Virus record (IMG/VR): IMGVR_UViG_3300017991_000056
Span: 32,001-96,000 of that record
DNA length: 64,000 nucleotides
Direction: 5' to 3' (one strand)
Source: a virus
Taxonomy: Duplodnaviria > Caudoviricetes
The notes beneath the pieces are model-generated. The model ran no database searches and was not told where the DNA came from. It saw nothing but the letters and a program-made list of their open reading frames with translations. Shown here one piece after another: positions 1 to 64,000 of the stretch (positions within the stretch are counted from its first letter, which is position 1; each line of letters opens with the position of its first letter). Both the position numbers and the translations under genes were made by a program.

Positions 1-1
1 A

Positions 2-1006
2 AATCCCGCGTCCATCGTCGAGGCGCTCGGTAAGTGGCCCCTGCTGGAGTCGGAGAAGGCGTATCTCGGGACGTCCGGGGCCGCGCCGTCCGGAGGTGCT
101 GGCGACGTGTCTGGAAAGGCCGACGACCTGATGGGCAGGATCAAGGAGTTCGAGGGAGAGGACAAGGACCGGGTCGTCAAGCTGGTCGAGCGGCTCGAAG
201 CTGTGAAGGACAAAATGATGGGCAAGGCGGCGTCGATTCCGAGACATGCGGCCCGGATGCTCCTGGCGTCCGTGGCGACCAAGGGCGTCTTCAGGCGGCT
301 GGCGCAGCTCTCCGACGAGGAGAAGGCGGAGGTCGTCAAGAAGGTGATGGAGAAGATTCAGGGTGGCGGGCAGGAGGCAGAGGGAGATGCGCCGGCGGAT
401 GCCGGAGACGCCAAGGGGCTCGACGCCATGGAGAAGGAGGTCGAGGCCCTGGAGCAGGAGGCCGCTGCGGACGTGGCGCCTCCGGAGGGCGGCGACGAGG
501 CACCGGAGGCAGACGCGCCAGGGCCAGAGGAAGATGTCCCGGAGGCAGATGCTCCGGCCATGTCCGACGACGACGGGGAGGGTGGCCTCCTGAAGGTCGT
601 CGAGGACCTGGCTGCCGAGGTTGAGCAGATCAGGTCCGACGGCAGGGTCGATCCCTCCGAGGTGCTCGGCCTGTTCGACAACATGATGCAGATGGTGACG
701 TTCCTGGTTGACACGAAGGCGCCGGCCAAGAGGCGGCGCAGGCGCAAGTCGTCGCTCGGCGTCGTCGACTTCGAGATGATGGTGGGTCGGGTGGCCGCGT
801 CGTTCGCGGCGACCAGGGGCTTGCAGGTCCGCCGGAAGGACAAGGACACGATGGCGGACACGGGCGGCGTCTCCAAGGGCCGCGAGCGGGAGCCGGAGTT
901 GAAGCCCCCGCGCGAGGACGGCAAGAAGACGCACCGGACCAAGGACAAGCCTGCCGGCGAGCGGGACCGGGATACTGACAGCGATCCCGATATTCGGAAG
1001 GATTGA
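2..1006 (+). CDS. Hypothetical protein, 5'-truncated by the window; acidic linker, basic C-terminus, MVGRVAASF motif; likely virion/head-associated
   Basis: Frame is open from base 2 to TGA at 1004-1006; phage-like codon usage. Confidence 0.75.
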   Translation, partial: NPASIVEALGKWPLLESEKAYLGTSGAAPSGGAGDVSGKADDLMGRIKEFEGEDKDRVVKLVERLEAVKDKMMGKAASIPRHAARMLLASVATKGVFRRLAQLSDEEKAEVVKKVMEKIQGGGQEAEGDAPADAGDAKGLDAMEKEVEALEQEAAADVAPPEGGDEAPEADAPGPEEDVPEADAPAMSDDDGEGGLLKVVEDLAAEVEQIRSDGRVDPSEVLGLFDNMMQMVTFLVDTKAPAKRRRRRKSSLGVVDFEMMVGRVAASFAATRGLQVRRKDKDTMADTGGVSKGREREPELKPPREDGKKTHRTKDKPAGERDRDTDSDPDIRKD

Positions 1007-1008
1007 AG

Positions 1009-1281
1009 ATGGACAGGGAGAGGATCGCAGCCATGGCTATGAATGTCGCGAGAAGCGTGTCCGCGGTGGATGGCGAAGACGAGAAGGCGCTCGCGAACGT
1101 GGACGGGGCTGTCGACGCCATGATCGCGGGGATACAGACCATCGAGGAGAACCTTCCCGGCGTCCGGGCGGACACCGTCCCGGAGAAGGCGGCCAAGGAG
1201 GCCATCCAGGAGCTTTTGGACGAGGCCATAAAGCCGTACCTCGCCGACCTGGTGAAGGCGCTGGAGTCGTTCGGCGGTTGA
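1009..1281 (+). CDS. Small helical hypothetical protein (MDRERIAAMAMNVARSVSA)
   Basis: ORF with AAGGA upstream; N-terminus resembles the RVA-type motif. Confidence 0.75.
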   Translation: MDRERIAAMAMNVARSVSAVDGEDEKALANVDGAVDAMIAGIQTIEENLPGVRADTVPEKAAKEAIQELLDEAIKPYLADLVKALESFGG

Positions 1282-1282
1282 C

Positions 1283-1312
1283 GATTCCTTTTATATTTCG
1301 TCCCTTGGTAAA
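1283..1312 (+). promoter_or_regulatory. Putative phage-specific promoter, TTT(T/G)ATA-N12-GTA motif, copy 1
   Basis: AT-rich motif found in 7 intergenic sites upstream of + strand gene blocks. Confidence 0.55.
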
Positions 1313-1327
1313 GAAAAGGAGGACGTT

Positions 1328-1726
1328 ATGGCTATCAACGAACGCGTCCAGTGGGACATCAACGACATACCCTATGGCCAGCTCGCGCCCTCTCAGGCTG
1401 GCAGGACGGACTTCACGCCGGGCACGGCATCGGCTCGGCCTCTCGACATGAACTGGCCGAAGGACTTCCGCATTCCGACCGGCGTTCCGGCGCTCGATGC
1501 TCCGTCTCCATGCGAGGTGGAGCGCGTGCGCGTGCTCAAGCTGAAGAGGAACACCATCTGCGACCAGACGGTTCTTGAGCCCGTGGTGGTGAAGACCGTG
1601 GTCTCGACGGTGGAGTGTGACTGTGGGGGAACCTGTGGCACGCATATCTTCGTGGAGACCGAGACTCCCGAGAACCTGGCTGAGCGTGAGAGGCGGACGG
1701 GCTCTGACTGGGCCAAAGGAGCGTGA
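1328..1726 (+). CDS. Hypothetical protein with Cys cluster
   Basis: AGGAGG RBS, ATG; overlaps next gene by 4 nt. Confidence 0.75.
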   Translation: MAINERVQWDINDIPYGQLAPSQAGRTDFTPGTASARPLDMNWPKDFRIPTGVPALDAPSPCEVERVRVLKLKRNTICDQTVLEPVVVKTVVSTVECDCGGTCGTHIFVETETPENLAERERRTGSDWAKGA

Positions 1727-2613
1727 TCGTGCGCGTTTACCGTGTTGTCAGGGAATTCCATTACAGGTCGCTTGGGAAGTCGATCCCAACCGGGTCCGTC
1801 GTTTACACCGAGGACGATCTGGCTGGCTGGGTTGCCGTGAGCCCTCCTTCCGTCCCGGACCCGCTGACGACCTTCGTCGGTGGTATGGAGATCGCCGGTT
1901 TGCGGAATTTCGTGAGCGCGGGGCTTCTTGAGCTCCATGGTGCGATTGCAGAGGGCCATGAGCAGGAGGAAGAGGTGGAGGCACGGCAGGATAGGCCCGT
2001 CAACTTGGGGCTGTCTACGTGGGAGGAAGAGAGCAAGCCGGTATTGCGGGCAGCTCCGCAGCCCAACCGACCTGGATACTATCCGTGTGGTCGGCATATC
2101 GAGCTTCGGACGGCCACGCTTGAAGACTCGTTCACGGACACCAAGATTGACTTGAAGACCATGCGGCGTGTGGACTGGGGCGAGGTGAGGCTGGTGGGTG
2201 TCTATCGTGACGACAATGGTAGCCTCGTCAAGTGTGAGAAGGGTGCTGAGAATGCGGTGCTGTCGGTGTGGGATTTTCAGCCGAACGACCAGACTCCGGA
2301 TAGGACTCCTGTCAACTGGGACCTCAAGGAGTGTGTCGTGCTGGCTGGAGAGAAAAGCAAAGGGTGTTGTCGGGTAGACATGGTGCTGGGTCCTGAGGTC
2401 CATGAAGGCCGGGGAGGTGGTATCCGATTCGCCAGTGGGGCCATCGGTGACATCAACAGGAGTGTCGGGGTTGATTGTCCGGCAGCGCTGCAGCTTGATG
2501 CGGAGTCGCGTCACTCCTCTTCGGTGGTGCGCGTGTTTGTGTCTTACCCCCTTGGCCAAAAGGAAACGTATGTGCTTAGGCTGGCGACGTATCGACGTCT
2601 TGGCACATTCTAG
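1723..2613 (+). CDS. Putative virion/fibre adaptor; N-terminus similar to 2622..7883, C-terminus similar to 10216..11091
   Basis: Shared segments PPSVPDPLTTFVGG/PPPVPDPLANFVGG and NAVLSVWDF/NAVLSVFDF, TYVLRLATYR/THVLRTITYR. Confidence 0.7.
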   Translation: MIVRVYRVVREFHYRSLGKSIPTGSVVYTEDDLAGWVAVSPPSVPDPLTTFVGGMEIAGLRNFVSAGLLELHGAIAEGHEQEEEVEARQDRPVNLGLSTWEEESKPVLRAAPQPNRPGYYPCGRHIELRTATLEDSFTDTKIDLKTMRRVDWGEVRLVGVYRDDNGSLVKCEKGAENAVLSVWDFQPNDQTPDRTPVNWDLKECVVLAGEKSKGCCRVDMVLGPEVHEGRGGGIRFASGAIGDINRSVGVDCPAALQLDAESRHSSSVVRVFVSYPLGQKETYVLRLATYRRLGTF

Positions 2614-2621
2614 GAGGCGTC

Positions 2622-5600
2622 GTGCTCGTTTACGAAGTAGTCAAGGAGTTCTACCTTGAGCAGATACGACAGACGGTCACTGTCGGGTCTGTAATCTATT
2701 GTGTGGAGAGCGACGGCCGGGCCTATGTCGCCATTGATCCTCCTCCCGTCCCGGACCCTCTTGCCAACTTCGTCGGCGGCATTGAGCTGGGTTGCGAGGG
2801 GGACTGCTTCTGCGAGTGGGTGGCGCGTCCCGACGGCCAAGAGTTTACCGAATACAGGAACACCCTTCCAGACCCGCCTCCAGACGGAGAGGGAGCAACA
2901 GGTCCCCAAGGGCCGCAGGGGAGTGGCGGCGGCCCCACCGGACCTCCAGGCCCCCAGGGTCCTCCGGGTGGCGCCACCGGGCCTGTCGGGCCTCAGGGAT
3001 TGCAGGGAGCCCAAGGCAGCCAGGGCTGGGAGGGCGAGCTTGGCCAACAGGGCTACGTCGGGGACCAGGGGGTTGTCGGCCCCCAGGGCCCGGGGCCGGT
3101 TGGCCCGCAAGGCAATCAGGGATGGCAGGGCGCCGGCCTTCAGGGGCCGGTCGGAGGGCAGGGGTCGCAGGGGCTTGTCGGGTCCGACGGGAGCCAGGGG
3201 AGCGACGGACCCACAGGAGTCGGTCTTCAGGGGCCCATTGGCCATCAGGGCGCAGATGGGTTGCAAGGAAGCGTCGGAGCCCAAGGGCCAGATGGGTTTC
3301 AGGGCTGGCAGGGAGCCGCCGGAGCCGATGGCACTCAGGGTGCCCAGGGCAATCAGGGAACTCGGGGCACCCAGGGCAATCAGGGTGGTCAGGGCGTCCA
3401 GGGCTTCCAGGGCTGGCAGGGCGCCCAGGGTCCGCAGGGCGTTGAGGGTCTTTCGGGCTGGCAGGGACCTTCGGGCAACCAGGGCTTGCAGGGTGTTGGG
3501 GATCGCGGTTTTCAAGGTGATGCCGGAAGCGTTGGCGCGACCGGCGACCAGGGGTCCCAAGGCTATGCCGGGTCGCAGGGGAAGATCGGACTCCAGGGAG
3601 TCGACGGGGCAACGGGTGTCGGGTTCCAAGGTTATGCCGGGGCACAAGGCTTGGATGGTCCGGTTGGGCCGCAGGGGTTTCAGGGCGATGGCCATCAAGG
3701 CCCGCAGGGCTCTCGGGGGCAGACGGGCGCGGACTCGACGGTGCCTGGGCCTCAAGGTTCGATCGGGGTGGGGCTTCAGGGGCCGCAGGGGAGCGCGGGA
3801 GCGACAGGTGTCGGGACGATTGGCGCGCAGGGCTCTCGTGGGCCGCAGGGCTACGATGGGGAGCGCGGCTTCCAGGGCTTGAAGGGTGCCGTCGGCGAAG
3901 ATGGGGTGCAGGGACCGGTTGGGGCTCAGGGCTTCCAGGGCGCTCAGGGCTTTGGCGTTCAAGGTTCGCGTGGTCCTCAGGGCGACACCGGCTTTCAAGG
4001 CACGCAAGGTCAGGGAGCTCAAGGCCCGCAGGGTACTCAGGGTGCCGACTCGGCGACACCGGGTCCGCAGGGGCCTCAGGGTGATGGCTATCAGGGTCCG
4101 CAGGGCTCTCAGGGTTCTGGCGCTGATGGTTCCCAGGGGCCGCAGGGTCCTGAAGGGGTTCAGGGGTCAGAGGGTGACGGTGTCCAGGGCGCCCAGGGCG
4201 TGGTTGGCTCTCAGGGACACCAGGGAGTGGTCGGTTCCGGGACTCAGGGGTTTCAAGGTTCGGACGGAACGGGTCTTCAAGGGGTGGTTGGCCCTCAGGG
4301 AGGCCAGGGGCTCACGGGTATCGGCGTTCAGGGTCCGCAGGGGATCGTCGGACAGGATGGAGTTCAGGGAGGCCAGGGCGAGCAGGGGGCCACCGGAGCC
4401 GAGGGGGTAGGAGTACAAGGGCCTGTTGGTAGCCAAGGGCCTCTTGGCAGTCAGGGTTCGCAGGGAAGTGGGGCTCAGGGCGCTCAGGGTCCGGTTGGCT
4501 TGACAGGGGTCGGAGCACAGGGAGCCGTGGGTCCGCAGGGAACAGGCGGGAGCCAGGGAGTTCCTGGGGTTCAGGGCCCGTTGGGGCCTCGGGGCCTTCA
4601 GGGTGCCCAGGGTCTTGAAGGCGTTCAGGGTTCCGCGGGCGCGACGGGGGTCGGGGTTCAGGGGCCTGTTGGCGTTCAGGGCGTGACGGGAAATCAGGGC
4701 CCGGTTGGCGCCGTTGGCGGTTTCGGGCCGCAGGGCTTGCAGGGATGGCAGGGCAATCAGGGCGTGGCTGGACAGGATGGCTCTCAGGGCGTGGTTGGCT
4801 CTCAGGGTGATCGGGGCTCGACGGGCGTCGGTGTTCAGGGGCCGCAGGGATTGGACGGCCAGGACGGCGTTCAGGGGCCTCAGGGGGCCGCAGGAGACGC
4901 AGGGGCGACCGGGGCTGGGTTCCAGGGTCCGCAGGGCTTGGAGGGCCAGGGCGGGGCACAGGGGGCTCCTGGGACGCAGGGATGGCAGGGTTCCGGTCTT
5001 CAGGGTCCGGTTGGCTTCCAGGGAGTTGTCGGCCAGGACGGGGCTCAGGGCTCGGTTGGCTTCCAGGGCGTTGTCGGAGCCCAGGGCCATCAGGGGGCCA
5101 CCGGTGTCGGGGTGCAGGGCGATTCCGGTATTCAGGGGTCGGATGGCCAGGACGGGGCTCAGGGTGCCCAGGGCGTCGCCGGACAGGACGGATTGCAGGG
5201 GCCGGCTGGCGCTCGGGGCTATCAGGGCGATGTGGGATCGACCGGGGCCGACGGCGTTCAGGGCCCGGCTGGTCCGCAGGGCATCGCCGGCCAGGACGGG
5301 GCCATCGGCTTCCAGGGTGTTCGTGGTTTCCAGGGAGATGTCGGGTCCACGGGAGCCGCCGGGGTCGGCGTTCAGGGCACTCAGGGAATCGAAGGCCAGG
5401 ATGGCGTTCAAGGGGCTCAGGGACCGCAGGGCGAGATCGGCTTGCAGGGTGTTGCCGGGCAGGACGGGTCGCAGGGAGCTCAGGGGCTTGCCGGACAGGA
5501 TGGCGACCAGGGCTTGCAGGGTGTTGCCGGGCACGACGGGAGTGACGGTTCGCAGGGCTCGGCTGGGGTTCAGGGATTTCAGGGTCGAGATGGGCAGGAT

Positions 5601-7883
5601 GGGGTCCAAGGCCTTCGCGGCCTCCAGGGCGATCTGGGATGGCAGGGCGTTGCGGGAGATGACGGCGTTCAGGGCGTCCAGGGTTGGCAGGGGTCGGGGC
5701 TTCAGGGGCCTGGTGGCATAACCGGCCCGGCGGGCGACCAGGGGCCGCAGGGCAGCCAGGGCGTCGAGGGAGCCCAGGGATATCAGGGCTATGAAGGCGA
5801 GACTGGTCCTCAGGGCTACGAGGGTCCGCAGGGTCCGGGCCCGGCGGGACCTCAAGGCCTTCAGGGTCCGCAGGGGGTTGTCGGCCAGGAAGGGGCCCAG
5901 GGCGCTCAGGGGGCTCGGGGACCGCAGGGTCTTCGGGGCTTGCAGGGCTGGCAGGGGGTCGCCGGCCAGGACGGTTCCGATGGGGCGCAGGGGGTTGTTG
6001 GGCCGCAGGGTTTCCAGGGTTGTCAAGGCCCCCGGGGTGTTCGGGGGCTTCAAGGTGGCATCGGCCAGGATGGAGCTCAAGGCGTCCAGGGTTCCGTTGG
6101 CCTTCAGGGTCTCGTGGGCCAGGACGGGGCTCAGGGCTTCCAGGGAGTCGTCGGCCAGGACGGCGTCCAGGGAGCCAAGGGGGATGTCGGGAGCCAGGGG
6201 CCTGTTGGCCCACAGGGCCTTCGTGGCTTCCAGGGCAATCAGGGCGTTCGGGGATTCCAGGGAGCCGCAGGCCAGGATGGGGCCGATGGGGCTCAGGGCT
6301 CTCAGGGAGCTGATGGCCAGGACGGGGCTCAGGGATATCAGGGTTTAGTTGGAGTGGGTTTCCAGGGGAATCAGGGGTGGCAGGGCGTGGCCGGGGAGAC
6401 TGGTGTCGGCGTTCAGGGGGCAGCTGGGCCGCAGGGTGTTCGGGGGACGCAAGGGAATCAGGGCGAGATTGGGGCTCAAGGAGTTGTCGGCGACACTGGC
6501 GTTCAGGGGGCGCAGGGTTTTCGGGGCCATCAAGGTGCTGCGGGGCAGGATGGGACACAGGGTTCCCAAGGTTCGGTTGGCTACCAGGGTGTTCGTGGCT
6601 TTCAGGGTGTTGCTGGCCAGGATGGTTTCCAAGGAAGTCAGGGACATCAAGGGTCGCAGGGTAACGCCGGACAAGACGGAGCTCAAGGCCCTCAGGGTCA
6701 AGCGGGTACAGATGGGACTCAGGGCAACCAGGGCTGGCAGGGTTTTGGCGATCAGGGAGTTCCGGGCTATCAGGGATGGCAGGGTCCGGGTGAGATTGGG
6801 GTTCAAGGACCAGATGGGGCTGTTGGCAGTCAGGGCTCGCAAGGGCCTGTCGGCAATCAAGGATATCAGGGTTCGGTTGGTGTTCAGGGTGTTGTCGGGT
6901 TTCAGGGCGTCCAGGGCCTGGTTGGCGATCAGGGAGTTCAAGGGCCACAAGGAAATCAAGGCATGGTCGGACAGGTTGGCGCTCAGGGGGATCAGGGGCT
7001 TGCTGGTCAAGATGGGGCGCAGGGAAGTCAAGGGCCTATCGGGCACCAGGGCAATCAAGGTGTTGCCGGCCTTCAGGGGTTTGTCGGCTTCCAGGGTTCG
7101 GCGGGGAGCCAGGGGCTTGCCGGGGCTCAAGGTCCGCAGGGCTTTATGGGCTTTCAGGGCAGCCAGGGCAATCAGGGCTGCCAGGGTGTTGCCGGTCAGG
7201 TGGGTGCCCAGGGCAATGACGGTTCACAGGGCGAGCGTGGTTCTCAGGGGAATCAGGGATTCCAGGGGCTGACGGGCGCTGACTCGACGGTGGCTGGTCC
7301 TCAAGGGGTCGCCGGACAAGATGGGGCTCAGGGCTGGCAGGGCAATCAGGGCTGGCAAGGGCTGTCGGCGATTGGGGTTCAAGGCCCGGATGGGTCTGTC
7401 GGCAGTCAGGGTCCGCAGGGCAACCGGGGTTGGCAAGGCGTCCAGGGAGGGCAGGGGCTGCTTGGCGGGACGGGGTATCAGGGTTCGCAGGGGCTCACGG
7501 GGTCGGGCGGCATTCAGGGGCCTCAGGGTTTCGGTATCCAGTTCGATGTTATTGCCTTGACTGCCGGAAAGAGACTCGACACGACGGGTACGTATCTTCG
7601 CGGTCCAGGGAATGTCGCGACGAACGTGGCAGGTCTTGTTGTCGCGTGTGACGCCACCATAATTGGCATCGGGGTGGCCACGAGGGGCGCCGAGACGTGG
7701 ACAGCCGAGGTAGAGAAGAACAACCTCGGAGTCACGCTGGCGTCGCTTTCGATCAGCGCCGCGCAGAGAGGCAGCCGTTTCGATCTGAATGTCGACGTCG
7801 ACGCCGGTGATGAGCTCCAGATTTACTGCAATGGCACGAACATAGCCGACCCGGTGGTCACTGTGTATTTGAAGAGGAGGTAG
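2622..7883 (+). CDS. Giant collagen-like fibre protein (~1550 aa of Gly-X-Y, mostly G-X-Q) with globular N- and C-terminal domains
   Basis: Translated Gly-X-Y triplets; AGGAGG RBS. Confidence 0.9.
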   Translation: MLVYEVVKEFYLEQIRQTVTVGSVIYCVESDGRAYVAIDPPPVPDPLANFVGGIELGCEGDCFCEWVARPDGQEFTEYRNTLPDPPPDGEGATGPQGPQGSGGGPTGPPGPQGPPGGATGPVGPQGLQGAQGSQGWEGELGQQGYVGDQGVVGPQGPGPVGPQGNQGWQGAGLQGPVGGQGSQGLVGSDGSQGSDGPTGVGLQGPIGHQGADGLQGSVGAQGPDGFQGWQGAAGADGTQGAQGNQGTRGTQGNQGGQGVQGFQGWQGAQGPQGVEGLSGWQGPSGNQGLQGVGDRGFQGDAGSVGATGDQGSQGYAGSQGKIGLQGVDGATGVGFQGYAGAQGLDGPVGPQGFQGDGHQGPQGSRGQTGADSTVPGPQGSIGVGLQGPQGSAGATGVGTIGAQGSRGPQGYDGERGFQGLKGAVGEDGVQGPVGAQGFQGAQGFGVQGSRGPQGDTGFQGTQGQGAQGPQGTQGADSATPGPQGPQGDGYQGPQGSQGSGADGSQGPQGPEGVQGSEGDGVQGAQGVVGSQGHQGVVGSGTQGFQGSDGTGLQGVVGPQGGQGLTGIGVQGPQGIVGQDGVQGGQGEQGATGAEGVGVQGPVGSQGPLGSQGSQGSGAQGAQGPVGLTGVGAQGAVGPQGTGGSQGVPGVQGPLGPRGLQGAQGLEGVQGSAGATGVGVQGPVGVQGVTGNQGPVGAVGGFGPQGLQGWQGNQGVAGQDGSQGVVGSQGDRGSTGVGVQGPQGLDGQDGVQGPQGAAGDAGATGAGFQGPQGLEGQGGAQGAPGTQGWQGSGLQGPVGFQGVVGQDGAQGSVGFQGVVGAQGHQGATGVGVQGDSGIQGSDGQDGAQGAQGVAGQDGLQGPAGARGYQGDVGSTGADGVQGPAGPQGIAGQDGAIGFQGVRGFQGDVGSTGAAGVGVQGTQGIEGQDGVQGAQGPQGEIGLQGVAGQDGSQGAQGLAGQDGDQGLQGVAGHDGSDGSQGSAGVQGFQGRDGQDGVQGLRGLQGDLGWQGVAGDDGVQGVQGWQGSGLQGPGGITGPAGDQGPQGSQGVEGAQGYQGYEGETGPQGYEGPQGPGPAGPQGLQGPQGVVGQEGAQGAQGARGPQGLRGLQGWQGVAGQDGSDGAQGVVGPQGFQGCQGPRGVRGLQGGIGQDGAQGVQGSVGLQGLVGQDGAQGFQGVVGQDGVQGAKGDVGSQGPVGPQGLRGFQGNQGVRGFQGAAGQDGADGAQGSQGADGQDGAQGYQGLVGVGFQGNQGWQGVAGETGVGVQGAAGPQGVRGTQGNQGEIGAQGVVGDTGVQGAQGFRGHQGAAGQDGTQGSQGSVGYQGVRGFQGVAGQDGFQGSQGHQGSQGNAGQDGAQGPQGQAGTDGTQGNQGWQGFGDQGVPGYQGWQGPGEIGVQGPDGAVGSQGSQGPVGNQGYQGSVGVQGVVGFQGVQGLVGDQGVQGPQGNQGMVGQVGAQGDQGLAGQDGAQGSQGPIGHQGNQGVAGLQGFVGFQGSAGSQGLAGAQGPQGFMGFQGSQGNQGCQGVAGQVGAQGNDGSQGERGSQGNQGFQGLTGADSTVAGPQGVAGQDGAQGWQGNQGWQGLSAIGVQGPDGSVGSQGPQGNRGWQGVQGGQGLLGGTGYQGSQGLTGSGGIQGPQGFGIQFDVIALTAGKRLDTTGTYLRGPGNVATNVAGLVVACDATIIGIGVATRGAETWTAEVEKNNLGVTLASLSISAAQRGSRFDLNVDVDAGDELQIYCNGTNIADPVVTVYLKRR
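2890..7535 (+). repeat. Low-complexity 9-nt codon repeat (GGN NNN CAG) encoding the collagen helix
   Basis: CAGGG recurs throughout the interval. Confidence 0.9.
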
Positions 7884-7889
7884 GCGGCA

Positions 7890-9818
7890 ATGGCCTACGA
7901 ACTTCTGCTGTCGACGACGGGGACTCAGGACCCTGTCGTGATTGAGGACCTGGGTGGCCGTTCGTTCTCCCATCCCACAACGGACTTCGATCTGCTCGCC
8001 GAGTTCCTTCCGAACGAGGTGATGAACTCGGACGACCTTCAGAGCGCGCTTGACAGTGGCTACGTGACGCTCAAGTGCAACAATGTCAGCATTGACTCTC
8101 TGATGGAGGAGGTGGTTCCGTACTTCGCGGTCCTGGCCGACGATGTCTTTGCTGCGGCGCATGAGAGGACCGGCTTCCCGAATCGCGACGAGACGACGGT
8201 TGCCTTCTCGGACTCGTCGCCGGACAGGACGTATACCATCTCCCCGGTATCGTCGGAGTTCCGGTTCTACATCAACGGGAGGAAGCATGTCAAGACCTCC
8301 GCCCAGTCGATTCAGATGGCCGACACCGAGGGTGTCCATTACATCTACTTCGACAAGGACACCCAGGTTCTGACGGAGACCACGACGTTCGTCCTGGCGA
8401 TCATCACCGAGCATGTCCTCTGCGCCATTGTCTACTGGGACGCGTCCAACAGCCAGCATGTGATTTTCGGTGACGAGCGTCATGGCATGACGATGGATGG
8501 CCAGACGCACGCCCACCTTCACACGTCGTGGGGCACCCGGTACATAAGCGGACTCGCCCTGGAGGATATAACGCCGGACGAGGATGGGAGTACCGACTCG
8601 CACGCCCAGTTCGGAGTCGAGAGCGGCGTCATCCGGGATGAGGATTTGGTCCACAGCTTGCCAGCGGAGGCCAAGCCGGCCCAGCTGCCGGTGCTCTATA
8701 AAGATGGCGCGAGCGGCTATTGGCGGTTCGACGCCGCTGACAACTTTCCGGTCAAGAACTACTCTGGCGGCAGTGGCTTTCTCGCCTATAACGAGTACAC
8801 CGGCTCGACTTGGCAGCAGGCGGAGGTGCCGGAGGGGAGCTACGTCCTTGCGCACATTGTCGCGACCAACGATCCGAACAACCCGTTCGTGGCCATACAG
8901 GGGACGTTTTTCTATACCAATATCTCGATCGCTAGAAGGGAGGCTCTGAATGAGTTCGCGGAGTTGAACCGCACGGGCATCCCTCTGATTGAGTTCGTGC
9001 TGATCGGGATTGTGATATATCAGACGAGCACGTCATACGCGAACACCCCCAAGGCGAGGATTGTCCGGACGGACGAGGGCGAAGATTACATTGACACGCG
9101 CGAGGACAAGATCGGCGTCCGCTACCTCCCGCAGGAGATCGGCTCCGTCTCGAAGTTCGTCTGGGCGCAGGCGCCGACCTTCAACGGACAGGTTGACCTT
9201 GTGGGCTGGTTCGCCGAGACGGATACTGCCGCGGCGCTGGCCAGCGGCTCCCCGGTGACCGCCTCCGAGGAGGCCTACAATTCGAGATGGGCCGTAGAAG
9301 TGGCTTCCGCTTCGGGGGCTCCCTTTACGATCCGGGTGGCGGGGACCTCCGTTGATCGCATAACTGGTGCCACGACGGCAAGCGATACCGAGGACATTTC
9401 CGTTGCTGGCAATGGCAACTACTTCACTCAGAAGGCGTGGCTCGACGCCTCGCAGTTCTCTATTGTGGAGGGCGGCAAGTCCTGTGACGTGACGCTGACC
9501 AAGGTGTCCGCATGGAACAATGCGGGGAAGAGGTTTGTCGTCACGGGGTGCCATCTTGAATGGACTCCGTCGTCCACCACATGGGGCATGCAGATACTCC
9601 TCTATAAGATCAACGCGGACGGGACGAGGACGGCCATCGATACGACTGCCTTCGCGAGCACAGACTCGATAAAGAGAGCCAAAAAGGACATCCGCGGCAG
9701 GTACAGCGTGGAGAACTACAACGAGATAGTTGACGGTGATGGGTTTGAGGGCATCGTTGTGGCTGTTCTCCAACAGTCGCTGATCGACTTCTTCCTGGAG
9801 GTCTACTACTATGAGTGA
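7890..9818 (+). CDS. Putative tail/fibre structural protein (beta-rich, multi-domain)
   Basis: 642 aa, T/S/G/aromatic-rich, follows fibre gene. Confidence 0.65.
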   Translation: MAYELLLSTTGTQDPVVIEDLGGRSFSHPTTDFDLLAEFLPNEVMNSDDLQSALDSGYVTLKCNNVSIDSLMEEVVPYFAVLADDVFAAAHERTGFPNRDETTVAFSDSSPDRTYTISPVSSEFRFYINGRKHVKTSAQSIQMADTEGVHYIYFDKDTQVLTETTTFVLAIITEHVLCAIVYWDASNSQHVIFGDERHGMTMDGQTHAHLHTSWGTRYISGLALEDITPDEDGSTDSHAQFGVESGVIRDEDLVHSLPAEAKPAQLPVLYKDGASGYWRFDAADNFPVKNYSGGSGFLAYNEYTGSTWQQAEVPEGSYVLAHIVATNDPNNPFVAIQGTFFYTNISIARREALNEFAELNRTGIPLIEFVLIGIVIYQTSTSYANTPKARIVRTDEGEDYIDTREDKIGVRYLPQEIGSVSKFVWAQAPTFNGQVDLVGWFAETDTAAALASGSPVTASEEAYNSRWAVEVASASGAPFTIRVAGTSVDRITGATTASDTEDISVAGNGNYFTQKAWLDASQFSIVEGGKSCDVTLTKVSAWNNAGKRFVVTGCHLEWTPSSTTWGMQILLYKINADGTRTAIDTTAFASTDSIKRAKKDIRGRYSVENYNEIVDGDGFEGIVVAVLQQSLIDFFLEVYYYE

Positions 9819-10206
9819 TCGGCGGTTTAAGTTCGCGTTTGAAGATGAATATGCCGAGGTGCTTGGTGAGTCGCAGACTAGCGACACGAGTTGGAGCGAC
9901 AAGGTGGTGTTGGTCACTTCCTCGTTTCCGGCCGGCGACTATCTTGTTGGGTGGAGTGCTGAGCTGTACTCCTCGAAGACTAACAACGAGTGCGAGGCGC
10001 AGGTGGTCGTTGACGGGGTGGGAGACCCCATTTTTGAAGGTGCCCACGACCGTAAAAGCTGGCTGTCCTGTTCTGGTTTTGGCGAGGTGGCGCTGACGGG
10101 CAATGGCGTTCGCACAGTTCGTTTCCAATACCGTAAGTCGCCTGATGCTGTGTCGCAGGCAGCAGCTTACATTCGGCGCGCGTCACTGAAAATACGTCCT
10201 TTGTAG
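9811..10206 (+). CDS. Small beta-sandwich-like virion protein
   Basis: Coupled ORF; composition like fibre-tip domains. Confidence 0.6.
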   Translation: MSDRRFKFAFEDEYAEVLGESQTSDTSWSDKVVLVTSSFPAGDYLVGWSAELYSSKTNNECEAQVVVDGVGDPIFEGAHDRKSWLSCSGFGEVALTGNGVRTVRFQYRKSPDAVSQAAAYIRRASLKIRPL

Positions 10207-10215
10207 GAGTGGGCC

Positions 10216-11091
10216 ATGAGCACGAAGTATGTATACCCGGTCAGCGACACGGCCAATGACCTTGTTGATGTTGGTAGTCTGACGCAGGAGATTGCCGATT
10301 CGACGATTGCCATTGCGCTTGACTACATTGCCGTGGATGGTGTCGACGTGGACATCTGGTTCAAGGCGGCCATCTCGGGCGCGGAGGAGACGACGTTGGA
10401 CGGGATCGTGGCGGCTCACACGGGCGAGCCGTTGCCCGACGTGCAGGACGTCAGCATCGACAACTTCGGGACGCTGGAGGACCCTACCAAGAACATCCAG
10501 CGCGTGGTCGTCCAGCCGGGCCGCACCGGCTACTACATGTGCGACCGGGACGTGAAAGTCTGCACGTCGATGTACGCGGCGGCGGACGCTTTGGAGGACC
10601 TCAAGGTCATCGTGTCCGACAACACCCAGGAGCCGTGGGGGGAGTTCAGCCTGGTGGGGTGCTACAAGCTGTCCGAGGGGGCCTACGTCTCTTGCGACGA
10701 CCAGGACGACGCGAACGCCAACGCGGTCCTGTCGGTCTTCGACTTCCTCGTCGTCGACCAGACCACCGAGGAGGAGATCGAGTACGACTTCAAGGGCGGC
10801 TGCCTGTGGAGCGACGCCGCCCTTGAGGCTCCCGTGTGGGATCATCGCCTGTACGCCATGATGGCCCCGAACATCCCGCCGGCCAATGGGGGCGGCGTCC
10901 GCTTCTTCGACGGGTACCTCTACCCCTATCAGGGGAAGTGGCAGGAGTGCATCAGCAGCCTGTCGCTGAAGGTCGACCCGTCCGTCTCCGTCGAGGCGGC
11001 GAGGATCAGGTTCTGGATTTACTACCCGGCGGGCGCGAAGCAGACTCACGTCCTCCGGACCATCACCTACAGGCAGCCGGCGACGTTCTAG
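10216..11091 (+). CDS. Putative virion protein, paralogue of the C-terminal part of 1723..2613
   Basis: AGGAG RBS; internal similarity noted above. Confidence 0.7.
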   Translation: MSTKYVYPVSDTANDLVDVGSLTQEIADSTIAIALDYIAVDGVDVDIWFKAAISGAEETTLDGIVAAHTGEPLPDVQDVSIDNFGTLEDPTKNIQRVVVQPGRTGYYMCDRDVKVCTSMYAAADALEDLKVIVSDNTQEPWGEFSLVGCYKLSEGAYVSCDDQDDANANAVLSVFDFLVVDQTTEEEIEYDFKGGCLWSDAALEAPVWDHRLYAMMAPNIPPANGGGVRFFDGYLYPYQGKWQECISSLSLKVDPSVSVEAARIRFWIYYPAGAKQTHVLRTITYRQPATF

Positions 11092-11101
11092 GAGGCCTTC
11101 G

Positions 11102-11677
11102 ATGAAGAGGGTGTGGTTCAAGATACTCCGATTCTTCCTGGGCGCGTTCGGGAGCTTCCAGCTTCACTGGTGGCCGATGTGGTTCATGTGCGGCGACACC
11201 CACTACAAGGTAAAGGGGCCGGAGACGAGAGCCGTTCTCAGCAAGCTCAGGAGGGGCGACATCCTTCTTCGGAGGTATCGCAACTACATGACGAGCTGGT
11301 TCATTCCAGGATACTACACCCATGCGGCGATAATGGTGGACGACGAGACCGTCATCCATTCGGTGACACCCTGCGTGACGAGGGAGGACATCCTCACGTT
11401 CCTGCGGTGTGATGACGTTGCCGTTCTCCGTCCCAACGTCACTCCGGACGAGATTGACAAGGGTGTTGCAGAGGCGATCGGGATGCTTGGGAGGGACTAC
11501 GACTACTTTTTCGAGCCGGAGAACGACAAGCTGTATTGCAGCGAGGTGATTCTTCATTGTTATCCGATGCTGTTTCCTGGTCTGGAGAAGGTGGTTCTAC
11601 CTGAAGCCATTATGGGCTTGGATGTGGAGCTTATCCATGAGAGCTTAAAGTGGCGCAAGGAACAGTGCGAGGCGTAG
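11102..11677 (+). CDS. Permuted papain-like NlpC/P60 (YiiX/YebB-type) amidase
   Basis: GDILL...THAAI...YDY...LYCSE motifs, His before Cys. Confidence 0.8.
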   Translation: MKRVWFKILRFFLGAFGSFQLHWWPMWFMCGDTHYKVKGPETRAVLSKLRRGDILLRRYRNYMTSWFIPGYYTHAAIMVDDETVIHSVTPCVTREDILTFLRCDDVAVLRPNVTPDEIDKGVAEAIGMLGRDYDYFFEPENDKLYCSEVILHCYPMLFPGLEKVVLPEAIMGLDVELIHESLKWRKEQCEA

Positions 11678-11678
11678 C

Positions 11679-12038
11679 GTGCCGAATCCGGTCATATCGG
11701 ACCCGAACCCTTTCAATCTGACCTTCCCCTATCCCCTGATCGGGACGACGGTGAGGCCGACGGGGCACGGGTGCTCGTCCTGCGTTCACACGACCTACTG
11801 CCCGGCCCTCTACTGGTTCAGGCGGGGAGCGGACTCGAAGGGGTTCGTGGAGCAGCCGGTGGACGATGAGAACTTGGGTCGCGCGTGCGAGTCGTGGAGT
11901 GACGATCCGGCGCAGAAGGTCACGGCGGTGACGGCCGACGACCTGGCGGAGAACGAGTACATCTACAACCAGGGCATCGGCTCCGAGGCGAACAGGAACG
12001 GGATAACGGCGCCGGTGACGGGCAAGGCGGGATACTGA
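11679..12038 (+). CDS. Hypothetical Cys-containing protein
   Basis: CSSCVH..YC motif; GTG start in tightly packed operon. Confidence 0.65.
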   Translation: MPNPVISDPNPFNLTFPYPLIGTTVRPTGHGCSSCVHTTYCPALYWFRRGADSKGFVEQPVDDENLGRACESWSDDPAQKVTAVTADDLAENEYIYNQGIGSEANRNGITAPVTGKAGY

Positions 12039-12039
12039 C

Positions 12040-12447
12040 ATGCCGAGATCGTACCAGGAGGTGGTCGAGCGAGGGGTCCGACGGGCCCTCTGGCTCCAGG
12101 AGCAGGAGGCCAAGGCGCCGAGGAGGCGTCCGCGGAGGGTCGGCATGCGGCCGGCGACCGGCACGCTCTTCGCCATGAGGAACAAGCGCCTGGCGATCAG
12201 GGAGGCGGCCCTTCGCCTTTCCGAGATCGTCATCACCTACCGGAAGACGACGACCGGGGAGACCAAGAAGTACGTGGTGGCCCCGTACGAATGGAAATAT
12301 CGCCGACTGAGAGTCGGGCTGAGGAAGATGCTCTATGCTTATGACATGAGGGATAAGCATATCAAGTCCTTCGCGCAGAGAAACATTCGGAACGTTGCCA
12401 TAACCGACAGGAAGTTCAGACCGAAATGGCCGGTCAGAATAGCGTAG
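12040..12447 (+). CDS. Stand-alone WYL-domain-like protein
   Basis: ITYRK..GETKKYVVAPY...LYAYD...IKSF..RNI pattern resembles WYL fold. Confidence 0.6.
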   Translation: MPRSYQEVVERGVRRALWLQEQEAKAPRRRPRRVGMRPATGTLFAMRNKRLAIREAALRLSEIVITYRKTTTGETKKYVVAPYEWKYRRLRVGLRKMLYAYDMRDKHIKSFAQRNIRNVAITDRKFRPKWPVRIA

Positions 12448-12530
12448 GGGCTCTTGATGCCGGGGCGTGACTCGCCCCGGCCGGCATTGGCGGTCGGCTG
12501 GCTGGTCGAGATCGCCTGGGTGGTTGCTAC

Positions 12531-12560
12531 AATTCTTTGATATTCGCTCCTGTGAGTAGG
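12531..12560 (+). promoter_or_regulatory. Putative phage promoter motif, copy 2
   Basis: AATTCTTTGATA-N13-GTAGG. Confidence 0.55.
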
Positions 12561-12569
12561 AGGATTGAC

Positions 12570-14207
12570 ATGCGAACAAGACGCGGCGCGAGCTATTGGC
12601 CGGGACCCCTCGGCAACATGATCGACCAGTTCCGGCCCGGGGACATCGTCGACTCCATCGTCACGGGGTCGTCGGACCTCTGGGGGGTCGTCGTGAGCGT
12701 GGACCGGAAGTGCAACAAGGTCGTCGTCGCCTGGGCCGGGGGCTCCGAGGTCCAGCACGACCCCGACGAGATCCAGCCCGCCCTCCTCGTGGGCGAGGAG
12801 CTCAAGGAGAGGATGAGGACGATCGCGACCAGGGACTCCAGGCTGGCGAGCAGGCGCGCGAAGGTCGCCGATCCCGGCGACGCGTTCCCGGCGCCGTCTC
12901 CGCTCAGGAGCCGCAGGGACCTCGGGGCCGGTCCGGTGAATGCCGCGATGTCGGGTGAGAGTTTCGCCAGGTTCAGGAAGATAAGGAACAACGGCAAGCT
13001 GATCGGCCACGGGAAGTTCAAGAACGAGTTCGAGCTTGACGACTACTACCTTCATGACGGGAACGTCTGGAGGGTGACGAATCGGAGCGTCGTCAATCAG
13101 GGGAGCCCGGCCGATTTCGAGAAGAAGGGCATCAAGCTCAAGAAGGCCGCGGTCAGCATCGGCGAGCCGCAGGCGGACGACCCGCAGTACGTCGGCGACC
13201 CGAAGACGCACGGCCTCGACGCCCCCCGGGGCGGTGGCTTCTCCATCATGCAGAACCTCCAGAAGGACCTGCACGAGGAGTCGTACGAGGAGAGCGGCGC
13301 CGACGGGAGGGTGGGCTCCAGGCGTGCCTCGCTCGGCCTGGCGGGAAGGTCGACGCACGTCCACTGGGGGCGTCGCGGAGGCTCCGACGGGAAGACGTTC
13401 GGGAGCGGGGCCGAGGCGACCTACTCGTTCGAGGACGGCGACAAGAAGCTCCGCGTCTATGTCGGCAAGGACATCGCGAGCGTCGACGACAGCCCCGACC
13501 GGACGGTGGGCGTCGCGAGCTTCGCGGAGGCCATGGACGCCTCCGAGGACATCGAGCGGGACCTCCAGAGCGGCCGCGTGGCCAGGATGCTGACGGCCAA
13601 GAAGAAGACGCTCCGGACGACGGTCGAGGACAACAACGGCCAGACCTTCGTGGCGACGCTGGAGTCGGGAGTGAAGGGTGGCGTCATCCTCCGGCTCCGG
13701 GAGAAGACCGGGGCGACTGGCGGGACCTGGACGTGGCGCGTTTCCACCCTCATGGGGCTGGACGGCTGGAGCGATCCGGTCGGCGACAAGCTCGCCCTCG
13801 ACGCCGGGAGGGGTTGGTACGTGACCGGCATGAGCCGCGTCATGGACGAGGTCGAGAAGTCCGTCAGGATGGAGCCGGTCCTGGCTTCCAGGCGCGACCG
13901 GAAGGCGATGTACTGGTGCTCCCCGGAGCGGACCTACCGCCTGACGAAGGGCGACCAGGAGACCGGCGCGGCCAGGTGTCCGTCGTGTGGCGGGGAGATG
14001 GCCGTCGAGCCCTACACCAGGAGCGAGAAGATGTGGCGCTGCGGCGACTGCGGCTTCAAGGTGCCGTCGGGCAAGGCCGTGACCAGGAAGGTCGAGATCG
14101 AGATTGAGCCGTCTGGCGAGATGGAGGTCGAGGTCGTGGCCTCCCTGAGGTCCAGGCGCTCGGTCGCGAAGGCGGCGAAGAAGGAGCTCAAGAAGAGACT
14201 CGGGTAG
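12570..14207 (+). CDS. Large modular hypothetical protein with C-terminal Zn ribbon (CPSC..CGDC); probable internal head polyprotein
   Basis: AGGAGG RBS before ATG 12570; basic xA[SR] linkers between modules. Confidence 0.7.
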   Translation: MRTRRGASYWPGPLGNMIDQFRPGDIVDSIVTGSSDLWGVVVSVDRKCNKVVVAWAGGSEVQHDPDEIQPALLVGEELKERMRTIATRDSRLASRRAKVADPGDAFPAPSPLRSRRDLGAGPVNAAMSGESFARFRKIRNNGKLIGHGKFKNEFELDDYYLHDGNVWRVTNRSVVNQGSPADFEKKGIKLKKAAVSIGEPQADDPQYVGDPKTHGLDAPRGGGFSIMQNLQKDLHEESYEESGADGRVGSRRASLGLAGRSTHVHWGRRGGSDGKTFGSGAEATYSFEDGDKKLRVYVGKDIASVDDSPDRTVGVASFAEAMDASEDIERDLQSGRVARMLTAKKKTLRTTVEDNNGQTFVATLESGVKGGVILRLREKTGATGGTWTWRVSTLMGLDGWSDPVGDKLALDAGRGWYVTGMSRVMDEVEKSVRMEPVLASRRDRKAMYWCSPERTYRLTKGDQETGAARCPSCGGEMAVEPYTRSEKMWRCGDCGFKVPSGKAVTRKVEIEIEPSGEMEVEVVASLRSRRSVAKAAKKELKKRLG

Positions 14208-14257
14208 GATCGAAGGCCGGGACGGAGACGAGTCCGGCTTGAACAGGAGGTAGAGAG

Positions 14258-14497
14258 ATGTACAGCAAGGCGTATCAGACGGTGACGGCCGGACGCGTCC
14301 GAGAAGACGAGGCGATCGCCTTCTTCGGCGACAACAAGGTGGCGACTCCGGCGCGGGTCACGAGCTTCAGTCCGCAGGGCGGCAGCCCGACCCCGCACCT
14401 CGAGATCGACCCGCTGAACCATGAGGGCGTGGGCAAGCCGGGCACCGAGTCCGACGTGATCGACGCCTACGTGAATCCGCCCTGCAACTTGTCGTAG
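14258..14497 (+). CDS. Small hypothetical protein
   Basis: AGGAGG RBS, ATG. Confidence 0.7.
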   Translation: MYSKAYQTVTAGRVREDEAIAFFGDNKVATPARVTSFSPQGGSPTPHLEIDPLNHEGVGKPGTESDVIDAYVNPPCNLS

Positions 14498-14518
14498 GCG
14501 GTTCCGCGGAGCTTGGGT

Positions 14519-14548
14519 GCCGGCGCGGTTTTCCGCGCCGGGACTTTT
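14519..14548 (+). terminator. Probable intrinsic terminator
   Basis: ccggcgcgg-tttt-ccgcgccgg hairpin then cttttc. Confidence 0.5.
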
Positions 14549-14596
14549 CGCATTCGGGCCTGACGGGTCTGGCAATATTACAACAGGAGGTCCGGC

Positions 14597-14965
14597 GTGA
14601 CGGTGCACGGGATCAACAACGGGCAGTACGCGAGATGGGTCACGGTGGTCGGCAGGACGATGAGGATGAACCCTCTGGTCGAGGGCTCCCTGGAGGAGCT
14701 GGCGGCGAGGTCCTTCATCGCCTTCATGTACAAGGAGCGGCCATGGCTCCGGGGCAGGCTCCACAGCAACTCGGAGCGGCTCCAGGGCCTGGTGCGGGCG
14801 GACAACCCGCAGGCCTACGGCAAGAACGTCGAGGTCGTCGGGCGGGACATCCTGAGGGTGCCGATCCGCGACGAGGCGGAGAAGGCGCAGGTGGACACGC
14901 TGCTGGCGGCGACCGGGGGCAGGATGCACGGAGGCGGTCCGGAGTTCGTCGAGCGACTGGCATGA
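14597..14965 (+). CDS. Hypothetical protein
   Basis: AGGAGG RBS, GTG start. Confidence 0.7.
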   Translation: MTVHGINNGQYARWVTVVGRTMRMNPLVEGSLEELAARSFIAFMYKERPWLRGRLHSNSERLQGLVRADNPQAYGKNVEVVGRDILRVPIRDEAEKAQVDTLLAATGGRMHGGGPEFVERLA

Positions 14966-14975
14966 GGAGGTGGAC

Positions 14976-15203
14976 ATGGACGGCAAGATGATCGCGAGCG
15001 AGCTTCTCCTGGCGGCGAGGGACCTGGTCGGCGGCAAGGACGACAAGTGCGGCGAGAAGGGCTGCATCCGGCAGGTCGACGGGAAGTGGCGCGTGATGTC
15101 GGGCAAGACCGGCAAGCTGTGGCCCGCAAAGTACGACTCCGAGGGGTCCGCCAAGGACGCCCTGGACGCGTGGCACGCCAGCAGGTTCAAGGGAGCCAAG
15201 TGA
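14976..15203 (+). CDS. Small protein with helix tag (IASELLLAARDLVG)
   Basis: GAGGAGG RBS; tag motif. Confidence 0.75.
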   Translation: MDGKMIASELLLAARDLVGGKDDKCGEKGCIRQVDGKWRVMSGKTGKLWPAKYDSEGSAKDALDAWHASRFKGAK

Positions 15204-17464
15204 TGGACTCCAGAAGGTGCACGTCCGAGAGCTGCCAGGTCGCCGCGGCCAGGATGGCCCGGTTCGACGTCCCGGTTGCCTCCGTCCTGTTCGACCCGCA
15301 GGTCGAGTGGGCCAGGACGGCCTACGGCGGCGGCCGACGGGTGGCCAGGGCCATCGAGGTCGACTGGGACGAGTTCAACAGGGACGACTACCTTTTCAGC
15401 CATTGCACCATCGTCTCGTCCGTCCAGGTCGAGACCGACGAGTCCAAGCCCGGGGCCGGCTACTACATCGACCCGGTCTGTTCGGGCCTCGTGAACAACA
15501 ACGGCAATGCCTGGACCGACCCGGTCCTGCTGGCGACCTTCGGGACCTTCAGGGGCGCCCAGAACTACCTGGAGCACGTTCAGATACCGGAGCTGTCGAA
15601 GGGCAGGATACTGGACGCGGTCGTCAGGCCGGTCAGGTACAAGGACGACGAGGGGCGCGAGGCCAGTGTGAGCTACGTGGACATCCTGGTGGCGACCAGC
15701 AAGCGCCACGGCGGCCTCGTGGGCAAGATTGCCAGCGGCGAGATGAACGCGATGAGCATGGGGTGCTTCATGTCCGGCACGAGGGTGTTGATGGCTGATG
15801 GGACCACAAAGGCCATTGAAGATGTGATGGTTGGGGAGCGGGTTCGCACGCATAGCGGAGCTTCAGCCGAGGTCGAGTCGTGCAGGGTAAGATTTACGTC
15901 CGATGGCGAGACGAGACGCCTCGGGGTGAGCGGTGTGCCAGACACCTTCGTGACGGGAGAACATCCCTACTGGACGCTTACGGGCCATGATCGTTGTCCG
16001 GGATGTGGTGGCGATCTTCCGAAGAAGAGGGCTATTGCGAGCAACGGGTTGTCTGCCTTGGATAAGAAATCGTGGTGCTCTCATTCGTGTATGCAGTCCA
16101 ATTTCAACTCGTACTCGCCAGCGATGCAGGAGGTTGCGGTGTTGGTCGAGCAGGAGGTGAAGTTTGACTGGGTGAAAACAGAGGACCTTTTGGTGGGGGA
16201 TTACGTGGCGGTGCCGCTGGGGAGGCCAAAGGCCGAAAGGTCGTGTCTCGACAAGGCAAGGTGTCAGATACTTGGGTTCTATGCGGCGGAGGGGAACATC
16301 CAGAGAGACGCGAACGGCCTGGCGAGAGCGACGGAGTTCACTTTCGGGCTCGGCGAGTCGGTCGTGGAGGATTTGATCTCGGCTCTTCGCGATTGTGGGG
16401 TTGCGGATGAGGCGGTTTATCGCCAGGATAGGAAAAGGGATACCGGGGACAGCACTCGCGTTGTGGTTCATGATGCCGGGCTTGCCCTCTGGCTCCTAGA
16501 GTCCTGCGGGGAGCATTGTGATGGAAAGGTTCTGGCTCCGTGGGTGATGGGGCTTGACGACAATAGTCTCTTGGTGATTCTTGGAGCTTACATCGACGGA
16601 GACGGTCATTGTCGAAAGGACTCGGCAAGGTTTTCGACCTCGTCGTGCAGTAGGCGTCTCTCCGAGCAGGTCTGGAGCATGATGACGGCGCTCGGTATTC
16701 CGGCCTCTTTCAACGGGCCTTACGAGAAGGATGGGCGCAGGCCGTATTGGATGGTTGTGTCGCGGAAGGGCCATGCGTCGCGTTTGGAGGGTCGTTGTCG
16801 AAAGTATCGAAAGCAGCGAGCTGGTAGAGATCGCATCTCGTCTTTCCATGGGCACATGTTGAGGCGCGTGACCACCAACGAGCGCCTGGCAGGTTGCTAT
16901 CCGGTCTACAACATGCACGTGGTCAACGACCGTGGAGACCATTCCTACGTCGCGAACTGGAATGCGGTTCACAACTGCCTGGCTCATAAAATCCAGTGCT
17001 CCAAGTGCGGGGTGATCCTGGCCGACGAGGACCCCAACTGCGTCTGCATCGAGAGCGAGCTCATGCGCCCGTTCGTGGACGAGAACGGGGTGCGCAGGAT
17101 GACGGCCGAGCTGTGCGGCGTGTGCCTCTACGACCAGAACACCGGCAAGCTGGCCCGGGACGAGAACGGGAACCTGGTCGGCGATCCGAAGAGCCTGGAC
17201 TTCATCGAGGCGTCCTGGGTCGGGAGGCCGGCGTTCGGCGGGGCGGTCCTCAACCACTTCCTGTCCGACGTTCCGATGTCCGCGGCCAAGGTGCTGCGGA
17301 TGGACGCCCCGGACCTGGAGCTGGTGGCGAACGACATCTTCAGGATGCGCGTGGCGGACGCCGCGGGCATGATGGTTCTGAGGGTCGCGCGCGCGGAGAT
17401 GATCCGGCGCCGGCGGATGGAAATGGCCATGCGCGTGGCCCGGGGTTTCTGGAGGTTCGACTGA
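15203..17464 (+). CDS. Prohead (capsid maturation) serine protease containing an intein
   Basis: LEH...GRILDA...VDILVA...KIASG...SMG motifs, CSKCG zinc site, EASWV; located upstream of scaffold and capsid genes. Confidence 0.75.
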   Translation: MDSRRCTSESCQVAAARMARFDVPVASVLFDPQVEWARTAYGGGRRVARAIEVDWDEFNRDDYLFSHCTIVSSVQVETDESKPGAGYYIDPVCSGLVNNNGNAWTDPVLLATFGTFRGAQNYLEHVQIPELSKGRILDAVVRPVRYKDDEGREASVSYVDILVATSKRHGGLVGKIASGEMNAMSMGCFMSGTRVLMADGTTKAIEDVMVGERVRTHSGASAEVESCRVRFTSDGETRRLGVSGVPDTFVTGEHPYWTLTGHDRCPGCGGDLPKKRAIASNGLSALDKKSWCSHSCMQSNFNSYSPAMQEVAVLVEQEVKFDWVKTEDLLVGDYVAVPLGRPKAERSCLDKARCQILGFYAAEGNIQRDANGLARATEFTFGLGESVVEDLISALRDCGVADEAVYRQDRKRDTGDSTRVVVHDAGLALWLLESCGEHCDGKVLAPWVMGLDDNSLLVILGAYIDGDGHCRKDSARFSTSSCSRRLSEQVWSMMTALGIPASFNGPYEKDGRRPYWMVVSRKGHASRLEGRCRKYRKQRAGRDRISSFHGHMLRRVTTNERLAGCYPVYNMHVVNDRGDHSYVANWNAVHNCLAHKIQCSKCGVILADEDPNCVCIESELMRPFVDENGVRRMTAELCGVCLYDQNTGKLARDENGNLVGDPKSLDFIEASWVGRPAFGGAVLNHFLSDVPMSAAKVLRMDAPDLELVANDIFRMRVADAAGMMVLRVARAEMIRRRRMEMAMRVARGFWRFD
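15764..16975 (+). mobile_element. Intein (404 aa) with LAGLIDADG homing endonuclease
   Basis: N-terminus CFMSGTRVLMADG, block B TGEHP, ILGFYAAEG and ILGAYIDGDG, C-terminus HSYVANWNAVHN|C; lower GC. Confidence 0.95.
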
Positions 17465-17484
17465 CCAAGAAGGAGGATGACAGG

Positions 17485-17811
17485 ATGAGACGCAGGATGA
17501 CGAGCAGGAAAAGGACGGCGAGCGAGCCGAGGAGCATTCTCGCCGAGATCAGGGATGTCGAGAGGATGATCGAGGCCGTCGACGACGAGGAGCTGGCCAA
17601 GGACGCCCAGGGCCTGGCGAACGAGGACGAGGAGATCGTCAAGGAGTCGACGCCGGCGGACGTGGACGTGCCGTCCGGGGACATCCTCGACGAGAACGCC
17701 AAGGCGATGGACAACTGGCCGACCACGGCCCGACGGAAGTTCGCGGCCCGCCTCCTGAGGATCGCCGACATGATTCTCGCCGAGGAGGAAGAGGAGGAAT
17801 GCGGCGACTGA
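17485..17811 (+). CDS. Acidic head-morphogenesis (core/scaffold-like) protein
   Basis: AGGAGG RBS; between protease and capsid; FAARLLRIADMILA helix. Confidence 0.65.
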   Translation: MRRRMTSRKRTASEPRSILAEIRDVERMIEAVDDEELAKDAQGLANEDEEIVKESTPADVDVPSGDILDENAKAMDNWPTTARRKFAARLLRIADMILAEEEEEECGD

Positions 17812-17828
17812 CGGGTCGGAAGTGTAAC

Positions 17829-17857
17829 AATTCTTTTATATTCGCCTCATTTGATGA
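17829..17857 (+). promoter_or_regulatory. Putative phage promoter motif, copy 3 (capsid operon)
   Basis: AATTCTTTTATA. Confidence 0.55.
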
Positions 17858-17914
17858 GAGCGGTGCGTCCGCAGGATGGAATGAAGAGATGTGGTTGAGC
17901 AATAGGAGAGTCCA

Positions 17915-18460
17915 ATGAGCAAGGCTGTGATTGCAACCCTTCGAGGGGAAATCCGGGAGCTCGAACGGACGCTCTCCGGTCCTACTCGGAAGGCTTCTCG
18001 GGAACCTCGCCGGCGCGTGAGCGCAAGGGACAAGGTGATGGCCGAGATCAGGGACATGGAGGAGCGTCTCGGGTGCACGTACATGGAGGACGACGTGGAG
18101 GAGGAAGCCTTTCCCCTCATGGGTGTTGACGAGCTCGAGATGGCTCCCGCGTGCGGCGACCCGATGACGGCCTCCGAGACGGAGTCCGGAGTCGAGGACG
18201 AGATCACCCAGGACTACCTCTCCGACGTCGAGGACGAGGAGCACGGCACGGAGTTGGCGACCGATCCGACGACGCTGGCCGTCGGCGAGAAGGTCGGCGA
18301 CGGTTCCAAGCCCATGTTGGCGCGGTGGAAGAGGGCCTCGGCTCGTCTCGACCGCGTGTCTGACTATCTGGAGAAACACGGACAGGAGCGGCTCGCCCTG
18401 CGTATCGACCAGATCGCGGATCGCGTCGACGCCGCCATCAAAGAAGAGGAGGGCGAGTAG
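17915..18460 (+). CDS. Acidic scaffold/core-like protein
   Basis: AGGAG RBS; MAEIRDMEERL resembles LAEIRDVERMI of 17485. Confidence 0.7.
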   Translation: MSKAVIATLRGEIRELERTLSGPTRKASREPRRRVSARDKVMAEIRDMEERLGCTYMEDDVEEEAFPLMGVDELEMAPACGDPMTASETESGVEDEITQDYLSDVEDEEHGTELATDPTTLAVGEKVGDGSKPMLARWKRASARLDRVSDYLEKHGQERLALRIDQIADRVDAAIKEEEGE

Positions 18461-18462
18461 TC

Positions 18463-19467
18463 ATGGCAAAGAGAGTACGACTCACCCAGAGGCAGGCGCG
18501 GAGCAAGCGTGCGGTCGAGGACGGCATTCCCTATCCGGGGACGGTGAACCAGCCCGACAGGCAATTCAAGCGTCGCGACGAGTATGACAACTGGCAGGAG
18601 GTGGTCAACCACCCGCTGCCGGACATGAGGCACGACTGGAACTCCGACGAGCGCGACGACATCGGCTTCGGCATTCCAGAGGCCTGGGGCACGTCTCCGA
18701 CGACGGCCTCCGTGAAGGTCGGAGCCCACAAGGCGGTTCGCCTGGCGGTCCTGCTGCTCGGCGAGAAGACCCCAGAGGAAGTCGTCGAGGCGCAGGCCAT
18801 GGACTTCATGATGCTGGGGCCCGAGATCATGGACAAGACCCTGGAGCGCTACGCCGAGACGGCCAAGCTCTACCAGGCGTCCGAAGAGGACGAGGAGGCC
18901 ACCGAGGCCTCCGAGAAACCCAAGACCGCCAAGGCCGAGCCCAAGAAGGCCCAGGACGAAGAAGAGGAGGACGAGGAGGTCGTCGAGGAGGCCACCGAGG
19001 CTTCCGAGAAGCCCAAGACCGCCAAGGCCGAGCCCAAGAAGGCCCAGGACGAAGAAGAGGAGGACGAGGAGGCCACCGAGGCTTCCGAGAAGCCCAAGAC
19101 CGCCAAGGCCGAGCCCAAGAAGGCCCAGGACGAAGAAGAAGAGGACGAGGAGGTCGTCGAGGAGACCACCGAGGCGTCCGACGTCATGCCGAAGAAGCGG
19201 CTTGGCGAGTTCGACATCGAGCTCACGGGCTCGATTGACGGAGAAGACGACGTTGATCCGAAGACGGCCCGGGAACTGGGCGAGGCGCTCTTCGGGTCCG
19301 ACGACGTCGAGCCGGACCTCCCGCAGGTGCGGGAGGCGTCCGAAAAGAAGGGGATCGTGAAACTGGGCGGGCAGCCTCGTGTTGCCAGCGCCGGTGGAGC
19401 CGCTCCCGGTATTGGTGACATCTGGGGCAACCTCGACGCCCCCGACGTCAGCGCAGTGTTCAACTAG
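18463..19467 (+). CDS. Putative capsid scaffolding protein with E/K-rich repeats
   Basis: Position before decoration and MCP genes; highly charged; C-terminal DVSAVF. Confidence 0.65.
   Translation: MAKRVRLTQRQARSKRAVEDGIPYPGTVNQPDRQFKRRDEYDNWQEVVNHPLPDMRHDWNSDERDDIGFGIPEAWGTSPTTASVKVGAHKAVRLAVLLLGEKTPEEVVEAQAMDFMMLGPEIMDKTLERYAETAKLYQASEEDEEATEASEKPKTAKAEPKKAQDEEEEDEEVVEEATEASEKPKTAKAEPKKAQDEEEEDEEATEASEKPKTAKAEPKKAQDEEEEDEEVVEETTEASDVMPKKRLGEFDIELTGSIDGEDDVDPKTARELGEALFGSDDVEPDLPQVREASEKKGIVKLGGQPRVASAGGAAPGIGDIWGNLDAPDVSAVFN
18892..19179 (+). repeat. Three near-identical ~81-93 bp in-frame tandem repeats (EEATEASEKPKTAKAEPKKAQDEEEED)
   Basis: Visible in DNA and protein. Confidence 0.9.
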
Positions 19468-19481
19468 AGGAGGATTGAGAC

Positions 19482-19976
19482 ATGGCATTGACTATTCTCA
19501 TCCGCGGGCAGCTCAACGCGATTCCGGTGCTGAGTGACGAGTGCTTCACGAAGCAGAACTACGGAGTCAACACCAACACCACCCTGTCGGTCAACACGCC
19601 CCGCGGCGTGCTCGGCGGCAGCGTGGCCGGCGTCAGCGCGGGTCTGGACTACACGGCGGTCCCCTGCACCGACGAGCTTCGGCCGATCGGGCTTTTCGTC
19701 AACGACGCGGCTGGCGCGGCGTTCGAGAACGCCCCGGCCGTGGCGTCCGGCAAGGTTACCGTGATGAAGGCCCAGGCCTCGGTCGAGGTCGACGTCTACG
19801 AGACCAGGAACGCGGCCGGCCTGGCGGACCTCACCTACTCGGTGGGCGACCTGCTGTACTGCTCGGCGCAGGGCTTCCTGACGAACGAGACCAGCTCCGA
19901 GGGCACGGTTATCGGGGTGTGCACGAAGGCACCGTCCACCGCGTCGCCGACGTTGGGACTTGACGAGCGCATCTGA
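19482..19976 (+). CDS. Capsid decoration/cement protein
   Basis: Immediately upstream of MCP; PIGLF...GKVTV...VGDLLY...IG pattern. Confidence 0.7.
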   Translation: MALTILIRGQLNAIPVLSDECFTKQNYGVNTNTTLSVNTPRGVLGGSVAGVSAGLDYTAVPCTDELRPIGLFVNDAAGAAFENAPAVASGKVTVMKAQASVEVDVYETRNAAGLADLTYSVGDLLYCSAQGFLTNETSSEGTVIGVCTKAPSTASPTLGLDERI

Positions 19977-20027
19977 CGCCGGAAGGCGTGGTGCGCGAAA
20001 CGCAACCACTAGAAGGAGGGTTTCAAC

Positions 20028-20888
20028 ATGGCAGTTGACAACCAGACCAAGCAGGAAATCATTTCCCAGCACATCCGCACGGCAGCCGGCCGCGCTCGCC
20101 TCGCTGCGAGCATGATTCAGCCGCTCAGGCGGCGCAGGGACTACACGAGCGTAGGGAGAAAGGCGTTTTACGTCGAGGCGTTGCCCGATGGCGCCCTGCC
20201 TATCTACGACAAGGACCCGAACGTGGTGGCCTACGTCATCGGCGAAGAGGGCGAGAACATCGTCTCGGTCGCGAAGCCGAAGCGCGTGATGTTCCCGCTG
20301 TTCGAGATCGCCTCGAACCCCGAGATCCAGCTGACCGAGATCAAGCAGCGGCGCTTCGACCTGATCGAGCGCTCCGTCGACCTCGGCAAGAGCGAGATCC
20401 AGGCCGAGGAGGACCGCAAGGTCTTCGCCGTCATGGACGCGCTCGCGGCCGACCCGACGAACCCGAACCCGCCGATCCCCGTCACGGGCAACCTGACGGC
20501 GAACGCGCTGGCCGACGCCTTCGCGAACATCGAACGCACCGACATCCGTGTCGCGACCGTGTTCCTGAACGCCAAGGACTACGCCGACCTGCGCAAGTGG
20601 GACCGGGACACGCTGGACATCGAGACCCAGGCGATCCTGCTGAAGACCGGGCTCATGGCCACCCTCTGGGGCGCCAAGCTCATGGTCAGCCGCATCGTCC
20701 CCGAGGGAACGGTGTACTGCTGCGGCGAGGCCGAGTTCTTCGGCCGCATGCCCGTCCGGACGGAGCTCACGGTCCTGTCCGCCGACGACCCCAAGAACAG
20801 GCTGATCGGCTTCAGCATGTTCGAGCAGCTCGGAATTGGGGCGTATAACCCCTTTTCCCTGCAGGTCCTTCAAATTACTCGTGTTTGA
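20028..20888 (+). CDS. Major capsid protein (HK97-like fold)
   Basis: Strong RBS and codon bias; IQAEEDRKVF, LWGAKLMVSRIVP motifs; followed by strong terminator. Confidence 0.85.
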   Translation: MAVDNQTKQEIISQHIRTAAGRARLAASMIQPLRRRRDYTSVGRKAFYVEALPDGALPIYDKDPNVVAYVIGEEGENIVSVAKPKRVMFPLFEIASNPEIQLTEIKQRRFDLIERSVDLGKSEIQAEEDRKVFAVMDALAADPTNPNPPIPVTGNLTANALADAFANIERTDIRVATVFLNAKDYADLRKWDRDTLDIETQAILLKTGLMATLWGAKLMVSRIVPEGTVYCCGEAEFFGRMPVRTELTVLSADDPKNRLIGFSMFEQLGIGAYNPFSLQVLQITRV

Positions 20889-20927
20889 CGTTACAAACGT
20901 CTAAGCGCGAAAGGTTTGTGACCTTTC

Positions 20928-20963
20928 AAGCCCCTGGTCAATCCGACCAGGGGCTTTTCTTTT
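20928..20963 (+). terminator. Intrinsic terminator after MCP
   Basis: aagcccctggtc-aatcc-gaccaggggctt plus T tract. Confidence 0.85.
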
Positions 20964-21257
20964 GTTGGCTAAGGAGTGGTTCCAGCCCGAGACGGCCAAG
21001 GCCCATCGTCAGAAGTGCGTCTCCGACCATCCCGACGCCTACGAGGAGGGCGTGGACCACGTGAGGTGCCCGGAGTGCCAGGCGCCGATGCTGCGCCTCG
21101 GAAGGCATCTCCGGGTCGAGCATGGGTGGGGTGACGACTCCGGCCCGGTTGAGGTCAAGGAGAAGCCGAGTTGTGGCAATGATGGCACCTCCTGGCACCG
21201 GTTGGACGCGGCGTATAATGGGGTTGAGTTGATGACCGCGGCCTGTGTGGAGGAAGC

Positions 21258-21500
21258 ATGGAAACGCCGAGAGAGCTAATCGAGGAACATCTTCAAGGAC
21301 GGATGACTGTAGAGAAGTTTATGGAGGGTGTGGTCGAAGAGTTTCAGCTAGCCGAAAAAGACATCGCCGAGCGACGTTTCGGGGTGGTTGCGATGCTGGC
21401 AAGTCGGTGTCTTCGACTACAGCACGAGATGAAGTGCGAGATGCGCCTACAACCCGTTGGATGCAAGGATGGCCTCATTTACTACCTGCTGAGAGGATAG
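21258..21500 (+). CDS. Hypothetical protein
   Basis: GGAGG RBS; TATAAT about 40 nt upstream. Confidence 0.55.
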   Translation: METPRELIEEHLQGRMTVEKFMEGVVEEFQLAEKDIAERRFGVVAMLASRCLRLQHEMKCEMRLQPVGCKDGLIYYLLRG

Positions 21501-21513
21501 CGTGGAGGAAGCG

Positions 21514-22809
21514 ATGATTTCAAAGGCAGTTTTGGGAGGGGGCGCCATCATCGGGGTGATTGCGGGCTTCTGGGGCAGCATCAAGCTCTATCTGACGAAG
21601 ATGTGTTCCCTTTTTGTCATACGCGCCCGTCTTGACGGCCACAACCCGACGTCGGCCATGTCTCATCTTCTCTGGACCGAGTTCAGGTGCTCCAGGCTCA
21701 CGAAGAAGTGCTACCGGGGCATCACCGACTACGTGAGGCCGAATCGGCGCAACGAGCTAGTCCTGTACGAGCGCCTGCCCGTGGAGCAGACGATCTTTTG
21801 GCGTGGGTGGAAGCCTCTGGCCGTGAAGGGTGATTCGTGGGGGGAAGGCTACTATCTTGACATCGTCTTCCTTCGGTGGACGTTTGACTCGGACGATCTC
21901 TTCACCGAGGCCATCAAGAAGTTCAACGCTCGCGGGCATAAAGAGGAGGCCCGTTTCTTCGTGAAGCGGATGACGGGCTCGATCGGGGACAAGATGGACA
22001 GCTTGGCGCTTCTCAGCTCGAAGGGGGAGGGCGCCGACATGGCGAGGTTCGCGGGCAACTCTGTCTCCAAATTGAACTCCCGTCCGGTCGGGTGGGGGTA
22101 TGATCAGCTGGGGCTTCCGAGAGCGGACAACGCCTTGGGGGCCTTGGCCCTTCCGAACGACGCGGAGCCCGCGATTGAGGAGGCGAAATGGTGGTTGGGC
22201 AATGAGGAGTGGTTCAAGGATCATCTCGTGCCCTGGAAGTACGGGTTGATGTTCGAGGGCCCGAGCGGCACCGGGAAGACCGCCACGGCTCGGTCGATCG
22301 GCCAGCATCTCGATCTTCCGATCTTCGTTTTCGACGTGGCCACCATGAACAACTCGGACTTCGTGGAGAAGTGGGGCGAGATGATTGAGAAGAGCCCGTG
22401 CATTGCCTTGTTCGAGGACCTCGACAATGTCTTCGAGGGCCGCGTGAACATCGTGAAGAGCGGCAACGAGGCCGTGCTGACGTTCGACTGCTTCCTGAAC
22501 TGCCTGGACGGCGTCGACAGCACTGACGGGGTCTTCGTCATCATCACGACCAACCACATCGACAAGTTGGATGCAGCTCTCGGGGTGAACAATGGGGGCG
22601 ACATATCGACGCGACCGGGCCGCGTTGATCGGGTTGTTCATTTTGGGCCGCTCGACGAGATGGGTAGGAGAAAGATTGCCGCTCGCATCTTCGAAGGCTT
22701 CGAGGTAAGCGAGTGGGAGCATCTTGTTGCAGAGGGGGATGGCGATACGGGGGCTCGGTTTCAGGCACGTTGCTGCCGCCTCGTGAGAAAGTTGAAAGGG
22801 AGGCGATGA
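21514..22809 (+). CDS. BCS1-like AAA+ ATPase with N-terminal membrane anchor
   Basis: Walker A GPSGTGKT, Walker B FEDLD, LNCLDG, TTNH, RPGRVD. Confidence 0.85.
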   Translation: MISKAVLGGGAIIGVIAGFWGSIKLYLTKMCSLFVIRARLDGHNPTSAMSHLLWTEFRCSRLTKKCYRGITDYVRPNRRNELVLYERLPVEQTIFWRGWKPLAVKGDSWGEGYYLDIVFLRWTFDSDDLFTEAIKKFNARGHKEEARFFVKRMTGSIGDKMDSLALLSSKGEGADMARFAGNSVSKLNSRPVGWGYDQLGLPRADNALGALALPNDAEPAIEEAKWWLGNEEWFKDHLVPWKYGLMFEGPSGTGKTATARSIGQHLDLPIFVFDVATMNNSDFVEKWGEMIEKSPCIALFEDLDNVFEGRVNIVKSGNEAVLTFDCFLNCLDGVDSTDGVFVIITTNHIDKLDAALGVNNGGDISTRPGRVDRVVHFGPLDEMGRRKIAARIFEGFEVSEWEHLVAEGDGDTGARFQARCCRLVRKLKGRR

Positions 22810-23041
22810 GCGTTCCGATCTCGTCGGTGCTTGGTGCGCGAAGGCGATCGGGGACCTGAACGCGAAGCCTGTCTGGCGTAGGGGGAGGTGTGTGGTTCGT
22901 GTTCCGGTGATTTCCTGTGGGCGCTGCGTCCTTTGTTCGGCGGTAATTTTCTCGCGCGTGCTTGGGAACGGTGACTCGTACCGTATTATAGGGTTGGAGT
23001 AGACTGACGAAAACGCAAGCAGCAACGAGGAGGACAAGAAA

Positions 23042-23419
23042 ATGAACAAGACGACGACTGTGGTAATGGCTCCCGGCATTGAGCCCGAGCAGTTGGAAGG
23101 ACTGAAGGTCGAAATCGAGAAGTCCATGGAGGACGCGGCCCATGTTGTCTGCGTCCCTTACGTGTTCAGCGTGGAGCAGATGGAGCTACGGCAAGACGAA
23201 ATGGCGATAATGGCTCCCGGCATTGAGCCCGAGCAGTTGGAGGGACTGAAGGTCGAAATCGAGAAGTCCATGGAGGACGCGGCCCATATCATCTTTACCA
23301 ATTACGCGTTCAGCGTGGAGCGCATGGAGCTGCGGGGCGAAGGCGATCAAGGACCTGAACGAAAACCCAGTGTGGATGAAATGAGAGAAAAGATTGCGCG
23401 AGCGTTTGAAGGAGGTTGA
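23042..23419 (+). CDS. Hypothetical protein made of a tandem 48-aa duplication
   Basis: GAGGAGG RBS; 144-bp-period repeat starting at 23066 and 23210. Confidence 0.7.
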   Translation: MNKTTTVVMAPGIEPEQLEGLKVEIEKSMEDAAHVVCVPYVFSVEQMELRQDEMAIMAPGIEPEQLEGLKVEIEKSMEDAAHIIFTNYAFSVERMELRGEGDQGPERKPSVDEMREKIARAFEGG

Positions 23420-23613
23420 TGAGGATCGGCGCGGATGCGCTTATCCTGGTGCCTCGGAGATGCGGGAAGCATTGGAGGCCGTCGACAAGGATTTGGCTTC
23501 CTGTCGGGCTTCTGACAAGGGGCCTGCGTATCTGGGGCTTTTGATGGCGGTTCAGGACTTGTTGGCGGAGTTTCGCATTGACGGGTTCTGTTTGGAGATG
23601 ATGGCGAAGGGCC

Positions 23614-23877
23614 ATGCGCGTCCTGGATGACGTGGAGTGGGTCGACAGCATCACGGACGATCACGATCCCAACATGTGTCCGTCCTGCGGCGGTTTCCAG
23701 AGCCATCGGCACTCGCAGGAGAACGTCGGGCACAGGGAGGGCTGCGAGCTTGTCGGGGCGAGGCGCGAGCTGTTCCGGCAGGCTGTGGACGTCGCGTCGG
23801 GGATGCCGGACGGGAATCTTTTTCTCAACATGGTTGTCGGGCTGCATCTGGCGAGGCCGGTCCCGAGGTTCGGATGA
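23614..23877 (+). CDS. Small Zn-binding hypothetical protein (CPSC..H..C)
   Basis: ORF motif only. Confidence 0.55.
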   Translation: MRVLDDVEWVDSITDDHDPNMCPSCGGFQSHRHSQENVGHREGCELVGARRELFRQAVDVASGMPDGNLFLNMVVGLHLARPVPRFG

Positions 23878-23943
23878 GGGGAGGCGAGGAGGGCGGCCAC
23901 TGTTCCTTGCACGGCTGCATGAGGGCAATCTGCGGCTGCGAAT

Positions 23944-24198
23944 ATGACTAGTGGGATCGTCGAGACCAGGATGGTGCGTCTTCGTGACCGGGACGTCGAG
24001 GTGTCCTTCCGCGGGGACGGCAGGGGATCGTGGAAGATATCCATGGTGGGCGGGAGGAGGTTTCGGTCGGCGTCCAGGTTCGAGTCGTTGGGGTCGGCGG
24101 TCGTCGGGGTGCAGATGCTGGACTGGGAGTTCCGTGGGGGTCGCGACGACGGGGAGGTTCTCTCCGTCGGGGAGGTTCTCTCCGTCGATGACGCATAG
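23944..24198 (+). CDS. Hypothetical protein
   Basis: ORF with phage-like codon usage. Confidence 0.45.
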   Translation: MTSGIVETRMVRLRDRDVEVSFRGDGRGSWKISMVGGRRFRSASRFESLGSAVVGVQMLDWEFRGGRDDGEVLSVGEVLSVDDA

Positions 24199-24214
24199 CG
24201 TAGGAGGTGGCCGG

Positions 24215-24601
24215 ATGTCAACGAAGCGGAAGCAGGACAAGAGGCGCGCCCGCGCCAAGAGCGTGGTCAAGGCGAAGAACAGGCTGAAGGCGAAGCCGAG
24301 GCCGAGGTTCTATCTGGAGGCGGACCTTCCCGGGGGCGTCGGGTGGAAGAAGGTCATGGCCTTCAGGAAGATGGAGGACGTGGACGCCTATGTCGAGTCC
24401 GTCGAGGACATCAGGAGGAGGAATGCCTCCGAGATCGTGAGGGGGCGCGTGGTCATGGCCTCGACTGGGCGAGTGGTGGCGGTGATCGAGCCGCACGAGA
24501 TCGAGGGGCCGGAAATCCTGGGGGCTTCCGGGCATGTCCGGGGCCGAGGGAAGAAGGAAAATGCCGAGGGGGCTTTGGAAAAGGAGGCCGAAGGTGTATA
24601 A
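24215..24601 (+). CDS. Basic hypothetical protein
   Basis: AGGAGG RBS before ATG 24215. Confidence 0.65.
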   Translation: MSTKRKQDKRRARAKSVVKAKNRLKAKPRPRFYLEADLPGGVGWKKVMAFRKMEDVDAYVESVEDIRRRNASEIVRGRVVMASTGRVVAVIEPHEIEGPEILGASGHVRGRGKKENAEGALEKEAEGV

Positions 24602-24710
24602 TGTCCGTGAGAGGGCGACGGTTTCCCAGAGCTTCTTTGAGAAAATCTTCTCGCCGCGTGGAAAACCGTCCTCTTTTGGCAATATGGTTGGTGAGCGAGT
24701 TCTTTGAAAA
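24574..24710 (+). promoter_or_regulatory. Sigma70-like promoter (TATAAT 24597-24602) plus leader hairpin and boxA-like GTTCTTTGAAAA (24699-24710)
   Basis: Sequence matches; sits upstream of the stable-RNA cluster. Confidence 0.55.
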
Positions 24711-24714
24711 TCGA

Positions 24715-25312
24715 ATGAGACAGCGTTCCTGGCTCGGGGTGCCGTTCTGAGTGCAACGAAGCCAGGGGGTCTGGGAGAGAGGACGCGCACCCCGGCGGCT
24801 AGCGTCCAAGTAGCGAATCGAGCTGCGCCATAGAGCGTGGCCGCCCCTTCGGGAGGGCTGGCGAACGGAACGGCGGGATCGGGCTCTGCGAAAAGTGGGC
24901 ATGCCGAAGCGAGGCAGGTTGCCGGTAGGCGAGAGCCACGCCGGAATCGTACGTGGCCCATGACCGAGCCTCCGAACGAAGGGTTCAAGGGTGGACATGG
25001 AGAAGGACGCTCCGAACCAGGGACGCTGGAGAATGAACAAGATTTTCCGGCACCGGCCCGACCCGGACAGCTCCGGGCTCAGGGCGGTGAGCGCGAAAGG
25101 GGTCCTCTAGTAGGGATCGGGACAGCGATGCGCGGTTTGAGTCCGTCGCCCGAAGCACGCATGGGCAAGCGTACCACGATCGGGACAGCGATGCGCGGTT
25201 TGAGTCCGTCGCCCGAAGCACGCATGGGCAAGCGTACCACGACCGAACGCGGGTTCCGAGTACGACGCGTCGTCACTCTCGGACAAGGCCGAGGCGGGCG
25301 GGTTGCCGGGAT
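24715..25312 (+). ncRNA. Candidate large structured non-coding RNA of unknown family
   Basis: No credible CDS; UUCG/GNRA-capped hairpins; long-range helix 25046-25063 with 25293-25311; between boxA and tmRNA; boundaries approximate. Confidence 0.5.
25115..25242 (+). repeat. Perfect 63-bp tandem duplication
   Basis: gatcgggacagcgatgcgcggtttgagtccgtcgcccgaagcacgcatgggcaagcgtaccac x2. Confidence 0.95.
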
Positions 25313-25318
25313 TAACTT

Positions 25319-25713
25319 GGGGGCGAAATGGTATCGACTGGCGCGGCTGAGCTTGAGACTGCATGTGGAGGATGACCGTTGGCCTCCTGAATCATCGGTC
25401 GCAGAGACAACTGCAAAAAACATTCTTTCCTTCCCTGGTCGGCCTCGGCTGGCCATCGCTGCCTGAGAAGGCGGCGCGGGTGTCCCTGCCTGACGCCGAT
25501 AGGGGTCGGGGGCAACGACATCGGTGGACAAGCCATGGAGAGACATGCTGACGAGGAGCACGGAAAGACGTCTCTGGCAGCCTGGAAAGACGGGACGGGG
25601 CCTGCCGACGGGGCCTGAGCCGGACTAGACATCCGGCAAGCCTTCGGCTAAGCATGTAGATGTCCGAGGGACGTCCGTTCAGGACCCGGGTTCGACTCCT
25701 GGCGCCTCCACCA
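25319..25713 (+). ncRNA. ssrA: tmRNA; tag peptide (A)AKNILSFPGRPRLAIAA* at 25413-25466
   Basis: 5' GGGGGCG...TCGAC pairs with 3' CGCCTCC-ACCA including G3.U; T-arm GGGTTCGACTCC; tag ends in AA. Confidence 0.93.
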
Positions 25714-25756
25714 AGTTTTCGATCATGAGCATTATCGCGAGAGGTACTTTTTTAAT

Positions 25757-25833
<77 letters not shown>

Positions 25834-25844
25834 AACTTTTAGTA

Positions 25845-25881
25845 CCGTAGGTCGCAGGTTCGATTCCTGCCGGGGGTGCCG
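25845..25881 (+). pseudogene. 3'-half tRNA fragment (variable loop, T-arm, acceptor strand)
   Basis: AGGTC-GCAGGTTCGATTCCTGC-CGGGGGTGCC with no 5' half. Confidence 0.65.
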
Positions 25882-25888
25882 ATGATGC

Positions 25889-25985
25889 GGCTCTGGCAAG
25901 TTACCCTCCCCTCCCCTCCCCCCTTCCCTACTTGCCAGGGCCCTTTTTTTTTGGCCGTCGGTTCGCCGACGGCCATTTTTTCTTT
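25889..25985 (+). terminator. Two tandem intrinsic terminators closing the RNA cluster
   Basis: ggctctggcaagt...acttgccagggcc+T9, and ggccgtcgg-ttcg-ccgacggcc+T tract. Confidence 0.75.
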
Positions 25986-26005
25986 GATACGGGGGACTGT
26001 GGTAG
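25976..26005 (+). promoter_or_regulatory. Putative phage promoter motif, copy 4
   Basis: TTCTTTGATA-N12-GTAG. Confidence 0.5.
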
Positions 26006-26029
26006 AGACCACCTTCAAAGGAGGATGAT

Positions 26030-26158
26030 ATGAGACCGCAGCCGACCGCGACCAGGCCCCAGGGCCTTCTCCGACCCCGTCCGGCCCGGGCCGAGCTCTC
26101 CGCCGGCCCCGTCGTCCAGGGCACGTGCGTGGCCCAGGTGATCGGAGGTGGCCGATGA
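26030..26158 (+). CDS. Possible 42-aa leader/small protein
   Basis: AAGGAGG RBS; ATGA overlap with next gene. Confidence 0.45.
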   Translation: MRPQPTATRPQGLLRPRPARAELSAGPVVQGTCVAQVIGGGR

Positions 26159-27426
26159 GCGACCTGGCGGAATGGCGCTGGAGGTCCTTCGAGTCGGTGC
26201 TGAGGCACGTATGCGTGAAGCGTCGGCCCAGGAGGGTCCTGGAGTGGGGCCCGGGCCTCTCGACCGAGATCGTCCTGGAGACGTGCCCGGACGCCTCGGT
26301 CCTGACTGTCGAGCATGATCCGAAGTGGGAGGCGAAGGCGAAGGAGCGCCTGGCCGGCAAGGGCGACGTCGAGATCGCCAAGCGGGTCATCAGCATGAAG
26401 GGGGGGCTGTCGGACGGCTACGTGAACCATCCTGTCCTGAGGAACCTCCGGGAGAACGGAGGGGTCGTGGCCCCCGAGTACGACCTGGTCTTCGTGGACG
26501 GCCGATTCAGGTGCGACTGCCTGGTCGCGGCCCATCTCCTGGTGAGGCCCGACGGCGTGGTCGTCGTCCACGACACTCACCGCGGCAACTACTTGGACGC
26601 CATCAGGCTGTTTCGGCACTGGCAGCAGTTCGCGGAGCTGAGGACGGCCGTCATGTCCAAGTCGCCGATGCCGTGGCTGGAGGGCGCCGGGAAGGGGATC
26701 GGGGGCGTCCTGTCCGACGTGGACACCCTCGACGACCTGGAGAGGCGCCTGGTGTCCGGGAAGCCGTTCACCTACCTCCGGTTCGGGGACGCGGACCTCT
26801 ACTTCATGGTGGACCCGAACTTCGGCGGGAACCGGCGCCACGATCCGGTCCCGGGGCTTTCCAGGGAGCTCCGAGGGTCGTTCGCCATCGACCATCCCGA
26901 CTACCTGATCGGGTGCGTGGCCGGTGGAAGGGTCTTCAAGAGCAAGGAGGACGAGCTGAAGGAGATCGCGGCCCGCTTCCACACGGGGAGGACGTACCAT
27001 AGCGCGGTGGCCCTCCACATGGCCTATGGCCGCGATCCGGAGAGGTTCGCGGCCTTTTGCAGGAACAGCTTCGGGGGACGTCGCGTCCTGATGGTGGGAG
27101 GCGCGGCGATATGCAGGGACCTTCTGGTCAGGAAGGTGTTCAACGTGACGGCGACCATAGAGCTGACGGACAGGAACGCCTACCAGGGGCTCGACGCCCA
27201 GATGGAGCGGATAAGGAGGAACGTGCCGAAGTTCGACGTGATGGTGAGCGCCCTCGGGCAGGCGACCAGGGTCCTCGGGGGGCGTCTCTGGGACGAGGGG
27301 GCCAGGGACATTCAGTATTTCGACGTGGGGTCGGCGGTGGACGCCCTTGCCGGGAGGGAGCTCCGGAGCTGGATCAGGAAGTACGCCGGGAGGCGCGAGG
27401 AGTACCGGCGCATGTTCCTCGGGTGA
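26155..27426 (+). CDS. Class I SAM methyltransferase fused to GT-D-fold (DUF1792-like) glycosyltransferase
   Basis: VLEWGPGLST, DLVFVDG, VVVHD; second domain YLRFGDAD...DVGSAVD. Confidence 0.75.
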   Translation: MSDLAEWRWRSFESVLRHVCVKRRPRRVLEWGPGLSTEIVLETCPDASVLTVEHDPKWEAKAKERLAGKGDVEIAKRVISMKGGLSDGYVNHPVLRNLRENGGVVAPEYDLVFVDGRFRCDCLVAAHLLVRPDGVVVVHDTHRGNYLDAIRLFRHWQQFAELRTAVMSKSPMPWLEGAGKGIGGVLSDVDTLDDLERRLVSGKPFTYLRFGDADLYFMVDPNFGGNRRHDPVPGLSRELRGSFAIDHPDYLIGCVAGGRVFKSKEDELKEIAARFHTGRTYHSAVALHMAYGRDPERFAAFCRNSFGGRRVLMVGGAAICRDLLVRKVFNVTATIELTDRNAYQGLDAQMERIRRNVPKFDVMVSALGQATRVLGGRLWDEGARDIQYFDVGSAVDALAGRELRSWIRKYAGRREEYRRMFLG

Positions 27427-27432
27427 TGTGAC

Positions 27433-27461
27433 AATCTTTTTATATCGTTGCCCGTAGTAGG
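27433..27461 (+). promoter_or_regulatory. Putative phage promoter motif, copy 5
   Basis: AATCTTTTTATA-N12-GTAGG. Confidence 0.55.
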
Positions 27462-27533
27462 AGAACGAAGCGATTCTCCCGCCTAGCGGTTGATTGTTAG
27501 GGCGGTTCTTTGGCCGTCGGCGGAAAGGTCGCC

Positions 27534-27911
27534 ATGAACGATGCGGCAATGGATGGAAACCCCCTCAAGAGGGTTTTGATACTTGACGACGACAGAAAGC
27601 TCCGAGATATCATGTCGAGGATCGTGAGGCGTCTCGGCATGGAGCCGTTTTCGACCGACGACGGAAGGGCGGCGATCCATGAGCACTCGGAGAGGCGGTT
27701 CTCCGCTATGTTCGTCGACCTTCTGATGCCGAAGATGCGAGGCGAGGAGTTCATCTTGGAGGCGCGCCAGGTCAATGGGAGTCCGGATCGGCCCTTGGTG
27801 GTCGTGATGACGGGACTCCAGGACGTGACGCTGGCGGGCCTCGACGTTGACGGCGTTATCCTGAAGCCTTTCGGGGTCCGCGAGGTCGCGAAGGTGCTTG
27901 AGGAGATATAG
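27534..27911 (+). CDS. Single-domain response regulator (CheY-like receiver)
   Basis: VLILDDD, FVDLLMPKMRG, VVMTG, LKPF all present. Confidence 0.9.
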   Translation: MNDAAMDGNPLKRVLILDDDRKLRDIMSRIVRRLGMEPFSTDDGRAAIHEHSERRFSAMFVDLLMPKMRGEEFILEARQVNGSPDRPLVVVMTGLQDVTLAGLDVDGVILKPFGVREVAKVLEEI

Positions 27912-27920
27912 GAGGCGGAC

Positions 27921-28214
27921 ATGAGCCCGTTGACCCAGGCGGAGAGGATGTCTCGGCTGCTCCAGGTATACGGAGGGTGGGGTATGTGCGCGATACTGAT
28001 CATTGGCATCGTCGCCCTCTACTGGAGCATGGGAAGGGTGATATCCCAGCAGAACGCCCAGCTCCAGGCCCTCCTGCGGGAGACGGCTACGGTCTTGGCG
28101 GAGGCCAGGGATACCAATCGCGATGTCGCGGAGACCAACAGGACGACCAGCAACACGCTGGAGAGGGTGGGTCCTCAGCTCGTTGTCCTTGAGCAGCTCC
28201 AGCGAAATCGCTAG
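27921..28214 (+). CDS. Holin-like protein (one TM segment plus coiled coil)
   Basis: Hydrophobic GWGMCAILIIGIVALYW; context. Confidence 0.5.
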   Translation: MSPLTQAERMSRLLQVYGGWGMCAILIIGIVALYWSMGRVISQQNAQLQALLRETATVLAEARDTNRDVAETNRTTSNTLERVGPQLVVLEQLQRNR

Positions 28215-28224
28215 GAGGATTGAG

Positions 28225-28767
28225 ATGACTTTGACACTGAGGTCGGGGTTCGTGAGTGGGTTGAGGGATCTCGACAGCGAACTGCGAAACTTCTTTGCTG
28301 CCTCGACGTCGTACCGGGCGGCTTCCGGCAGGGGGAGTGTCATCCTGATCCTGGATGAGGACGAGGAGCTGGGCCGGCTTGTCAGGTTCCTGGCGGACCG
28401 GACGAAGATGGAGGTGCGCGTGGTGTGCATGTCGGACCCGCGTGCCGCCAGGAAGTTTATCGAGGATTCCGGCGAGTCGTCCGTGAAGGCGGTCATCGTC
28501 GACGTCGAGCTGCTGAGCGGGACGGGCGCGTCGTTCTACTCGTGGGTTCGGAGTGAGGAGCCTGACGTGCCGATCTTTATGAAGGGCACGAGGAAGCAGA
28601 TAGTTGAGTTCACCGGCAACGGCAACGGCAGCGGCAACGGCAATGGCTGGAGGTTCGGGACGTTCGTCCTGGAGGACACGACGGACATGGACTATGTCAG
28701 GGCGCTGGGGTTCCCGAGCAGGTGTGACAAGCTCGTGCGGGAGTTCCGGCACGAGCATGCCGGATGA
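28225..28767 (+). CDS. Degenerate receiver-domain protein
   Basis: ILILDEDEE...VIVDVELL.GTG...PDVPIFM; lacks the KP motif. Confidence 0.6.
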   Translation: MTLTLRSGFVSGLRDLDSELRNFFAASTSYRAASGRGSVILILDEDEELGRLVRFLADRTKMEVRVVCMSDPRAARKFIEDSGESSVKAVIVDVELLSGTGASFYSWVRSEEPDVPIFMKGTRKQIVEFTGNGNGSGNGNGWRFGTFVLEDTTDMDYVRALGFPSRCDKLVREFRHEHAG

Positions 28768-28786
28768 GTGAACAGGAGGTGTCGAG

Positions 28787-29026
28787 ATGCCGACGGACAG
28801 AAGCAACGTGACCAACAAGCAGCAGAGCGACCTCGAGGAGGCGGAGTTCGACGGGGGCTCGCCGGTCTTCGTCGAGCAGAGGACCAGGGTCGTGGCCAAG
28901 GGCGTGCAGACGGCGTCCTACAGGACCGCGAATGCCGGGTCGACCATCCGGAACAACGCCGGCGTGTGCATGCCGCACGACGACGTCCCGGGTCGTTTCG
29001 TGGAGACGAGCCAGGGCAAGCCGTAG
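28787..29026 (+). CDS. Small hypothetical protein
   Basis: AGGAGG RBS. Confidence 0.65.
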   Translation: MPTDRSNVTNKQQSDLEEAEFDGGSPVFVEQRTRVVAKGVQTASYRTANAGSTIRNNAGVCMPHDDVPGRFVETSQGKP

Positions 29027-29041
29027 TCCGAGGAGAGTCGC

Positions 29042-29596
29042 ATGCAGGAGGAGCCCAGGAAGAGCGGGAAGGTCTTGATTGCCAAGGCGGTCGGCCTTGG
29101 AGGTTGCCTTGTTGCCTTGCTCGGGTTCTTCGGCGAGCAGACCTGGAGCCAGTTCGTCGGGATGCGGAGCGGCATCCATACGCTCGATGCCAGGCTTGCT
29201 GGCGTCGAGGGCAGGCTGGATGACAGGGACGGCGACAGGAGAGAGGACTCGGCCCAGTGGAGAGCCTTGAACAAAGCCGACCAGCGACTGGCAGAGGTCT
29301 TCATTCGGGTCAGGGTGGTCGAGGAGCTCATCAGGCATCATGACGTCCTGGGGCGCGCGGGGCGGCACGGCATGGCCGAGCCGGAGAAGGCTGCCGAGGA
29401 GCTTCCTCCGCCTCCTCCGCCTCCCCCGGAGTCCGATCCGGAGTCTTTGGAGCAGGCCGAGGAGACGCGGATGGCGCCCGAGCGGCAGAGGGCGCTCATG
29501 AACGAGGTTCGCACGATGAGGTCGATGAGGCGTGGCGACAGCGAGTACCGAAGCGACATGATGCGCCAGCAGCCGGCGAACAAGGGAGACATGTGA
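29042..29596 (+). CDS. Membrane-anchored coiled-coil protein with poly-Pro linker
   Basis: N-terminal TM segment; heptad region. Confidence 0.6.
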   Translation: MQEEPRKSGKVLIAKAVGLGGCLVALLGFFGEQTWSQFVGMRSGIHTLDARLAGVEGRLDDRDGDRREDSAQWRALNKADQRLAEVFIRVRVVEELIRHHDVLGRAGRHGMAEPEKAAEELPPPPPPPPESDPESLEQAEETRMAPERQRALMNEVRTMRSMRRGDSEYRSDMMRQQPANKGDM

Positions 29597-29874
29597 TGTC
29601 CTTGTCACTTGCGGCCGGAACCGTTCTGGGGAAGCTCCTCAAGAGCCTCGTGGAGGGCGTGTATTGCATCTTCAGCAAGGAGCGCAGGCGCATGAGGGCG
29701 GAGAAGGCGGAGGCCCTCATGAAGGCCAACGAGAGCGTCGAGGAGAGCCTGGACGTGGAGAAGGCGGTCAGGGACAAGCAGGACGCGGTCGACAAGCCCG
29801 GGAGCAGGTCGGACGTCGAGGACAAGGATGGCGGCCTGGGCTTCGGATCGTTCAACGACGGGGACGGCAAATGA
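29596..29874 (+). CDS. Putative i-spanin-like protein
   Basis: Hydrophobic N-terminus, helical charged body, overlaps a lipoprotein gene. Confidence 0.45.
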   Translation: MSLSLAAGTVLGKLLKSLVEGVYCIFSKERRRMRAEKAEALMKANESVEESLDVEKAVRDKQDAVDKPGSRSDVEDKDGGLGFGSFNDGDGK

Positions 29875-30155
29875 ACAAGCGCGCGATCATCTTGCTCTTG
29901 CTCCTGGCTCCGTTTTGCCCGAGCTGTACCACCTACTACCAGAACCGGTTCCCCGTCCTGGAGCGCCCCGAGAGGCCGCGGCTGGCCGACGTCCCGGCCG
30001 CGGAGATGACGAAGATGGGGGAGCAGGCCAGGCACGACGTCGCGGGCAACTTCAACTCCTTGATAGACTACGCCAGGAAGCTGGAGGTCGCCATTGACGA
30101 GTACAACGTCTTCGCGACCAGGAAGAACAGGCAGTTCAGGGAGGGCGGCCCATGA
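29871..30155 (+). CDS. Lipoprotein, putative o-spanin
   Basis: Signal peptide MNKRAIILLLLLAPFCPSC followed by Pro-rich segment. Confidence 0.6.
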   Translation: MNKRAIILLLLLAPFCPSCTTYYQNRFPVLERPERPRLADVPAAEMTKMGEQARHDVAGNFNSLIDYARKLEVAIDEYNVFATRKNRQFREGGP

Positions 30156-30793
30156 GTTTCCGGAAGCCGAGCGGCAGGATGGAGAGGACGATCTTCGACG
30201 AGCTGGTCAGCAAGACCAACGCCTTCGGGGCCAGGTGGTTCACCGTGGCCGACCTGGCGGGCGACGTCGGGGCCGAGGGGCGGGAGGCCGCGACCTCCCT
30301 CTTCAGGAAGGCGCTGGCGGAGCGCCGGGACGGCAGGGGCGGCATGGAGCTGAGGCTCCCGCTGGACGTGCACGAGAGGCTGTACGAGCCCAGGATCGCC
30401 CGGAGGGTGGCGAGGAGGTTTGCTGGCGATGATGACGAGTTGTACGACGCCGTGACCGACTTCCTCTCGACCCATCCCGAACCGGATGACAAGGTCTTTC
30501 ACGAATGGGCCGAGGCTCATGGCTATGACACGCACGAGGCCGAGGCCGCGGCCTACAAGCTGGCGACTAAGGCGGCCAACTTCCTCAAGGGCGGGAGGGC
30601 CAGTGCGGTTGGTTTCACAAGGGAAGATGCCGATCCCGACGAGCTGGCCATGGGCATCGAGATCGAGTACGAGCACACGCCAGATAAGTCCACGGCTCAG
30701 AGGATCGCTCTCGACCACCTGGCCGAGCTGGACGACTACTACACCAGGCTCAAGGCCATGGAGGCCGAGGGCGAGGATGAAGGGGACGACTGA
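30152..30793 (+). CDS. Protein with C-terminal DUF5661-like domain
   Basis: MGIEIEYEHT...IALDHL.E..DYYTRL motif; internal RRVARRF. Confidence 0.7.
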   Translation: MSFRKPSGRMERTIFDELVSKTNAFGARWFTVADLAGDVGAEGREAATSLFRKALAERRDGRGGMELRLPLDVHERLYEPRIARRVARRFAGDDDELYDAVTDFLSTHPEPDDKVFHEWAEAHGYDTHEAEAAAYKLATKAANFLKGGRASAVGFTREDADPDELAMGIEIEYEHTPDKSTAQRIALDHLAELDDYYTRLKAMEAEGEDEGDD

Positions 30794-31473
30794 TGAACGG
30801 GATCAGGCTGGCATCTGAGCTGGTGACGCTGGCGAGGGAGATCGCGGCCAAGAGGATCACGGTCCACTACGATGCCGTCGACGGCTATCACGAGAAGCGG
30901 TCGTACTCGACGGTCGAGAAGGCGCGCAACTACGCCTGGAAGTGGGTTGGCAAGCATCCCGAGGTTGGTTTCGGGTATGCCGTGTCGACAGACGGCGTTG
31001 GCAAGGTCTCGGTGGACGGCATCACCATCGAGGAGTTGTTTCGCACGTCCGCCGACGAGAAGCGCCTGGAACGCGAGGAATACGAGAGCAACCTCAAGCG
31101 GGCCAAGGGGTTGTTCGCCGAGATTGCGAAGGTCGTGGCGAAGCCGGCTGTCGCGGTCTTGAAGAAGGCCGGACTGGACAATGTCAAGTCCGAGACCAGC
31201 TGGGACCGGAACGGCGGGTTCGTGACCGTTCACGGTGACCTGCCGGGGTGGACGAGGGGCAGCAACAACATGCTCCTTCAGGTTTTCGTGAACTACGAGC
31301 CGCAGGCCATCGGCAGGTTCTACGTCTTCTGGCGCGTGCTCGACAGGGAGAACACGATTTACGGCGACCTGGACTTCGATCCGAGGAGGTTGCGAGGGTT
31401 GGACAGGCTCCTGAAGGAGAAGGTCGACGAGAAGATCACAGAGAACCTAACAAAGACTCTCGGGAGAATGTGA
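30793..31473 (+). CDS. Helix-tagged hypothetical protein (LASELVTLAREIAA)
   Basis: Coupled ORF; tag motif. Confidence 0.75.
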   Translation: MNGIRLASELVTLAREIAAKRITVHYDAVDGYHEKRSYSTVEKARNYAWKWVGKHPEVGFGYAVSTDGVGKVSVDGITIEELFRTSADEKRLEREEYESNLKRAKGLFAEIAKVVAKPAVAVLKKAGLDNVKSETSWDRNGGFVTVHGDLPGWTRGSNNMLLQVFVNYEPQAIGRFYVFWRVLDRENTIYGDLDFDPRRLRGLDRLLKEKVDEKITENLTKTLGRM

Positions 31474-32132
31474 TGGATGACAGGCCAGCCATAGCGGTCG
31501 ACCTGGACGGGACGATCCTGTCCTACGACCCGCCGGCCTATCCGGGGCTGGGCGAGCCGTTGCCGGGCGTGATAGAGGCGTTGACGGCCCTTCGGGACAT
31601 CGGCTATAGGATCATCGTGCACACCTGCCGGCTGAGGGGCGCGCCGGAGGAGGTCGGGGCCGAGGCGGCGAGGATAGCGGCGCACCTGACGGAGCGTGGC
31701 GTTCCGTTCGACGAGCTTTTTCTGCCAGGGGCCGGCAAGCCGATGGCGGAGTGGTACATTGACGACAAGGCCGTCGCCTTTCGGGGCGACTGGGATGAAG
31801 TGCTGGAGGAGATTGTGGAAGCTGACATTTCGAGGATGGCGAGCAGGGTGGCCTCGGCCTTCCTGACCGAGTTCGAGAAGGACCTGAAGTCGCGCGAGAA
31901 CAAGAAGACCGCCGGGGCCCGGGTGGCGGCCGACTGGGCCGTGAGGTTCGTCGACGACGCCATCGGCTCGATCCGCGAGCTGGAGACGAGGGCGCTGCCG
32001 GCGTTCGACCCGTTTGACGCGCTCGTATACAAGGACATGCTGGTCGCGAAGAAGCGCATCGCAAGCGTCCAGAAAAGCCTGGCGGTCCTGCGCCGGCTGA
32101 TGGATCGCGCGCATTTGGGGAGCTTTCGCTAG
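31473..32132 (+). CDS. HAD-superfamily phosphatase with appended C-terminal helical module
   Basis: AVDLDGTI, HTCR, GKP..YIDDKA. Confidence 0.8.
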   Translation: MDDRPAIAVDLDGTILSYDPPAYPGLGEPLPGVIEALTALRDIGYRIIVHTCRLRGAPEEVGAEAARIAAHLTERGVPFDELFLPGAGKPMAEWYIDDKAVAFRGDWDEVLEEIVEADISRMASRVASAFLTEFEKDLKSRENKKTAGARVAADWAVRFVDDAIGSIRELETRALPAFDPFDALVYKDMLVAKKRIASVQKSLAVLRRLMDRAHLGSFR

Positions 32133-32183
32133 GATGGCGAGCAGGGTGGTGTTGACCTCTCTGAGGAAAGCAAGGAGACAGTC

Positions 32184-32390
32184 ATGGACGAGAGAGTGAT
32201 AGCCGACAGGGTGGCGGGGCGCGTGGCGAAGCGCGTCTTTCTGGAGCGGGACGTCGAGAGGCTCAGGCGAGAGATCGACGGGCTTCTGGGCGTCGCGGTT
32301 CAGATGGGCAACTCGGAGGAGGTCGTGAGGGCTCTTGAGAAGGCGAAGGACGCGACGTACGAGGTGGTCACGGGCGTCAAGCTGGGATGA
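32184..32390 (+). CDS. Small helical protein (IADRVAGRVAKRVF)
   Basis: AAGGAG RBS. Confidence 0.65.
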   Translation: MDERVIADRVAGRVAKRVFLERDVERLRREIDGLLGVAVQMGNSEEVVRALEKAKDATYEVVTGVKLG

Positions 32391-32430
32391 TGTCGGAACA
32401 GGGTTGTGGTGGATGACTAAGGAGATAATC

Positions 32431-33165
32431 ATGGACAGAGTAGTGATTGCGAGCAGGCTGGTTCGGCTGGCTGGCAGCATTCTCGGACCGGGAGTGCCCG
32501 ATGGAACGGGACTGATGAGCGGGACGGGCGCGTGCCCGCTTGAAGACGAGGAGTTTGTGGAGGGAGAGCCGGAGGTTGTCGGGGATGTCGATGTGGCGTC
32601 CGCCCTGACCGATCTCGCCCGGAAGCTTGTCGGCAAGAAGGGTGAGGTCCCGGAGGCCTTTAAGAAGCAGTGGAAGAACAAGGACAAGGACGGCGACGGC
32701 AAGGAGAACGAGCCCAAGCCCGATTTCGTCAAGGAGATCGAGAAGAAGAAGAAGGGCAAGAAGGCCGGCACGATTCTGGGGCCTGGCATCCCGGACGGCA
32801 CCGGCCCGATGAGAGGTACCGGCATGTGCCCGATGGACGACGACGAGGAGGAGATCATCGAGGGCGAGCCTGAGATCATCGAGGACCTCAGTGTCGCGTC
32901 CGAGCTCGTGAAGTTGGCCAAGAAGGTGGTGGCTGACTGGAACGAGGACGAGGATGCAGATGCGTTGCGTGACAAGGCGATACGTGAGTTCGCGAAGCAT
33001 ACGGGCGGCGAACGCATTCTGACTGCTATGAAGGTCAGGGGGAAGTGGACCGTGTTCACGACCGAGTTGGGGGCATATCGGATTGCTCGTGCCTACCGGA
33101 CGGCCTGGAAAGATGTGGGCGTGAGCAAGAACATCCACAGGGGTTCATGGTACGTCAACCTTTGA
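32431..33165 (+). CDS. Modular protein with three helix tags and a duplicated GPG.PDGTG.M.GTG.CP module
   Basis: AAGGAG RBS; repeats visible in translation. Confidence 0.75.
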   Translation: MDRVVIASRLVRLAGSILGPGVPDGTGLMSGTGACPLEDEEFVEGEPEVVGDVDVASALTDLARKLVGKKGEVPEAFKKQWKNKDKDGDGKENEPKPDFVKEIEKKKKGKKAGTILGPGIPDGTGPMRGTGMCPMDDDEEEIIEGEPEIIEDLSVASELVKLAKKVVADWNEDEDADALRDKAIREFAKHTGGERILTAMKVRGKWTVFTTELGAYRIARAYRTAWKDVGVSKNIHRGSWYVNL

Positions 33166-33196
33166 CGTTTTTGACTGTTGGCCTGACGCCCATTAA

Positions 33197-33287
33197 GGTC
33201 GGCGTGGACGGCGGCAATCGGTTGCCGGACTGCGTTGAGGTATCGCTGAGAGACCTCTAAGGGCGAAAAGCGAGAGGAGAGTGAGAG
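33197..33287 (+). promoter_or_regulatory. Conserved structured 5' leader, copy A
   Basis: Imperfect repeat of 34580-34669 with preserved stems. Confidence 0.5.
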
Positions 33288-33803
33288 ATGGCAGGATCGA
33301 CAACGGCAAGTGCAGCACGGGAACTGGCCCGGTTGGCCAGAGTGCTGCTTGCTGGTGCTTCCTACCATGGTCTGGATGATTCTATGGCGCGGCAGATTGC
33401 CGGGAACATAAACGCCATGTTGAATGGCGAACCAGGCAAGATCGAAGGCGTCATGTTGTCAGGATGGTCTGGCAATCCTCTTTGGGATGCCGTGTCGGCG
33501 GTGAATGACGACGGTATGGCTGATGGAATGTCGGGTGCGTGGGACGATTGCATGTTCCGTTCCGGTCTATTGGCAGCCGCGACAATGATCCACATCTACG
33601 ATGCTCAAATGACAGATGGCCCTGGAGATACCTTCTACGATCCAGAGGAGACGCCATACTGGCGCAAGATTTTCCGAATCATTGTTGATGGGATTAACTG
33701 GAGCTTGTTGCTTGATGCGGACGATTTGCCTCCTTTGCGCGAGTGCGAGAAGGAGCGGTTGGCCAGCATCGGAAGTCTATACTCGAAGTATTTCTCACGA
33801 TGA
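33288..33803 (+). CDS. Helix-tagged hypothetical protein (AARELARLARVLLA), lower GC
   Basis: GAGGAG RBS; tag motif. Confidence 0.7.
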   Translation: MAGSTTASAARELARLARVLLAGASYHGLDDSMARQIAGNINAMLNGEPGKIEGVMLSGWSGNPLWDAVSAVNDDGMADGMSGAWDDCMFRSGLLAAATMIHIYDAQMTDGPGDTFYDPEETPYWRKIFRIIVDGINWSLLLDADDLPPLRECEKERLASIGSLYSKYFSR

Positions 33804-34561
33804 CTAAGCATAGATCAAACTGGAAAGGCTACGGGGATATCTCGGGCAAATACTGGTTGCAAGTGGCGGCTGGTGCCCGACATCGTCATCTTGCCATGGC
33901 CATAACCATAGAGCATGCTTGGGACTTGTTCGGACAGCAGGGTGGGCTGTGTGCCTATAGCGGTTTGCCATTAGAGTTCGGACTGAAGGGGCGGACAGCC
34001 TCATTAGATCGGAAGGACAGCGATCTTGGCTACGTGGAAGGAAACGTCCATTGGGTTCACAAGGTTGTAAATCGGATGAAGTGGAAGTTGGCTGAGAACG
34101 ACTTCTTGCGCCTGGTCTATCTCGTGTGCAATCCTATTGACTGTGGGTTTTCTTTCGAGGTTCGTCGTCAACACGACCCGAAATGGACAGGCTGCGGCAA
34201 CTTCCCGACATGGTTGGTCGGAAGGTTCAAAGACATCGCCAAGAGGCGTGGTATACGGTTTGATGAAGATGTGAATGCAAGATACCTGTGGCACCTCTAT
34301 GCCGTCCAGCGGCAGGCGTGTGCTTTGACTGGCATTCCGATTGACTTCCCGCGTCATGCGTATGCAAGGAAGCAGGCGACAGCGTCGCTTGACAGGATAG
34401 ACAGCAGTCAGGGGTACGTCCGTGGTAATCTTCAATGGGTTCACAAGGACGTCAACAACATGAAGGGCTCCCTCTCCGATGAGGAACTGAGGGAGATGTG
34501 TCGGCGCATCTGGGGCTACAGTCCATTGTTGGCTGAATTGTCCGAGGGGCGTGCGGCTTAA
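33800..34561 (+). CDS. Free-standing HNH-type (His-Me) homing endonuclease with tandem nuclease domains
   Basis: Two CA.[ST]G...ASLDR.DS..GYV.GN..WVH..VN.MK units. Confidence 0.85.
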   Translation: MTKHRSNWKGYGDISGKYWLQVAAGARHRHLAMAITIEHAWDLFGQQGGLCAYSGLPLEFGLKGRTASLDRKDSDLGYVEGNVHWVHKVVNRMKWKLAENDFLRLVYLVCNPIDCGFSFEVRRQHDPKWTGCGNFPTWLVGRFKDIAKRRGIRFDEDVNARYLWHLYAVQRQACALTGIPIDFPRHAYARKQATASLDRIDSSQGYVRGNLQWVHKDVNNMKGSLSDEELREMCRRIWGYSPLLAELSEGRAA

Positions 34562-34579
34562 TTGACCCGTGGCGCAATG

Positions 34580-34669
34580 GGTCGGCGTGGACGTGCGGTG
34601 CGGACCACGTTGAAGGTTATCGCTTGTGAGACCTTCTAAGCGCAAAAGAAAAGCGAAGGAGACAGGACC
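34580..34669 (+). promoter_or_regulatory. Conserved structured 5' leader, copy B
   Basis: See copy A. Confidence 0.5.
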
Positions 34670-35080
34670 ATGGCTTGGAATGGAACAGCATCGAGTTGGC
34701 AGTATGCCAGATGGGTCTGGATCATCGCCAGGAACATGAGGATCACGGAGCCGACCGGAGCCGAGCTGATCGCGGTCAGGACGTTCCTCAAGGCGATCTG
34801 GAACCCGATCACCCAGACCGGCACGCGTCCGTGGCTCGCGTCCATGTGCCAGGAGAAGGCGGTGAACCCCGGTGACGACTACGCCTGCAACCTGGACAAC
34901 GAGCCGACGCACGTCCTGGTCGAGATTCTGGGCGCCGTCGGGCGCAACCTCGACGACATCCCGATCACGGATGCCGAGGCCATCCTCGTCAACGCGTTGA
35001 TCGCAGCGACGGGCAACAGGCGATACGGGACAGGTCCGCAGTTCGGCGGAGTCGGTGGATCGAATGTCACCGTTCCGTAA
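34670..35080 (+). CDS. Hypothetical (likely virion) protein
   Basis: AAGGAG RBS; strong codon bias. Confidence 0.75.
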   Translation: MAWNGTASSWQYARWVWIIARNMRITEPTGAELIAVRTFLKAIWNPITQTGTRPWLASMCQEKAVNPGDDYACNLDNEPTHVLVEILGAVGRNLDDIPITDAEAILVNALIAATGNRRYGTGPQFGGVGGSNVTVP

Positions 35081-35090
35081 GGAGGACGAC

Positions 35091-35372
35091 ATGGGCAGGA
35101 TTGAGATCGCGAGAGAGCTCGTCCGGATGGCCAGGTCGGTGGAGTCGGCTTCCAGGTCGGCTGCCGACGTGATCCCGTTCGACGTTTCCAGGGACCTGAA
35201 GAGGGTCGGTCTCGTCGTGACGGGGGGAGAGCAGGTCGGTCCTTCCGTCTACGTGGCGGTTCGGAACCAGACGATCGGGAAGGCCCAGATGAGGGCTCTC
35301 CTGGCGATGCCCGCCTTCCAGCTGGTCGGGGCCTCTGCCGGCAGGGGCCTGGAGCTGATGTTCGACATCTAG
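35091..35372 (+). CDS. Helix-tagged small protein (IARELVRMARSVES)
   Basis: AAGGAGG RBS; tag motif. Confidence 0.75.
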   Translation: MGRIEIARELVRMARSVESASRSAADVIPFDVSRDLKRVGLVVTGGEQVGPSVYVAVRNQTIGKAQMRALLAMPAFQLVGASAGRGLELMFDI

Positions 35373-35468
35373 TGACCCATGGCGCCCGGGAGGTTCCCGG
35401 GCGCCTGCCATCCGGCCCCGGCGGGTTCCGGGGCCGGGCAATATGAGACCATATGGAGGAGTGAGACA

Positions 35469-36629
35469 ATGGCAGTCGAGAAGTTCGTACTCACGCAGAA
35501 GGAGCTGCACCTGGGGTACCTCAAGGAGACCTTCAGGCGCGGCGCGGTCATCGAGCACGACACGGCGAAGCGCAGGCTCGTCATCGACGGCAGGCGGTTC
35601 GAGGACACGCGGGACCTGGACATCCTCAAGCGCCAGGCCATGAAGAACGTCTACGCGTGCTCCGGCTGCGGGGAGCGCACGGAGTACCGGTGCGCGATCG
35701 GGGAAGCCCCGGCGGTGGTTCGCTGCCCCCGGTGCGAGGGGGATGCCCACAACACCTCCGTTCCGTTCATCCTTCCCGCCACGCAGGAGAACGTGCTGGC
35801 GATGATGGAGCTGAGCGGGGAGACCGAGGCGCACGAGGCTGAGCTCTTCCCGCTGAGGCCGAAGCCCGGGGAGAACATGCCGGTCGTCCGGTCGGACCAG
35901 GACTCGATGCAGCCGATCGACGTTCGGCACACCCAGGTCTCCAAGAGGAAGCAGGAGGCCGTGGAGAAGGCCCGGACCGCGGTCCGGGACAGGGATGTCA
36001 ACCGGGAGATGTCGGTCATCCGGGGCGACGAGTCCGTCGAGGACAGGATCGCCAGGCTGGAGTCCGAGGCGCGGGCCAGGAAGGCGGCCGGGAAGCCGAC
36101 GGACCTGTCCCTCCAGAGCCAGATCGTGGCTCTGAAGTCCAAGCACGCGTCGGCGGCTCCCATCGTCCGTGACGACAGTCTCGGCTCGGCTGGAGGGAGC
36201 GCCGCCTCGGCGCTCAACGCCGGCCAGCCGTTGCCGTCGCCCGGGACGGTGAGGCCGAAGGACGTCGACATGGCGCAGGCCAGGAAGGCCCAGGCCGAGG
36301 CGGCCAGGACCAGGATGATGGACGAGCAGGAGGTTGACGTCGACGACCTCGGCGCCGAGGTGGCGGCACTTCCGGTGAAGAAGAAGCCCGTTCAGGTCTC
36401 CATCCCGGCGGCCGCGGCTCCCGCTCCCGAGGTCGAGGGGCGCATCGGGGCCCTGGAGACCGGCATGGGCCAGATGGCGGGAATGATGGGCGACATGATG
36501 AGGATGATGCAGAACATGCAGGGCGGCGCTCCGGCGCAGCCCGCCGCGCCTGCCGCTCCCGCGGCCCGGGAGGGCGACGGCATCGTCAGGACGCCCGTGA
36601 CGAGGGTTCCCGTGACGCAGGAGGGATGA
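35469..36629 (+). CDS. Hypothetical protein with FmdB-like Zn ribbon and low-complexity C-terminus
   Basis: YACSGCGE...CPRCEG; GGAGGAG RBS. Confidence 0.7.
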   Translation: MAVEKFVLTQKELHLGYLKETFRRGAVIEHDTAKRRLVIDGRRFEDTRDLDILKRQAMKNVYACSGCGERTEYRCAIGEAPAVVRCPRCEGDAHNTSVPFILPATQENVLAMMELSGETEAHEAELFPLRPKPGENMPVVRSDQDSMQPIDVRHTQVSKRKQEAVEKARTAVRDRDVNREMSVIRGDESVEDRIARLESEARARKAAGKPTDLSLQSQIVALKSKHASAAPIVRDDSLGSAGGSAASALNAGQPLPSPGTVRPKDVDMAQARKAQAEAARTRMMDEQEVDVDDLGAEVAALPVKKKPVQVSIPAAAAPAPEVEGRIGALETGMGQMAGMMGDMMRMMQNMQGGAPAQPAAPAAPAAREGDGIVRTPVTRVPVTQEG

Positions 36630-36632
36630 GCA

Positions 36633-36932
36633 GTGAGGTACGACTACAAGTGCCTGGAGTGCGACGAGCGCTTCGAGCTCTCGTTTCCCATCGGGCAGGC
36701 GCCTCGGAAGGCGCCTTGCCCGTCCTGCGGGGCGGAGTCCATGAAGCTCATCTCGTGCTCCAGCTTCGTTTTGAAGGGAAGTGGCTGGCCCGGCCGGACC
36801 GGCCGCATGAAGACGAACATGACGAAATCCAACGAGGACGCGGGCCATCGCATGAGGAAGGAGCACAAGCCGGGCATGAAGCTGGCCGCGCTCGACTACG
36901 GGAATGGCGACGTCCGGGAGGTCGGGAGCTGA
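36633..36932 (+). CDS. FmdB-family zinc-ribbon protein
   Basis: YDYKCLECDERFE...CPSCG...KLIS...FVLKGSGW. Confidence 0.85.
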   Translation: MRYDYKCLECDERFELSFPIGQAPRKAPCPSCGAESMKLISCSSFVLKGSGWPGRTGRMKTNMTKSNEDAGHRMRKEHKPGMKLAALDYGNGDVREVGS

Positions 36933-36945
36933 CAGGAGATGCGCT

Positions 36946-37215
36946 GTGCCTGACCATACAAAAATAGGCTATTATAGGACATCTGATATTTATTTTTCGG
37001 CCTTCCTGTGCTCCCTCGACGTCCAGCTTCAGGCAGCCGAGTGGGAGAGCACGCAGCGGGACGGTCGCTCGGACCGCAAGCTGGTCTGGGTCTTCCAGGT
37101 GCCCGAGGGCGCCATCGGGAGGCTCCGGGCCTCGTACTTCAGCGGCAACGGGACGGTGAAGGCCCGGAAGTTTGCCGACAACTTGAAGTCGCTGAAGCAG
37201 ATGTGCTACGTCTAA
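36946..37215 (+). CDS. DUF5659-like small protein
   Basis: YRTSDIYFSAFL...WVF motif; AGGAG RBS. Confidence 0.55.
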   Translation: MPDHTKIGYYRTSDIYFSAFLCSLDVQLQAAEWESTQRDGRSDRKLVWVFQVPEGAIGRLRASYFSGNGTVKARKFADNLKSLKQMCYV

Positions 37216-37225
37216 GGAGGTGGGT

Positions 37226-37615
37226 ATGCAAGATGTTGCTTTCGAATTGGCGAGGATGGCGAGGGAGTTAGTCTCCTATGGGGACGAGGAGCTGGCAAAG
37301 GAGCTTGAGGCGTCGTCTGGTGCGGTGGCGTCTGCGGTTTCCAAGCTGGTGGGGTTTACGCCGTCTTTCAAGGTCAAGAACGACACGTATGGCGTGAAGT
37401 TCACGCAGGCCGGGCTTGAAGGTCGTGCCGGCGTGATAAGCTCCGCGGTCAGGTCCGTGGCCTTGGTCGTGTTTTTCAACAAGACGGTCCAACGGGACGG
37501 GAGCTTGGCGGGCGATGTGAAGTTCGAGGTGACTCCCAGGGAGGGACGGAAATCCACGGACTACGTTGTCGGGTATGCGGCTGTTAGGTTCTTTCCTGGA
37601 GGCAAGGTGAGATGA
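37226..37615 (+). CDS. Helix-tagged hypothetical protein (VAFELARMARELVS)
   Basis: AAGGAGG RBS; tag motif. Confidence 0.75.
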   Translation: MQDVAFELARMARELVSYGDEELAKELEASSGAVASAVSKLVGFTPSFKVKNDTYGVKFTQAGLEGRAGVISSAVRSVALVVFFNKTVQRDGSLAGDVKFEVTPREGRKSTDYVVGYAAVRFFPGGKVR

Positions 37616-38004
37616 GGGACCTGTTGGCAAGGGAGCTGACGGGGCTCGCGAGGGCCCTGGTTGCCAAGGAGAGGCCCTCGGACCTTTTCGGCGGATCGTT
37701 CTTCGACTTCCGCGAGAAGCTCAAGAAGCTGAAGAGGGACGAGGCTGAGAGGATCAGGGCCAAGCTGGAGGCGAAGATCAACGCCGACCTGACGCAGAAG
37801 GGGGCCAGGCCCGTCGAGGGGGTGGCCGTGAAGCTGGGCAGCTATCGGGGCTCGGCTTTCATCACCTCCGCCAAGATGAAGGTCAAGGTCCAGGGTGAGA
37901 ATGCGGCCCGGGAGCTCCTGGCGTACCTGCAGAGGGCGTACAGCCCGAAGTACAAGCTCAAGGGCGTGACCGAGGACGGGATCGCCTCCTACAACATCAG
38001 GTGA
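37612..38004 (+). CDS. Helix-tagged basic protein (LARELTGLARALVA)
   Basis: ATGA coupling; tag motif. Confidence 0.75.
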   Translation: MRDLLARELTGLARALVAKERPSDLFGGSFFDFREKLKKLKRDEAERIRAKLEAKINADLTQKGARPVEGVAVKLGSYRGSAFITSAKMKVKVQGENAARELLAYLQRAYSPKYKLKGVTEDGIASYNIR

Positions 38005-38018
38005 CGGAACGGAGCTGG

Positions 38019-38053
38019 AAGGGGGCCGGGGACAACCCGGCCCCCTTTTTTTT
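38019..38053 (+). terminator. Intrinsic terminator
   Basis: gggggccggg-gacaa-cccggccccc plus T8. Confidence 0.85.
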
Positions 38054-38056
38054 GCT

Positions 38057-38085
38057 AATCGTTTTATATCCGTCCCTCTTGTGGG
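38057..38085 (+). promoter_or_regulatory. Putative phage promoter motif, copy 6
   Basis: AATCGTTTTATA-N12-GTGG directly after terminator. Confidence 0.55.
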
Positions 38086-38108
38086 GACGCGGGCATGGAG
38101 AAGGCATC

Positions 38109-38651
38109 GTGGAGAAGCCGACGTACATGGGGCTGAGGAAGGACCTGGGGTCCTGCGCGGTGGTGTTCGAGCTGCGTGGTGTCCGGTACTCGTACGAGAT
38201 GGAATGCCGGGACGCCTACGCGGCGGACTGGCTGGCCGGGAAGTCGGTGTGGAAGGCTATGAACTATGCCAAGAAGAGGGCATGGAAGATGAGGAAGCGA
38301 GATGCGGCGAGAGAGCTGCTGGCGGTGGCCAGGGAGATCGCGGGAGCCCATGACTGGTCGGTGAGTCGGCACGTGGTCGGCAGGAAGCCGTCGAGGAGGT
38401 TCGGGGTCATCTACGAGCTGTCGTGGGTGGGCGCTCCGTACTGGACATCCGAGGAGGACAGGAAGGCGCTGGCCGACGAGATGGTCGACGACTACCGGGA
38501 GCTGATGCGGGACCACGGATGGAAGGCGAAGCTCGAGCCCATCCGGAAGCTGGGATGGGATCGCTGGCAGGGCGTGATGAGCGCGGGCTACGAAGGTGAC
38601 CAGGAGGAGGCGGAGGCGCAGCTGGCGAGGCTGGGCTTCGACTTGCGGTGA
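38109..38651 (+). CDS. Two-module protein with internal helix tag (AARELLAVAREIAG)
   Basis: GGAG RBS before GTG 38109; start uncertain. Confidence 0.65.
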   Translation: MEKPTYMGLRKDLGSCAVVFELRGVRYSYEMECRDAYAADWLAGKSVWKAMNYAKKRAWKMRKRDAARELLAVAREIAGAHDWSVSRHVVGRKPSRRFGVIYELSWVGAPYWTSEEDRKALADEMVDDYRELMRDHGWKAKLEPIRKLGWDRWQGVMSAGYEGDQEEAEAQLARLGFDLR

Positions 38652-38661
38652 GGAGCGCGGA

Positions 38662-39465
38662 ATGGCGGTTTTCCCAGGCACAGGCATACCGATCGGCCAG
38701 GCGTCGACGGCGAGGCTCCGGAAGCTGATCGACAAGTACATGCTTCCGAGGATCATGAGCTTCCGGTCCATCTGCATGAACGACGTGCCGATGACCATGG
38801 ACTGCGACCAGGTGACCTGGCGGTCGGTCTTCGGCAACTGGCTGGAGGCTTTCGGGGTCAAGGCGAGGAAGAACGAGTGCCCGTGCCCGGCCGTGACCGA
38901 TGTCGACTGGGTCGAGGGGACCTTCCAGGCCGGGGCCATCGAGGTCGGGGCTGACAACAGGCCGCGGGACAACGTCGAGGCGACGTTCCAGTTCGACTAC
39001 TTCCCGGTGGACGTCCAGGAGGGCTTTCTCAACGCGGCCATCGAGGTGATAAACGGCGGGGCGGTCGGGCCCCCGACGGACTACAAGCTGGACGGGAGCG
39101 GGACGGAGCCGCCGAACGCCTGGGACGGCGTCCTGGTGGACCTGGCCTACGCCATGTGCATGGAGAAGCTGCTCCTGGACTTCGACCTCTGGAAGTACAG
39201 GCTCATCTACGCGATCGGGCCGAACGACGTGTACGAGGGCGGTGGCGGCGACATCGCGAGCCAGATCGAGACGCTGAAGCAGAACGCGGAGCAGCGTGCC
39301 GAGCGGGCCCTGGAAAACGAGAAGTTCAAGACGGGCAACTACCTCTCGCCTCCGACGGTGATCTACTACGACTCCATCCGGGGTTTCGGGGGCAGCAGGG
39401 GCATGGGCCAGGGCACCCCGGTCGGGGGCAGGCTGAACGGATGGAAGCCGAACAAGTGGATATGA
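38662..39465 (+). CDS. Putative neck/head-completion protein
   Basis: GAGGAG RBS; position; FLNAAIEVIN...DLAYAMC pattern. Confidence 0.55.
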   Translation: MAVFPGTGIPIGQASTARLRKLIDKYMLPRIMSFRSICMNDVPMTMDCDQVTWRSVFGNWLEAFGVKARKNECPCPAVTDVDWVEGTFQAGAIEVGADNRPRDNVEATFQFDYFPVDVQEGFLNAAIEVINGGAVGPPTDYKLDGSGTEPPNAWDGVLVDLAYAMCMEKLLLDFDLWKYRLIYAIGPNDVYEGGGGDIASQIETLKQNAEQRAERALENEKFKTGNYLSPPTVIYYDSIRGFGGSRGMGQGTPVGGRLNGWKPNKWI

Positions 39466-39474
39466 GGAGGAGGA

Positions 39475-40137
39475 ATGGTGGTACGTCAAGGTGAAATCTA
39501 CAAGCTTGATCTTAGGAAGGCCTTGGTCGATGCGGGAGCCTGGGCTATTCCCCAGTGGCAGAAGACTGTCAGGCTGCTGTATCGTCGGAGTGATGGGTAC
39601 GTCATGGTTGAGAAGGTCCGAGGGGATGTAGCGGACGTCTACGATGCAGTAAACCCGGCTGGCAGGATGCTGGGTTCGATTCGGGTGCCCGTGTCGGCCC
39701 TCAGGGCTGCAAGCACAAGGAGTGGGGCGGTGACGAAGGAGGAGGCAGCAAGAGAGCTTGTGGCGATGGCCAGGGAGATTGTCGGGGCGAGTCCGAAGGA
39801 GGCCCTCCTGGGGTTGTATCTGTGGGCCACCACGGGAGACCGCACTGGCAACCCCTACTCGAAGACTGAGGTGAGGGAGGCGATCAAGGCGCTGGGTGAC
39901 AGTAGCGGCTTCGACATCCCGAATAAGCGTCCTTCTGGGAAGGTGCTTGGCGCCCTCTACGACCTGGCCGTGTGGGCCACGACCGGGAACAGAGCAGGGA
40001 ACCCGCATGCCGTGAATGAGGTCAAGGCGGCCAACAGGGCTCTTGGCGGCGATGGCTTCGACCTGCCGAAGGGTCTCACGTCGTCGAAGGTGGCTGCCGG
40101 CTCCAAGATGGAGCATGGTATGCTCCGAAGGGCGTGA
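39475..40137 (+). CDS. Protein with internal helix tag (AARELVAMAREIVG) and duplicated WATTG.R.GNP module
   Basis: Strong RBS; repeats in translation. Confidence 0.7.
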   Translation: MVVRQGEIYKLDLRKALVDAGAWAIPQWQKTVRLLYRRSDGYVMVEKVRGDVADVYDAVNPAGRMLGSIRVPVSALRAASTRSGAVTKEEAARELVAMAREIVGASPKEALLGLYLWATTGDRTGNPYSKTEVREAIKALGDSSGFDIPNKRPSGKVLGALYDLAVWATTGNRAGNPHAVNEVKAANRALGGDGFDLPKGLTSSKVAAGSKMEHGMLRRA

Positions 40138-40198
40138 GGTCCTACGTTCCGAGGGGCACGAACCTGGCAGTCTAAGAGTACGAGAAAGGCATTGAGCA

Positions 40199-40573
40199 AT
40201 GGCGAACGAGCTGACGTACCAGATTCAGTCGGCCCTGAGCAACGACGGGCTGACCGACAACTTCTCGTCGGGGTCGGTGGCGGTCGACCAGACCAACCGG
40301 CGCATGGTCAAGGACGTGCAGGAGATCGCTATCGCCGCCGCCGGCGAGGCCATCGGGCTAGGCGCCCTGGTCTCGATCGGCTTCGCCGTTTTCAAGAACC
40401 TGGACGACACCAACTTCGTGGAGGTCGGGAGGTCCATCGGCGGCTCCTTCGAGGCTTTCGCCAAGCTGAAGCCCGGGGAGGTCGGCTTCCTTCGCCTGGC
40501 GGCCGGCATTGCCCCGTACGCGAGGGCCGACACGGCGGCGTGCGAGCTGATGTACACGATATACGACGACTAG
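40199..40573 (+). CDS. Small beta-rich virion protein
   Basis: ORF composition and codon bias. Confidence 0.65.
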   Translation: MANELTYQIQSALSNDGLTDNFSSGSVAVDQTNRRMVKDVQEIAIAAAGEAIGLGALVSIGFAVFKNLDDTNFVEVGRSIGGSFEAFAKLKPGEVGFLRLAAGIAPYARADTAACELMYTIYDD

Positions 40574-40586
40574 GAGAGTTCCCGCG

Positions 40587-40883
40587 ATGGACATGGCGGC
40601 GGAGATTAGGGACATCGGCAGGCTGATAGGGTCTGCCGCCCTGATAGACGCGGTCCGGCGCGAGGTGCGCCGGGCGGTGGGCTCCGCCGGCACGGTGGTG
40701 GACGGGGAGCACCACGAGGCCGGGTGCCAGTGCCAGGTGGTGGTCAGGTTGCCGTTCGGCGACGAGGCGGGCATGGTGGCCAGGAGGATACGCGGGGCGT
40801 TTCCCGACGTGGATGTCGAGGCCCTGGCTGACGGAGTGATAGGCGTCAGGGACAGCAGGAGGGGCAGGCATGATGGCTTGTGA
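40587..40883 (+). CDS. Hypothetical protein (MAAEIRDIGRLIG, tag variant)
   Basis: AGGAG RBS. Confidence 0.6.
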   Translation: MDMAAEIRDIGRLIGSAALIDAVRREVRRAVGSAGTVVDGEHHEAGCQCQVVVRLPFGDEAGMVARRIRGAFPDVDVEALADGVIGVRDSRRGRHDGL

Positions 40884-40924
40884 CCAGCCCAATGACAACG
40901 TCTGTCTCTTGAGGAGTGCTTGAG

Positions 40925-41413
40925 ATGGCATGCGATATTAGCCCGAGCACAAATGAATCGTATTACAGTGGAGCCTGGCAGAACATCAGGGACGTGCTCC
41001 GGGTCATGGACATCGGCGAGGGCAGGCTCGCCCAGGTGACCGAGGAGATGACCAACCGCTTTCAGGAGAGGGTGGACCGTGAGATCGACGACATCCTGGC
41101 CCAGACCTACCACGTCCCGCTGATCGAGATAAACCGGTGCAGGCCGGACGGGACGACGGCCAAGGTCTTCCCCGGGTCGGTCAGGCAGCACGCCATCTAC
41201 TGGACGGCGGCCCTCCTGCTGATGACCGAGTTCCAGGGGCTCAGCCAGAACATGACCGAGCAGGCCAACACCTACATTGAGACGGCCAGGCGGGAGATGT
41301 ACGCGATCAACGGCTTCACGCACCGGCTCAGGGGGCAGGAGCTCCGGAGCAACATATCCCACACGCTTCCGCCGACGCTCCAGCCGGCGAGGCTGCCGGA
41401 AGCCAACTTCTAG
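40925..41413 (+). CDS. Head-tail adaptor (Mu gp36/DUF1320-like)
   Basis: EIDDILAQTYHVPL motif; position. Confidence 0.6.
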   Translation: MACDISPSTNESYYSGAWQNIRDVLRVMDIGEGRLAQVTEEMTNRFQERVDREIDDILAQTYHVPLIEINRCRPDGTTAKVFPGSVRQHAIYWTAALLLMTEFQGLSQNMTEQANTYIETARREMYAINGFTHRLRGQELRSNISHTLPPTLQPARLPEANF

Positions 41414-41423
41414 GAGATGTGAG

Positions 41424-41654
41424 ATGAACAGGAAGATGGTCGCGAGAGAGCTGACGAGGATGGCGAGGGAGGTGGCGGCGGTTCACTCTCCGGAGGCGCA
41501 GGAGGTCATTCAGGCCCTCAGGCCTGTCAAGGGTGCCGTCGTGAAGCTCCGCAAGGCGATTAAAGACCAAGGGGATGACCGCGAGGCCGATGGCGTCTAT
41601 CTCGATCTGACGAAGATGATCGACGAGATGGTCCGGGAACTGAAAAAGCACTGA
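41424..41654 (+). CDS. Helix-tagged small protein (VARELTRMAREVAA)
   Basis: AGGAG RBS; tag motif. Confidence 0.75.
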   Translation: MNRKMVARELTRMAREVAAVHSPEAQEVIQALRPVKGAVVKLRKAIKDQGDDREADGVYLDLTKMIDEMVRELKKH

Positions 41655-41656
41655 GG

Positions 41657-42217
41657 ATGGCGGGCATGGACATCGACATGGAGCTTGAGTTCGACCGTGG
41701 CGACCTGGACAGCTACGCCATGAACCGGCTGCACTCGCAGGTGCAGGTGTTGGTGGAGACGATCCGGGGCAACGAGGGGCTGGAGACGGTCGTGGTCCGG
41801 AGCGACGACGCCGCCGCCATGCGGCTCGGGATCGGGGTGTCCGACCACGAGCAGAAGCGGGCGATCCTGGAGGGGGTGGCGGACCGGGCCCAGATGTGGG
41901 AGAGGAAGCTGAAGAGGTCGATGGCGGCGTCGGAGCTGCTCGTGCTGGCCAGGGAAGTCGTGGGAGCCCGGAGGGTTGTTACGAAGGGCCGTTGGCCGAG
42001 CACGACGTTTGTGGTCGGGCCGTTCCACTACTCTGTGGACCACGAGACGGTGACGGTGACGAAGGACACGTCGTCCGGCATCGAGAGCGTGGCCGTGTAC
42101 GACTACTCCGGGAAGGGGCGCAGGGAGCGAGGCCAGAGGAGACCGACGCCGGAGGCCGACTGGGAGCATGCCGAGGAGATGGCGTGGAGGATGGCGCAGA
42201 AGCAGGCGAGAGCCTGA
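41657..42217 (+). CDS. Two-module protein with internal helix tag (AASELLVLAREVVG)
   Basis: ORF; tag motif. Confidence 0.7.
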   Translation: MAGMDIDMELEFDRGDLDSYAMNRLHSQVQVLVETIRGNEGLETVVVRSDDAAAMRLGIGVSDHEQKRAILEGVADRAQMWERKLKRSMAASELLVLAREVVGARRVVTKGRWPSTTFVVGPFHYSVDHETVTVTKDTSSGIESVAVYDYSGKGRRERGQRRPTPEADWEHAEEMAWRMAQKQARA

Positions 42218-42304
42218 TGAGGACTGGCGATGGACGAGGATGCCGGGCTGGGCTAGGGAGACGATCCGATCTACACGAATCCTTCAAATATAATAAAAAC
42301 GCTG

Positions 42305-42835
42305 GTGGCGCTGCTGGAGCGGAACGCGGTCCAGATAAACCGGTGCGTCCAGGCCTACCAGCCGTCGAACAGCCTGTGCGTCTTCGAGGGCATGAGGAAC
42401 GTGCTCCCGGTGGACGCCTATCCGTCCTTCGAGATCGAGCCGACTAACACGAACGACGAGTGGGCGACGACGAGGGCGCAGCGGCCCAGGTACAACTTCA
42501 CCTGCACGCTGACGGTGAATAACTCGAACGAGAAGTTGGGGGTCGAGTACGTGGCGACGCTGGCGACCCTGCTGGGGGCGATCATGACGAGTCCGGAGAA
42601 CCTTCAGCTCAGGGTGCTGAACGAGACGAAGTGGAGCCTGGCGGGCGGCTTGACGGACACCTACATTCTGGACAGCCTCGTCGAGGACATCTCGTACGGC
42701 GTCTTCCACGAGGGGACCATCCGCGTGGCGGAGTTCTCGTGGTTCGCGACGATCAACGAGACCTATCCGGACAGCAAGTTCCGGGTGGGCGACCACTCGG
42801 TTCCGACGATTCTGATGCCGATGATCGCGGCATAG
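42305..42835 (+). CDS. Putative tail terminator/completion protein (start uncertain, may extend to 42269)
   Basis: YPSFEIEP motif; position between neck and tube genes. Confidence 0.55.
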   Translation: MALLERNAVQINRCVQAYQPSNSLCVFEGMRNVLPVDAYPSFEIEPTNTNDEWATTRAQRPRYNFTCTLTVNNSNEKLGVEYVATLATLLGAIMTSPENLQLRVLNETKWSLAGGLTDTYILDSLVEDISYGVFHEGTIRVAEFSWFATINETYPDSKFRVGDHSVPTILMPMIAA

Positions 42836-42839
42836 TCAT

Positions 42840-42868
42840 AATTCTTTGATACTTGAGCCATGTTTGAG
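42840..42868 (+). promoter_or_regulatory. Putative phage promoter motif, copy 7 (tail operon)
   Basis: AATTCTTTGATA. Confidence 0.55.
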
Positions 42869-42876
42869 GCGACAGC

Positions 42877-43384
42877 ATGAACGCCGAAAGCGCAGACAGG
42901 GCCGCGAAGGCCGTAGGGAAGCAGGATTTGCCGGGGCTGGCGGACGCGGTGATAGATGCCGGCGAGAAGTCGTACCAGGCGAACCTGGAGGCGATCAAGA
43001 GCCTGGTTGTTCTCGGAGACGAGGAGGGCGGAGCGAAGGCCCTCCGGGAGATGACGGATGGAATCGGCCCGTGGGCCAAGGCGTTCGAGGAGGTCGGCAA
43101 GGCGGCCGACGCTGCCGCCAAGACGATCCAGACGGCCCTTCGCGCGACTCCGGACCATGGACTCGGTCAGGAGCCTGGTGGAGGGGAACGCGATCGTCAA
43201 GAAGGCGGCGGAGGGGCTGGAGGCGGCTCGCAGGGAGCTGTTGCGACCTGGGCTGGCGGACGGGCGTCGAGAGGAGCTGCTCGAGGACATGCTGTTCTTC
43301 GCCGAGGCCGCGGGGAAGGCCGCGAAGGGCGCCGTCGGCGACGTGAGGGACCTCGGGAAGCGCGTAGAGGCTTGGATGAAGTAG
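42877..43384 (+). pseudogene. Helical protein gene split by a +1 frameshift near 43135-43141
   Basis: Coding-like translation moves from the 42877 frame to the 43058 frame at GCC CTT C. Confidence 0.5.
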
Positions 43385-43394
43385 GAAAACGACG

Positions 43395-44201
43395 ATGCCT
43401 CTGATAGACACGACAACGCTGCTGAAGATCGCCGACCGGGCGGCCGCGCAGTACAGGTACATCAATGACGCCTTCGCCCAGCTGAGCCAGGAGGGCGGGA
43501 GCTACTACTTCGACCTGGTCTCCCTGACGAACGATCCGGATGTGGAGATACCGTGCGACAGAAACTACCAGCTCGTCGATGACACGCTGGTCGACGAGGG
43601 AGCTCCCTTCGCCGCCCACCACGGGACGAGGATGGCGAACATCATCGGGTCCATGGAGGCCCATTTCAACAGGACGGACAACACCGGGACCGTGCTCCAG
43701 GCGGGTGGATGGGACGGCTACCTGACCGACCATGACGAGAGGGTGAGCTGGTGGTTCGCCGCCCTCTTCTACGCCGTCAAGTCGTACCGGATGCTGGCGA
43801 ACGACGTCTTCAGCGAGACCGACGACGTCTTCGCCACCCTGGAGATGCTGGCGGGTCCGACCCTGGACTTCACCGACGGGGTGAACTACGGGAACGGGAG
43901 CCAGCTCAATCCGGCGGACGGGAGCGACTACGCGGCGACGCAGCTCAAGGTCGTGGTTGACACCTTCGGGGCCTCCGACCTGGACATAAGGCTGGGCGTG
44001 AAGGACGTGGACGACCTTCCGACCACGATAGACGTGACGGTGCCGGGCGGCTCCGCGCCGGGAGCCGAAATCCCGGTCGGCGCGACGTCCAACAGGTTCC
44101 TGGACGTGATCGGGGCCTCCCTGATCCCGTTTGGGAGCTTCGGCACGCTCGGTGACAAGGTGACGGTCAACAACCTCAAGGAAAGACAGGTCTCCCTGTA
44201 G
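43395..44201 (+). CDS. Putative tail structural protein
   Basis: Acidic, strong codon bias, in tail operon. Confidence 0.7.
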   Translation: MPLIDTTTLLKIADRAAAQYRYINDAFAQLSQEGGSYYFDLVSLTNDPDVEIPCDRNYQLVDDTLVDEGAPFAAHHGTRMANIIGSMEAHFNRTDNTGTVLQAGGWDGYLTDHDERVSWWFAALFYAVKSYRMLANDVFSETDDVFATLEMLAGPTLDFTDGVNYGNGSQLNPADGSDYAATQLKVVVDTFGASDLDIRLGVKDVDDLPTTIDVTVPGGSAPGAEIPVGATSNRFLDVIGASLIPFGSFGTLGDKVTVNNLKERQVSL

Positions 44202-44225
44202 GGGGCTGAAAAGGAGGATAGTGTC

Positions 44226-44489
44226 ATGGGTATGGGTCGCAAGCGCATAGCATGAGAGCTTCTCCGTGTGGTCCGCGAACTCGTAGGCAAGGACCTTGAG
44301 GTCAACAAGCTGAACAAGATAGAGACGCAGGTTCGCGTCGATGGAAAGCTCAAATACACGATCACGAAGGCCACCTACAGTCGTCCTGTGTATTACGATG
44401 TGACAGGGCTCGGCCCACGGGGAACGGTTCGGCAGTACAGTACCTACAAGGGTGCATTGAAAGCGATAGAGAAGGCTGAAGGGGTCTAG
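44226..44489 (+). pseudogene. Helix-tagged small gene with in-frame TGA at 44253 (MGMGRKRIA*ELLRVVRELVG...)
   Basis: RBS and ATG in frame with ORF 44268..44489; stop falls on the tag's Arg/Ser position. Confidence 0.65.
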
Positions 44490-44492
44490 CGA

Positions 44493-45260
44493 GTGTTGAC
44501 CATCGGACAATTTGCTGAGCGCTCGGGTGTGCCGTATCACACCTTGAGGCGCCTTCAGGCAAGCGGCAAGCTGATGCCGTTGGTCGTTACTGATGGTGGT
44601 CATCGTCGCTATGAAGAGTGGCAGCTCGACGAGGCTGACAAGTACGTTCGACGCATGAAGTTGTTGCCGGGCGAGAGTGCGATCGGAAGTGAGCATCTGG
44701 AGCCCTTCTTCGCCTACTTGCTCGGCTTGGTTCTGGCTGACGGTACGATGTCCGACAGCGGTCAGGTTCAGATCGAGATGAAAGATGGAGCCTTCCTGCG
44801 AGAGGTCGGCAGGCATTTGAGTGCGGACGTCCATCCACGCAAGGGGCGTCCGATGTGGCAGATGACGGTGCCAGTGGCAGTCGCAAATAGGCTTTCTGAA
44901 TATAGAGTCTGCCCTCGGAAGGGAAAGACCGGCTTCGACATCCCATCGATGTCGAGAGTGTCATTCGGTCACTTCATTCGGGGGTTGTTTGACGGAGACG
45001 GAAGCGTCCATGTTGTATCGGAGTCGCGAGTGCGGCTCAGGTTTCATGGGCATTCGAGGCCGATGGGATGCTTGCAGAACACTTTCATGACAGAGTTCGG
45101 CTGGTATTTTCCATGGGTGAGAGATAAGAGAACTGCCGCAAGTGGGCAACTTGAGACGGGGAGGCATTCTGTCGTCTCCGGGCTTGGTGACCTCATGTAC
45201 TCCGCTGGCGGTGTGTGTCTGGCTCGAAAGAAGGACAAACTCATCCGAGAAGGAGGATAG
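44493..45260 (+). CDS. Free-standing LAGLIDADG homing endonuclease with N-terminal MerR-type HTH
   Basis: LTIGQFAERSGV...GGHRRY; YLLGLVLADG and FIRGLFDGDG. Confidence 0.9.
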   Translation: MLTIGQFAERSGVPYHTLRRLQASGKLMPLVVTDGGHRRYEEWQLDEADKYVRRMKLLPGESAIGSEHLEPFFAYLLGLVLADGTMSDSGQVQIEMKDGAFLREVGRHLSADVHPRKGRPMWQMTVPVAVANRLSEYRVCPRKGKTGFDIPSMSRVSFGHFIRGLFDGDGSVHVVSESRVRLRFHGHSRPMGCLQNTFMTEFGWYFPWVRDKRTAASGQLETGRHSVVSGLGDLMYSAGGVCLARKKDKLIREGG

Positions 45261-45264
45261 TGTC

Positions 45265-46625
45265 ATGGGTATGGGTTAGATTTTGACCCATCTCACCCTG
45301 TCTAATTGACTTGGAAGCCCAGAGGTGGGCGACAAGGCGGAAGCAAGGCAGTCACTAGCCTGGGCGCCGTGAACGACTGAGCGACAGGGACCATCAGACA
45401 GCGAAACGCTACCCGGCGGTTGCTGATGGTATGCGACAGTCTGGACTCCCCTATAACCGTACTGAAGGGGGAGAGGGTTGGCCGAAGAGCCGATCCCGCC
45501 ATCGAAAGATGGTTAGTAGGCGCAAGCCGAAAGTAACAGATCGATCAGGCATTTGCTCGCTTCTACAAGACTGGGCCAGCAACCGATCCGCTGCTCGTCC
45601 TCGCGACGGGTGCCGGCGTCAACCTCGTCCTGGAGCCGATCTACTCCACCTCCGTATGGGGCGCGGGCTGGTACAACGCTGCGTCGTCCGCGCATTACGC
45701 CGACAGCGCGATCCGGTTCGAGGGCAACATCGACTTCGAGCTCCAGGGCTCGGACGACATCTGGGATCTTCTCGGGAACTGGATCGTCAACGAGAGGGCC
45801 TATCCGAAGTCCATGGACATCTCGCCGGACGGCGCGAGGGTCTACGAGTACCACACGACCGGCGTCTATGGCGCCAACTTCGACCTGAACGGCATGTGGA
45901 ACACGAGCGCGGGCTTCTCCACGAGCCAGGGGTCGTTCGTGACGGTGAGCGCGGGGGCCATCGCCCTGGACAGGGACGAGGTGGACCCGGCCGGGGGCAC
46001 GGACTTCGGGGACTACTCCTACATCGACCAGAAGGAGGGCGTCGTCGCCGACGACTGCACCGAGCTGGCGGAAACGAACCCGCTGAACCCGAGCGGCAAC
46101 AATGTCGACCCCCTCCCGTTCTGGAGGACGGACGCGCAGCTGCTCACGGGCGTTTACTCGGCGCCCTTCACGGGGGGCGCCGTCCCGCAGGCCGACACGG
46201 AGACGGTGGAGTGGAGCGTGGACGTGACCCAGAACCACGTGGTTCTCTACACCTGCAACGGCAGCCGTCTCGCGACGGCGCTCCTTCAGGGGGCCATCGA
46301 CGCGACGGGCTCCGTCACGCTCTACAACGAGGATGGCGTCTTCGACCCGATTCTCGGGCCGGCGCACACGGGAAGCCTCACGGCTCCGTACCTCTACGCC
46401 GAGAACACCTGGTTCCGGGTGAGCATCCCGCGCGGAGCGGACCCGACGGTCTACATCGAGCTGCCGGCGGTCGTGGTGGAGTCTGACGACTACAGCATTC
46501 CGGGTCAGTCGGACGTCTCCTATCGGACGTTCGGGATCAAGGGCCTCGGCGGCCGCTGCAACAGCGCGGTCACGATGCCTCCGATGATCATGTCCGACAG
46601 CGCCGGCCTGTTCGTCGCTCCGTAA
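45265..46625 (+). CDS. Tail tube-like protein 1, spliced: join(45265..45277,45544..46625), 364 aa, MGMGYQAFARFYK...
   Basis: Intron removal restores the frame; N-terminus matches paralogue MGIGYEGWAKL. Confidence 0.8.
45278..45543 (+). ncRNA. Group I self-splicing intron (266 nt, no ORF)
   Basis: P1 ATGGGTT/GACCCAT with U.G at 5' splice site; P3 CCCTGTC/GACAGGG; P7 GACTG/CAGTC; P8 ACCATCAG/CTGATGGT; terminal G. Confidence 0.9.
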
Positions 46626-46640
46626 CATGAGGGTGCCGGC

Positions 46641-47528
46641 ATGGGAATCGGCTACGAGGGCTGGGCGAAGCTGAAGGTCGACGCGGTCGAGGACCTGTTC
46701 CTCTGCACCGGGGCGGCCAACCCGAAGCGCCGCGTCCGTCTCGAGTCGTCGTCGGGTTACGGCGGCCAGATCAAGCTCCCCGTCGACGAGATCGGCATAG
46801 GGACTCCCAGGAACTACGACTGGGAGTCCTTCGACGGCTCCCTGGGCTTCGACGTCACCCAGGACCTGGTCACCAATCAGATCAAGCCGTGGATATTCGC
46901 CCGCCAGAAGGCGGCCCAGACCACGATGAGGACCAGGAAGGACAACGTCCAGCAGTTCGACAACTGCTACTGGAACAACATCAGCCTGACGGCTGGCGAC
47001 GGCTCCCTGGTGACGGGGTCCATAGGCTACGTGGCGATCCAGAGGGACTCCTACGTTCAGGGCGGCGACTACGTCGACGACAAGACGGGCGACGGGTACC
47101 TTTGCGATCCCGGCGTCCTGAACGTGCCGGAGCCGCTGGGGATAGACATGAACGAGTCCCCGATCCCGTTCTGGAACAGCTCGGTGGAGGTGGACGGCGA
47201 CGTCCTGGACTTCGTGACGTGGACGCTTGACTTCTCGCAGGAAGTGGTCAAGTTCTTCTCGTGCGAGGCGAGCTCGGTCCCGGCCGAGCCGAGGTTCATA
47301 GCGGTGGGTCCCATGACGGTGACGTTCACGGGGGACTACTTCTTTGCCGCGACGACGCCGACGCCGTGGGACATCCCGGACACCTTGGCGACCTTGACAG
47401 TGAACATAGCCGGGGAGACTATCGATTTGGCGAACCTTGAGCTTTCGACGGACGCCGACGACGTGAGGGGCCAGAACGACCCGACCGTCATTGCCGTCGA
47501 CTACGCCGCGTACGAGCTGGTGGCGTGA
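46641..47528 (+). CDS. Tail tube-like protein 2
   Basis: MGIGYEG start; DGSLGFDVT, WTLDFSQ motifs shared with tubes 1 and 3. Confidence 0.65.
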   Translation: MGIGYEGWAKLKVDAVEDLFLCTGAANPKRRVRLESSSGYGGQIKLPVDEIGIGTPRNYDWESFDGSLGFDVTQDLVTNQIKPWIFARQKAAQTTMRTRKDNVQQFDNCYWNNISLTAGDGSLVTGSIGYVAIQRDSYVQGGDYVDDKTGDGYLCDPGVLNVPEPLGIDMNESPIPFWNSSVEVDGDVLDFVTWTLDFSQEVVKFFSCEASSVPAEPRFIAVGPMTVTFTGDYFFAATTPTPWDIPDTLATLTVNIAGETIDLANLELSTDADDVRGQNDPTVIAVDYAAYELVA

Positions 47529-47581
47529 CCTCCGACGTCCGGGTGGGCGTCGGGAAATATGGATGATATGACATGGGCGAT

Positions 47582-47636
47582 AGAGCACGGGAGCGATTCG
47601 CGCAAGGCGCGGCTGAGCACTCCTGTGCTTTTTTTG
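47582..47636 (+). terminator. Probable terminator hairpin
   Basis: agagcacgggag...ctcctgtgct plus T tract. Confidence 0.55.
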
Positions 47637-47650
47637 TCGGAGGATGAACG

Positions 47651-48133
47651 ATGCCGAAGGTGAGAGCCAAAGACGCGACGGAGAAGGCGGCGCAGACCAG
47701 GGTCGACGTCCAGGTGATGGAGCCCGGGAAGTACGAGGTCCCGGACGGCGCGACCTTCGACGTCAAGCTCCATCTGGCGGAGAGGGATGGAAGGTGGATC
47801 GTGATGGCCGGCCCGGGGAAGGGCGTCCAGGAGGAGACGGTCGTCTTCCGCATGTGGCGCTACCACGAGGCGGTGGAGCTCCGGAAGAAGGCGACGACCT
47901 ACGACCGGCTCCGGAGGATGCACGTGGTCGACCATGACGCCCTCAACAGGCTGAAGGTGCAGAAGTACCTGCTGTCCTGGACGCTGGACAGGGACAATCC
48001 GAGGCTGGCGCTGCACAGGGTCAACGGGGTCCTGACGGACGAGTCGTGGGACAGGTTCTCGAAGAGCCTCTATCCGGGCATCGCCACCACGGTCATAGAC
48101 GAGATGAACAAGGTGTATGAGCTTAACGGCTGA
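47651..48133 (+). CDS. Tail assembly chaperone-like protein 1
   Basis: GGAGG RBS; YLLSWTL; between tube and tape measure genes. Confidence 0.55.
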   Translation: MPKVRAKDATEKAAQTRVDVQVMEPGKYEVPDGATFDVKLHLAERDGRWIVMAGPGKGVQEETVVFRMWRYHEAVELRKKATTYDRLRRMHVVDHDALNRLKVQKYLLSWTLDRDNPRLALHRVNGVLTDESWDRFSKSLYPGIATTVIDEMNKVYELNG

Positions 48134-48866
48134 CAACGCGGAGGCGATGGCCCGCCAGATAGAGGCGGCGACGCACTACCCGGACGAGGTGCATGTCCGG
48201 GTGGCGACGTCGTGGACGCGCGGGGTGTGCCTGCCGGACGAGTTCGGGGACGAGGAGGAGAGGGCAGTCTTCCGGACCCTGACCTACGGCGACAACTACG
48301 TCATGGAGAAGGCGTGCCGGTACGAGGTGGAGGGGCTGGAGGAGAGCGAGCCGTCCCACTACGAGGTGGACGTGAACGAGCTCCGGCGCCTGATCCTGAA
48401 AAGGAACCTGCTTTCCTGGACGATGGGCGCGGTGGAACGGGATGGCGGCTGGATGACGGACGCCTGCTACCGGAGGGTAGGGGCTCTTCCGGCCCCCTTG
48501 GTGGAGGCGTTCCTGCGGGAGTTCGAGAAGCATTCGATGGTGACGCGGGAGGAGGAGGTCACGATCAAGGTCCAGAGCGCGGCGCTGTTCTCGCCCAAGG
48601 GCCGGGGGGTCTCCGACGCGTGCGAGGCAGTGAGCCTCTTCTGCACGCTGGGGAACTACAGCGAGAAGTTCGGAATGGACAAGGGGAAGCTGTGGGACTT
48701 GCCGTATCGCGAGTTCGTCCTGCTGAAGATGATGATAGGACAGGAGGGCGAGGCTCACAGGCGCGAGGCGTCGAAGAGGAACGCCGGGTCGAAGTCCGGG
48801 ACCAGGATCGTGGCCGGCCATGGCGGCAGGGCGCGGCCTTCCCGCGGCATGGTGAAGAGCATGTGA
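48117..48866 (+). CDS. Tail assembly chaperone-like protein 2
   Basis: NLLSWTM; C-terminal LWDLPYREF like G-T extensions. Confidence 0.55.
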   Translation: MSLTADNAEAMARQIEAATHYPDEVHVRVATSWTRGVCLPDEFGDEEERAVFRTLTYGDNYVMEKACRYEVEGLEESEPSHYEVDVNELRRLILKRNLLSWTMGAVERDGGWMTDACYRRVGALPAPLVEAFLREFEKHSMVTREEEVTIKVQSAALFSPKGRGVSDACEAVSLFCTLGNYSEKFGMDKGKLWDLPYREFVLLKMMIGQEGEAHRREASKRNAGSKSGTRIVAGHGGRARPSRGMVKSM

Positions 48867-48867
48867 C

Positions 48868-49644
48868 ATGGCGACAGATTCAGCGAGAAGATTGGGCTAT
48901 GGAGGCTCCGCCGAGATCGACGGGGTCCAGGTGCTCATCACGTCGGGCGGCTTCGGGAACGCCGAGACGCCGTCCTACCTGGAGCCTCTGTCTCTCCAGC
49001 CGTCGACGTCGACCAGGTCGAGGGTCCTGCACGCCGACGGGACGGCGGCGTACACGGGCCAGGTGGACTTCGACGTGACGGCCGAGTCGCTGGTCCTCCT
49101 GACGACGTCGAAGCTCCTCAGCCGCGGCTACACCTTCGACGTCGGCATCGACGACGGCGAGGACGGGCAGCTGATGGAGGACGTGCTGGTCACGTCGCTC
49201 TCGCTGAGCGGGGCGGCCGGGGGCCTCATCACGGCGTCGCTGTCGTTCATGGGTCCGGAAGAGGCTTCCTCCTCCGTCTTCGTGGCGAACGACTTCATAC
49301 GGGACCAGGTTCCGTACGGGTACTGGTACTCGGGTAACACGGATGTCCGGGACTGGACGTTCAACATGAACCAGGCGGTGACGCCGGTCTATGTCAACGA
49401 GGACGTGATGACGCCGAGGTACTTGAAGGTCGGCATCTTCGACTTCTCGCTGGAAGTGACCACGTACGAGCAGCTGCGTGCGCATAGCGCAATAACGATA
49501 GCGACGAGGACCTTCACCTTGAAGGGCAACACGACTTCCGAGGGCTTCAGCTTCACGGGGATGACGGACCTCGGGACCTACGCCCACTCGTTCGAGACGG
49601 CAGCTGACATCTCGGTCGGGTCGGACGACACTATTATAACGTAG
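48868..49644 (+). CDS. Tail tube-like protein 3
   Basis: LGYGG start; TGQVDFDVT, WTFNMNQ. Confidence 0.6.
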   Translation: MATDSARRLGYGGSAEIDGVQVLITSGGFGNAETPSYLEPLSLQPSTSTRSRVLHADGTAAYTGQVDFDVTAESLVLLTTSKLLSRGYTFDVGIDDGEDGQLMEDVLVTSLSLSGAAGGLITASLSFMGPEEASSSVFVANDFIRDQVPYGYWYSGNTDVRDWTFNMNQAVTPVYVNEDVMTPRYLKVGIFDFSLEVTTYEQLRAHSAITIATRTFTLKGNTTSEGFSFTGMTDLGTYAHSFETAADISVGSDDTIIT

Positions 49645-49656
49645 GAGGACGGGACG

Positions 49657-50337
49657 ATGGACGGAACGCAGGCACCGCAGACGCAGCAGGAGGCCTTCGT
49701 GGGGGCCCGGGGACCGCAGCAGCCGGCAAGCGTGGAGGCAGGGGCGCCCGAGGAGCCGAAGGCCCAGGAAGGGCCGCAGGGGCCTTCCAGGGAGGACCTG
49801 CAGAGGGGTGGCGACACGCTGGCGGCGCAGAACGCCGAGGGCATCGCGATAGCCGAGGCCCAGGGTGACGAGAGGGGAAAGCCTCCCATCCCGATGTACT
49901 TCATGGAGGCGGAGGACCGCCATCGGGTGGAGATCGACATCCTGATCGAGGCCCGGGGCATAGTGAAGAGCGTCTCGCGAGTGGGCCTCGGGATCGATTT
50001 CTCGGAATTCGACCACCACCACCACCTGGTCGAGTGGATGGAGTTCTCGCTTCCGGGGTACGAGGAGATTTCGAACTACCGCCAGAGGAGCGCGATCTAC
50101 CGATCCGACGCCGGCGGGATGGTGATAGACAAGACGCAGTTCAGGAACTTCCTGCTGGTCTGGCACCTGAAGGACTGGAGTATTCGGGGCCGAGACGGCG
50201 AGAAGGTCGAGCTGGAGTTCGAGGATGCTGGCCGTCTGACGAAGGAGACGATCGAGAAGGTGTACGCGATCCACGCGCTCATCATCGACGTCGCCATGAC
50301 CGCCTTCGAGAGAGACGCGCTTCTGATGCGCACGTGA
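49657..50337 (+). CDS. Tail assembly chaperone-like protein 3
   Basis: HLKDWSI; directly upstream of tape measure gene. Confidence 0.55.
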   Translation: MDGTQAPQTQQEAFVGARGPQQPASVEAGAPEEPKAQEGPQGPSREDLQRGGDTLAAQNAEGIAIAEAQGDERGKPPIPMYFMEAEDRHRVEIDILIEARGIVKSVSRVGLGIDFSEFDHHHHLVEWMEFSLPGYEEISNYRQRSAIYRSDAGGMVIDKTQFRNFLLVWHLKDWSIRGRDGEKVELEFEDAGRLTKETIEKVYAIHALIIDVAMTAFERDALLMRT

Positions 50338-50345
50338 GGTGACCC

Positions 50346-53300
50346 ATGCCGAGAGAGTTCACTGACTTCACCAGGGACGTGGCCGGCGGCGCCGAGGAGA
50401 TTCGGAAGAGCCTGGACAGGGTGTCGACGTCCGCGAAGGGCGCCGACGTGTCGAGCGCGGGCCTCTCGGACACCCAGAAGGCGGCCAGGGACATCGCCCG
50501 GAAGTACGACAAGGCGATGAGCTCCGTCAGCACCACGCAGGAGACCGTCGGAAAGTCGGCCTCCAAGGCGGCCAGGGGGTTGTCCAAGCTGAACGCGGCG
50601 GCCGGCTCGGCCATGGCGACGGTCGGCGGGGTCGGGCCCGCCTACGGCGGCATAGCGGCGGCCATAGCGACCTTCCAGAGCAGTCTGTCCGGGCTGGCTG
50701 GCTCCGTGGCGGCGTCCAGCGGCGTCCTGGGGGGGTTGCTGAAGACGCAGGAGGAGATTGCCGAGAAGGAGGTCAAGAAGTTTCCGTGGATCGAGTCCTA
50801 CAAGGACGAGCTAAGCTCCATCGAGGTGGACCTCTTCAAGATGGAGAAGGGGCTCCTGAAGATGTCCAAGCAGGAGTTCGTCGATGCCAGCGTGGCGGCG
50901 GCCGGGAGAAGGGCGTTCGTGGAGTTCTCCGAGGCCCTGGACGAGGCTGAGAGGTCGACTCTCCAGATGGAGGTGGCGGGGATGGACCTGGACGAGGCGG
51001 TCAAGCACCTCGCCGCGTCCAACAAGAGGTTCGAGGCGAGCTTGCTCGACGCGGCTCAGGCGACCGAGGATTCCGCGAAGGCGTCGGGGACGTACCGGGG
51101 CGAGGTTGACAAGGCCTCGAACGCGGTTGATCTGCTGAAGGACAAGCTGAACGAGGGCAAGAATGAGGCCGAGGGTTTCGCCAAGGGGCTCGGGATAACC
51201 AACGGGGCGCTGATCGGCGGTGGCGTGGCGGCCTTCCTGCTTCTCCAGAAGCTGGGCGACCTCGTGGACAAGTTCGGGGACGCGGCGGTCGAGGTGCGAG
51301 GCTTCAACGTGGAGCTGGCGACGCTGGAGAGGTCGACCGGCTTCGCGAAGACGATCCCGGGCGGCCTGGAGGCGGTGCGGGACGAGCTCTCTCTGACGAG
51401 GGACCAGGCCAAGGGCTTCTTCGAGGTGCTCCGGGACGGTGCGAACACGGGGGTTGTGAGCGTCAACGAGCTTGTCGAGGCCGGGGCGGCCCTGCGGGAG
51501 ACGTTCGGCGGCGACGCGACCGAGAGGCTGAGGGAGTACGTCGACCTGCTGGAGAAGATACCGACGATCAAGACGGACCTGGCCATCTCGGCGAGCCTCG
51601 ACGACAAGGCGTCGGCGTTGTTCGCGCTGGCCGCGGAGGGAAAGATCGAGACGGTGATCGATCTTCAGGCGGCGGGGCTCGCCGGAGGCATAACGGTGGA
51701 GGCGGTCTCCCCCGAGGACGTGGCGATGCTGAACGCGGCCCAGGACACGGAGAAGACGACGGAGGACATCCATGACTTCCTGGTCTCCAAGCTGTTCCCC
51801 GCGGTGGGTCCTAAGATCGGAATGATCGCCAAGTTCACGTTCGGGACCATGGCTGCCATCGGCGGGGTCGCGGCGGCGATAGGGGGCGTGGGGGTGCTCC
51901 TGGGGACGCAGGTGGCGGCCCAGAACGCGACCACCGCGGCGGTCTACCTGAGCAGCAGGACCGAATCAGGCGTGAAGGCGGCTGCCGAGATCGCCGGAGG
52001 TTCTGGAACCGTGGGCGGTCTGATGGTCGGCCTCAAGAGGGGGTTCGCCGGGATCGTGCCGATGGTGAAGACGGCGGTCACGGGCGTCGCCGGCATGCTG
52101 GGCGTAGCGGCGATTGCCTTCGTCGCGGCCGGGTTGGCCGCGGACAAGCTGGAGGAGAAGTTCGAGGAGGCCGGGGACGAGACGGGGGCCTTCGCGGCCA
52201 GGGTGACTGGGGACCTCTCCAAGGTCGGGGCCGGGATCGCGGCGGGTGCGGCCATAGGGTCGGTCGTTCCGATCATCGGGACGGCCATCGGGGCGGTGGC
52301 CGGGGGCCTCGTGGCCCTCTCCTTGCAGGTTTTCGACACCGAGAGCGAGATAGGCAAGTGGCTCGTGGCCGGCAACAGCCTGGAGGCCAACATGTCGATG
52401 TTGGCCCCGGGACTGCGGATGGCGGTGAGGGGGACCGAGAGCTTCGGGAAGGCCTTCGCGGCCGAGCAGAAGAGGCAGCTCGGGGCCGGGCTCGCCCTTC
52501 AGCGGCAGATGAAGGCGACCGAGGCGGAGTTCAGCTCCATGAAGTTCCAGCTCGTCGATTTGCGGAAGGAGATGGCGATGTCCGAGCTCGGGCTCCTCGG
52601 GGACATCGGGGGCACGGCCAGGGAGTTCTCCGACGCGGTCGGGAAGGCGTCGTCGGCGGTCAAGGGCAAGTTCGGCGAGATCACCGAGACGCTGGCGAAG
52701 CGCCGGGCGAAGATCATCAGCGACGGCAGCCTGGACGCGACGTCGCGACGTCTCGCCCTGGACAAGCTGAACAAGTTAGAGCTGGACGCCACGAGGGAGT
52801 TCGTGGACGCTATGGACCAGATCGTCTCTCAGATGTTCAAGACTCCGGGGATCATCGCGGCGGGTCTCCGCCAGCAGATCGAGAAGCAGCGCCTTGGCGC
52901 CGGGCTCGAGATGGGCGGGGTCGGGGCCGAGGAGCTGGGGAGGTCGCTTGACAAGATGACGAAGGCGGCCGCGTCCGGGGCCGAGGAGGCCAGGAAGGCC
53001 ATGGAGGCCGCGAAGAAGGAGGCCAGGGAGGCCAGGAGGCAGTTGGAGGCCAGGGGCGCGGTGGCTGCCAGGGAGCTCGGTGTCGACGTCAATGCCAAGG
53101 GCGCGGCGGCCGCGGCGCAGAAGGCGGCCAGGGACGTCGATAAGTTCCAGGCCGAGATGGACGCCCTGACCGAGAAGCTGGATGCCGTTCCGTTCGTCTC
53201 GCTGGTGGACGGGGCGATTAGGTCCAAGCAGCAGATCGACATGCTGAACGGGAAGATCACCGAGGCGGTGGAGGACGGTGAGGACACCAGCGATCTGACG

Positions 53301-55070
53301 AGCCAGAGGGCGAAGCAGATGGAGGTTCAGGCGGACGCCCTGGCGAAGCTGGCCGACACCATGAAGGAGGCGGGGGCGAACGCCTATGAGATAAGGCAGG
53401 CCACGGACAGGCTCAAGAGCTCCCAGGTGGAGAGCACCAAGGCGGCGCTCGCCCTTTTGAGCAGCATCGACATCAGGCAGGGCGTCTATCTCAAGGTTGC
53501 CATGAAGGAGAGGGAGGCCGTCAAGCTCCTGGAGAAGCGCGGGCCGATCGAGGCGCAGCTGGACGCTGCCGTCAAGAGGAAGGCTCTGAACGAGGCGGTT
53601 CTCGGATCGCAGAACGCGGCCAACATCGAGCTGAAGGGGATCGCCGAGTCCGAGAGGGAGTACCTGGACAGGACGAACGACGTCCGGGACGTCATCAAGG
53701 CCATCGGCGACGTGACCAAGACCGAGGTTCTCATGGACCTCCGGAGGGAGGCCGAGCTGCTGGACGTGCAGCTCGAATACGCCAAGCTCGTCGGCGACCC
53801 GATCAGGGCGACGGTGGCCGTTCAGGAGAACATCAACAAGCAGTACGACGAGATGGTCAAGCGCGTCAAGGAGGGCAGGGACAGGCTCGCCGAGCAGGAG
53901 AAGGTGCAGAGGGCGAAGCTGGCCGGGGCCACGACGGAGGTGGAGAGGGCGGACGCCCAGGCCAACCTGAAGCAGATCGACGAGGAGCGCAAGGACCTGG
54001 AGATGGACATGCTCCAGATTGCCAAGAGGAGGGTCGACCTGGCCGACCAGGAGCTGGACGCGAGGGTGGCGGAGGTCGATCTCAGGGAGGGGCTGATAGA
54101 GGCGGAGACGGACTTCCTGGAGGCGACGGGCGCTCACTTCTCGAGGGTCCTGGAGCTCCAGCGCGAGGGGGTCGACCTGGAGCGGGAGCGCCTGGCGCTG
54201 ATGAGGGATCGCTACAACAAGATGTCGGAGGCCGAGAAGCAGGGCCTCAAGGGCAGGCAGATGGCTGCCGACATCGTGAAGCAGGAGTATAACATCCGCA
54301 AGCAGGAGATGGGCGTCCAGAAGGACATCTTCGAGAAGATACTCGGCAAGGCGTTCGGGGAGCTGAGGAGCGACGTGGGGGCGAGGAGGCAGAGGTTCAC
54401 GGACCAGGCCGTGATGGGCAGGGCCGCGACCAGGAGGGTGAACCAGGCCGGCTTCTTCGCGCCGTCCGCGCCTGGCGACATAAAGACCCTCGACGAGCGG
54501 TCGGCGGAACGCGTCGCCGGCGGCGGCGGCATGTTCGGGGGTTTCGGGCCGACCAGGATCGAGCCGGAGGAGGAGCTCGCCGAGAAGATGAGCGAGAACG
54601 AGAAGAACACCAGGAAGACGGCGGAAAGCGTCGCCAACGGGAACAGCCCGGGCTCCTTCTACACGGCGGACGTGGTCGCCCACGGCCTCCTGGCGCAGAT
54701 CAGGGATGGCATCGGGGTCGTCTCGTCGGCTTTCGCCGCCAGCGAGCCGGCGGCCCTGAACAAGGCGGTGGTCCCGGACGAGACGGTGCAGGCGAGCCAG
54801 CGCGACATAGAGAGGGCGAACTCTGACATGTCCGACGAGGCCGCTGCCGGCGTGGAGACGGCTCCGGGATTCGCGGGGGTCGCCGGAGCCGCGGGAGGAG
54901 GCGAGGCGGCGGGCGACGCAGGCGTTCCGGCCTTGAAGTTCGTCGGAGAGCTGACTGTCAAGTTCAACACCAGGATGTTCCGGTCCGAGGTGATCCAGAT
55001 CATGGGCAACGCCATCAACACCGGAGAGGTCCGGAAGGCCCTTGAGAAGTCGGGAGTCCTGTTCCGATGA
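50346..55070 (+). CDS. Tail tape measure protein (1574 aa)
   Basis: Long Ala/Gly-rich helical protein with hydrophobic GAAIGS..PIIGTAIG segments and coiled coils. Confidence 0.85.
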   Translation: MPREFTDFTRDVAGGAEEIRKSLDRVSTSAKGADVSSAGLSDTQKAARDIARKYDKAMSSVSTTQETVGKSASKAARGLSKLNAAAGSAMATVGGVGPAYGGIAAAIATFQSSLSGLAGSVAASSGVLGGLLKTQEEIAEKEVKKFPWIESYKDELSSIEVDLFKMEKGLLKMSKQEFVDASVAAAGRRAFVEFSEALDEAERSTLQMEVAGMDLDEAVKHLAASNKRFEASLLDAAQATEDSAKASGTYRGEVDKASNAVDLLKDKLNEGKNEAEGFAKGLGITNGALIGGGVAAFLLLQKLGDLVDKFGDAAVEVRGFNVELATLERSTGFAKTIPGGLEAVRDELSLTRDQAKGFFEVLRDGANTGVVSVNELVEAGAALRETFGGDATERLREYVDLLEKIPTIKTDLAISASLDDKASALFALAAEGKIETVIDLQAAGLAGGITVEAVSPEDVAMLNAAQDTEKTTEDIHDFLVSKLFPAVGPKIGMIAKFTFGTMAAIGGVAAAIGGVGVLLGTQVAAQNATTAAVYLSSRTESGVKAAAEIAGGSGTVGGLMVGLKRGFAGIVPMVKTAVTGVAGMLGVAAIAFVAAGLAADKLEEKFEEAGDETGAFAARVTGDLSKVGAGIAAGAAIGSVVPIIGTAIGAVAGGLVALSLQVFDTESEIGKWLVAGNSLEANMSMLAPGLRMAVRGTESFGKAFAAEQKRQLGAGLALQRQMKATEAEFSSMKFQLVDLRKEMAMSELGLLGDIGGTAREFSDAVGKASSAVKGKFGEITETLAKRRAKIISDGSLDATSRRLALDKLNKLELDATREFVDAMDQIVSQMFKTPGIIAAGLRQQIEKQRLGAGLEMGGVGAEELGRSLDKMTKAAASGAEEARKAMEAAKKEAREARRQLEARGAVAARELGVDVNAKGAAAAAQKAARDVDKFQAEMDALTEKLDAVPFVSLVDGAIRSKQQIDMLNGKITEAVEDGEDTSDLTSQRAKQMEVQADALAKLADTMKEAGANAYEIRQATDRLKSSQVESTKAALALLSSIDIRQGVYLKVAMKEREAVKLLEKRGPIEAQLDAAVKRKALNEAVLGSQNAANIELKGIAESEREYLDRTNDVRDVIKAIGDVTKTEVLMDLRREAELLDVQLEYAKLVGDPIRATVAVQENINKQYDEMVKRVKEGRDRLAEQEKVQRAKLAGATTEVERADAQANLKQIDEERKDLEMDMLQIAKRRVDLADQELDARVAEVDLREGLIEAETDFLEATGAHFSRVLELQREGVDLERERLALMRDRYNKMSEAEKQGLKGRQMAADIVKQEYNIRKQEMGVQKDIFEKILGKAFGELRSDVGARRQRFTDQAVMGRAATRRVNQAGFFAPSAPGDIKTLDERSAERVAGGGGMFGGFGPTRIEPEEELAEKMSENEKNTRKTAESVANGNSPGSFYTADVVAHGLLAQIRDGIGVVSSAFAASEPAALNKAVVPDETVQASQRDIERANSDMSDEAAAGVETAPGFAGVAGAAGGGEAAGDAGVPALKFVGELTVKFNTRMFRSEVIQIMGNAINTGEVRKALEKSGVLFR

Positions 55071-57553
55071 GCAATCCGACGGTCACGATAGCCAACACGG
55101 TGCCGGAGCCGACCGATCCGAATGTCGAGCGGGACACCTATTCCCGCATCGTCTACGACCAGCAGAAGTTCTTCCTCTACGGGGAGGGCGAGTTCGATCC
55201 GGCCTACGCCTCGTACGACCCGACCGACCAGGGCCAGGCGTTCTTCATCCTCGTCCCGCTGGATGACGCCCTGGCGACGGTCAAGCCGGATTTCGTGGCC
55301 CAGGACGTGTGGGACGAGACGCTGTTCAAGGCGCCGTCCGGCTTCGTGGCGGCGACCAACTCGGTCATGCCCAAGATATTCGTGCCGTCGGACATCCTGG
55401 TGGACAACGGGCTGAACGCGACCGGCGACAAGATGAAGGCCTTCAATCCGGACGACCTGACCGAGGACCTGTTCAACTGGACCGTCGTGGGCGTCAGTCT
55501 CGATTCAATCTTCGAGTACGCCCAGATCGGGCCGTCGCCAGGGTCGCAGTACGTGAGCGTCAAGTACAAGGACGACGATGCCGCGTCCTCTACCGTGACG
55601 CTGAGGCTGGAGAGCCCGGCCAGCCCTCCGACGGGCAACTGGGAGACGTCCGACGAGCTGGTGGTGACGGGGGCGTTCTGCCTCATGCTGAACGTGGTTC
55701 AGAACCAGCCGGGGACGGCGGACCCGGCGGAGACCAAGAACAATCCGTGGACCATAGGGATCGCCTTCGGGGCCGTTGAGATGACGATCAACGACGGCGG
55801 CTCCATGGAGGTTAAGTTGACGGGTGGCGACGCGGACAACACCCAGACGGTGAACCTGGCGGAGGGGAAGTCGAAGGGCGGCCCTTCCCAGCAGAAGCAC
55901 GTCACCGAGGGGACGTCCTATGTCATCCTTGTCTATCCGACATGGAACGGCCTGGTGGTCGCGAGCGGGATTCAGGACTCCCCCTCGGTGGTCTTCACCA
56001 GCAGCACCTTCGTGTACTACCGGAAGACGGCCTCGATCCTGAACGCTCCGTACTCGACCGGCTTCGACCCGACGGCACCGGCGGAGGTGCTGGTCGACGT
56101 GGGCGCGGGGGTGACGTCGGTGCTTCCGTCGTTCGGGACGCAGATGGACGTGACGGTGAAGAACTGCCGTCTGGACCTGGCCTATCTCCCCTGCTTCTTC
56201 TCGGCCCAGTGCTGGTTCGACGAGTGGTTCGCGGCGTCGGACGACACGCCCGACACCGAATACGAGTACACGATGTACCCGATATGGACCAAGAACGGGA
56301 CCGCGACGACGCTCGACGCCCCGACCGTCAACGACACGACGTATCCCGGTCCGGTGGCCGACACGTCGTACCGCTACGTCAAGTGGAGGATGAGGCAGGC
56401 TCTCCCGAACAGGCACGGGGGCCAGCTCTTCGGGGAGATACTGAGGGTCAACGAGGACCGGGATTTTCCGGTCAAGAACGGGAACGGCAACTTCGTGCTG
56501 ACCTGGGCGGGAGGCACGCCGGCCGACCCGTCGCCGGCGGCCGACTGGTGGAACTACATCACGCAGCTCTCCGTCTCCGTCGGCATCGACGACTCCAGCG
56601 GCAGCATCTCGGTGGACAAGTTCGGAGTCGCGGGCCAGGATGCCGAGCCTGTTCAGAGCATTGGCGGCATCACTATCGACGCGACCGGCGGCTTCGGGAC
56701 GGTGGCGGGGCGCATCTTCACGGGCCTCGCCATGGGGGTCTCCGACAACGACTCGGTCGACGGGGCCACCTGGACGATCCCGCTGGTGGGGCTGGAGAAG
56801 AAGCTGGACGACATAGCCCTGGTCTTCGCCCCGTTCTTCGACGGGGACAGCCTGTCCAAGGCGTTCACCTTCCTGGCCAAGTACGCCGGCATCATTCCCG
56901 ACTTCTCGTTCGCGCCGTCCGCGGTCTTCCAGGACCTCTCGGTCTCGGACGACATCAACGTGGCGCGGTTCGACTGGAAGACCGGCACGAGCGTCAGGTC
57001 GGCCCTTGACGAGATCATGCAGGACACGAACTACAACTACGTGGTCCGGGACGGCCGCATCTACCTCTACGAGCTCGGGGGCCTGACGGGGCTCCCGGTC
57101 ATTCTGGGGCCCGACAGGTCCGCGGGCTACGACGACACGGTCATCGTCAGCTATGACACGACGCCGGACTTCGAGGACCTGAGGAACCAGATCGTGGTGG
57201 TTGGCCTGCAGAAGGTTCCGGACGGCCAGAACACGAGCCTGGAGGAGCTGCCGATCTTTCCGAGGATCGAGCTGCGGAGCAACTCGACGGTTCCGGACGT
57301 GCCGTGGGCCAAGGCCATCGTGAAGCCGATCTCGGGCTTCATGTCGAGCTCGGAGTATGGCGACATAGCCGACAACATCCAGTCGGCGACCAAGGTCTAC
57401 CAGCTGGTCGGAAGGACGACGATAGCTGGAAACGCGGACATCAAGCCGTATGACATGTGGGGGTCGGACCTGGTCATCTACAGCGTGACCCACAACATGG
57501 ACTTCCAGGCGAAGACCTGGACGACCGATCTTGAGTTTATGAGGACGACATGA
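55067..57553 (+). CDS. Baseplate hub/tail-tip protein
   Basis: Follows TMP; C-terminal hub-like region (YNYVVRDG, RNQIVVVG, SVTHNMD..TWTT). Confidence 0.65.
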   Translation: MSNPTVTIANTVPEPTDPNVERDTYSRIVYDQQKFFLYGEGEFDPAYASYDPTDQGQAFFILVPLDDALATVKPDFVAQDVWDETLFKAPSGFVAATNSVMPKIFVPSDILVDNGLNATGDKMKAFNPDDLTEDLFNWTVVGVSLDSIFEYAQIGPSPGSQYVSVKYKDDDAASSTVTLRLESPASPPTGNWETSDELVVTGAFCLMLNVVQNQPGTADPAETKNNPWTIGIAFGAVEMTINDGGSMEVKLTGGDADNTQTVNLAEGKSKGGPSQQKHVTEGTSYVILVYPTWNGLVVASGIQDSPSVVFTSSTFVYYRKTASILNAPYSTGFDPTAPAEVLVDVGAGVTSVLPSFGTQMDVTVKNCRLDLAYLPCFFSAQCWFDEWFAASDDTPDTEYEYTMYPIWTKNGTATTLDAPTVNDTTYPGPVADTSYRYVKWRMRQALPNRHGGQLFGEILRVNEDRDFPVKNGNGNFVLTWAGGTPADPSPAADWWNYITQLSVSVGIDDSSGSISVDKFGVAGQDAEPVQSIGGITIDATGGFGTVAGRIFTGLAMGVSDNDSVDGATWTIPLVGLEKKLDDIALVFAPFFDGDSLSKAFTFLAKYAGIIPDFSFAPSAVFQDLSVSDDINVARFDWKTGTSVRSALDEIMQDTNYNYVVRDGRIYLYELGGLTGLPVILGPDRSAGYDDTVIVSYDTTPDFEDLRNQIVVVGLQKVPDGQNTSLEELPIFPRIELRSNSTVPDVPWAKAIVKPISGFMSSSEYGDIADNIQSATKVYQLVGRTTIAGNADIKPYDMWGSDLVIYSVTHNMDFQAKTWTTDLEFMRTT

Positions 57554-57744
57554 GAGCTTCCAGAAACTGGTTCAACACGAGGTTCGGGCAGAACACCTAC
57601 GCGGAAGTGTCGGCGCTGCCGACCATCGCCAGGTCGGGGTCGCATGGCGCTCCGCCTCCGGAGGTCAAGAAGGTCAACTCGAAAGGCGAGAAGATCTTCA
57701 TCGTCGGCGAGACCGGGATTGGCGGAGAGGAGGTCGTGGGATGA
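57550..57744 (+). CDS. Small tail-associated protein
   Basis: ATGA-coupled on both sides. Confidence 0.6.
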   Translation: MRASRNWFNTRFGQNTYAEVSALPTIARSGSHGAPPPEVKKVNSKGEKIFIVGETGIGGEEVVG

Positions 57745-58649
57745 AAGGAAAGGGATACAATAGGCGCACGAGACACCTGGGGCTGCCGGTGTTGTGGTAC
57801 GGGGACAGGATCATCCCGGAGCAGGAGCTCAAGAAGTGGAACGTCGTCGAGAACATGCTGCTTGGCGGCATGGGCGGCGTGCGGTCGTGCGTCTTTGACG
57901 ACGGGAGCTACCGCCTGGAGCCGGAGCCGGGGGGTTCCTTCCGCGTGACCGTGTCGGCGACGGGGGCGTCCCCGGGGGCCGAGGGGGTCCACGACGGCGT
58001 CTACTTCAAGACCGAGATGGTTAGCTGGGAGGGCTTGAAGGCCGGCCATTCGTATCATCTCTACCTGACGCTGTCGGCCAGGACATACGAGGACTGCTCG
58101 GCCGTGAGGGCGGCGTCCCTGACCTATCCGAGGGATGGCGTCGGGCTTCTCATGGCCGTCGTAGACCTGACTTCGGAGCCGGGGTCCGTGAACGCGGACC
58201 CGGACGGCAAGCTGTACTCGTCGGACCTGTCGAGGCACGTGGGCGATTCCGAGAACCCGCACGGCAGGAAGCTGAGGCAGGACGAGGTGGTGGTCTCGAA
58301 GGTCCTGGAGCTGGGGCCAGAGTCGGTGGTGAGGATCGGCGAGGACGAGTTTCCCGCGTCCATGTTCCCGGCCGCGGTCGCGGAGGTCGGCGGCAGGAGG
58401 GTGGAGCGGGTGGACCTTGACAGCCCGGGGCCGTCGGGCACCGTGGTGAAGGTGAATGGCGCCCGCGAGGTATGGGCGGTCGTCTCGGTCCATGTGAGGG
58501 CGAGCCGCGGCCTGCCTTCCGGCGACGTCGGGGAGATCGGGATAGGCTATCACGGCGAGGACCCGGAGGCGGACGACAAGGACGAGTTCGTCGTCTACAA
58601 CGGGGGCGACCCCGGCCTGCCTCTCAGGGCCGTGGTGATTTGCGTCTGA
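57741..58649 (+). CDS. Putative baseplate/tail-fibre attachment protein
   Basis: Position; H...NPH fibre motif. Confidence 0.55.
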   Translation: MKGKGYNRRTRHLGLPVLWYGDRIIPEQELKKWNVVENMLLGGMGGVRSCVFDDGSYRLEPEPGGSFRVTVSATGASPGAEGVHDGVYFKTEMVSWEGLKAGHSYHLYLTLSARTYEDCSAVRAASLTYPRDGVGLLMAVVDLTSEPGSVNADPDGKLYSSDLSRHVGDSENPHGRKLRQDEVVVSKVLELGPESVVRIGEDEFPASMFPAAVAEVGGRRVERVDLDSPGPSGTVVKVNGAREVWAVVSVHVRASRGLPSGDVGEIGIGYHGEDPEADDKDEFVVYNGGDPGLPLRAVVICV

Positions 58650-58658
58650 GGAGACGGC

Positions 58659-60071
58659 ATGGCTGATTTCGTCAATGAGAGACCGGAGGAGTTCTTCCAT
58701 ATCTCGCGTAACGCCGAGCTGGTGGTCGCGCAGGATAGGGACGTTGTTGCCTTCATTCCGGAGATGAGCTACTTCGATGCGAGCTCCGGGATGAAGATAT
58801 ACCGGGACGGGTTGCAGACGAGCACGCTCTACGAGTCGTCGCCGCAGGAGACCATTGACAAGGCGCGACGCGTCCTGCTTTGGGGGCGCCTGGCAGGCAA
58901 CGAGCTCGTGAGCGGCATGAGGTGGGTGCCCTACACCGAGAACTTCTACCAGGCGACCACGGCCATCAAGCCGCTGATAGAGGTCTTCGCTCCGCGGGTG
59001 GTCTTCGACAGGACGTCCAACATGCTCCACCTGTGGTTCTGGACGAACGTGAAGGCGGCCTACACGGACGCCGACTACAGCGCGTCGGAGATCGTGCCGA
59101 TAGGCGACAAGTCGCACGACTTCCAGGACCTGGCCGAGGACCAGAGCGCGAAGAGGGTGTTGTGCTACACCACCGGCCGCTTCATCCGGGCGTACGTAGA
59201 AGGGGGGTTCCTGACGTATCCGACCCTTTCCGGCACGGGCTTCGCCGACAAGACCTTCGACCTGGTCCCGATCTTCACGCTGCCGAAGATTCTGAACGTG
59301 GCGATGGCGGGCGGCAACGGTCCCGGCATCGTCGTTGACGGGTGGTACGCCATCACGGGTCCGCAGGGTCCGCAGGGTCCGCAGGGGGTCGGGGGGGACG
59401 GCGGCTCCCAGGGTTCTCAGGGTTCCCAGGGTCTCCAGGGCTGGCAGGGCAATCAGGGCTGGCAGGGCAATCGGGGCTGGCAGGGCAATCAGGGCTGGCA
59501 GGGCAATCAGGGCGTCCAGGGCTGGCAGGGCAATCAGGGCAATCAGGGCTGGCAGGGCAACCAGGGCGTCCAGGGCGTTCAGGGCAATCAGGGCAATCAG
59601 GGCGTCCAGGGCGTCCAGGGCTGGCAGGGCTGGCAGGGAAACCAGGGCTGGCAGGGTCCGCAGGGTCCGCAGGGCCCATGTGGCGCCAAGGAGGCCATCG
59701 TCCCGACCGACGACGGCTACCGAGCGCTCTATTGCATGGAGTCGCCCGAGGTGCTCTTCTTCGACGTGATGGAGGTGCGTCTGGACGGCGCCACGACCAG
59801 GTTCGCGGCCGATCCGATGTTCGTGGGCGTCTGCGAGCCGGGCACGGTCAGGGTGTTGTCGGTCGTCGTCGACGCCGACTTGCCGGTCGGGGCCAGGAGG
59901 GAGGCGGATGGCGCCTTCACCCTCTTCGGGCAGTCGCTGGCCGCGTCCGTGGCGACGGTCACCCTCTGCGGGGTCCGGAAAGGCTGTGCAAACAGGCGGT
60001 TCGAGAAGCGGACCGAGGCGCAGCATGATAGCAACAACAGGTTCTGGGGGAGCGCCAAGGGAGGCGTATAG
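58659..60071 (+). CDS. Tail fibre with short G-X-Q collagen segment and C-terminal chaperone-like domain
   Basis: GWQGNQ repeats ~59356-59680; [13 protein letters not shown] motif. Confidence 0.75.
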
Positions 60072-60077
60072 TATGGC

Positions 60078-61748
60078 ATGGGCATATCGGTAGCCATCAT
60101 TGCGAAGAATGAGGAGGAGGTCATAGGGCGTTGCCTGGAGTGCGCCCTCCAGTTCTCCGACGAGGTGGTTCTCGTGGACACGGGCTCCACGGACAGAACG
60201 GTCGAGGTCGCGTCCGGCTTCGGGCCGGTGCGTGTCCAGTCGTCCGAGCTGTTCGACAAGGACACCGATATTTCCGACTTCGAGTTCGGGGTGGCCAAGA
60301 ACGAGGCCATCAGGAAGTGCACGGAGGACTGGGTCGTGTGGCTGGACGCCGACGACTTCGTGGACGAGGAGAACGCCAGGAGGATAAAGTCCCTGGGGGC
60401 CACTCCGGGGGACCGGCTGATGGAGTTCACGGTGGCCTACGGGAACCTCAGGTTCACTCACACCAGGATGCTGCCGAATGGGAAGGGGGTGCTCTTTGAC
60501 GAGACTCACGCCTGCCACGAGTTCCTGCTGACCAACGGGCTTCCGGTCGAGAGGGTGGACGTGACCGTTCAGCATCTCCCGGGCAAGAGGCACGTCCTGT
60601 CGCTGGTCCGCAACCTGGCGATCCTGGAGAAGGACTACAACGAGCGAGGAAGGCGCGACACGAGGACGGTATTTTATCTCGCAAACACCTACCGGGAGTG
60701 CGGTCGCCGGGAGGAGGCTGTGGCCAAGTACGACGAGTACCTGTTGAGGTCCGAGTGGCCGGAGGAGCGCTTTTTCGCCCGCTACTACAAGGCGCAGGCG
60801 CTCGACAGGCTGGATCGTCGCGCGGAGGCCAGGAAGGAGCTGTTTCTGGCGATGGCCGAGGACATGCGGTTCGCCGAGCCGCTGTGCATGCTCGGGGACA
60901 TGGCCATGGGCGACGGGGAGAGTGGCAGGGCGGAGCTCTGGTTCCGGATGGCCACGCTCACGCCGTTTCCCGTCGGGTCCCGGCTGTTCGTGGCGGAGGG
61001 GATGTACGGCGACTATCCCAGGAGGAGGCTTCGGGACGTGGAGAGGCTGAGGGTGAAGGAGGAGGTTCCGGAGAAGGCCGATGAGCCTGCTCCAAAGGCG
61101 CCAGATGCCCCGAGGAGGCGGAAGACCTACGCGCTTCCGCGGGACCGCTCCATGGCGTTTCTGGCCGTGGCGGCGCTGGCGTCGTGTTCGAGGGGTGACG
61201 ACTGTTCGGTTTTCGAGGTGGTGCCGGCGGACGCGTGGCAGGCCGAGCTGGTGAGGGCGGTTTCCGGGATTGGCGAGGGAGAGGGTGGCGCCAGGCCGCT
61301 GTCGGTGCCGGAGGATCGTCATGGAAGGCACGTGGTGGAGTGGTTCTGCCGGTCGGCCGGATACGTGGGGGTCCCGTGGGGTCCTCCGGAGATGGTCGCG
61401 GAGAAACAGCCCGGAGCAGGCGTCGTGGCGTTCTGCTTCGACGGGTGGGGCTCGGGCGAGTGGGACAGGCTCATAGAGTTGTCGGGGCGCAAGATCAACA
61501 TGGTTCGCAGCTGCGAGTCGGTCCGCGCCGCCGTGGAGCTCGTCTCCAGGGCCGACGAGGTCCTGTGCGGGTCCGGGTGGCTCCAGCATCTCGCGGCGGC
61601 CCTGGGGGTTCCCGCGACCGTGGTGTGGACCAACGGGGCTGTTCCGGCCGAGGAGGGGTGGGGGGCCGCGCAGATGGCCGTGGCTGGCGACACGTCCCCG
61701 GAGGCGGTGGCCGCGGTGTTGAACAGGAGGGCGCGAGATGCCGGTTGA
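60078..61748 (+). CDS. GT2 glycosyltransferase with TPR repeats and GT9-like C-terminus
   Basis: ISVAIIAKNEE, VDTGSTD, WLDADD; TPR FYLANTY; GSGWLQHLAAALGVP. Confidence 0.85.
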   Translation: MGISVAIIAKNEEEVIGRCLECALQFSDEVVLVDTGSTDRTVEVASGFGPVRVQSSELFDKDTDISDFEFGVAKNEAIRKCTEDWVVWLDADDFVDEENARRIKSLGATPGDRLMEFTVAYGNLRFTHTRMLPNGKGVLFDETHACHEFLLTNGLPVERVDVTVQHLPGKRHVLSLVRNLAILEKDYNERGRRDTRTVFYLANTYRECGRREEAVAKYDEYLLRSEWPEERFFARYYKAQALDRLDRRAEARKELFLAMAEDMRFAEPLCMLGDMAMGDGESGRAELWFRMATLTPFPVGSRLFVAEGMYGDYPRRRLRDVERLRVKEEVPEKADEPAPKAPDAPRRRKTYALPRDRSMAFLAVAALASCSRGDDCSVFEVVPADAWQAELVRAVSGIGEGEGGARPLSVPEDRHGRHVVEWFCRSAGYVGVPWGPPEMVAEKQPGAGVVAFCFDGWGSGEWDRLIELSGRKINMVRSCESVRAAVELVSRADEVLCGSGWLQHLAAALGVPATVVWTNGAVPAEEGWGAAQMAVAGDTSPEAVAAVLNRRARDAG

Positions 61749-62205
61749 AGTGTTTTACAAGGCAAGCGAGCTGCACCCGTGCGACCTGCTGGGGATACTG
61801 GTCGCAGAGACCAGATTGTGCGGGATCGTCAACAACTATCCCATGAGGAGAAGAGCAGTGCCGTACGTTAGCTTCGAACTCTATGCTGGCAGCAATCGGC
61901 GCCTTCGCGTCTTCATCAAGGACTCGGAGCTCAAGGTTGTCGACCTCACGGGCGCGACGTGCGTGTTCACGATGCGCCAAACCAAGAGCGACCCGGTGGT
62001 CGTGCAGAAGAGCACGGCGGTTGCCGGGGAGGGCCAGATCGGGGCTGCGGACGAGGGGGAGTGCTTCTTCTACCTGGTCCCGGCCGACACGGGCACCCTC
62101 GACATCTGCCAGTACGTCTATGACGTGAGCGTGACGCTGGCGAGCGGCGAGGTCTACTTGTCCACGGTCGAAGGCGTGATAAATCTCCTCCAGCCCGTCA
62201 CGTGA
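61738..62205 (+). CDS. BppU-N-like baseplate/virion Ig-fold protein (alternative start GTG 61858)
   Basis: VDLTGAT..F...L.PADT..L...Y.YDV motif. Confidence 0.65.
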   Translation: MPVEVFYKASELHPCDLLGILVAETRLCGIVNNYPMRRRAVPYVSFELYAGSNRRLRVFIKDSELKVVDLTGATCVFTMRQTKSDPVVVQKSTAVAGEGQIGAADEGECFFYLVPADTGTLDICQYVYDVSVTLASGEVYLSTVEGVINLLQPVT

Positions 62206-62254
62206 CCCGGACAAGGGCGTCCGGTCGCGTATAATGGATTAGAGGAGTACCGGC

Positions 62255-64000
62255 ATGCCTTGGGTCACGATAGATGAAGATGGCAGGATGGCCGTTCGTT
62301 GCGAGAAGGACGACAGCGCCGTCGTCAAGGACATCGGGGGGACCTGGGACAGCTTCAACAAGGTCTGGCAGGTCACCTTCACCATATCCAACCTCAACTA
62401 CCTCGTCGACGAGATGCCGGGGATAGTCGTCTCTCCGCAGGTCGAGAGCAGGATCAGGGGGCAGTCTGAGAAGGAGAGGAGGCTGAGGCAGCTCCGCCAC
62501 CTGTCCAGGGAGGACATCCCCGTGCGCCTCAGGGTGCCCGGCCTCAAGCTGCCGCTCCGAAACTACCAGAAGCTCGGCGTTCAGTTCTGCATGACCAACG
62601 GTGAAGGGGTTCTCGTCGCCGATGAAATGGGCCTTGGCAAGACGGTGCAGGCCATAGCGACGGCGCTTTTCCTGAAGGATTCCGAGGGGATCGAGAAGGC
62701 GCTGATCGTCACGCCGGCCTCCCTCAAGTACAACTGGCCGATCGAGCTGGAGAAGTTCTGCGACGAGCCGTATGTCGTGATAGACGGGACGCCCGAGCAG
62801 AGGATGGCCCAGTGGCTTCGCGACGACGCCTTCTTCTACGTGACGAACTTCGAGCTGGTGACCGAGGACCTCTTCGGTGGCCGGGAGAAGAAGACAAGGA
62901 AGGGGGAGACGGACGCCCAGAAGGCGAAGCGCCTGGAGTATGAGGCCAAGATGAGGAGGCGCATGCGGCTGCTGAGCGGTCCGAGGACTCGGAAGTGGGG
63001 CCTCGTAGCGGTCGACGAATGCCACGCCCTCAAGATCCATGCCTCCCGGAGGTCCCGGAACGTCAAGAGGCTGCGGGCCAAGTTCCGGATGGGGCTCACC
63101 GGCACGCCGCTCGACGGGCGCCTGGAGGAGCTTCACAGCGTCATGGGCTTCATCTGTCCCGGGCTGCTGGAGTCCAAGACCAGGTTCATGCAGAAGCACG
63201 CCATCTGCGATCCGTACGGCAAGGTCAAGGGGTACAAGCGCATTGCCGAGGTGCGTGAGAGGATCGGGCCCTATTTCATCCGGCGTCTGAAGAAGCATGT
63301 CCTGAAGGAGTTGCCGGACAAGATTTACCAGAACAGGGTGGTCGTCATGTCGGCGAGGGAGAAGAAGGTGTATGACGAGCTGGCCTCTCACGGGCATGAG
63401 GCCACTATGGACGCACAGGCCATGGTCGCGATTATCCGGTGCAAGCAGTGGTGTGACCATTCGGAGCTGATTGACCATGTTGCCATTTCCAAGGATTCTG
63501 CTGCCAAGCGCCTGATGCCGCGCGGGATCAGGTCGTCGAAGATGGAGGCCCTCAAGGAGGTGCTTCAGGAGGCGGTGGTCGAGAATGGCCACAAGGTCCT
63601 GGTTTTCACCCAGTACGCCAAGATGGCCGAATTGCTGCTGCCCGAGTTCGATCGGCTGGGCCTCAAGTATCTCTATCTGTGGGGAGAGACCCCGAAGAGG
63701 GAACGCGCGGCCATGCAGGAGAGATTCAACGAGGACAAGACGTTGGACCTGATGGTGGGGACGGAGGCGATGAGTGCCGGGCTCAACTTCACGGCTGCCG
63801 ACGTGGTCGTCAACTACGACGACAACTGGGCTCCGGCCATCATGCAGCAGAGGGCCGACAGGGCTCACAGGATAGGGCAGAGGAACGTGGTCACCGTGGT
63901 GAATTTTATATGCCAAGCGACGATTGAGGAGCGTATCAGGAAGGTGCTCTTCTCAAAGGGGAAGTTGTCGGCGCAGGCGCTCGGGGACGATGTCGACATG
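62255..64000 (+). CDS. SNF2-family helicase/ATPase, 3'-truncated by the window
   Basis: LRNYQ, ADEMGLGKT, VDECH, LTGTP, GLNF, QRADRAHRIGQ; GAGGAG RBS; TATAAT at 62230. Confidence 0.92.
   Translation, partial: MPWVTIDEDGRMAVRCEKDDSAVVKDIGGTWDSFNKVWQVTFTISNLNYLVDEMPGIVVSPQVESRIRGQSEKERRLRQLRHLSREDIPVRLRVPGLKLPLRNYQKLGVQFCMTNGEGVLVADEMGLGKTVQAIATALFLKDSEGIEKALIVTPASLKYNWPIELEKFCDEPYVVIDGTPEQRMAQWLRDDAFFYVTNFELVTEDLFGGREKKTRKGETDAQKAKRLEYEAKMRRRMRLLSGPRTRKWGLVAVDECHALKIHASRRSRNVKRLRAKFRMGLTGTPLDGRLEELHSVMGFICPGLLESKTRFMQKHAICDPYGKVKGYKRIAEVRERIGPYFIRRLKKHVLKELPDKIYQNRVVVMSAREKKVYDELASHGHEATMDAQAMVAIIRCKQWCDHSELIDHVAISKDSAAKRLMPRGIRSSKMEALKEVLQEAVVENGHKVLVFTQYAKMAELLLPEFDRLGLKYLYLWGETPKRERAAMQERFNEDKTLDLMVGTEAMSAGLNFTAADVVVNYDDNWAPAIMQQRADRAHRIGQRNVVTVVNFICQATIEERIRKVLFSKGKLSAQALGDDVDM

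What the first reader, a model, noticed from the sequence alone, without database searches (positions are those of the whole stretch)
14976..44489. A shared amphipathic-helix 'address tag' on at least 12 unrelated proteins: candidate capsid cargo-loading system
Seen: one ~14-aa motif recurs in otherwise dissimilar proteins. N-terminal copies: 14976 IASELLLAARDLVG, 30793 LASELVTLAREIAA, 32431 IASRLVRLAGSILG, 33288 AARELARLARVLLA, 35091 IARELVRMARSVES, 37226 VAFELARMARELVS, 37612 LARELTGLARALVA, 41424 VARELTRMAREVAA, 44226 IA*ELLRVVRELVG. Internal copies: 38109 AARELLAVAREIAG, 39475 AARELVAMAREIVG, 41657 AASELLVLAREVVG, plus two more in 32431. Related helices occur in scaffold-region proteins (17485 FAARLLRIADMILA; 17915 LALRIDQIADRVDA). 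All lie in late structural operons, and each N-terminal or internal tag is followed by a different small domain. Known: T4 internal proteins use a short N-terminal capsid-targeting sequence removed by the prohead protease. Inference: this is a portable packaging signal that co-assembles diverse effectors (possibly anti-defence or host-takeover) into the prohead core for injection.
Basis: partly seen in the sequence, partly recalled or inferred. Interest (0 to 1): 0.9.

Follow-up and report, generated by a model that had tools for sequence, protein, structure and literature searches.

The report
Shared helix tag on phage proteins
A group of uncultured giant phages starts dozens of unrelated, fast-changing small proteins with the same 19-residue helix, which also ends a head-scaffold-like protein, so it is probably an address label for the assembling virus head, though loading has never been measured.

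Summary
The window is part of a 133-kb fragment of a giant phage related to phage G. Twelve of its proteins carry the motif M-x4-[IV]-A-x-E-L-x-x-h-A-[KR]-x-L-x-[AGS].

A profile built from 8 window copies found the others, and dozens more in relatives of 49-53% GC. At 7 bits or more there were 58 hits, against 1-3 in reversed or shuffled controls.

Conservation is at protein level: the invariant Ala uses all four codons. It stops sharply after motif position 14. The parts behind the tag are unrelated (51 proteins fall into 49 BLAST groups) and turn over fast (2 of 11 conserved, against 74 of 110 untagged genes).

Tagged genes sit only between the head and tail-tube genes, none among the replication genes. 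The same helix ends a scaffold-like head protein in relatives. A CCA-adding enzyme carries the tag only in tag-rich genomes.

Best reading (about 0.5): a docking helix that addresses cargo to the prohead, like the T4 capsid targeting sequence. Packaging, cleavage, injection and effector roles are not shown. The co-fold with the capsid protein gave no answer.

The scan noted this same tag before on other DNA (e1-5806186, e1-3276331).

The parts
14976..15203 (+). Tagged gene (75 aa), tag at 14991-15032, directly upstream of the prohead protease gene
   Evidence: 13.4 bits; 14.8 bits. A tagged gene of different content sits at the same place in G001 and G005.
30793..31473 (+). Tagged gene (226 aa), tag at 30808-30849
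   Evidence: No Pfam or PHROG family. No relative in IMG/VR or in G001/G005.
32431..33165 (+). Protein with three tag copies (244 aa): 32446-32487, 32593-32634 (weak), 32893-32934, joined by repeated low-complexity linkers
   Evidence: The linker module is shared with a two-tag WGR/zinc-ribbon protein of G001.
33288..33803 (+). Tagged gene (171 aa), tag at 33312-33353, 8 residues after Met
   Evidence: 8.5 bits; 6.8 bits
35091..35372 (+). Tagged gene (93 aa), tag at 35106-35147, the best-scoring copy
   Evidence: (17.9 bits)
37226..37615 (+). Tagged gene (129 aa), tag at 37235-37276
   Evidence: Weak relative in G001 (29% over 112 aa).
37612..38004 (+). Tagged gene (130 aa), tag at 37624-37665; one of the two tagged genes of 11 that count as conserved in relatives
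   Evidence: AlphaFold2 model: tag is helix 2-17, break 18-24, long helix 25-62, then an alpha/beta domain. Best fold matches are the GspL/PilO-type periplasmic domains, Z 8.3-8.5.
38109..38651 (+). ORF with internal tag at 38304-38345; possible own start ATG at 38289
   Evidence: (11.6 bits). Terminator at 38017-38049 just upstream.
39475..40137 (+). ORF with internal tag at 39745-39786; possible own start GTG at 39730
   Evidence: (12.7 bits)
41424..41654 (+). Tagged gene (76 aa), tag at 41439-41480
   Evidence: (15.8 bits)
41657..42217 (+). ORF with internal tag at 41924-41965; possible own start ATG at 41921
   Evidence: (11.9 bits)
44226..44489 (+). Tagged gene broken in this assembly by TGA at 44253-44255, inside the tag (44247-44288)
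   Evidence: Contigs of runs X1-X3 read C at 44253 (CGA, Arg); X5 reads T.
17485..17811 (+). Small acidic head-module protein (here called gpS, 108 aa) that ends in a tag-like helix (17740-17781) plus an acidic tail
   Evidence: Its own score is 0.5 bit, but 11 of 18 orthologue rows score 7-13.3 bits at their C-terminus.
17915..18460 (+). Scaffold-like acidic protein (181 aa) with a C-terminal amphipathic helix at 18392-18433
   Evidence: No family match. The role is inferred from position and composition.
15203..17464 (+). Prohead (head maturation) protease interrupted by an intein with a LAGLIDADG endonuclease
   Evidence: Hom_end_hint, LAGLIDADG_3. The intein-free orthologue in G001 matches phrog_18299, head maturation protease, E 3.3e-11.
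20028..20888 (+). Major capsid protein (286 aa, HK97 type)
   Evidence: phrog_2522, E 3.4e-54. 37% identical to phage G gp27 and 48% to Tunturi_5. Relatives carry PF05065/PF25209.

Best explanation
The tag is one amphipathic helix of about 18 residues: Met, an Asp/Asn cap, then the 14-residue core [IV]-A-x-E-L-[VL]-x-h-A-[KR]-x-L-x-[AGS]. It works as a docking peptide.

Its conserved face is small and hydrophobic (Ala2, Leu5, Ala9, Leu12), flanked by Glu4 and Lys/Arg10. That face would pack against a helical groove of a component of the assembling prohead. The same kind of helix ends the scaffold-like protein gpS, which is encoded between the protease and the capsid gene. Cargo proteins therefore most likely use the contact that brings this scaffold-like protein into the prohead, and are co-assembled into the head.

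The cargo set is a fast-changing accessory repertoire, inserted as cassettes between conserved head and neck/tail genes.

Shown: the motif, its protein-level conservation, its portability, its genomic confinement, and its presence on the scaffold-like protein.
Inferred: binding to a prohead component, packaging, and any delivery into the host.
I see no sign that the tag is cut off.
For: Motif and position:
- The motif is sharply bounded. Among 95 unique tagged proteins: Ala2 92/95, Glu4 78/95, Leu5 91/95, Ala9 95/95, Lys/Arg10 89/95, Leu12 76/95. Information is under 0.8 bit from position 15 on.
- It lies 5 residues after Met in 59 of 95.
- Selection acts on the protein. Ala9 uses GCC 35, GCG 31, GCA 18, GCT 11. 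Pairwise nucleotide identity at codon positions 1/2/3 is 0.52/0.70/0.33.
- Hits at 7 bits or more in 822 kb of loci around the capsid gene of relatives: 86 on the gene strand, 2 on the other.

Portability:
- The parts behind the tag of 51 proteins fall into 49 BLAST components.
- The CCA-adding enzyme carries the helix in G001 (N-terminal, weak) and in G005 (9.2 bits). Its 50%-identical orthologue in tag-poor G004 and the one in Tunturi_5 start without it.
- Four other cargo domains (five rows of seven) have homologues in G006, G004 or Tunturi_5 without a canonical tag upstream; the other two rows are unclear.

Link to the head:
- In G000 all 11 hits at 7 bits or more lie at genome 46,991-73,924, between the gene just upstream of the protease and the tail-tube-like gene. 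None lies in the parts with terminase and portal, or with helicase and DNA polymerase.
- Of 138 hits in the window plus 100 loci, 16 are C-terminal. Eleven of those are the gpS orthologue, 'NWP...helix-stop', encoded between protease and capsid protein.
- A tagged gene sits directly upstream of the protease in G000, G001 and G005.

Accessory nature:
- 2 of 11 tagged genes have a homologue in G001 or G005, against 74 of 110 untagged genes, or 22 of 39 in the same region.
- In G004 the same core genes run from capsid protein to tube in about 10 kb with no tagged insert, against about 26 kb here.

Against: - No measurement of packaging exists for any phage of this clade. The one cultured relative, Tunturi_5, has no tag. 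Its paper holds no occurrence of 'mass spectrometry' or 'structural proteins'.
- A CCA-adding enzyme is an odd capsid cargo. It would fit a cytoplasmic hub at least as well.
- About 10-15% of the copies lie behind 90-130 in-frame codons, some proteins have two or three copies, and there is no conserved cleavage motif at the junction. This differs from the T4 signal.
- G004 has a capsid protein 87% identical but only 2 hits in 202 kb (62% complete). So the capsid protein alone does not predict the tags.
- In this genome the gpS helix itself is diverged, at 0.5 bit.
- Late expression is assumed from position only.
Confidence: 0.5

Rival explanations
1. The helix is a general docking peptide for a hub that is not the capsid. 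The hub could be a phage or host protein in the cytoplasm, such as an assembly platform, a chaperone or unfoldase, or a translation or tRNA-related complex. It would gather many small phage proteins in one place.
For: A CCA-adding tRNA enzyme is a client in G001 and G005. Copies can be internal or multiple. Cargo shows no recognisable virion function. Tag number does not follow capsid-protein identity, as G004 shows.
Against: The helix is also the C-terminus of a scaffold-like protein encoded between protease and capsid gene. Tagged genes are confined to the head-to-tail stretch and are absent from the replication part. No candidate hub emerged from presence and absence across five genomes.
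Confidence: 0.2
2. The helix is a self-association module. It would be an Ala-spaced antiparallel or multi-helix coiled coil that makes small proteins dimerise or form mixed bundles with each other and with gpS, with no further address function.
For: Ala at positions 2 and 9, seven apart, with Leu5 and Leu12 and hydrophobic 1, 6 and 8 give a wide small-residue face. The coiled-coil reading of that face is my inference. Proteins with two or three copies exist. gpS bears the same helix.
Against: Not tested directly. It would not explain by itself why the genes cluster around the head genes. If gpS is the partner, this reading merges with the capsid-loading one.
Confidence: 0.12
3. The helix is an in-plane membrane anchor that brings the proteins to the inner face of the cell membrane.
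For: It is amphipathic and N-terminal. One conserved cargo has a long helix plus a ferredoxin-like domain, like the membrane-anchored GspL/PilO proteins: Z 8.3-8.5, rmsd 2.6-2.9 over 73-74 residues.
Against: The non-polar face is mostly Ala/Leu/Val with almost no aromatic residues, and it carries a conserved Glu. It also occurs at the C-terminus of an acidic scaffold-like protein. The Z values are in the range the tool calls common arrangements.
Confidence: 0.05
4. The shared start is only a relic of how the genes arise. A common 5' cassette (ribosome site plus the first codons) would be copied by recombination or homing endonucleases, and kept for expression rather than for a protein function.
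For: Short nucleotide repeats cover several tags and their upstream bases, 62-87% identity (families D4, D7, D9). First-stage notes report cassettes next to homing endonucleases.
Against: Conservation is at the amino-acid level with near-random third positions. It holds across genomes of 49-64% GC. The helix also occurs at C-termini and inside proteins.
Confidence: 0.05

Closest known systems
Capsid targeting sequence (CTS) of the phage T4 internal proteins IPI-III and Alt
   Same: A short N-terminal peptide shared by otherwise diverse, fast-evolving proteins encoded near head genes. The T4 review describes them as diverse defence proteins with only the CTS in common, loaded into the scaffolding core (passages of PMC3012670).
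   Different: There is no sequence relation that I could test. The tag here is a longer helix (about 18 residues). It also occurs at C-termini, inside proteins and in multiple copies. It has no conserved junction residue that would mark a protease cut. Packaging is unproven. That the T4 site is cut after Glu is recalled, not from a call.
C-terminal coat-binding helices of scaffolding proteins, and their mimicry by other proteins (P22 gp8; 80alpha scaffold versus SaPI1 CpmB). Recalled, no paper read here.
   Same: A terminal amphipathic helix on a scaffold-like head-module protein, with the same helix on other proteins, which could then use the same site.
   Different: Here dozens of unrelated small proteins carry it, mostly at the N-terminus. 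Binding to the capsid protein is not shown.
Cargo-loading peptides of encapsulins (HK97-fold shells). Recalled.
   Same: A short terminal peptide addresses varied cargo to the inside of an HK97-fold shell. One of the 95 tagged proteins has weak rubrerythrin/EncFtn-like matches, E 1.8e-6 and 2.8e-5.
   Different: This is a tailed phage with terminase, portal and tail genes. The motif is different and helical, and mostly N-terminal.
The same tag noted earlier by this scan on other DNA (e1-5806186, e1-3276331)
   Same: A 14-residue helix, usually five residues after the start, on dozens of unrelated proteins and on head-scaffold-like proteins. Same reading, packaging not measured.
   Different: Those are AI notes on other genomes. 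This report adds four things: the tag-poor sister genome G004, the CCA-enzyme client, the codon evidence, and the TGA polymorphism.

Membership tests
T4-type capsid targeting sequence system | One short terminal peptide shared by proteins that are otherwise unrelated | tested here: met
   51 tagged proteins fall into 49 BLAST components behind the tag. Logo from 95 proteins.
T4-type capsid targeting sequence system | Genes lie by the head-assembly genes, in a variable locus | tested here: met
   All G000 hits lie between the gene just upstream of the protease and the tube-like gene. 2 of 11 tagged genes are conserved against 74 of 110 untagged. The slot is empty in G004.
T4-type capsid targeting sequence system | The peptide is sufficient to load a protein into the prohead | not testable with these tools
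   Needs virion proteomics or a tag-reporter fusion.
T4-type capsid targeting sequence system | The peptide is removed by the prohead protease at a consensus site at its end | tested here: inconclusive
   A head maturation protease is present, but no residue is conserved at or after the tag-cargo junction. Glu4 lies inside the helix. The protease's specificity is unknown.
Scaffold-type coat-binding terminal helix | The helix sits at the end of a scaffold-like protein encoded between protease and capsid gene | tested here: met
   11 of 18 gpS orthologue rows score 7 bits or more at the C-terminus, and nearly all keep the V-A-x-x-L-x-x-h-A-[KR]-x-[LI]-L pattern. That gpS is a scaffold protein is inferred; no family matched.
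Scaffold-type coat-binding terminal helix | The helix binds the major capsid protein | not testable with these tools
Double-glycine bacteriocin/RiPP leader peptides | The leader ends in Gly-Gly or Gly-Ala, followed by a short core peptide | tested here: not met
   Position 14 is A 50, G 25, S 16 of 95, and position 15 is variable (A 22, G 18 and others). The cargo is 40-706 aa of protein. The leader consensus is recalled.
Encapsulin cargo-loading peptide | A shell operon without phage packaging and tail genes | tested here: not met
   Terminase, portal and tail-fibre-like genes are present.

The most novel reading that the evidence does not exclude
The tag is a copy of the helix by which a scaffold-like protein enters the prohead. 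Any protein given these 19 residues would then be loaded into the giant capsid and delivered with the DNA. The phage clade would keep a swappable, strain-specific payload (about a tenth of its genes, even a tRNA-repair enzyme) under one simple loading code. That would be a natural, programmable protein-delivery system, wider in scope than the T4 internal proteins.
Probability: 0.35. Interest if true: 0.8.

Novelty: new variant of a known kind. Interest (0 to 1): 0.62.

Why it matters
If the helix loads proteins into the capsid, it marks the whole injected or internal proteome of an abundant group of uncultured giant phages from sequence alone. In the three tag-rich genomes that is 11, 28 and 18 hits.

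It would also point to a pool of unknown small proteins likely to act at the first moments of infection. And it would offer a short natural tag for packing foreign proteins into large capsids.

It would extend the T4 'internal protein' principle to a distant lineage with a different, helical code. It also suggests where that code came from: the end of a scaffold-like protein.

No paper holding six versions of the motif string was found. A search for jumbo-phage targeting sequences listed nothing that describes it, judged from the listing only.

Tried and rejected
- Co-fold of two capsid-protein copies (alignment A2) with the first 36 residues of the 35091 protein (alignment A3): verdict 'no answer', score 0.00 against a mark of 0.32, controls not run. 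This counts neither for nor against binding.
- RNA evidence: no RNA holder was listed among the 8 runs, so nothing on expression.
- Phylogenetic profile for a receptor. G000 proteins present in tag-rich G001 and G005 but absent from G004, G006 and Tunturi_5 gave four candidates: genome 26612, 33328, the tagged 37612 gene, and 112656. G004 is only 62% complete, so I drew nothing from this.
- Family searches of the ten tagged window proteins: no PHROG family and no Pfam family above threshold.
- ESM Atlas for 30793: no usable hit, TM 0.39 or less.
- Conserved neighbour 43395-44201. The AlphaFold2 model is confident (pLDDT 96.8): a helical bundle plus a jelly roll. Foldseek on the PDB gave nothing at E 0.001 or better. 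VIA gave Z 5.8 or less, all generic jelly rolls. BFVD gave one hit at E 1.8e-4, to an uncharacterised haloarchaeal virus protein. Its structural role stays unproven.
- Cargo 37612: Foldseek on the PDB found nothing at E 0.001 or better.
- Megablast of 20 kb against phage records: no match.
- Protease against PDB sequences: no meaningful hit. Pfam: nothing.
- Double-glycine leader reading: rejected.
- Cleavage-site reading (A-x-E): not supported, because Glu4 lies inside the helix and the junction is not conserved.
- AKAP-type docking was considered only as an analogy from memory and was not tested.
- A second terminal motif, R-[VI]-A-x-x-[FVIW]: the regular expression is not specific (9 hits in tag-less Tunturi_5). 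I left it.

Full report
**What the DNA is.** The window is bases 32,001-96,000 of a 133,403-bp IMG/VR virus record with 64% G+C. CheckV puts it at 39% complete, and nearly all genes are on one strand.

The major capsid protein is 20028-20888 (phrog_2522, E 3.4e-54). It is 37% identical to Bacillus phage G gp27, 48% to the acidobacterial jumbo phage Tunturi_5, and 68% to a 485-kb uncultured phage. It is 67-94% identical to the 80 kept IMG/VR loci, and 1,699 database proteins match it at E 1e-5 or better. So this is a fragment of a giant phage from a large uncultured clade.

Gene map of the record:
- Large terminase at 23.6 kb and portal at 27.8 kb.
- An intein-bearing prohead protease at window 15203-17464.
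- Small acidic scaffold-like proteins at 17485-19467.
- The capsid protein at 20028-20888.
- A tail-tube-like gene at 45.8-46.6 kb. A 76%-identical full-length homologue matches Pfam Phage_tube_2 at E 4.5e-5, 23.6 bits, under the 27-bit cut-off.
- A collagen-like tail-fibre protein at 58.7 kb, a helicase at genome 94.3 kb and a DNA polymerase at 115 kb.

A profile of 8 N-terminal copies, taken by coordinates, found the remaining window copies in the six-frame translation of the whole record. All are in the coding frame of the + strand between window 14,991 and 41,924.

Two of them (38304 at 5.4 bits, 32593 at 3.6 bits) are at or below the best chance hit of 5.6 bits. A second model lifts 38304 to 11.6 bits, and 32593 stays weak.

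The same 8-seed profile, with no training on other genomes, picked up many copies in two relatives of quite different base composition: G001 (53% G+C, capsid protein 93% identical) and G005 (49% G+C, 87% identical). At 7 bits or more the three genomes hold 58 hits, against 1 in the reversed proteins and 1, 3 and 1 in three shuffles. Per genome that is 11, 28 and 18 on the gene strand, plus one on the other strand of G005. In 822 kb of capsid-gene loci from 80 relatives there are 86 hits on the gene strand and 2 on the other.

**Anatomy of the tag.** The window and 100 loci hold 138 hits:
- 115 have a start codon 1-8 codons upstream. These give 95 unique proteins of 40-706 aa.
- 16 are at a C-terminus.
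- 7 are internal with no nearby start.

The distance from Met to the motif is exactly 5 in 59 of the 95. The logo is M-[DN]-x-x-[RK]-[IV]-A-[RKS]-E-L-[VL]-x-[VLI]-A-[KR]-[ESD]-L-x-[AGS]. The counts are Ala2 92/95, Glu4 78/95, Leu5 91/95, Ala9 95/95, Lys/Arg10 89/95 and Leu12 76/95. Information falls to under 0.8 bit per position right after position 14.

These proteins were chosen with the model, so the core frequencies are inflated. The sharp boundary is not an effect of that choice.

Conservation is on the protein. Ala9 uses all four codons (35/31/18/11), Leu5 all six, and pairwise nucleotide identity is 0.52/0.70/0.33 at codon positions 1/2/3.

On a helical wheel the invariant small and aliphatic residues form one face, with Glu4 and Lys/Arg10 at its two edges. 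This is my inference. An AlphaFold2 model of the 37612 protein puts the tag in a helix of residues 2-17 (block pLDDT 68-69), followed by a 7-residue break.

**Portability.** Behind the tag the proteins are unrelated: 51 proteins of three genomes fall into 49 BLASTP components at E 1e-3 or better. The flanks of the three 'internal' window copies are unrelated to each other as well (z under 1).

Pfam matched only 24 families among the 95 proteins, each in 1-2 members. They include zinc ribbons, DUF7007, DUF5661, MORN, rubrerythrin/EncFtn-like and WGR.

Known domains gain and lose the tag. The phage CCA-adding enzyme (phrog_2244, E 2e-54) has a tag-like N-terminus in G001 and a 9.2-bit copy in G005. 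Its orthologues in G004 and Tunturi_5 start without it. Four further cargo domains (five of seven rows) have homologues without a canonical tag in G006, G004 or Tunturi_5.

A profile search of 5.8 billion proteins listed 65 proteins at E 10 or better among the 8,000 candidates scored. The second model finds at least one tag in 57 of them, several with two or three copies. None bears a name other than 'hypothetical protein'.

**Where the genes lie.** In this record the tags occur only from just upstream of the protease to just before the tube-like gene. There are none in the 33 kb with glycosyltransferases, terminase and portal, and none in the 39 kb with the replication genes.

They are interleaved with genes that are conserved and syntenic in G001, G005 and G004: 34670, 35469, 36633, 36946, 38662, 40587, 40925, 42401 and 43395. 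The tagged genes themselves are not conserved. Two of 11 have a homologue over half their length or more in G001 or G005, against 74 of 110 untagged genes, 22 of 39 in the same region, and 16 of 29 there among proteins of 250 aa or less.

In G004 the same core genes run from capsid protein to tube in about 10 kb with no tagged insert, against about 26 kb here. G004 has 2 hits in 202 kb and is 62% complete. The complete 470-kb G006 (capsid protein 69% identical) has one hit at 7 bits or more, a partial match on the non-gene strand that I take for chance. Tunturi_5 (309 kb) has none.

So the tagged genes are accessory cassettes in a fixed slot of the structural region, and the system is specific to this lineage.

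**The link to head assembly.** The strongest clue is that the same helix closes a head-module protein. Eleven of the 16 C-terminal hits are orthologues of window 17485-17811. This is a roughly 100-aa acidic protein encoded between the protease and the capsid gene, and it ends '...NWP-x(5-9)-V-A-[RK]-K-L-V-x-L-A-[KR]-[ED]-L-L' and then stops.

Among 18 orthologue rows, 11 reach 7-13.3 bits. Nearly all the rest keep the Ala2/Leu5/Ala9/[KR]10/Leu pattern with Lys, Arg or Ser instead of Glu4. The window's own copy is diverged, at 0.5 bit.

Its N-terminus resembles that of the next, larger acidic protein. In G004 a single 242-aa protein has that N-terminus together with the C-terminus of the larger one, and there is no separate gpS. 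I therefore read gpS as a scaffold-related protein. No family search supports that name.

In G000, G001 and G005 a tagged gene of different content sits directly upstream of the protease gene.

**Mechanism.** I commit to a docking helix that brings cargo into the prohead through the contact that the scaffold-like protein uses. My confidence is about 0.5. It rests on the head-module link, the genomic confinement and the close parallel with the T4 internal proteins (passages of PMC3012670).

It differs from T4 in having no recognisable cut site at the junction and in tolerating C-terminal, internal and multiple copies. That fits a binding module better than a removable propeptide.

The CCA-enzyme client, the lack of any virion data and the tag-poor G004 keep three rivals alive: a cytoplasmic hub (0.2), a pure self-association helix (0.12) and membrane binding (0.05). 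A mere expression cassette (0.05) is largely excluded by the codon evidence.

**Smaller points.**
- The stop inside the 44226 tag is a T at 44253. Contigs of three other runs read C there (Arg); a fourth reads T like the window. The gene is therefore intact in part of the population or assemblies.
- The ORF listed from 38001 contains a strong terminator at 38017-38049.
- The cargo of 37612 is a long helix plus a ferredoxin-like domain. It best matches the periplasmic domains of GspL/PilO-type proteins (Z 8.3-8.5, rmsd 2.6-2.9, 73-74 residues). Phage neck and terminator proteins follow at Z 5.3-6.5. The tool warns that this range can be a common arrangement.

**Novelty.** I found no paper on this tag. 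One search found 0 papers holding six motif strings. One search listed nothing relevant; I saw only the listing.

The scan itself noted the same helix twice before on other DNA, with the same reading (e1-5806186, e1-3276331). I reached the head-scaffold link before reading those notes, so they agree with my reading rather than support it.

I file it as a new variant of a known kind: a CTS-like address tag with a different, helical code in a phage-G-related lineage.

Noticed in passing
window 15203-17464: The prohead protease gene is interrupted by an intein with a LAGLIDADG homing endonuclease (Hom_end_hint E 1e-7, LAGLIDADG_3 E 3.4e-7). The G001 orthologue (354 aa) has no intein, and the two sequences meet at '...MSMGC | ...C'.
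   Followed up: partly
window 44253: A T/C polymorphism makes or removes a TGA stop inside the tag of gene 44226. Contigs of runs X1-X3 read C; the window and run X5 read T.
   Followed up: yes
L029:329-1843 (G001) and G005 around 65.1 kb: A phage CCA-adding tRNA nucleotidyltransferase carries the tag helix in two tag-rich genomes and lacks it in G004 and Tunturi_5. It is the only tagged protein with a clear enzymatic identity.
   Followed up: partly
window 17440-17464, 32184-32390; G001 and G005 protease ends: A second terminal motif, R-V-A-R/S-G/S-[FVI]-W, ends the prohead protease in G000, G001 and G005. Similar strings start a few small proteins, for example 32184. My regular expression for it was not specific (9 hits in Tunturi_5).
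   Followed up: partly
window 32431-33165 and G001 86205-87179: Behind tags lies a shared module 'GEVPEAFKKQWK.KDKD.DGKENEPKPDF' (76-90% identity over 31-42 aa). There is also a repeated 'GPG.PDGTG.M.GTG.CP' stretch. The G001 protein ends in double zinc ribbons and a WGR domain.
   Followed up: partly
window 14597-14965 and 34670-35080: Two paralogous genes each lie directly upstream of a tagged gene (14976, 35091). The second is conserved in G001, G005 and G004. The first hits the same G001 gene at 32% identity.
   Followed up: no
window 38017-38049: A strong intrinsic-terminator-like hairpin (14-bp stem, 10 G-C pairs, T run) lies right after gene 37612-38004 and inside the long ORF that begins at 38001.
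   Followed up: no
window 43395-44201: A conserved 268-aa protein (86 cluster representatives, down to 26% identity) folds with pLDDT 96.8 into a helical bundle plus a jelly roll. No clear match among solved structures (Z 5.8 or less).
   Followed up: yes
window 21502-22809: An AAA ATPase (PF00004, E 3.3e-15) with a hydrophobic N-terminal stretch lies just downstream of the capsid gene. There are only weak relatives elsewhere in G001 and G005.
   Followed up: no
G004 118.3-128.5 kb versus window 20.0-46.6 kb: In G004 the same core genes from capsid protein to tube-like gene span about 10 kb.
   Followed up: partly

Follow-up and report, generated by a model that had tools for sequence, protein, structure and literature searches.

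The gap that precedes the tmRNA gene in this phage genome is composite, joining a conserved 5′ part of about 320 nucleotides (part 1, 24713–25030, + strand) to a lineage-specific 3′ part (part 2, 25046–25311, + strand). As judged by sequence comparison, part 1 is non-coding, homologous to a segment of one other phage and conserved above the neutral level; structure prediction indicates that it probably folds as RNA, its two known members being too few to prove covariation. Our preferred reading, to which we assign a probability of roughly 50%, is that part 1 functions as a folded leader RNA, which is transcribed together with the tmRNA and released from it by RNase P, and that part 2 is filler. 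We infer the transcription, the processing and any function of this leader.

Genomic context of the gap

The window analysed here is a stretch of 64,000 nucleotides, bases 32001–96000 of a 133,403-base IMG/VR virus record that is estimated to be 39% complete. Its + strand carries nearly all genes, among them collagen-like tail fibre genes and the gene for the major head protein (20028–20885; phrog_2522, E 3e-54). A small basic protein of 127 amino acids is encoded at 24215–24601 (+ strand), as recognized from its open reading frame and codon bias. Pfam and PHROG searches assigned it to no family, and the Atlas offered no usable neighbour; its homologues occupy the same place in three related loci, L049 and L024 (found by alignment) and L096 (found by tblastn).

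From the stop codon of this gene at 24601 to the tmRNA at 25319 runs a non-coding stretch of 717 bases (24602–25318). GC content by codon position is 0.57/0.60/0.59 and 0.65/0.61/0.70 within it, that is, without periodicity, in contrast to the flanking genes, in which GC3 is 0.80–0.92 and GC2 is 0.34–0.45. The earlier note, made from the letters and their open reading frames, had pointed to a long gap lacking the codon pattern of the phage, and this holds for the whole of 24602–25318, now bounded by a confirmed tmRNA. A match to a sigma-70-like promoter (TTGGAA, 16-nt spacer, TATAAT; 10 of 12 consensus positions; one site against 0.3 expected in shuffled sequence) overlaps the upstream boundary at 24575–24602 (+ strand). 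It is followed at 24617–24670 (+ strand) by a hairpin with 12-nt arms that are 92% complementary (inverted repeat I8) and then by CTCTTTTGG. This hairpin, which the terminator scan did not call, is possibly the end of the upstream gene’s transcript.

On the far side of the gap lie, all on the + strand, the tmRNA gene (25319–25713; ARAGORN, and RF00023 at 107.2 bits), with the tag AKNILSFPGRPRLAIAA, and a tRNA-Arg(CCT) gene (25757–25833; ARAGORN and Rfam), which are the two RNA genes that ARAGORN finds in the window. They are followed by a fragment resembling a tRNA 3′ half (25847–25880; direct repeat D3, 79% identical to tRNA-Arg 25799–25832) and by two terminator-like hairpins with T runs (25889–25975; inverted repeats I7 and I12), of which the terminator scan called 25952–25975 and which would close the RNA operon. 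The last bases of the leader, AACTT, can pair with the AAGTT that follows the CCA, extending the tmRNA acceptor stem (inverted repeat I16).

A clade-wide motif precedes the tmRNA

Immediately upstream of part 1 stands GTTCTTTGAAAAT (24699–24711, + strand), a clade-conserved, promoter-like motif recognized by its recurrence in related tmRNA loci. In 10 of 18 such loci, G[TC]TCTTTGA starts only 12–19 nt 5′ of the first base of the tmRNA, from which it follows that the leader is sequence lodged between the usual start signal and the tmRNA. The distance from motif to tmRNA is about 605 nt in the window, about 370 nt in L049 and L099, about 517 nt in L096 and about 480 nt in L024 and L101, the last two having a variant form of the motif. 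As those 10 of the 18 loci have no such leader, it must be dispensable for tmRNA function. In both the window and L049, the helix that closes part 1 (P1, below) begins about 10 nt after the motif.

The motif also recurs elsewhere. The 133-kb record contains seven copies of TTCTTTGA, six of them on the + strand and most intergenic, where composition alone would give about one by our estimate; three copies lie 35–50 nt before start codons (12533, 25980 and 42842). In 822 kb of sequence from relatives, with the head gene setting the orientation, 34 copies are on the + strand and 6 on the − strand, some of the loci being near-duplicates, and 32% of motif sites fall in stop-free spans shorter than 300 nt, compared with 10% of random sites. 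Several copies in the relatives lie inside genes, and the position of the motif fits neither a standard −10 nor a standard −35 element. We read it, from this pattern of recurrence, as a putative promoter-like signal.

Part 1 has a single homologue among related phages

A search of IMG/VR with the head protein returned 131 relatives, of which the best 80 (67–94% amino-acid identity) were kept. Among these best 80 of the 131 loci, BLAST with the gap matched L049 alone, and ARAGORN found a tmRNA only in L024 and L049. We also searched 35 of the underlying records whole with RF00023, the other 45 being contigs already covered entirely or nearly so; a tmRNA scored above the cut-off in 18 of the 35, and three pairs of these have identical upstream sequence, leaving 15 distinct loci. 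With the window included, 2 of the 19 phages of the clade that bear a tmRNA have the element. BLAST aligns the window leader to L049 at 73% identity over 90 nt and 71% over 72 nt. The homology is confined to 24713–25030, corresponding to 5379–5692 of the L049 contig, which has about 45 nt in place of window positions 25046–25311. L024 and L096 have long leaders in the corresponding place, but these are not alignable to that of the window, and their folding stabilities are close to those of shuffled sequence (z = +0.56 and −0.80).

Wider searches added no member. There was no match by blastn against the phage collection and no further homologue by nhmmer; BLAST against the 35 whole related records gave no further copy, a match in G001/G002 lying within a gene, and a covariance model of the element (R1) run over 654 kb recovered only the window and L049 sequences. 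Searches of viral contigs with flanking proteins gave one distant locus without a tmRNA and then nothing, and an alignment search with the small basic protein led to the L049 contig alone. The same contig was the only hit of a gapped block A pattern in metagenome contigs (none in genome contigs) and of a block B pattern in viral contigs; the exact 17-mer of block A found it together with a chance match in a coding gene (L092). A pattern drawn from 24660–24687 had 0 matches, and a 20-mer from the tmRNA 5′ end recovered nine unrelated phage tmRNA loci with dissimilar upstream regions. Two block B matches in Acidobacteriota metagenome-assembled genomes were rejected, as they lie inside coding DNA and are about as many as expected by chance. 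The conserved blocks are unique in the genome, and in an sRNA-target test the 133-kb record contained no complement of them with up to one mismatch. The available part of one account of huge phages mentions phage tmRNAs and SmpB, and in that part no tmRNA leader (PMC7162821).

The gap likewise matches no Rfam 15 family, which answers a check proposed in the earlier note. At gathering scores, a scan of the 64 kb returned the tmRNA and tRNA only. With E values up to 10, nothing credible fell in the gap when 24400–26100 was scanned (best match, tmRNA_permuted, 16.5 bits, E 0.97, 25159–25466), and 24690–25320 gave a single match of 13.1 bits (E 6.9). No family-model match was obtained for GOLLD, ROOL, 6S, RNase P, Y_RNA or T-box RNAs, all presumably in the Rfam 15 library, so membership of GOLLD or ROOL, which the earlier note had cited as large phage RNAs often found among tRNA genes, is not supported. 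That note also allowed for a new class; the element falls outside the families described so far, and a class of two members is a candidate rather than an established one.

Two blocks of part 1 are conserved above the neutral level

Conservation within part 1 is concentrated in two blocks on the + strand. Block A (24747–24788) contains an exact 17-mer, CTGAGTGCAACGAAGCC (24747–24763), and GAGAGGACGCGC (24777–24788), and is identical at 28 of 35 positions (80%); block B (24952–24996) contains an exact 14-mer, GAGCCTCCGAACGA (24966–24979), followed by GGTGGA, and is identical at 33 of 44 positions (75%). The exact runs shared in the blocks are 17, 14 and 12 nt long. Between the blocks lies a variable apical region of about 165 nt (24789–24951, + strand) with 70 of 154 positions identical (45%) and 15 gap columns, and the two strands of the predicted rod match at 20 of 31 and 18 of 30 positions.

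The head proteins of the window and L049 provide a neutral yardstick. Their amino-acid sequences are 92.7% identical, whereas the genes share the same base at only 73 of 137 four-fold sites (53%), where composition alone would give 44%; synonymous change in this capsid gene is close to saturation. The identity of 75–80% in the blocks, set against 53% at four-fold sites, places the blocks under constraint, whereas the apical region, whose identity is at the synonymous-site level, is not. Gaps in the alignment are 3, 3, 2 and 1, 5, 4, 1, 1 nt long, and a tblastx comparison of the window with L049 switches frames and runs through stops, with no frame conserved.

Part 1 probably folds as an RNA closed by a compensated helix

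Folded singly, 24713–25045 has a minimum free energy (MFE) below that of shuffled sequences (z = −3.04), as has its L049 counterpart (z = −2.93, or −3.15 when its 3′ hairpin is included), none of the 100 shuffles in any of these tests being as stable; the tmRNA itself, for scale, reaches z = −2.03. Consensus folding with RNAalifold on alignment A5 (L049 5379–5700) gave −74.55 kcal/mol and 64 pairs, compared with −45.8 ± 5.1 kcal/mol for 150 column-shuffled alignments (+ strand z = −5.63; 0 of 150 as good). The − strand gave −48.25 kcal/mol (z = −2.87), so the consensus favours the + strand by 26 kcal/mol. When the L049 sequence was ended at 5660, where the 3′ strand of P1 is missing, the consensus test fell to z = −0.56, a value that 26 of 100 shuffles matched.

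The closing helix P1 (24722–24732 with 25017–25027, + strand) comprises 11 base pairs and forms at the same alignment columns in both independent MFE folds, in which it is the only common helix (11 pairs of 102 and 100). Between the two phages it shows two double compensatory changes (A-U to G-C and G-C to A-U), two one-sided compatible changes and no broken pair. In the consensus, P1 is extended to a rod of about 25 pairs, and block A is paired with block B (columns 69–74 with 262–267), pairs that are uninformative because they are invariant. Over the whole structure, 15 compensatory pairs compare with a shuffled mean of 13.1, a count reached by 48 of 150 shuffles. The homologue collection and covariation analysis that had been proposed therefore yielded one homologue, L049, and compensatory changes in P1, but a total of compensatory pairs that is not above the shuffled null.

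The short hairpins that had been named within the gap are all present: CCTGGCT/AGCCAGG at 24730–24736 and 24761–24767, CCCC-TTCG-GGAGGG near 24845 and GGC-GAGA-GCC near 24921. Stability beyond that of shuffles does not extend to the gap as a unit, as the whole 717 nt has z = +0.43 (12 of 20 shuffles at least as good) and seven sub-segments of the gap range from z = −0.69 to +1.90. The − strand of part 1 and of its counterpart also beats shuffles in single folds (z = −3.07 and −2.32), which means that part of the signal is a DNA-level inverted repeat.

Part 2 is a lineage-specific domain with a tandem duplication

Part 2 (25046–25311, + strand), absent from L049 and structured at chance level, is closed by a 14-bp helix of 25046–25060 with 25295–25311. 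This is the long-range helix that the earlier note had cited. It does exist, at −27.7 kcal/mol and with pair probabilities of at least 0.9 when 24715–25318 is folded alone, but 6 of 30 shuffles of this GC-rich sequence contain a long-range 17-mer duplex that equals the best real one, and the helix has no counterpart in L049.

Within part 2 lies a perfect tandem duplication (25115–25177 and 25178–25240, + strand; 100% identity) of a 63-nt unit that contains a T-loop-like hairpin and folds at z = +0.84. This duplication and the composite nature of the gap had been overlooked in the first description. Among the seven sequencing runs listed, no RNA run contained the sequence. Contig depth over the unit and its flanks in three DNA runs was 11.7/11.3, 26.3/13.3 and 36.5/14.1, hinting that its copy number is variable. 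We read part 2 as filler peculiar to its lineage, in which a 63-nt unit was recently duplicated in tandem.

A single structured RNA of about 600 nt heading the tmRNA–tRNA operon, as the earlier note had it, is not supported by these results: only the 5′ half is conserved and more stable than shuffles, and the 3′ 270 nt fold at chance level, are missing from the sole homologue and contain a recent tandem duplication. What stands of that proposal is a non-coding element on the tmRNA strand, directly 3′ of a clade-wide promoter-like motif, with a 5′ half that is conserved above the neutral level and gives a fold signal in two phages.

Insertion or processing element as alternatives to a functional leader

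The inverted repeats that bound both parts (P1, and 25046–25060 with 25295–25311) invite another explanation, namely that the leader is a functionless spacer made of one or two inverted-repeat-bounded insertions, MITE-like or relic DNA, between the tmRNA promoter and the tmRNA, and that the fold signal merely reflects the repeats. The stability of the − strand, the patchy distribution (2 of 19 phages of the clade, with unrelated sequence instead in L024 and L096), the perfect tandem duplication of possibly variable copy number and a GAGA on both sides of part 1 in the window would all suit such an origin. Yet of the hallmarks of a MITE-like element only terminal inverted repeats are found; dispersed copies and a target-site duplication are not, there being no second copy in the 133-kb record, in the 35 related records or in 654 kb searched with R1, and the GAGA flank being absent from L049. 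Moreover, the two phages have different repeat arms whose complementarity is nonetheless preserved, whereas ends bound by a transposase would keep their sequence. The conservation of the internal blocks above the neutral level and the 26 kcal/mol by which the consensus favours the + strand also speak against a spacer. We consider this explanation unlikely, if the likeliest of the rivals.

A leader might instead serve only the tmRNA precursor, as a processing or regulatory element (an RNase III-type site, or an aid to folding or attenuation) that yields no stable product. Its position accords with this, co-linear with the tmRNA, on the same strand and between motif and tmRNA, as do the long imperfect stem that it contains and the terminal AACTT that can extend the tmRNA acceptor stem. 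Most relatives, however, manage without any leader, the exact 17- and 14-nt blocks in internal loops exceed what a cleavage stem needs, and, against attenuation in particular, the terminator scan called no hairpin in the interval from the element to the tmRNA. We hold a role confined to the precursor to be improbable.

Ro60 genes lie downstream of the tmRNA in related phages

A chance BLAST match drew attention to a TROVE-like gene in a relative, and a search with the Pfam TROVE profile followed. A TROVE/Ro60 gene is present in 13 of the 35 related records and, in 9 of these 13, follows the tmRNA on the same strand at a distance of 1.3–2.8 kb. The L049 contig is such a case: the element (5379–5692) is followed by the tmRNA, a LAGLIDADG endonuclease gene, tRNA-Met, a Ro60 gene (7884–9716; 610 amino acids, TROVE and vWA_Ro60 domains) 2.2 kb downstream of the element, and a methyltransferase/GT-D gene. 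In the window, tRNA-Arg leads almost directly to the homologous methyltransferase/GT-D gene, and neither the Pfam profile nor the L049 Ro60 protein as query found a TROVE gene in the 133-kb record, itself 39% complete.

Y RNAs, the partners of Ro60, offer a template for this arrangement. Chen et al. (2014; PMC4201824) describe the Y RNAs of bacteria and phages (YrlA family) as encoded on the strand of Ro60 and no more than 4 kb from it, with 5′ and 3′ ends that pair in a stem, a GNCGAAN0-1G motif near the 5′ end and a tRNA-like domain with near-invariant T and D stem-loops; the same paper names mycobacteriophages in which a Ro60 gene occurs together with tRNA genes. Part 1 might accordingly be a Y-RNA-like partner of Ro60 (Rsr), its closing stem and CGAA-containing blocks binding the protein and its apical part acting as effector. 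Consistent with this are the 13 of 35 related records with Ro60, nine of them with the gene near the tmRNA on the same strand, the position of the element 2.2 kb upstream of Ro60 in the only other contig that carries it, and the pairing of its ends through P1 and the consensus rod, both features shared with the Y RNAs of PMC4201824; T-loop-like hairpins also occur in the 63-nt units of part 2.

The resemblance ends there. Ro60 lies within 4 kb of the element in the L049 contig but not in the window’s own record, whose 133 kb (39% complete) contain no TROVE gene, and the element is missing from 12 of the 13 Ro60-bearing relatives. The conserved blocks read AACGAAG and TCCGAAC, not GNCGAAN0-1G, and the two exact matches to that motif, GGCGAACG at 24859 and GCCGAAG at 24904, belong to the variable region and have no counterpart in L049. 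A tRNA-like domain was not detected at E values up to 10: no T or D stem-loops were detected in part 1, which has no sequence similarity to Y RNAs, and only weak T-loop-like hairpins occur in the units of part 2. At about 320 nt, part 1 is also well above the size of Y RNAs, being about three times longer. As the conserved blocks lack the motif and no tRNA-like domain was detected, we do not file the element as a Y RNA, and we regard a Y-RNA-like partnership with Ro60 as very unlikely.

That the region encodes a small protein is the least probable explanation, and one we dismiss, since the 209-amino-acid frame open at 24837–25466 (+ strand) runs into the tmRNA and has no codon-position bias, the tblastx alignment to L049 switches frames and includes stops, and tblastx of the gap against 125 loci gave no consistent protein-level similarity, the pseudogene test being negative; a translated open reading frame, which the earlier note had named as grounds for abandoning an RNA, is accordingly not what we find.

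Discussion

If part 1 is a functional folded leader RNA, transcription would start a few bases past the motif at 24699–24711, and the transcript would continue through leader, tmRNA and tRNA until the terminators at 25889–25975. RNase P would cut at G1 of the tmRNA and so free the leader. In the folded molecule, P1 would join the ends of part 1 and continue into the rod of about 25 pairs, above which block A on the 5′ strand and block B on the 3′ strand would face each other, leaving the apical ~165 nt free to vary. The basal rod, with its conserved internal-loop blocks, could then serve as a protein-binding platform or as a processing stem.

Several known RNAs bear comparison with such a leader. 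GOLLD and ROOL RNAs, 580–800 nt long, sit beside tRNA genes in phages or prophages; the present element resembles them as a large non-coding element beside tRNA-type genes in a phage and differs in having no Rfam match, a conserved part of about 320 nt and two members. The tRNA cluster of phage T4 includes the ‘species 1 and 2’ RNAs, which are stable, are processed from a common precursor and have no known function. They too are RNAs of unassigned role within a phage tRNA operon, although the T4 RNAs are smaller, and expression of the leader would have to be assumed. The 5′ leaders of tmRNA precursors are short and are removed by RNase P; here, likewise, sequence separates the putative promoter from the 5′ end of the mature tmRNA, but it is about 600 nt long, and half of it is conserved and, by prediction, structured. 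A rod-like fold with conserved internal-loop sequence also recalls 6S RNA, a likeness of the predicted fold alone, as the element is larger, branched and without an Rfam match.

A bolder view is that part 1 founds a new class of structured phage RNAs, about 320 nt long, in which a rod closing the ends bears two conserved internal-loop blocks and an unconstrained apical domain. Such an RNA would be made as the 5′ part of the tmRNA precursor and would serve as a scaffold for proteins in an RNA-surveillance locus (tmRNA, tRNAs and, in relatives, Ro60). It would be a large, non-tRNA-like analogue of Y RNA whose partner could be a Ro60 of the phage or of its host, or else the small basic protein encoded just upstream. 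We offer this as speculation and think it unlikely.

tmRNAs are common in large phages, and we know of no study of their expression. In the clade examined here, a shared motif appears to mark the starts of tmRNA and tRNA genes, and some phages carry several hundred extra bases between this motif and the tmRNA, one such insert being conserved and probably folded. The tmRNA usually lies just upstream of Ro60 in the clade, which would place the element in a possible RNA quality-control gene cluster. A stable, protein-binding leader would be a new entry in the short list of large non-coding RNAs from phages; failing that, it would illustrate the mimicry of structure by GC-rich spacers.

Repeated and shared sequence at the promoter-like motif

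Upstream of the main promoter-like motif (24699-24711), we found a degenerate second copy, CTTCTTTGAGAAAAT, at 24631-24646, 67 nt from the main copy and within the loop of the hairpin at 24617-24670. Between the two copies, 33 bases (24654-24687) are matched by other contigs in three DNA runs at approximately the phage's own depth. These contigs diverge beyond the 33 bases into similar but different sequence, and one carries the 33 bases as a tandem repeat; they may represent a paralogous regulatory region, located either in the unassembled part of the genome or in a co-occurring relative. The motif also recurs as GTTCTTTGAAA three times (17744, 18149 and 18355) within the 17-tRNA array of L065, a locus from a relative of 253 kb, and long ORFs are lacking from the 200-400 nt after each copy. 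No Rfam family matched this motif-bearing region of L065, and its motif copies may head additional non-coding units.

Elements flanking the RNA operon and its counterparts

Beginning 14 nt past tRNA-Arg(CCT), the segment at 25847-25880 resembles a tRNA 3' half. A low-depth contig from two DNA runs carries the 5' part of the tRNA as far as 25784, then 15 other letters and finally this fragment; it looks like another tRNA-Arg(CCT) from the same samples, and the fragment and joined contig may record a recombination or integration event at the tRNA. Among the protein genes, an 805-aa ORF (15047-17461) with Hint and LAGLIDADG domains probably encodes an intein-containing protein, and a free-standing LAGLIDADG gene (6167-6673) directly follows the tmRNA in L049, the related contig with the only known homologue of the window's conserved leader. 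Response-regulator receiver domains occur in two phage genes shortly downstream of the RNA operon (27510-27908 and 28123-28764).

Upstream of the tmRNA of another related phage (locus L111), a stretch of ~1.3 kb poor in ORFs contains a Twister-P5 ribozyme match (912-988) whose score of 38.0 bits barely exceeds the gathering score of 37.6; L112 carries an identical match. A tRNA-like match below threshold (27.6 bits) lies at 738-807 of L111.

Ro60 genes beside the tmRNA in relatives

A search of 35 records of relatives identified 13 bearing Ro60 (TROVE), and in 9 of these (G001, G002, G003, G006, G007, G009, G011, G013 and G015; loci L133-L136) the Ro60 gene lies on the same strand as the tmRNA, 1.3-2.8 kb downstream of it. 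The window's own record contains no TROVE match. The combination of tmRNA, tRNA and Ro60 is a recurrent cluster within the clade to which the window's phage belongs.

Follow-up and report, generated by a model that had tools for sequence, protein, structure and literature searches.

Structure of the locus

The window considered here, a 64,000-nt stretch of a 133,403-nt phage record, contains a putative tail tube gene whose translation start is duplicated. All features described below are on the + strand. A perfect 27-bp direct repeat (44211..44237 and 45250..45276) occurs in exactly two copies in the window, with no mismatches; two matches of this sequence were seen in none of 100 dinucleotide-preserving shuffles. 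If one mismatch is allowed, the repeat length is 30 nt. The two copies are also the only ATGGGNATGGGN sites in the whole record. An additional ATGGGNATGGGN match at position 3343 of the related locus L009 is inside the upstream gene and was dismissed as chance. Copy 1 comprises the original Shine-Dalgarno box of the tube gene, the spacer and the first four codons (ATG at 44226), and now heads a small passenger (cargo) ORF at 44226..44489. It is followed by an intact free-standing homing endonuclease gene of 255 aa (44493..45260). Copy 2 provides the working Shine-Dalgarno box and the start of the tube gene, and contains the endonuclease stop codon TAG (45258-45260), 4 nt ahead of the tube ATG.

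The original prediction described this arrangement as a cassette of an endonuclease gene and a tagged cargo, bounded by the duplicated ribosome-binding site and first codons of the tube gene. The repeat, the genes it flanks, the position of the endonuclease stop codon and the nature of the boundaries are all as described, and the duplication recurs in relatives. The segment between the copies (44238..45249) has GC 0.558 and GC3 0.65, compared to GC 0.637 for the genome and GC3 0.90-0.93 for the neighbouring genes. Judged by this composition, the cassette is foreign, horizontally acquired DNA.

The upstream gene (43395..44201, 268 aa, GC3 0.90) belongs to no family and has no match in Pfam or PHROG. 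It sits 5' of the tube gene in all 16 loci selected by the tube gene, and also in L062, L064 and L065 (tblastn). No terminator-like sites were found on the + strand in 43300-46700. The tube protein scores 21.3 bits against Pfam Phage_tube_2 (PF18906, cut-off 27), and several of its homologues (70-82% identity) carry PF18906 in precomputed annotation. The next gene (46641..47528) is a distant paralogue of the tube gene; in L066 and L064, the gene immediately after the tube gene is the second tblastn match to the tube query, with 25-28% identity. Further downstream are a minor tail protein gene and a tape-measure-like gene of 1574 aa.

Group I intron in the tube gene

Copy 2 reads ATGGGTATGGGT-TAG, that is, a stop codon follows directly, and the tube reading frame downstream is closed until 45537. 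The claim that copy 2 restores the tube start therefore does not hold for the unspliced sequence, but it does hold via an intron: copy 2 can be used as the tube start only because a 266-nt intron comes next. The tube gene is split after 13 nt by a putatively self-splicing group I intron, a class that rests on the structure assignment made in this analysis and not on Rfam. Exon 1 (45265..45277) consists of four codons and the first base of codon 5. The ORF-less intron (45278..45543), recognised by its structure and by homologous introns, ends in G45543, and exon 2 (45544..46625) would complete a putative tail tube protein of about 364 aa after splicing.

The candidate structure starts with P1 (45272-78/45284-90), in which the last 7 nt of exon 1 pair with the guide 45284-45290. 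It further includes P3 (45296-302/45383-89), P4 (45310-13/45333-36), P5 (45317-21/45326-30), P6 (45337-40/45367-70), P7 (45373-79/45437-42), which forms a pseudoknot with P3, P8 (45390-94/45426-30), P9 (45446-52/45467-73), P9.1 (45475-82/45489-96) and P9.2 (45498-503/45508-13). The helix names were assigned here from helix order. Over 62 pairs in 11 helices of 10 introns, 96.9% of the alignment cells are paired, compared to 81.0% in shuffles (none of 500 reached the observed value), and the pairing falls to 39-45% when helix partners are slid. Both sides have changed in 34 of the 62 pairs. Six of the seven P3 pairs are compensatory, and P7 is paired in all ten introns, with one covarying pair.

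U45277 forms a U.G wobble with G45284, followed by at least five Watson-Crick pairs. Joining 45277 to 45544 yields the family N-terminus MGMGYQ; M(GM)GYQ, MYQ or a similar N-terminus is present in 98 of the 120 tube homologues listed (219 have E <= 0.001). The combination of U45277 and G45543 is the only junction restoring this conserved N-terminus. The same holds for all nine tube-gene introns: each has a unique junction with the U.G wobble, five Watson-Crick pairs in P1 and a terminal G, and predicted splicing restores MGMGY[QM][GA][FY]. The introns have two insertion phases, and the wobble position moves along with the phase. The MGMG sequence, originally read as a tag, is indeed present; however, it is the conserved N-terminus of the tube protein family.

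The intron is the sole phage-database blastn match of the 4.3-kb region. The homologous intron, in the one matching record, the unrelated phage MW202674, splits a P22-type coat gene, whose second half spans positions 89-420 of the 423 positions of the Pfam profile. Apart from one out-of-frame ORF continuing into exon 2, the longest + strand ORF starting in the intron has 38 aa. The Rfam model Intron_gpI gave no match at the gathering score in the window and none at E <= 10 in 44150-45700. The Rfam group I model misses many phage introns. Weak Rfam matches to P18 and SMCR2_2 in the 1.55-kb region were attributed to chance. The intron was absent from the original reading of the locus. In the window's own annotation the tube gene call begins at 45813, 90 codons late.

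Cargo ORF

The cargo ORF is an in-frame fusion of MGMG to a member of a tiny protein family (ORF73), in which MGMG takes the place of the first 2-3 codons; where open, it has 87 codons. In this record the frame is closed by TGA at 44253-44255, so that only a 9-codon peptide can be made from the ATG of copy 1, and the ORF caller places the start at GTG 44268. The responsible base, T44253, is a strain-specific nonsense change: sister assemblies have C (CGA), and the contigs of X2 and X4, sequencing runs that belong to two further studies, keep the frame uninterrupted between the ATG of copy 1 and TAG 44489 (runs X6 and X7 contribute short pieces only). None of the runs listed for this DNA is recorded as RNA. 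Thus the proposal that copy 1 supplies the cargo start is correct as to frame and holds in the X2 and X4 contigs, but not in this record. Recoding of the TGA codon was considered and rejected, because TGA terminates 57 of the 122 ORFs with GC3 >= 0.78 and the sister assemblies have CGA.

Homologues of the cargo protein form two clusters among 1.84 billion representatives and have Q or K at the position of the TGA codon. Its predicted fold is alpha-beta5-alpha (pLDDT 75.6). It has no match in PDB at E <= 0.001, and its matches in BFVD are limited to uncharacterised small phage proteins. No relatives of the ORF were found in viral contigs; Atlas matches were all below 0.9 and without family. By tblastn, the ORF was found in none of the 20 related loci, including the five other loci with DNA and this endonuclease family. 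On this distribution, the cargo is lineage-specific. The cargo and the endonuclease vary independently, an outcome that the original prediction itself had named as refuting it.

Endonuclease gene

The endonuclease has an N-terminal MerR-type HTH and a two-motif LAGLIDADG core. Both Pfam domains score above the cut-offs (MerR, 37.7 bits against 28.2; LAGLIDADG_3, 32.8 bits against 22.5), and the protein also matches the endonuclease family phrog_4645. The PDB search yielded the putative homing endonuclease 2dch_X (2e-6), and residues 2-60 match MerR HTHs. A82-D83-G84 and D167-G168-D169-G170 are invariant in all 18 endonuclease sequences, the window protein keeps all 38 listed family-invariant residues, and its sequence does not differ in contigs of runs X2 and X4. 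The GTG start codon is located 3 nt past the cargo stop.

The resemblance to MerR is confined to the HTH (residues 1-48), the remainder being the LAGLIDADG core. A MerR-family transcription regulator was rejected, as only the HTH matches and there is no match to a dimerisation helix or effector domain. The domain matches favour an HTH that was added as a DNA-binding module over one that makes the protein a regulator.

For 12 of the 17 endonuclease homologues there is direct evidence of adjacency to the tube start, and none was seen at another site. Judging from these neighbourhoods, members of the family reside at a single site, the start of the tube gene, and have no general link to late operons such as had been suggested. 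The scan of viral contigs with the single endonuclease sequence produced one match, L019, which is an unrelated HTH match. The profile scan of viral contigs produced 42 loci, only L020 (on the same contig as L017) being close; in metagenomes, 80 of 231 relatives were listed, with L062-L066 close among them. The remaining 41 viral and 75 metagenome loci listed have 22-37% identity and belong to other LAGLIDADG families.

Related loci

The existence of empty alleles, the check proposed in the original prediction, is confirmed. In 12 of the 16 tube-selected loci the upstream gene and ribosome-binding site are followed by an unbroken ATGGGNATGGGNTAY start; two loci (L006 and L009) have the intron without the endonuclease, and two have the intron and an upstream LAGLIDADG gene. 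Endonuclease without intron was observed in none of these 16 loci, and in none of 22 loci overall. In all six loci having DNA and this endonuclease family, the intron is immediately downstream, at the tube start. Identity to the closest relative, L062, amounts to 86-88% for the genes flanking the cassette, 64% for the endonuclease and 73% for the intron. No contig of this phage without the cassette was seen, and the examined run contigs contain no joints across the cassette.

The duplication recurs. L064 has a perfect 25-nt start repeat with a spacer of its own, and L062 has three start copies that differ from each other. Among the 17 homologous endonucleases, six start with MGMG, seven read through the second tube start, and three do both; in total, the MGMG fusion is found at 9 of 20 known loci (the window, L062, L064 and six proteins). 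In all three duplicated loci with DNA, the identity of the copies stops 1 nt before the 5' splice site, so that copy 1 never has the splice-site U. L017 and L065, two of the five loci with a visible upstream side, have the endonuclease and no duplication; thus the duplication is not required.

Other endonuclease genes occur at the same place. In L013, the first type breaks off after codon 11 and is continued by a different LAGLIDADG gene. The first endonuclease of L062 carries an in-frame TAA, and a second LAGLIDADG gene of this locus is joined inside the intron. Both junctions are taken as further one-sided events. Since it lies between partial and complete intron copies, the second gene of L062 may already be spliced out with the intron. 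The endonuclease tree is poorly resolved: the MGMG state requires five changes on the maximum likelihood tree, and the starred branches force two. There may have been one ancient duplication with later losses.

Proposed mechanism

We consider it probable that the locus is a product of collaborative homing, with the endonuclease free-standing and the intron devoid of an ORF, and that the duplication is a scar of one-sided repair now used for expression. We infer splicing activity, a cleavage site, translational coupling and a repair pathway as follows. One late transcript would cover the whole arrangement. Copy 1, the original tube start, would translate the MGMG-passenger fusion, open in the sister strains and stopped by the nonsense codon here. 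Translation of the endonuclease is probably coupled to the passenger stop codon 3 nt before it, and copy 2 would initiate the tube protein after removal of the intron. In a mixed infection, the endonuclease would cleave the tube gene of relatives that lack the intron, at the insertion site or beside it, the presumed target being the conserved sequence coding for MGMGYQGF. The carrier phage would be immune, because the intron interrupts the cleavage site. Repair of the break would then copy the intron together with the endonuclease, as in collaborative, or trans, homing, with the upstream gene serving as left-hand homology. The left junction of the duplication, 1 nt 5' of the splice site in three of three loci, points indirectly to cleavage there, but the enzyme could also cut elsewhere than the intron insertion site.

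The most likely origin of the duplication is break repair in which homology guided one side only, leaving a scar. The right end would be repaired via tube homology, and the left end of the recipient, with its own ribosome-binding site and MGMG codons up to the break, would undergo illegitimate joining, probably at a microhomology, to donor sequence located 5' of the endonuclease. Such a scar may be kept in that the selfish genes thereby obtain a strong start for late translation and a position precisely at the break; copy 2 would in addition be indispensable both for expression of the tube gene and for P1. A foreign donor predicts differences between the copies. These are seen in L062 and absent in the window and L064, where the identical copies (27 and 25 nt, respectively) would require that the donor belonged to the same population, that the event was recent, or that gene conversion took place.

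Alternative explanations

A self-contained endonuclease cassette that inserts at the starts of late genes, duplicating the ribosome-binding site and first codons and bringing tagged cargo, with no role for the intron, would account for the perfect repeat, the in-frame position of copy 1 at the head of the cargo ORF, the recurrence of the duplication in relatives and the empty alleles. However, with TAG after copy 2 the tube start needs the intron, which occurs in all six loci that encode an endonuclease of this family; no member is seen away from the tube start (direct evidence for 12 of 17 homologues), and the cargo was found in none of the 20 related loci. Moreover, LAGLIDADG enzymes leave 4-nt overhangs and thus would not produce a 27-bp target duplication. 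We regard this explanation as highly improbable. Hardly credible is another one, that 44238-45543 is a single composite group I intron with the 5' splice site at copy 1, the ORFs in a giant P1 loop, and copy 2 serving as a decoy within the intron or as a second possible 5' splice site. Followed by C, copy 1 would form a C-G pair with the intron guide, whereas the U.G wobble is present in nine of nine tube introns, and hence copy 1 is judged not to be a competent 5' splice site. The wobble is similarly lacking in L062, where copy 1 is followed by A, and in L064, where it has GGA and not GGT; in L017 and L065 copy 1 is missing altogether. The full Shine-Dalgarno box kept in copy 2 is needed only if splicing starts there. 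What this explanation does accommodate is the ability of copy 1 to make seven Watson-Crick pairs with the guide 45284-45290, and the situation in L062, where start copies B and C both have the splice-site U and the second endonuclease may be removed with the intron. It also has a parallel in organellar group I introns, some of which carry an ORF that continues the upstream exon in frame.

The duplication could also be an adaptive design of single origin, formed once in the ancestor of the endonuclease family and inherited, with L017 and L065 having lost it by later deletion of sequence separating the upstream gene from the endonuclease; its function would be to hold the endonuclease exactly at the break, under the strong start of the host gene. 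With 9 of 20 known loci, the MGMG fusion is common, only two changes are forced by the starred tree branches, and the fusion is in frame in every case seen, a count biased by the fact that the proteins were recognised by their MGMG start. Further, given the duplication, the left end of the recipient would be homologous to the donor up to the cut. Yet the junctions differ, MGMG being followed by IGQF, IKIGEF, ASMKIGEF, LSIGSF, ITxF or the passenger ORF. An ancient duplicate is expected to have diverged, whereas the two copies show no difference in the window or in L064, each of which has its own lineage-specific spacer in them; in L062 the copies differ from each other. This makes a single origin rather unlikely. 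Finally, the arrangement might be a frozen relic, that is, a neutral leftover in which the endonuclease no longer homes and only the intron matters. The nonsense codon in the passenger of this record, the in-frame TAA in the first endonuclease of L062 and the failure to see a cassette-less variant of this phage are consistent with decay. On the other hand, the endonuclease ORF is intact, with the 38 listed invariant residues kept and no difference in two other assemblies, and the patchy presence among relatives is as expected of an active element. We therefore consider a relic distinctly unlikely, and collaborative homing with one-sided repair remains the preferred reading.

Comparison with known systems

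Collaborative homing has been described for the free-standing endonuclease F-CphI and the ORF-less group I intron of psbA in cyanophage S-PM2 (Zeng, Bonocora and Shub 2009; summarised in PMC3984707; see also PMC6083498). In both cases the endonuclease gene adjoins its presumed target gene, and the intron would immunise the carrier, both elements being copied into cut alleles. F-CphI is an Endo VII-type enzyme, whereas here it is a LAGLIDADG protein with a MerR HTH. Unlike S-PM2, the target is a virion gene, presumably cleaved at the insertion site 13 nt after its ATG; the endonuclease gene is upstream, between two copies of the target's translation start; in many relatives it is fused in frame to the first four codons of the target; and a passenger ORF rides along.

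In T4, MobE mobilises the nrdB intron with the defunct I-TevIII in trans (Wilson and Edgell 2009, PMC2790892; PMC2988022). MobE is an intergenic neighbour that promotes inheritance of itself and the adjacent group I intron; it is promoter-less, depends on upstream transcription, and overlaps or is coupled to the upstream ORF, as in L017. Whereas the locus here combines a LAGLIDADG gene with an ORF-less intron, MobE is a nicking enzyme of the HNH type, and a dead endonuclease ORF is present in the T4 intron. No duplication of the target start is mentioned in the MobE sections of PMC2988022. One-sided homing of a T4 intron yields illegitimate junctions at microhomologies (Parker, Belisle and Belfort 1999, as cited in PMC2988022) and, according to the same review, was proposed as a route of introns and endonucleases to new sites. 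Here too homology would act on one side, the other junction probably being formed at microhomology. The T4 experiments are a laboratory system, whereas here natural products appear fixed in phage populations. Unlike T4, the retained end of the recipient provides a translation start for the selfish genes.

A pathway for the formation of mobile group I introns was reportedly outlined by Bonocora and Shub in 2009. Invasion of introns by endonuclease genes was reported for I-TevII and sunY (Loizos et al., in PMC3984707), and a passage of the same review refers to a 'likely pathway for formation of mobile group I introns'. L062, with its second LAGLIDADG gene between partial and complete intron copies, resembles the intermediate predicted there. 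Unlike in a mobile intron, the endonuclease of the window is still outside the intron. Bonocora et al. are said to have described in 2011 the T4 mobA gene and the gene 60 translational bypass as a mobile cassette. As here, an endonuclease is combined with a second element that keeps an essential gene working and protects the carrier; in T4 this is a ribosomal bypass with a split protein, and here a putatively self-splicing intron with a duplicated translation start. The mobA insertion in T4 is mentioned in PMC2988022. Keyword searches of open-access text did not turn up any account in which a homing endonuclease is flanked by a duplicated translation start.

Implications

According to the reviews consulted (PMC3984707, PMC2988022), collaborative homing rests on two phage systems and was proposed as a step before the endonuclease enters the intron. 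This family of loci adds a third system, in a virion gene of uncultivated large phages. The natural intermediates are observed together: the empty start, the intron alone, the endonuclease beside the intron, and the endonuclease between duplicated starts. Two unrelated endonuclease families swap at the same place, and in one locus the endonuclease is between a partial and a full intron. A practical consequence is that gene callers annotate such tube genes wrongly, as N-terminally truncated.

It is possible, although we hold it doubtful, that duplication of the start region is a regular third way, beside introns and inteins, for an endonuclease gene to reside inside its own cleavage site in an essential gene. 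If so, break repair would place the incoming genes behind the ribosome-binding site and first codons retained by the recipient, and they would be expressed as in-frame fusions from the strongest late start to be had, with passengers possible; the donor copy would restart the host gene. The loci would then represent stages in the birth of a mobile intron, from no duplication to duplication to an endonuclease between partial and full intron copies. More generally, the arrangement suggests how selfish genes may borrow the start signal of a host gene and carry passengers.

The duplicated start and the DNA that it encloses

The 27-base repeat, originally predicted to be perfect, occurs exactly twice in the window, at 44211-44237 (copy 1) and 45250-45276 (copy 2), without mismatches. 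Two matches were reached in none of 100 shuffles. Either copy contains a Shine-Dalgarno box, an 8-nt spacer and then ATG GGT ATG GGT, the start of the putative tail-tube gene. There are only two ATGGGNATGGGN sites in the entire 133,403-nt virus record, and both are the repeat copies. ORF calling gives two genes between the copies, a small 73-aa ORF (the passenger) called from GTG at 44268 and a 255-aa endonuclease ORF at 44493-45260. The latter had been described as a MerR-HTH/LAGLIDADG gene, and indeed scores above the Pfam cut-offs for LAGLIDADG_3 and, with its N-terminal HTH, for MerR; among the PHROGs it matches an endonuclease family. Its stop codon TAG was found within copy 2, where it was expected. 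The stretch between the copies is foreign DNA, since its GC content (0.558) and GC3 (0.65) are below the GC content of the genome (0.637) and the GC3 of the neighbouring genes (0.90-0.93).

The locus belongs to a virion operon on the plus strand. Downstream of the tube gene are a tube paralogue, a match to a minor tail protein and a 1574-aa tape-measure-like gene. The virus record is rated 39% complete and the tube ORF of the window is found on a 298,395-nt contig, and thus the phage is probably very large. The window also contains a full-length tmRNA (25319-25713; 107 bits, E 7e-41) and, 44 nt past it, a tRNA (25757-25830) whose anticodon in the alignment is CCU, which would make it an arginine tRNA.

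The candidate intron of the tube gene

The original prediction assumed that copy 2 restores the start of the tube gene. However, copy 2 reads ATG GGT ATG GGT with a TAG directly after the repeat; the tube frame stays closed up to 45537 and has no ATG before 45813. The element that was overlooked between copy 2 and the open frame is a candidate 266-nt ORF-less intron (45278-45543). The fold of these 266 nt beats 200 of 200 shuffles (z = -3.6) and contains a predicted helix between the final bases of copy 2 and positions 45284-45290. A blastn search with 4.3 kb against 50,697 phage records gave a single match, MW202674, confined to this non-coding stretch. There the match lies between two CDS, each annotated as P22 coat protein; of the 423 positions in the Pfam profile, the second CDS spans 89-420.

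For the tube protein, 219 relatives were found, of which 120 are listed. The N-terminus is M(GM)GYQ, MYQ or similar in 98 of these 120 proteins and starts with MGMGY in 77. Only one junction produces this conserved N-terminus: exon 1 ends with U45277, whose wobble partner in the helix is a G, the last base of the intron is G45543, and exon 2 starts at 45544. Splicing at this junction would join the two exons. The tube gene call on the record (protein P0014, 270 aa; 45813-46625) begins 90 codons late, since exon 1 is concealed by the intron. N-termini are likewise shortened or odd in 22 of the 120 listed homologues, some of which may hide introns, and two of the proteins, P0033 and P0066, have N-terminal extensions resembling intron read-through.

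The alignment comprised ten homologous elements, nine of them tube introns (the window and eight other loci) and the tenth from MW202674. Compensatory changes were found by RNAalifold in 35 of 61 pairs. In the structure with helices in group I order, P1, P3, P4, P5, P6, P7 (pseudoknot), P8 and P9 to P9.2, 96.9% of cells are paired versus 81.0% in shuffles, a level reached by none of 500 shuffles, and sliding the helix partners drops this fraction to 39-45%. Changes on both sides are observed in 34 of the 62 pairs of this structure, and the P7 pairing is present in all ten sequences. As the Rfam group I model gave no match to the intron, its putative class is named from topology, without a subgroup.

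For the tube introns, a script found a unique solution in nine cases out of nine, combining a U.G wobble, five Watson-Crick pairs, a terminal G and a restored conserved N-terminus. The intron is inserted after base 13 of the tube gene in the window and in the related phage loci L062, L017, L009 and L065, and after base 12 in L006, L013, L066 and L064. The two insertion phases are 1 nt apart at the same codon boundary, and the U.G wobble moves with the phase. By phase there are two intron lineages, and one endonuclease family occurs with both.

The MW202674 element (locus L001, about 2990-3206) is an intron of the same family that interrupts the gene for a P22-type coat protein, in an unrelated podovirus-like genome of 36.6 kb with no endonuclease gene close by. 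Besides the two coat CDS, this record annotates a 39-aa hypothetical protein within the intron. Short contigs in four sequencing runs match only the P4-P5 part of the window intron (45301-45343), with 5-6 differences, and then diverge. The same habitats probably hold more members of this intron family.

Empty and occupied alleles

The original prediction proposed a search for an empty allele in relatives. Among 16 loci retrieved by the tube protein alone, 12 carry such an allele, with the upstream gene, the RBS and an uninterrupted start. Two loci (L006, L009) contain only the intron, and two (L017, L013) contain the intron and an upstream LAGLIDADG ORF. Retrieval with the endonuclease profile added L062, L064, L065 and L066; the remaining profile loci belong to other families and are outside the counts. 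The intron is directly downstream in all six loci with an endonuclease of the first type, that is, of the window family, and DNA at hand. No endonuclease without an intron was observed in 22 loci. At the protein level, 12 of 17 endonuclease homologues are adjacent to the tube start. This pattern is as would be expected for a free-standing homing endonuclease and an ORF-less intron, a partnership described as collaborative or trans homing (PMC3984707, PMC2988022).

Duplicated starts in related loci

In locus L064, a perfect 25-nt repeat of the local RBS, spacer and start flanks the endonuclease. In the closest relative, L062, whose flanking genes are 86-88% identical to those of the window, there are three copies of the tube start. 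The reading frame of copy A continues into an endonuclease of the first type, here with an in-frame TAA. After copy B come about 95 nt from the beginning of an intron, and next a second, unrelated endonuclease (LAGLIDADG_2; 47% identity to the L013 ORF, no similarity to the first type). Copy C comes after the second endonuclease and precedes a complete intron. The partial intron copy (in the region 1341-2439 of L062) runs from P1 to the start of J6/7 and has a P6 resembling that of the window, while P6 of the complete intron is different. Copies B and C both keep the splice-site U, and thus the second endonuclease may be spliced out. If it is already removed in this way, this locus may show a natural stage on the way to an endonuclease encoded within an intron.

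Among 17 homologous endonucleases, six start with MGMG, seven read through a second tube start at the C-terminus, and three do both. L017 and L065 have no duplication, and their endonucleases begin at or just past the stop codon of the upstream gene. The phages of L013 and L017 have near-identical upstream genes but differ in the endonuclease family that occupies the same place (3032-3712 in L013, 2947-3762 in L017). The first 11 codons of the L013 ORF are of the L017 type and the rest is LAGLIDADG_2, which puts the recombination joint within the endonuclease gene.

In all three duplicated loci with DNA, the identity between the copies stops one base 5' of the 5' splice site, and thus copy 1 never has the splice-site U. 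In its position the window has C and L062 has A, and copy 1 of L064 reads GGA instead of GGT. This speaks against a role of copy 1 as a splice site. Such a junction would be expected if a break had been made where the intron inserts and copy 1 were the end left on the recipient side.

The proposed scenario builds on what is observed, namely how the locus is laid out, where its junctions lie, which alleles exist and how foreign its composition is. In this scenario the intron would splice itself out, the endonuclease would cut at or next to the intron insertion site, repair of the break would produce the duplication, and translation of the endonuclease would be coupled to that of the passenger, whose stop codon is at 44487-44489. 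The duplication may have arisen repeatedly, by one-sided repair, or once, with later loss in some lines, as the copies are identical in the window and L064 but differ in L062, and the endonuclease tree is poorly resolved.

The passenger ORF

Homologues of the passenger form only two clusters among 1.84 billion representatives. Comparison with their N-termini shows that in the window MGMG has taken the place, in frame, of the first two or three codons of the passenger. The tagged cargo of the original prediction is thus real, but the version in this record is interrupted by TGA at 44253, in the position of Q or K in the homologues; TGA is an ordinary stop codon in this phage. Contigs of a near-identical phage from two other runs of two other studies (X2 and X4) have C at 44253, yielding CGA, and there the passenger is open from the ATG of copy 1. 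These contigs also differ from the record by single bases in exon 2 (45767 T>C, 46109 C>T). The only proteins that resemble the predicted fold of the passenger (pLDDT 75.6) are small, uncharacterised phage proteins. The passenger was detected in none of the 20 related loci, and thus does not count among the standard components of the element. When its own start codon is placed on the second ATG of the tube gene, it becomes collinear with the homologous protein P0141. The sequence hints that it may have been joined via the 6-nt microhomology ATGGGT.

Relation to known systems

Keyword searches of the literature and passages of reviews yielded no account of a system combining an endonuclease placed between duplicated translation starts of its target gene, selfish genes fused in frame to the first codons of the target, a passenger ORF, and two endonuclease families swapping at one site. 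As far as it can be checked in silico, the window system shows the features of collaborative homing, and it would work by analogy with F-CphI and the psbA intron and with MobE and the nrdB intron.
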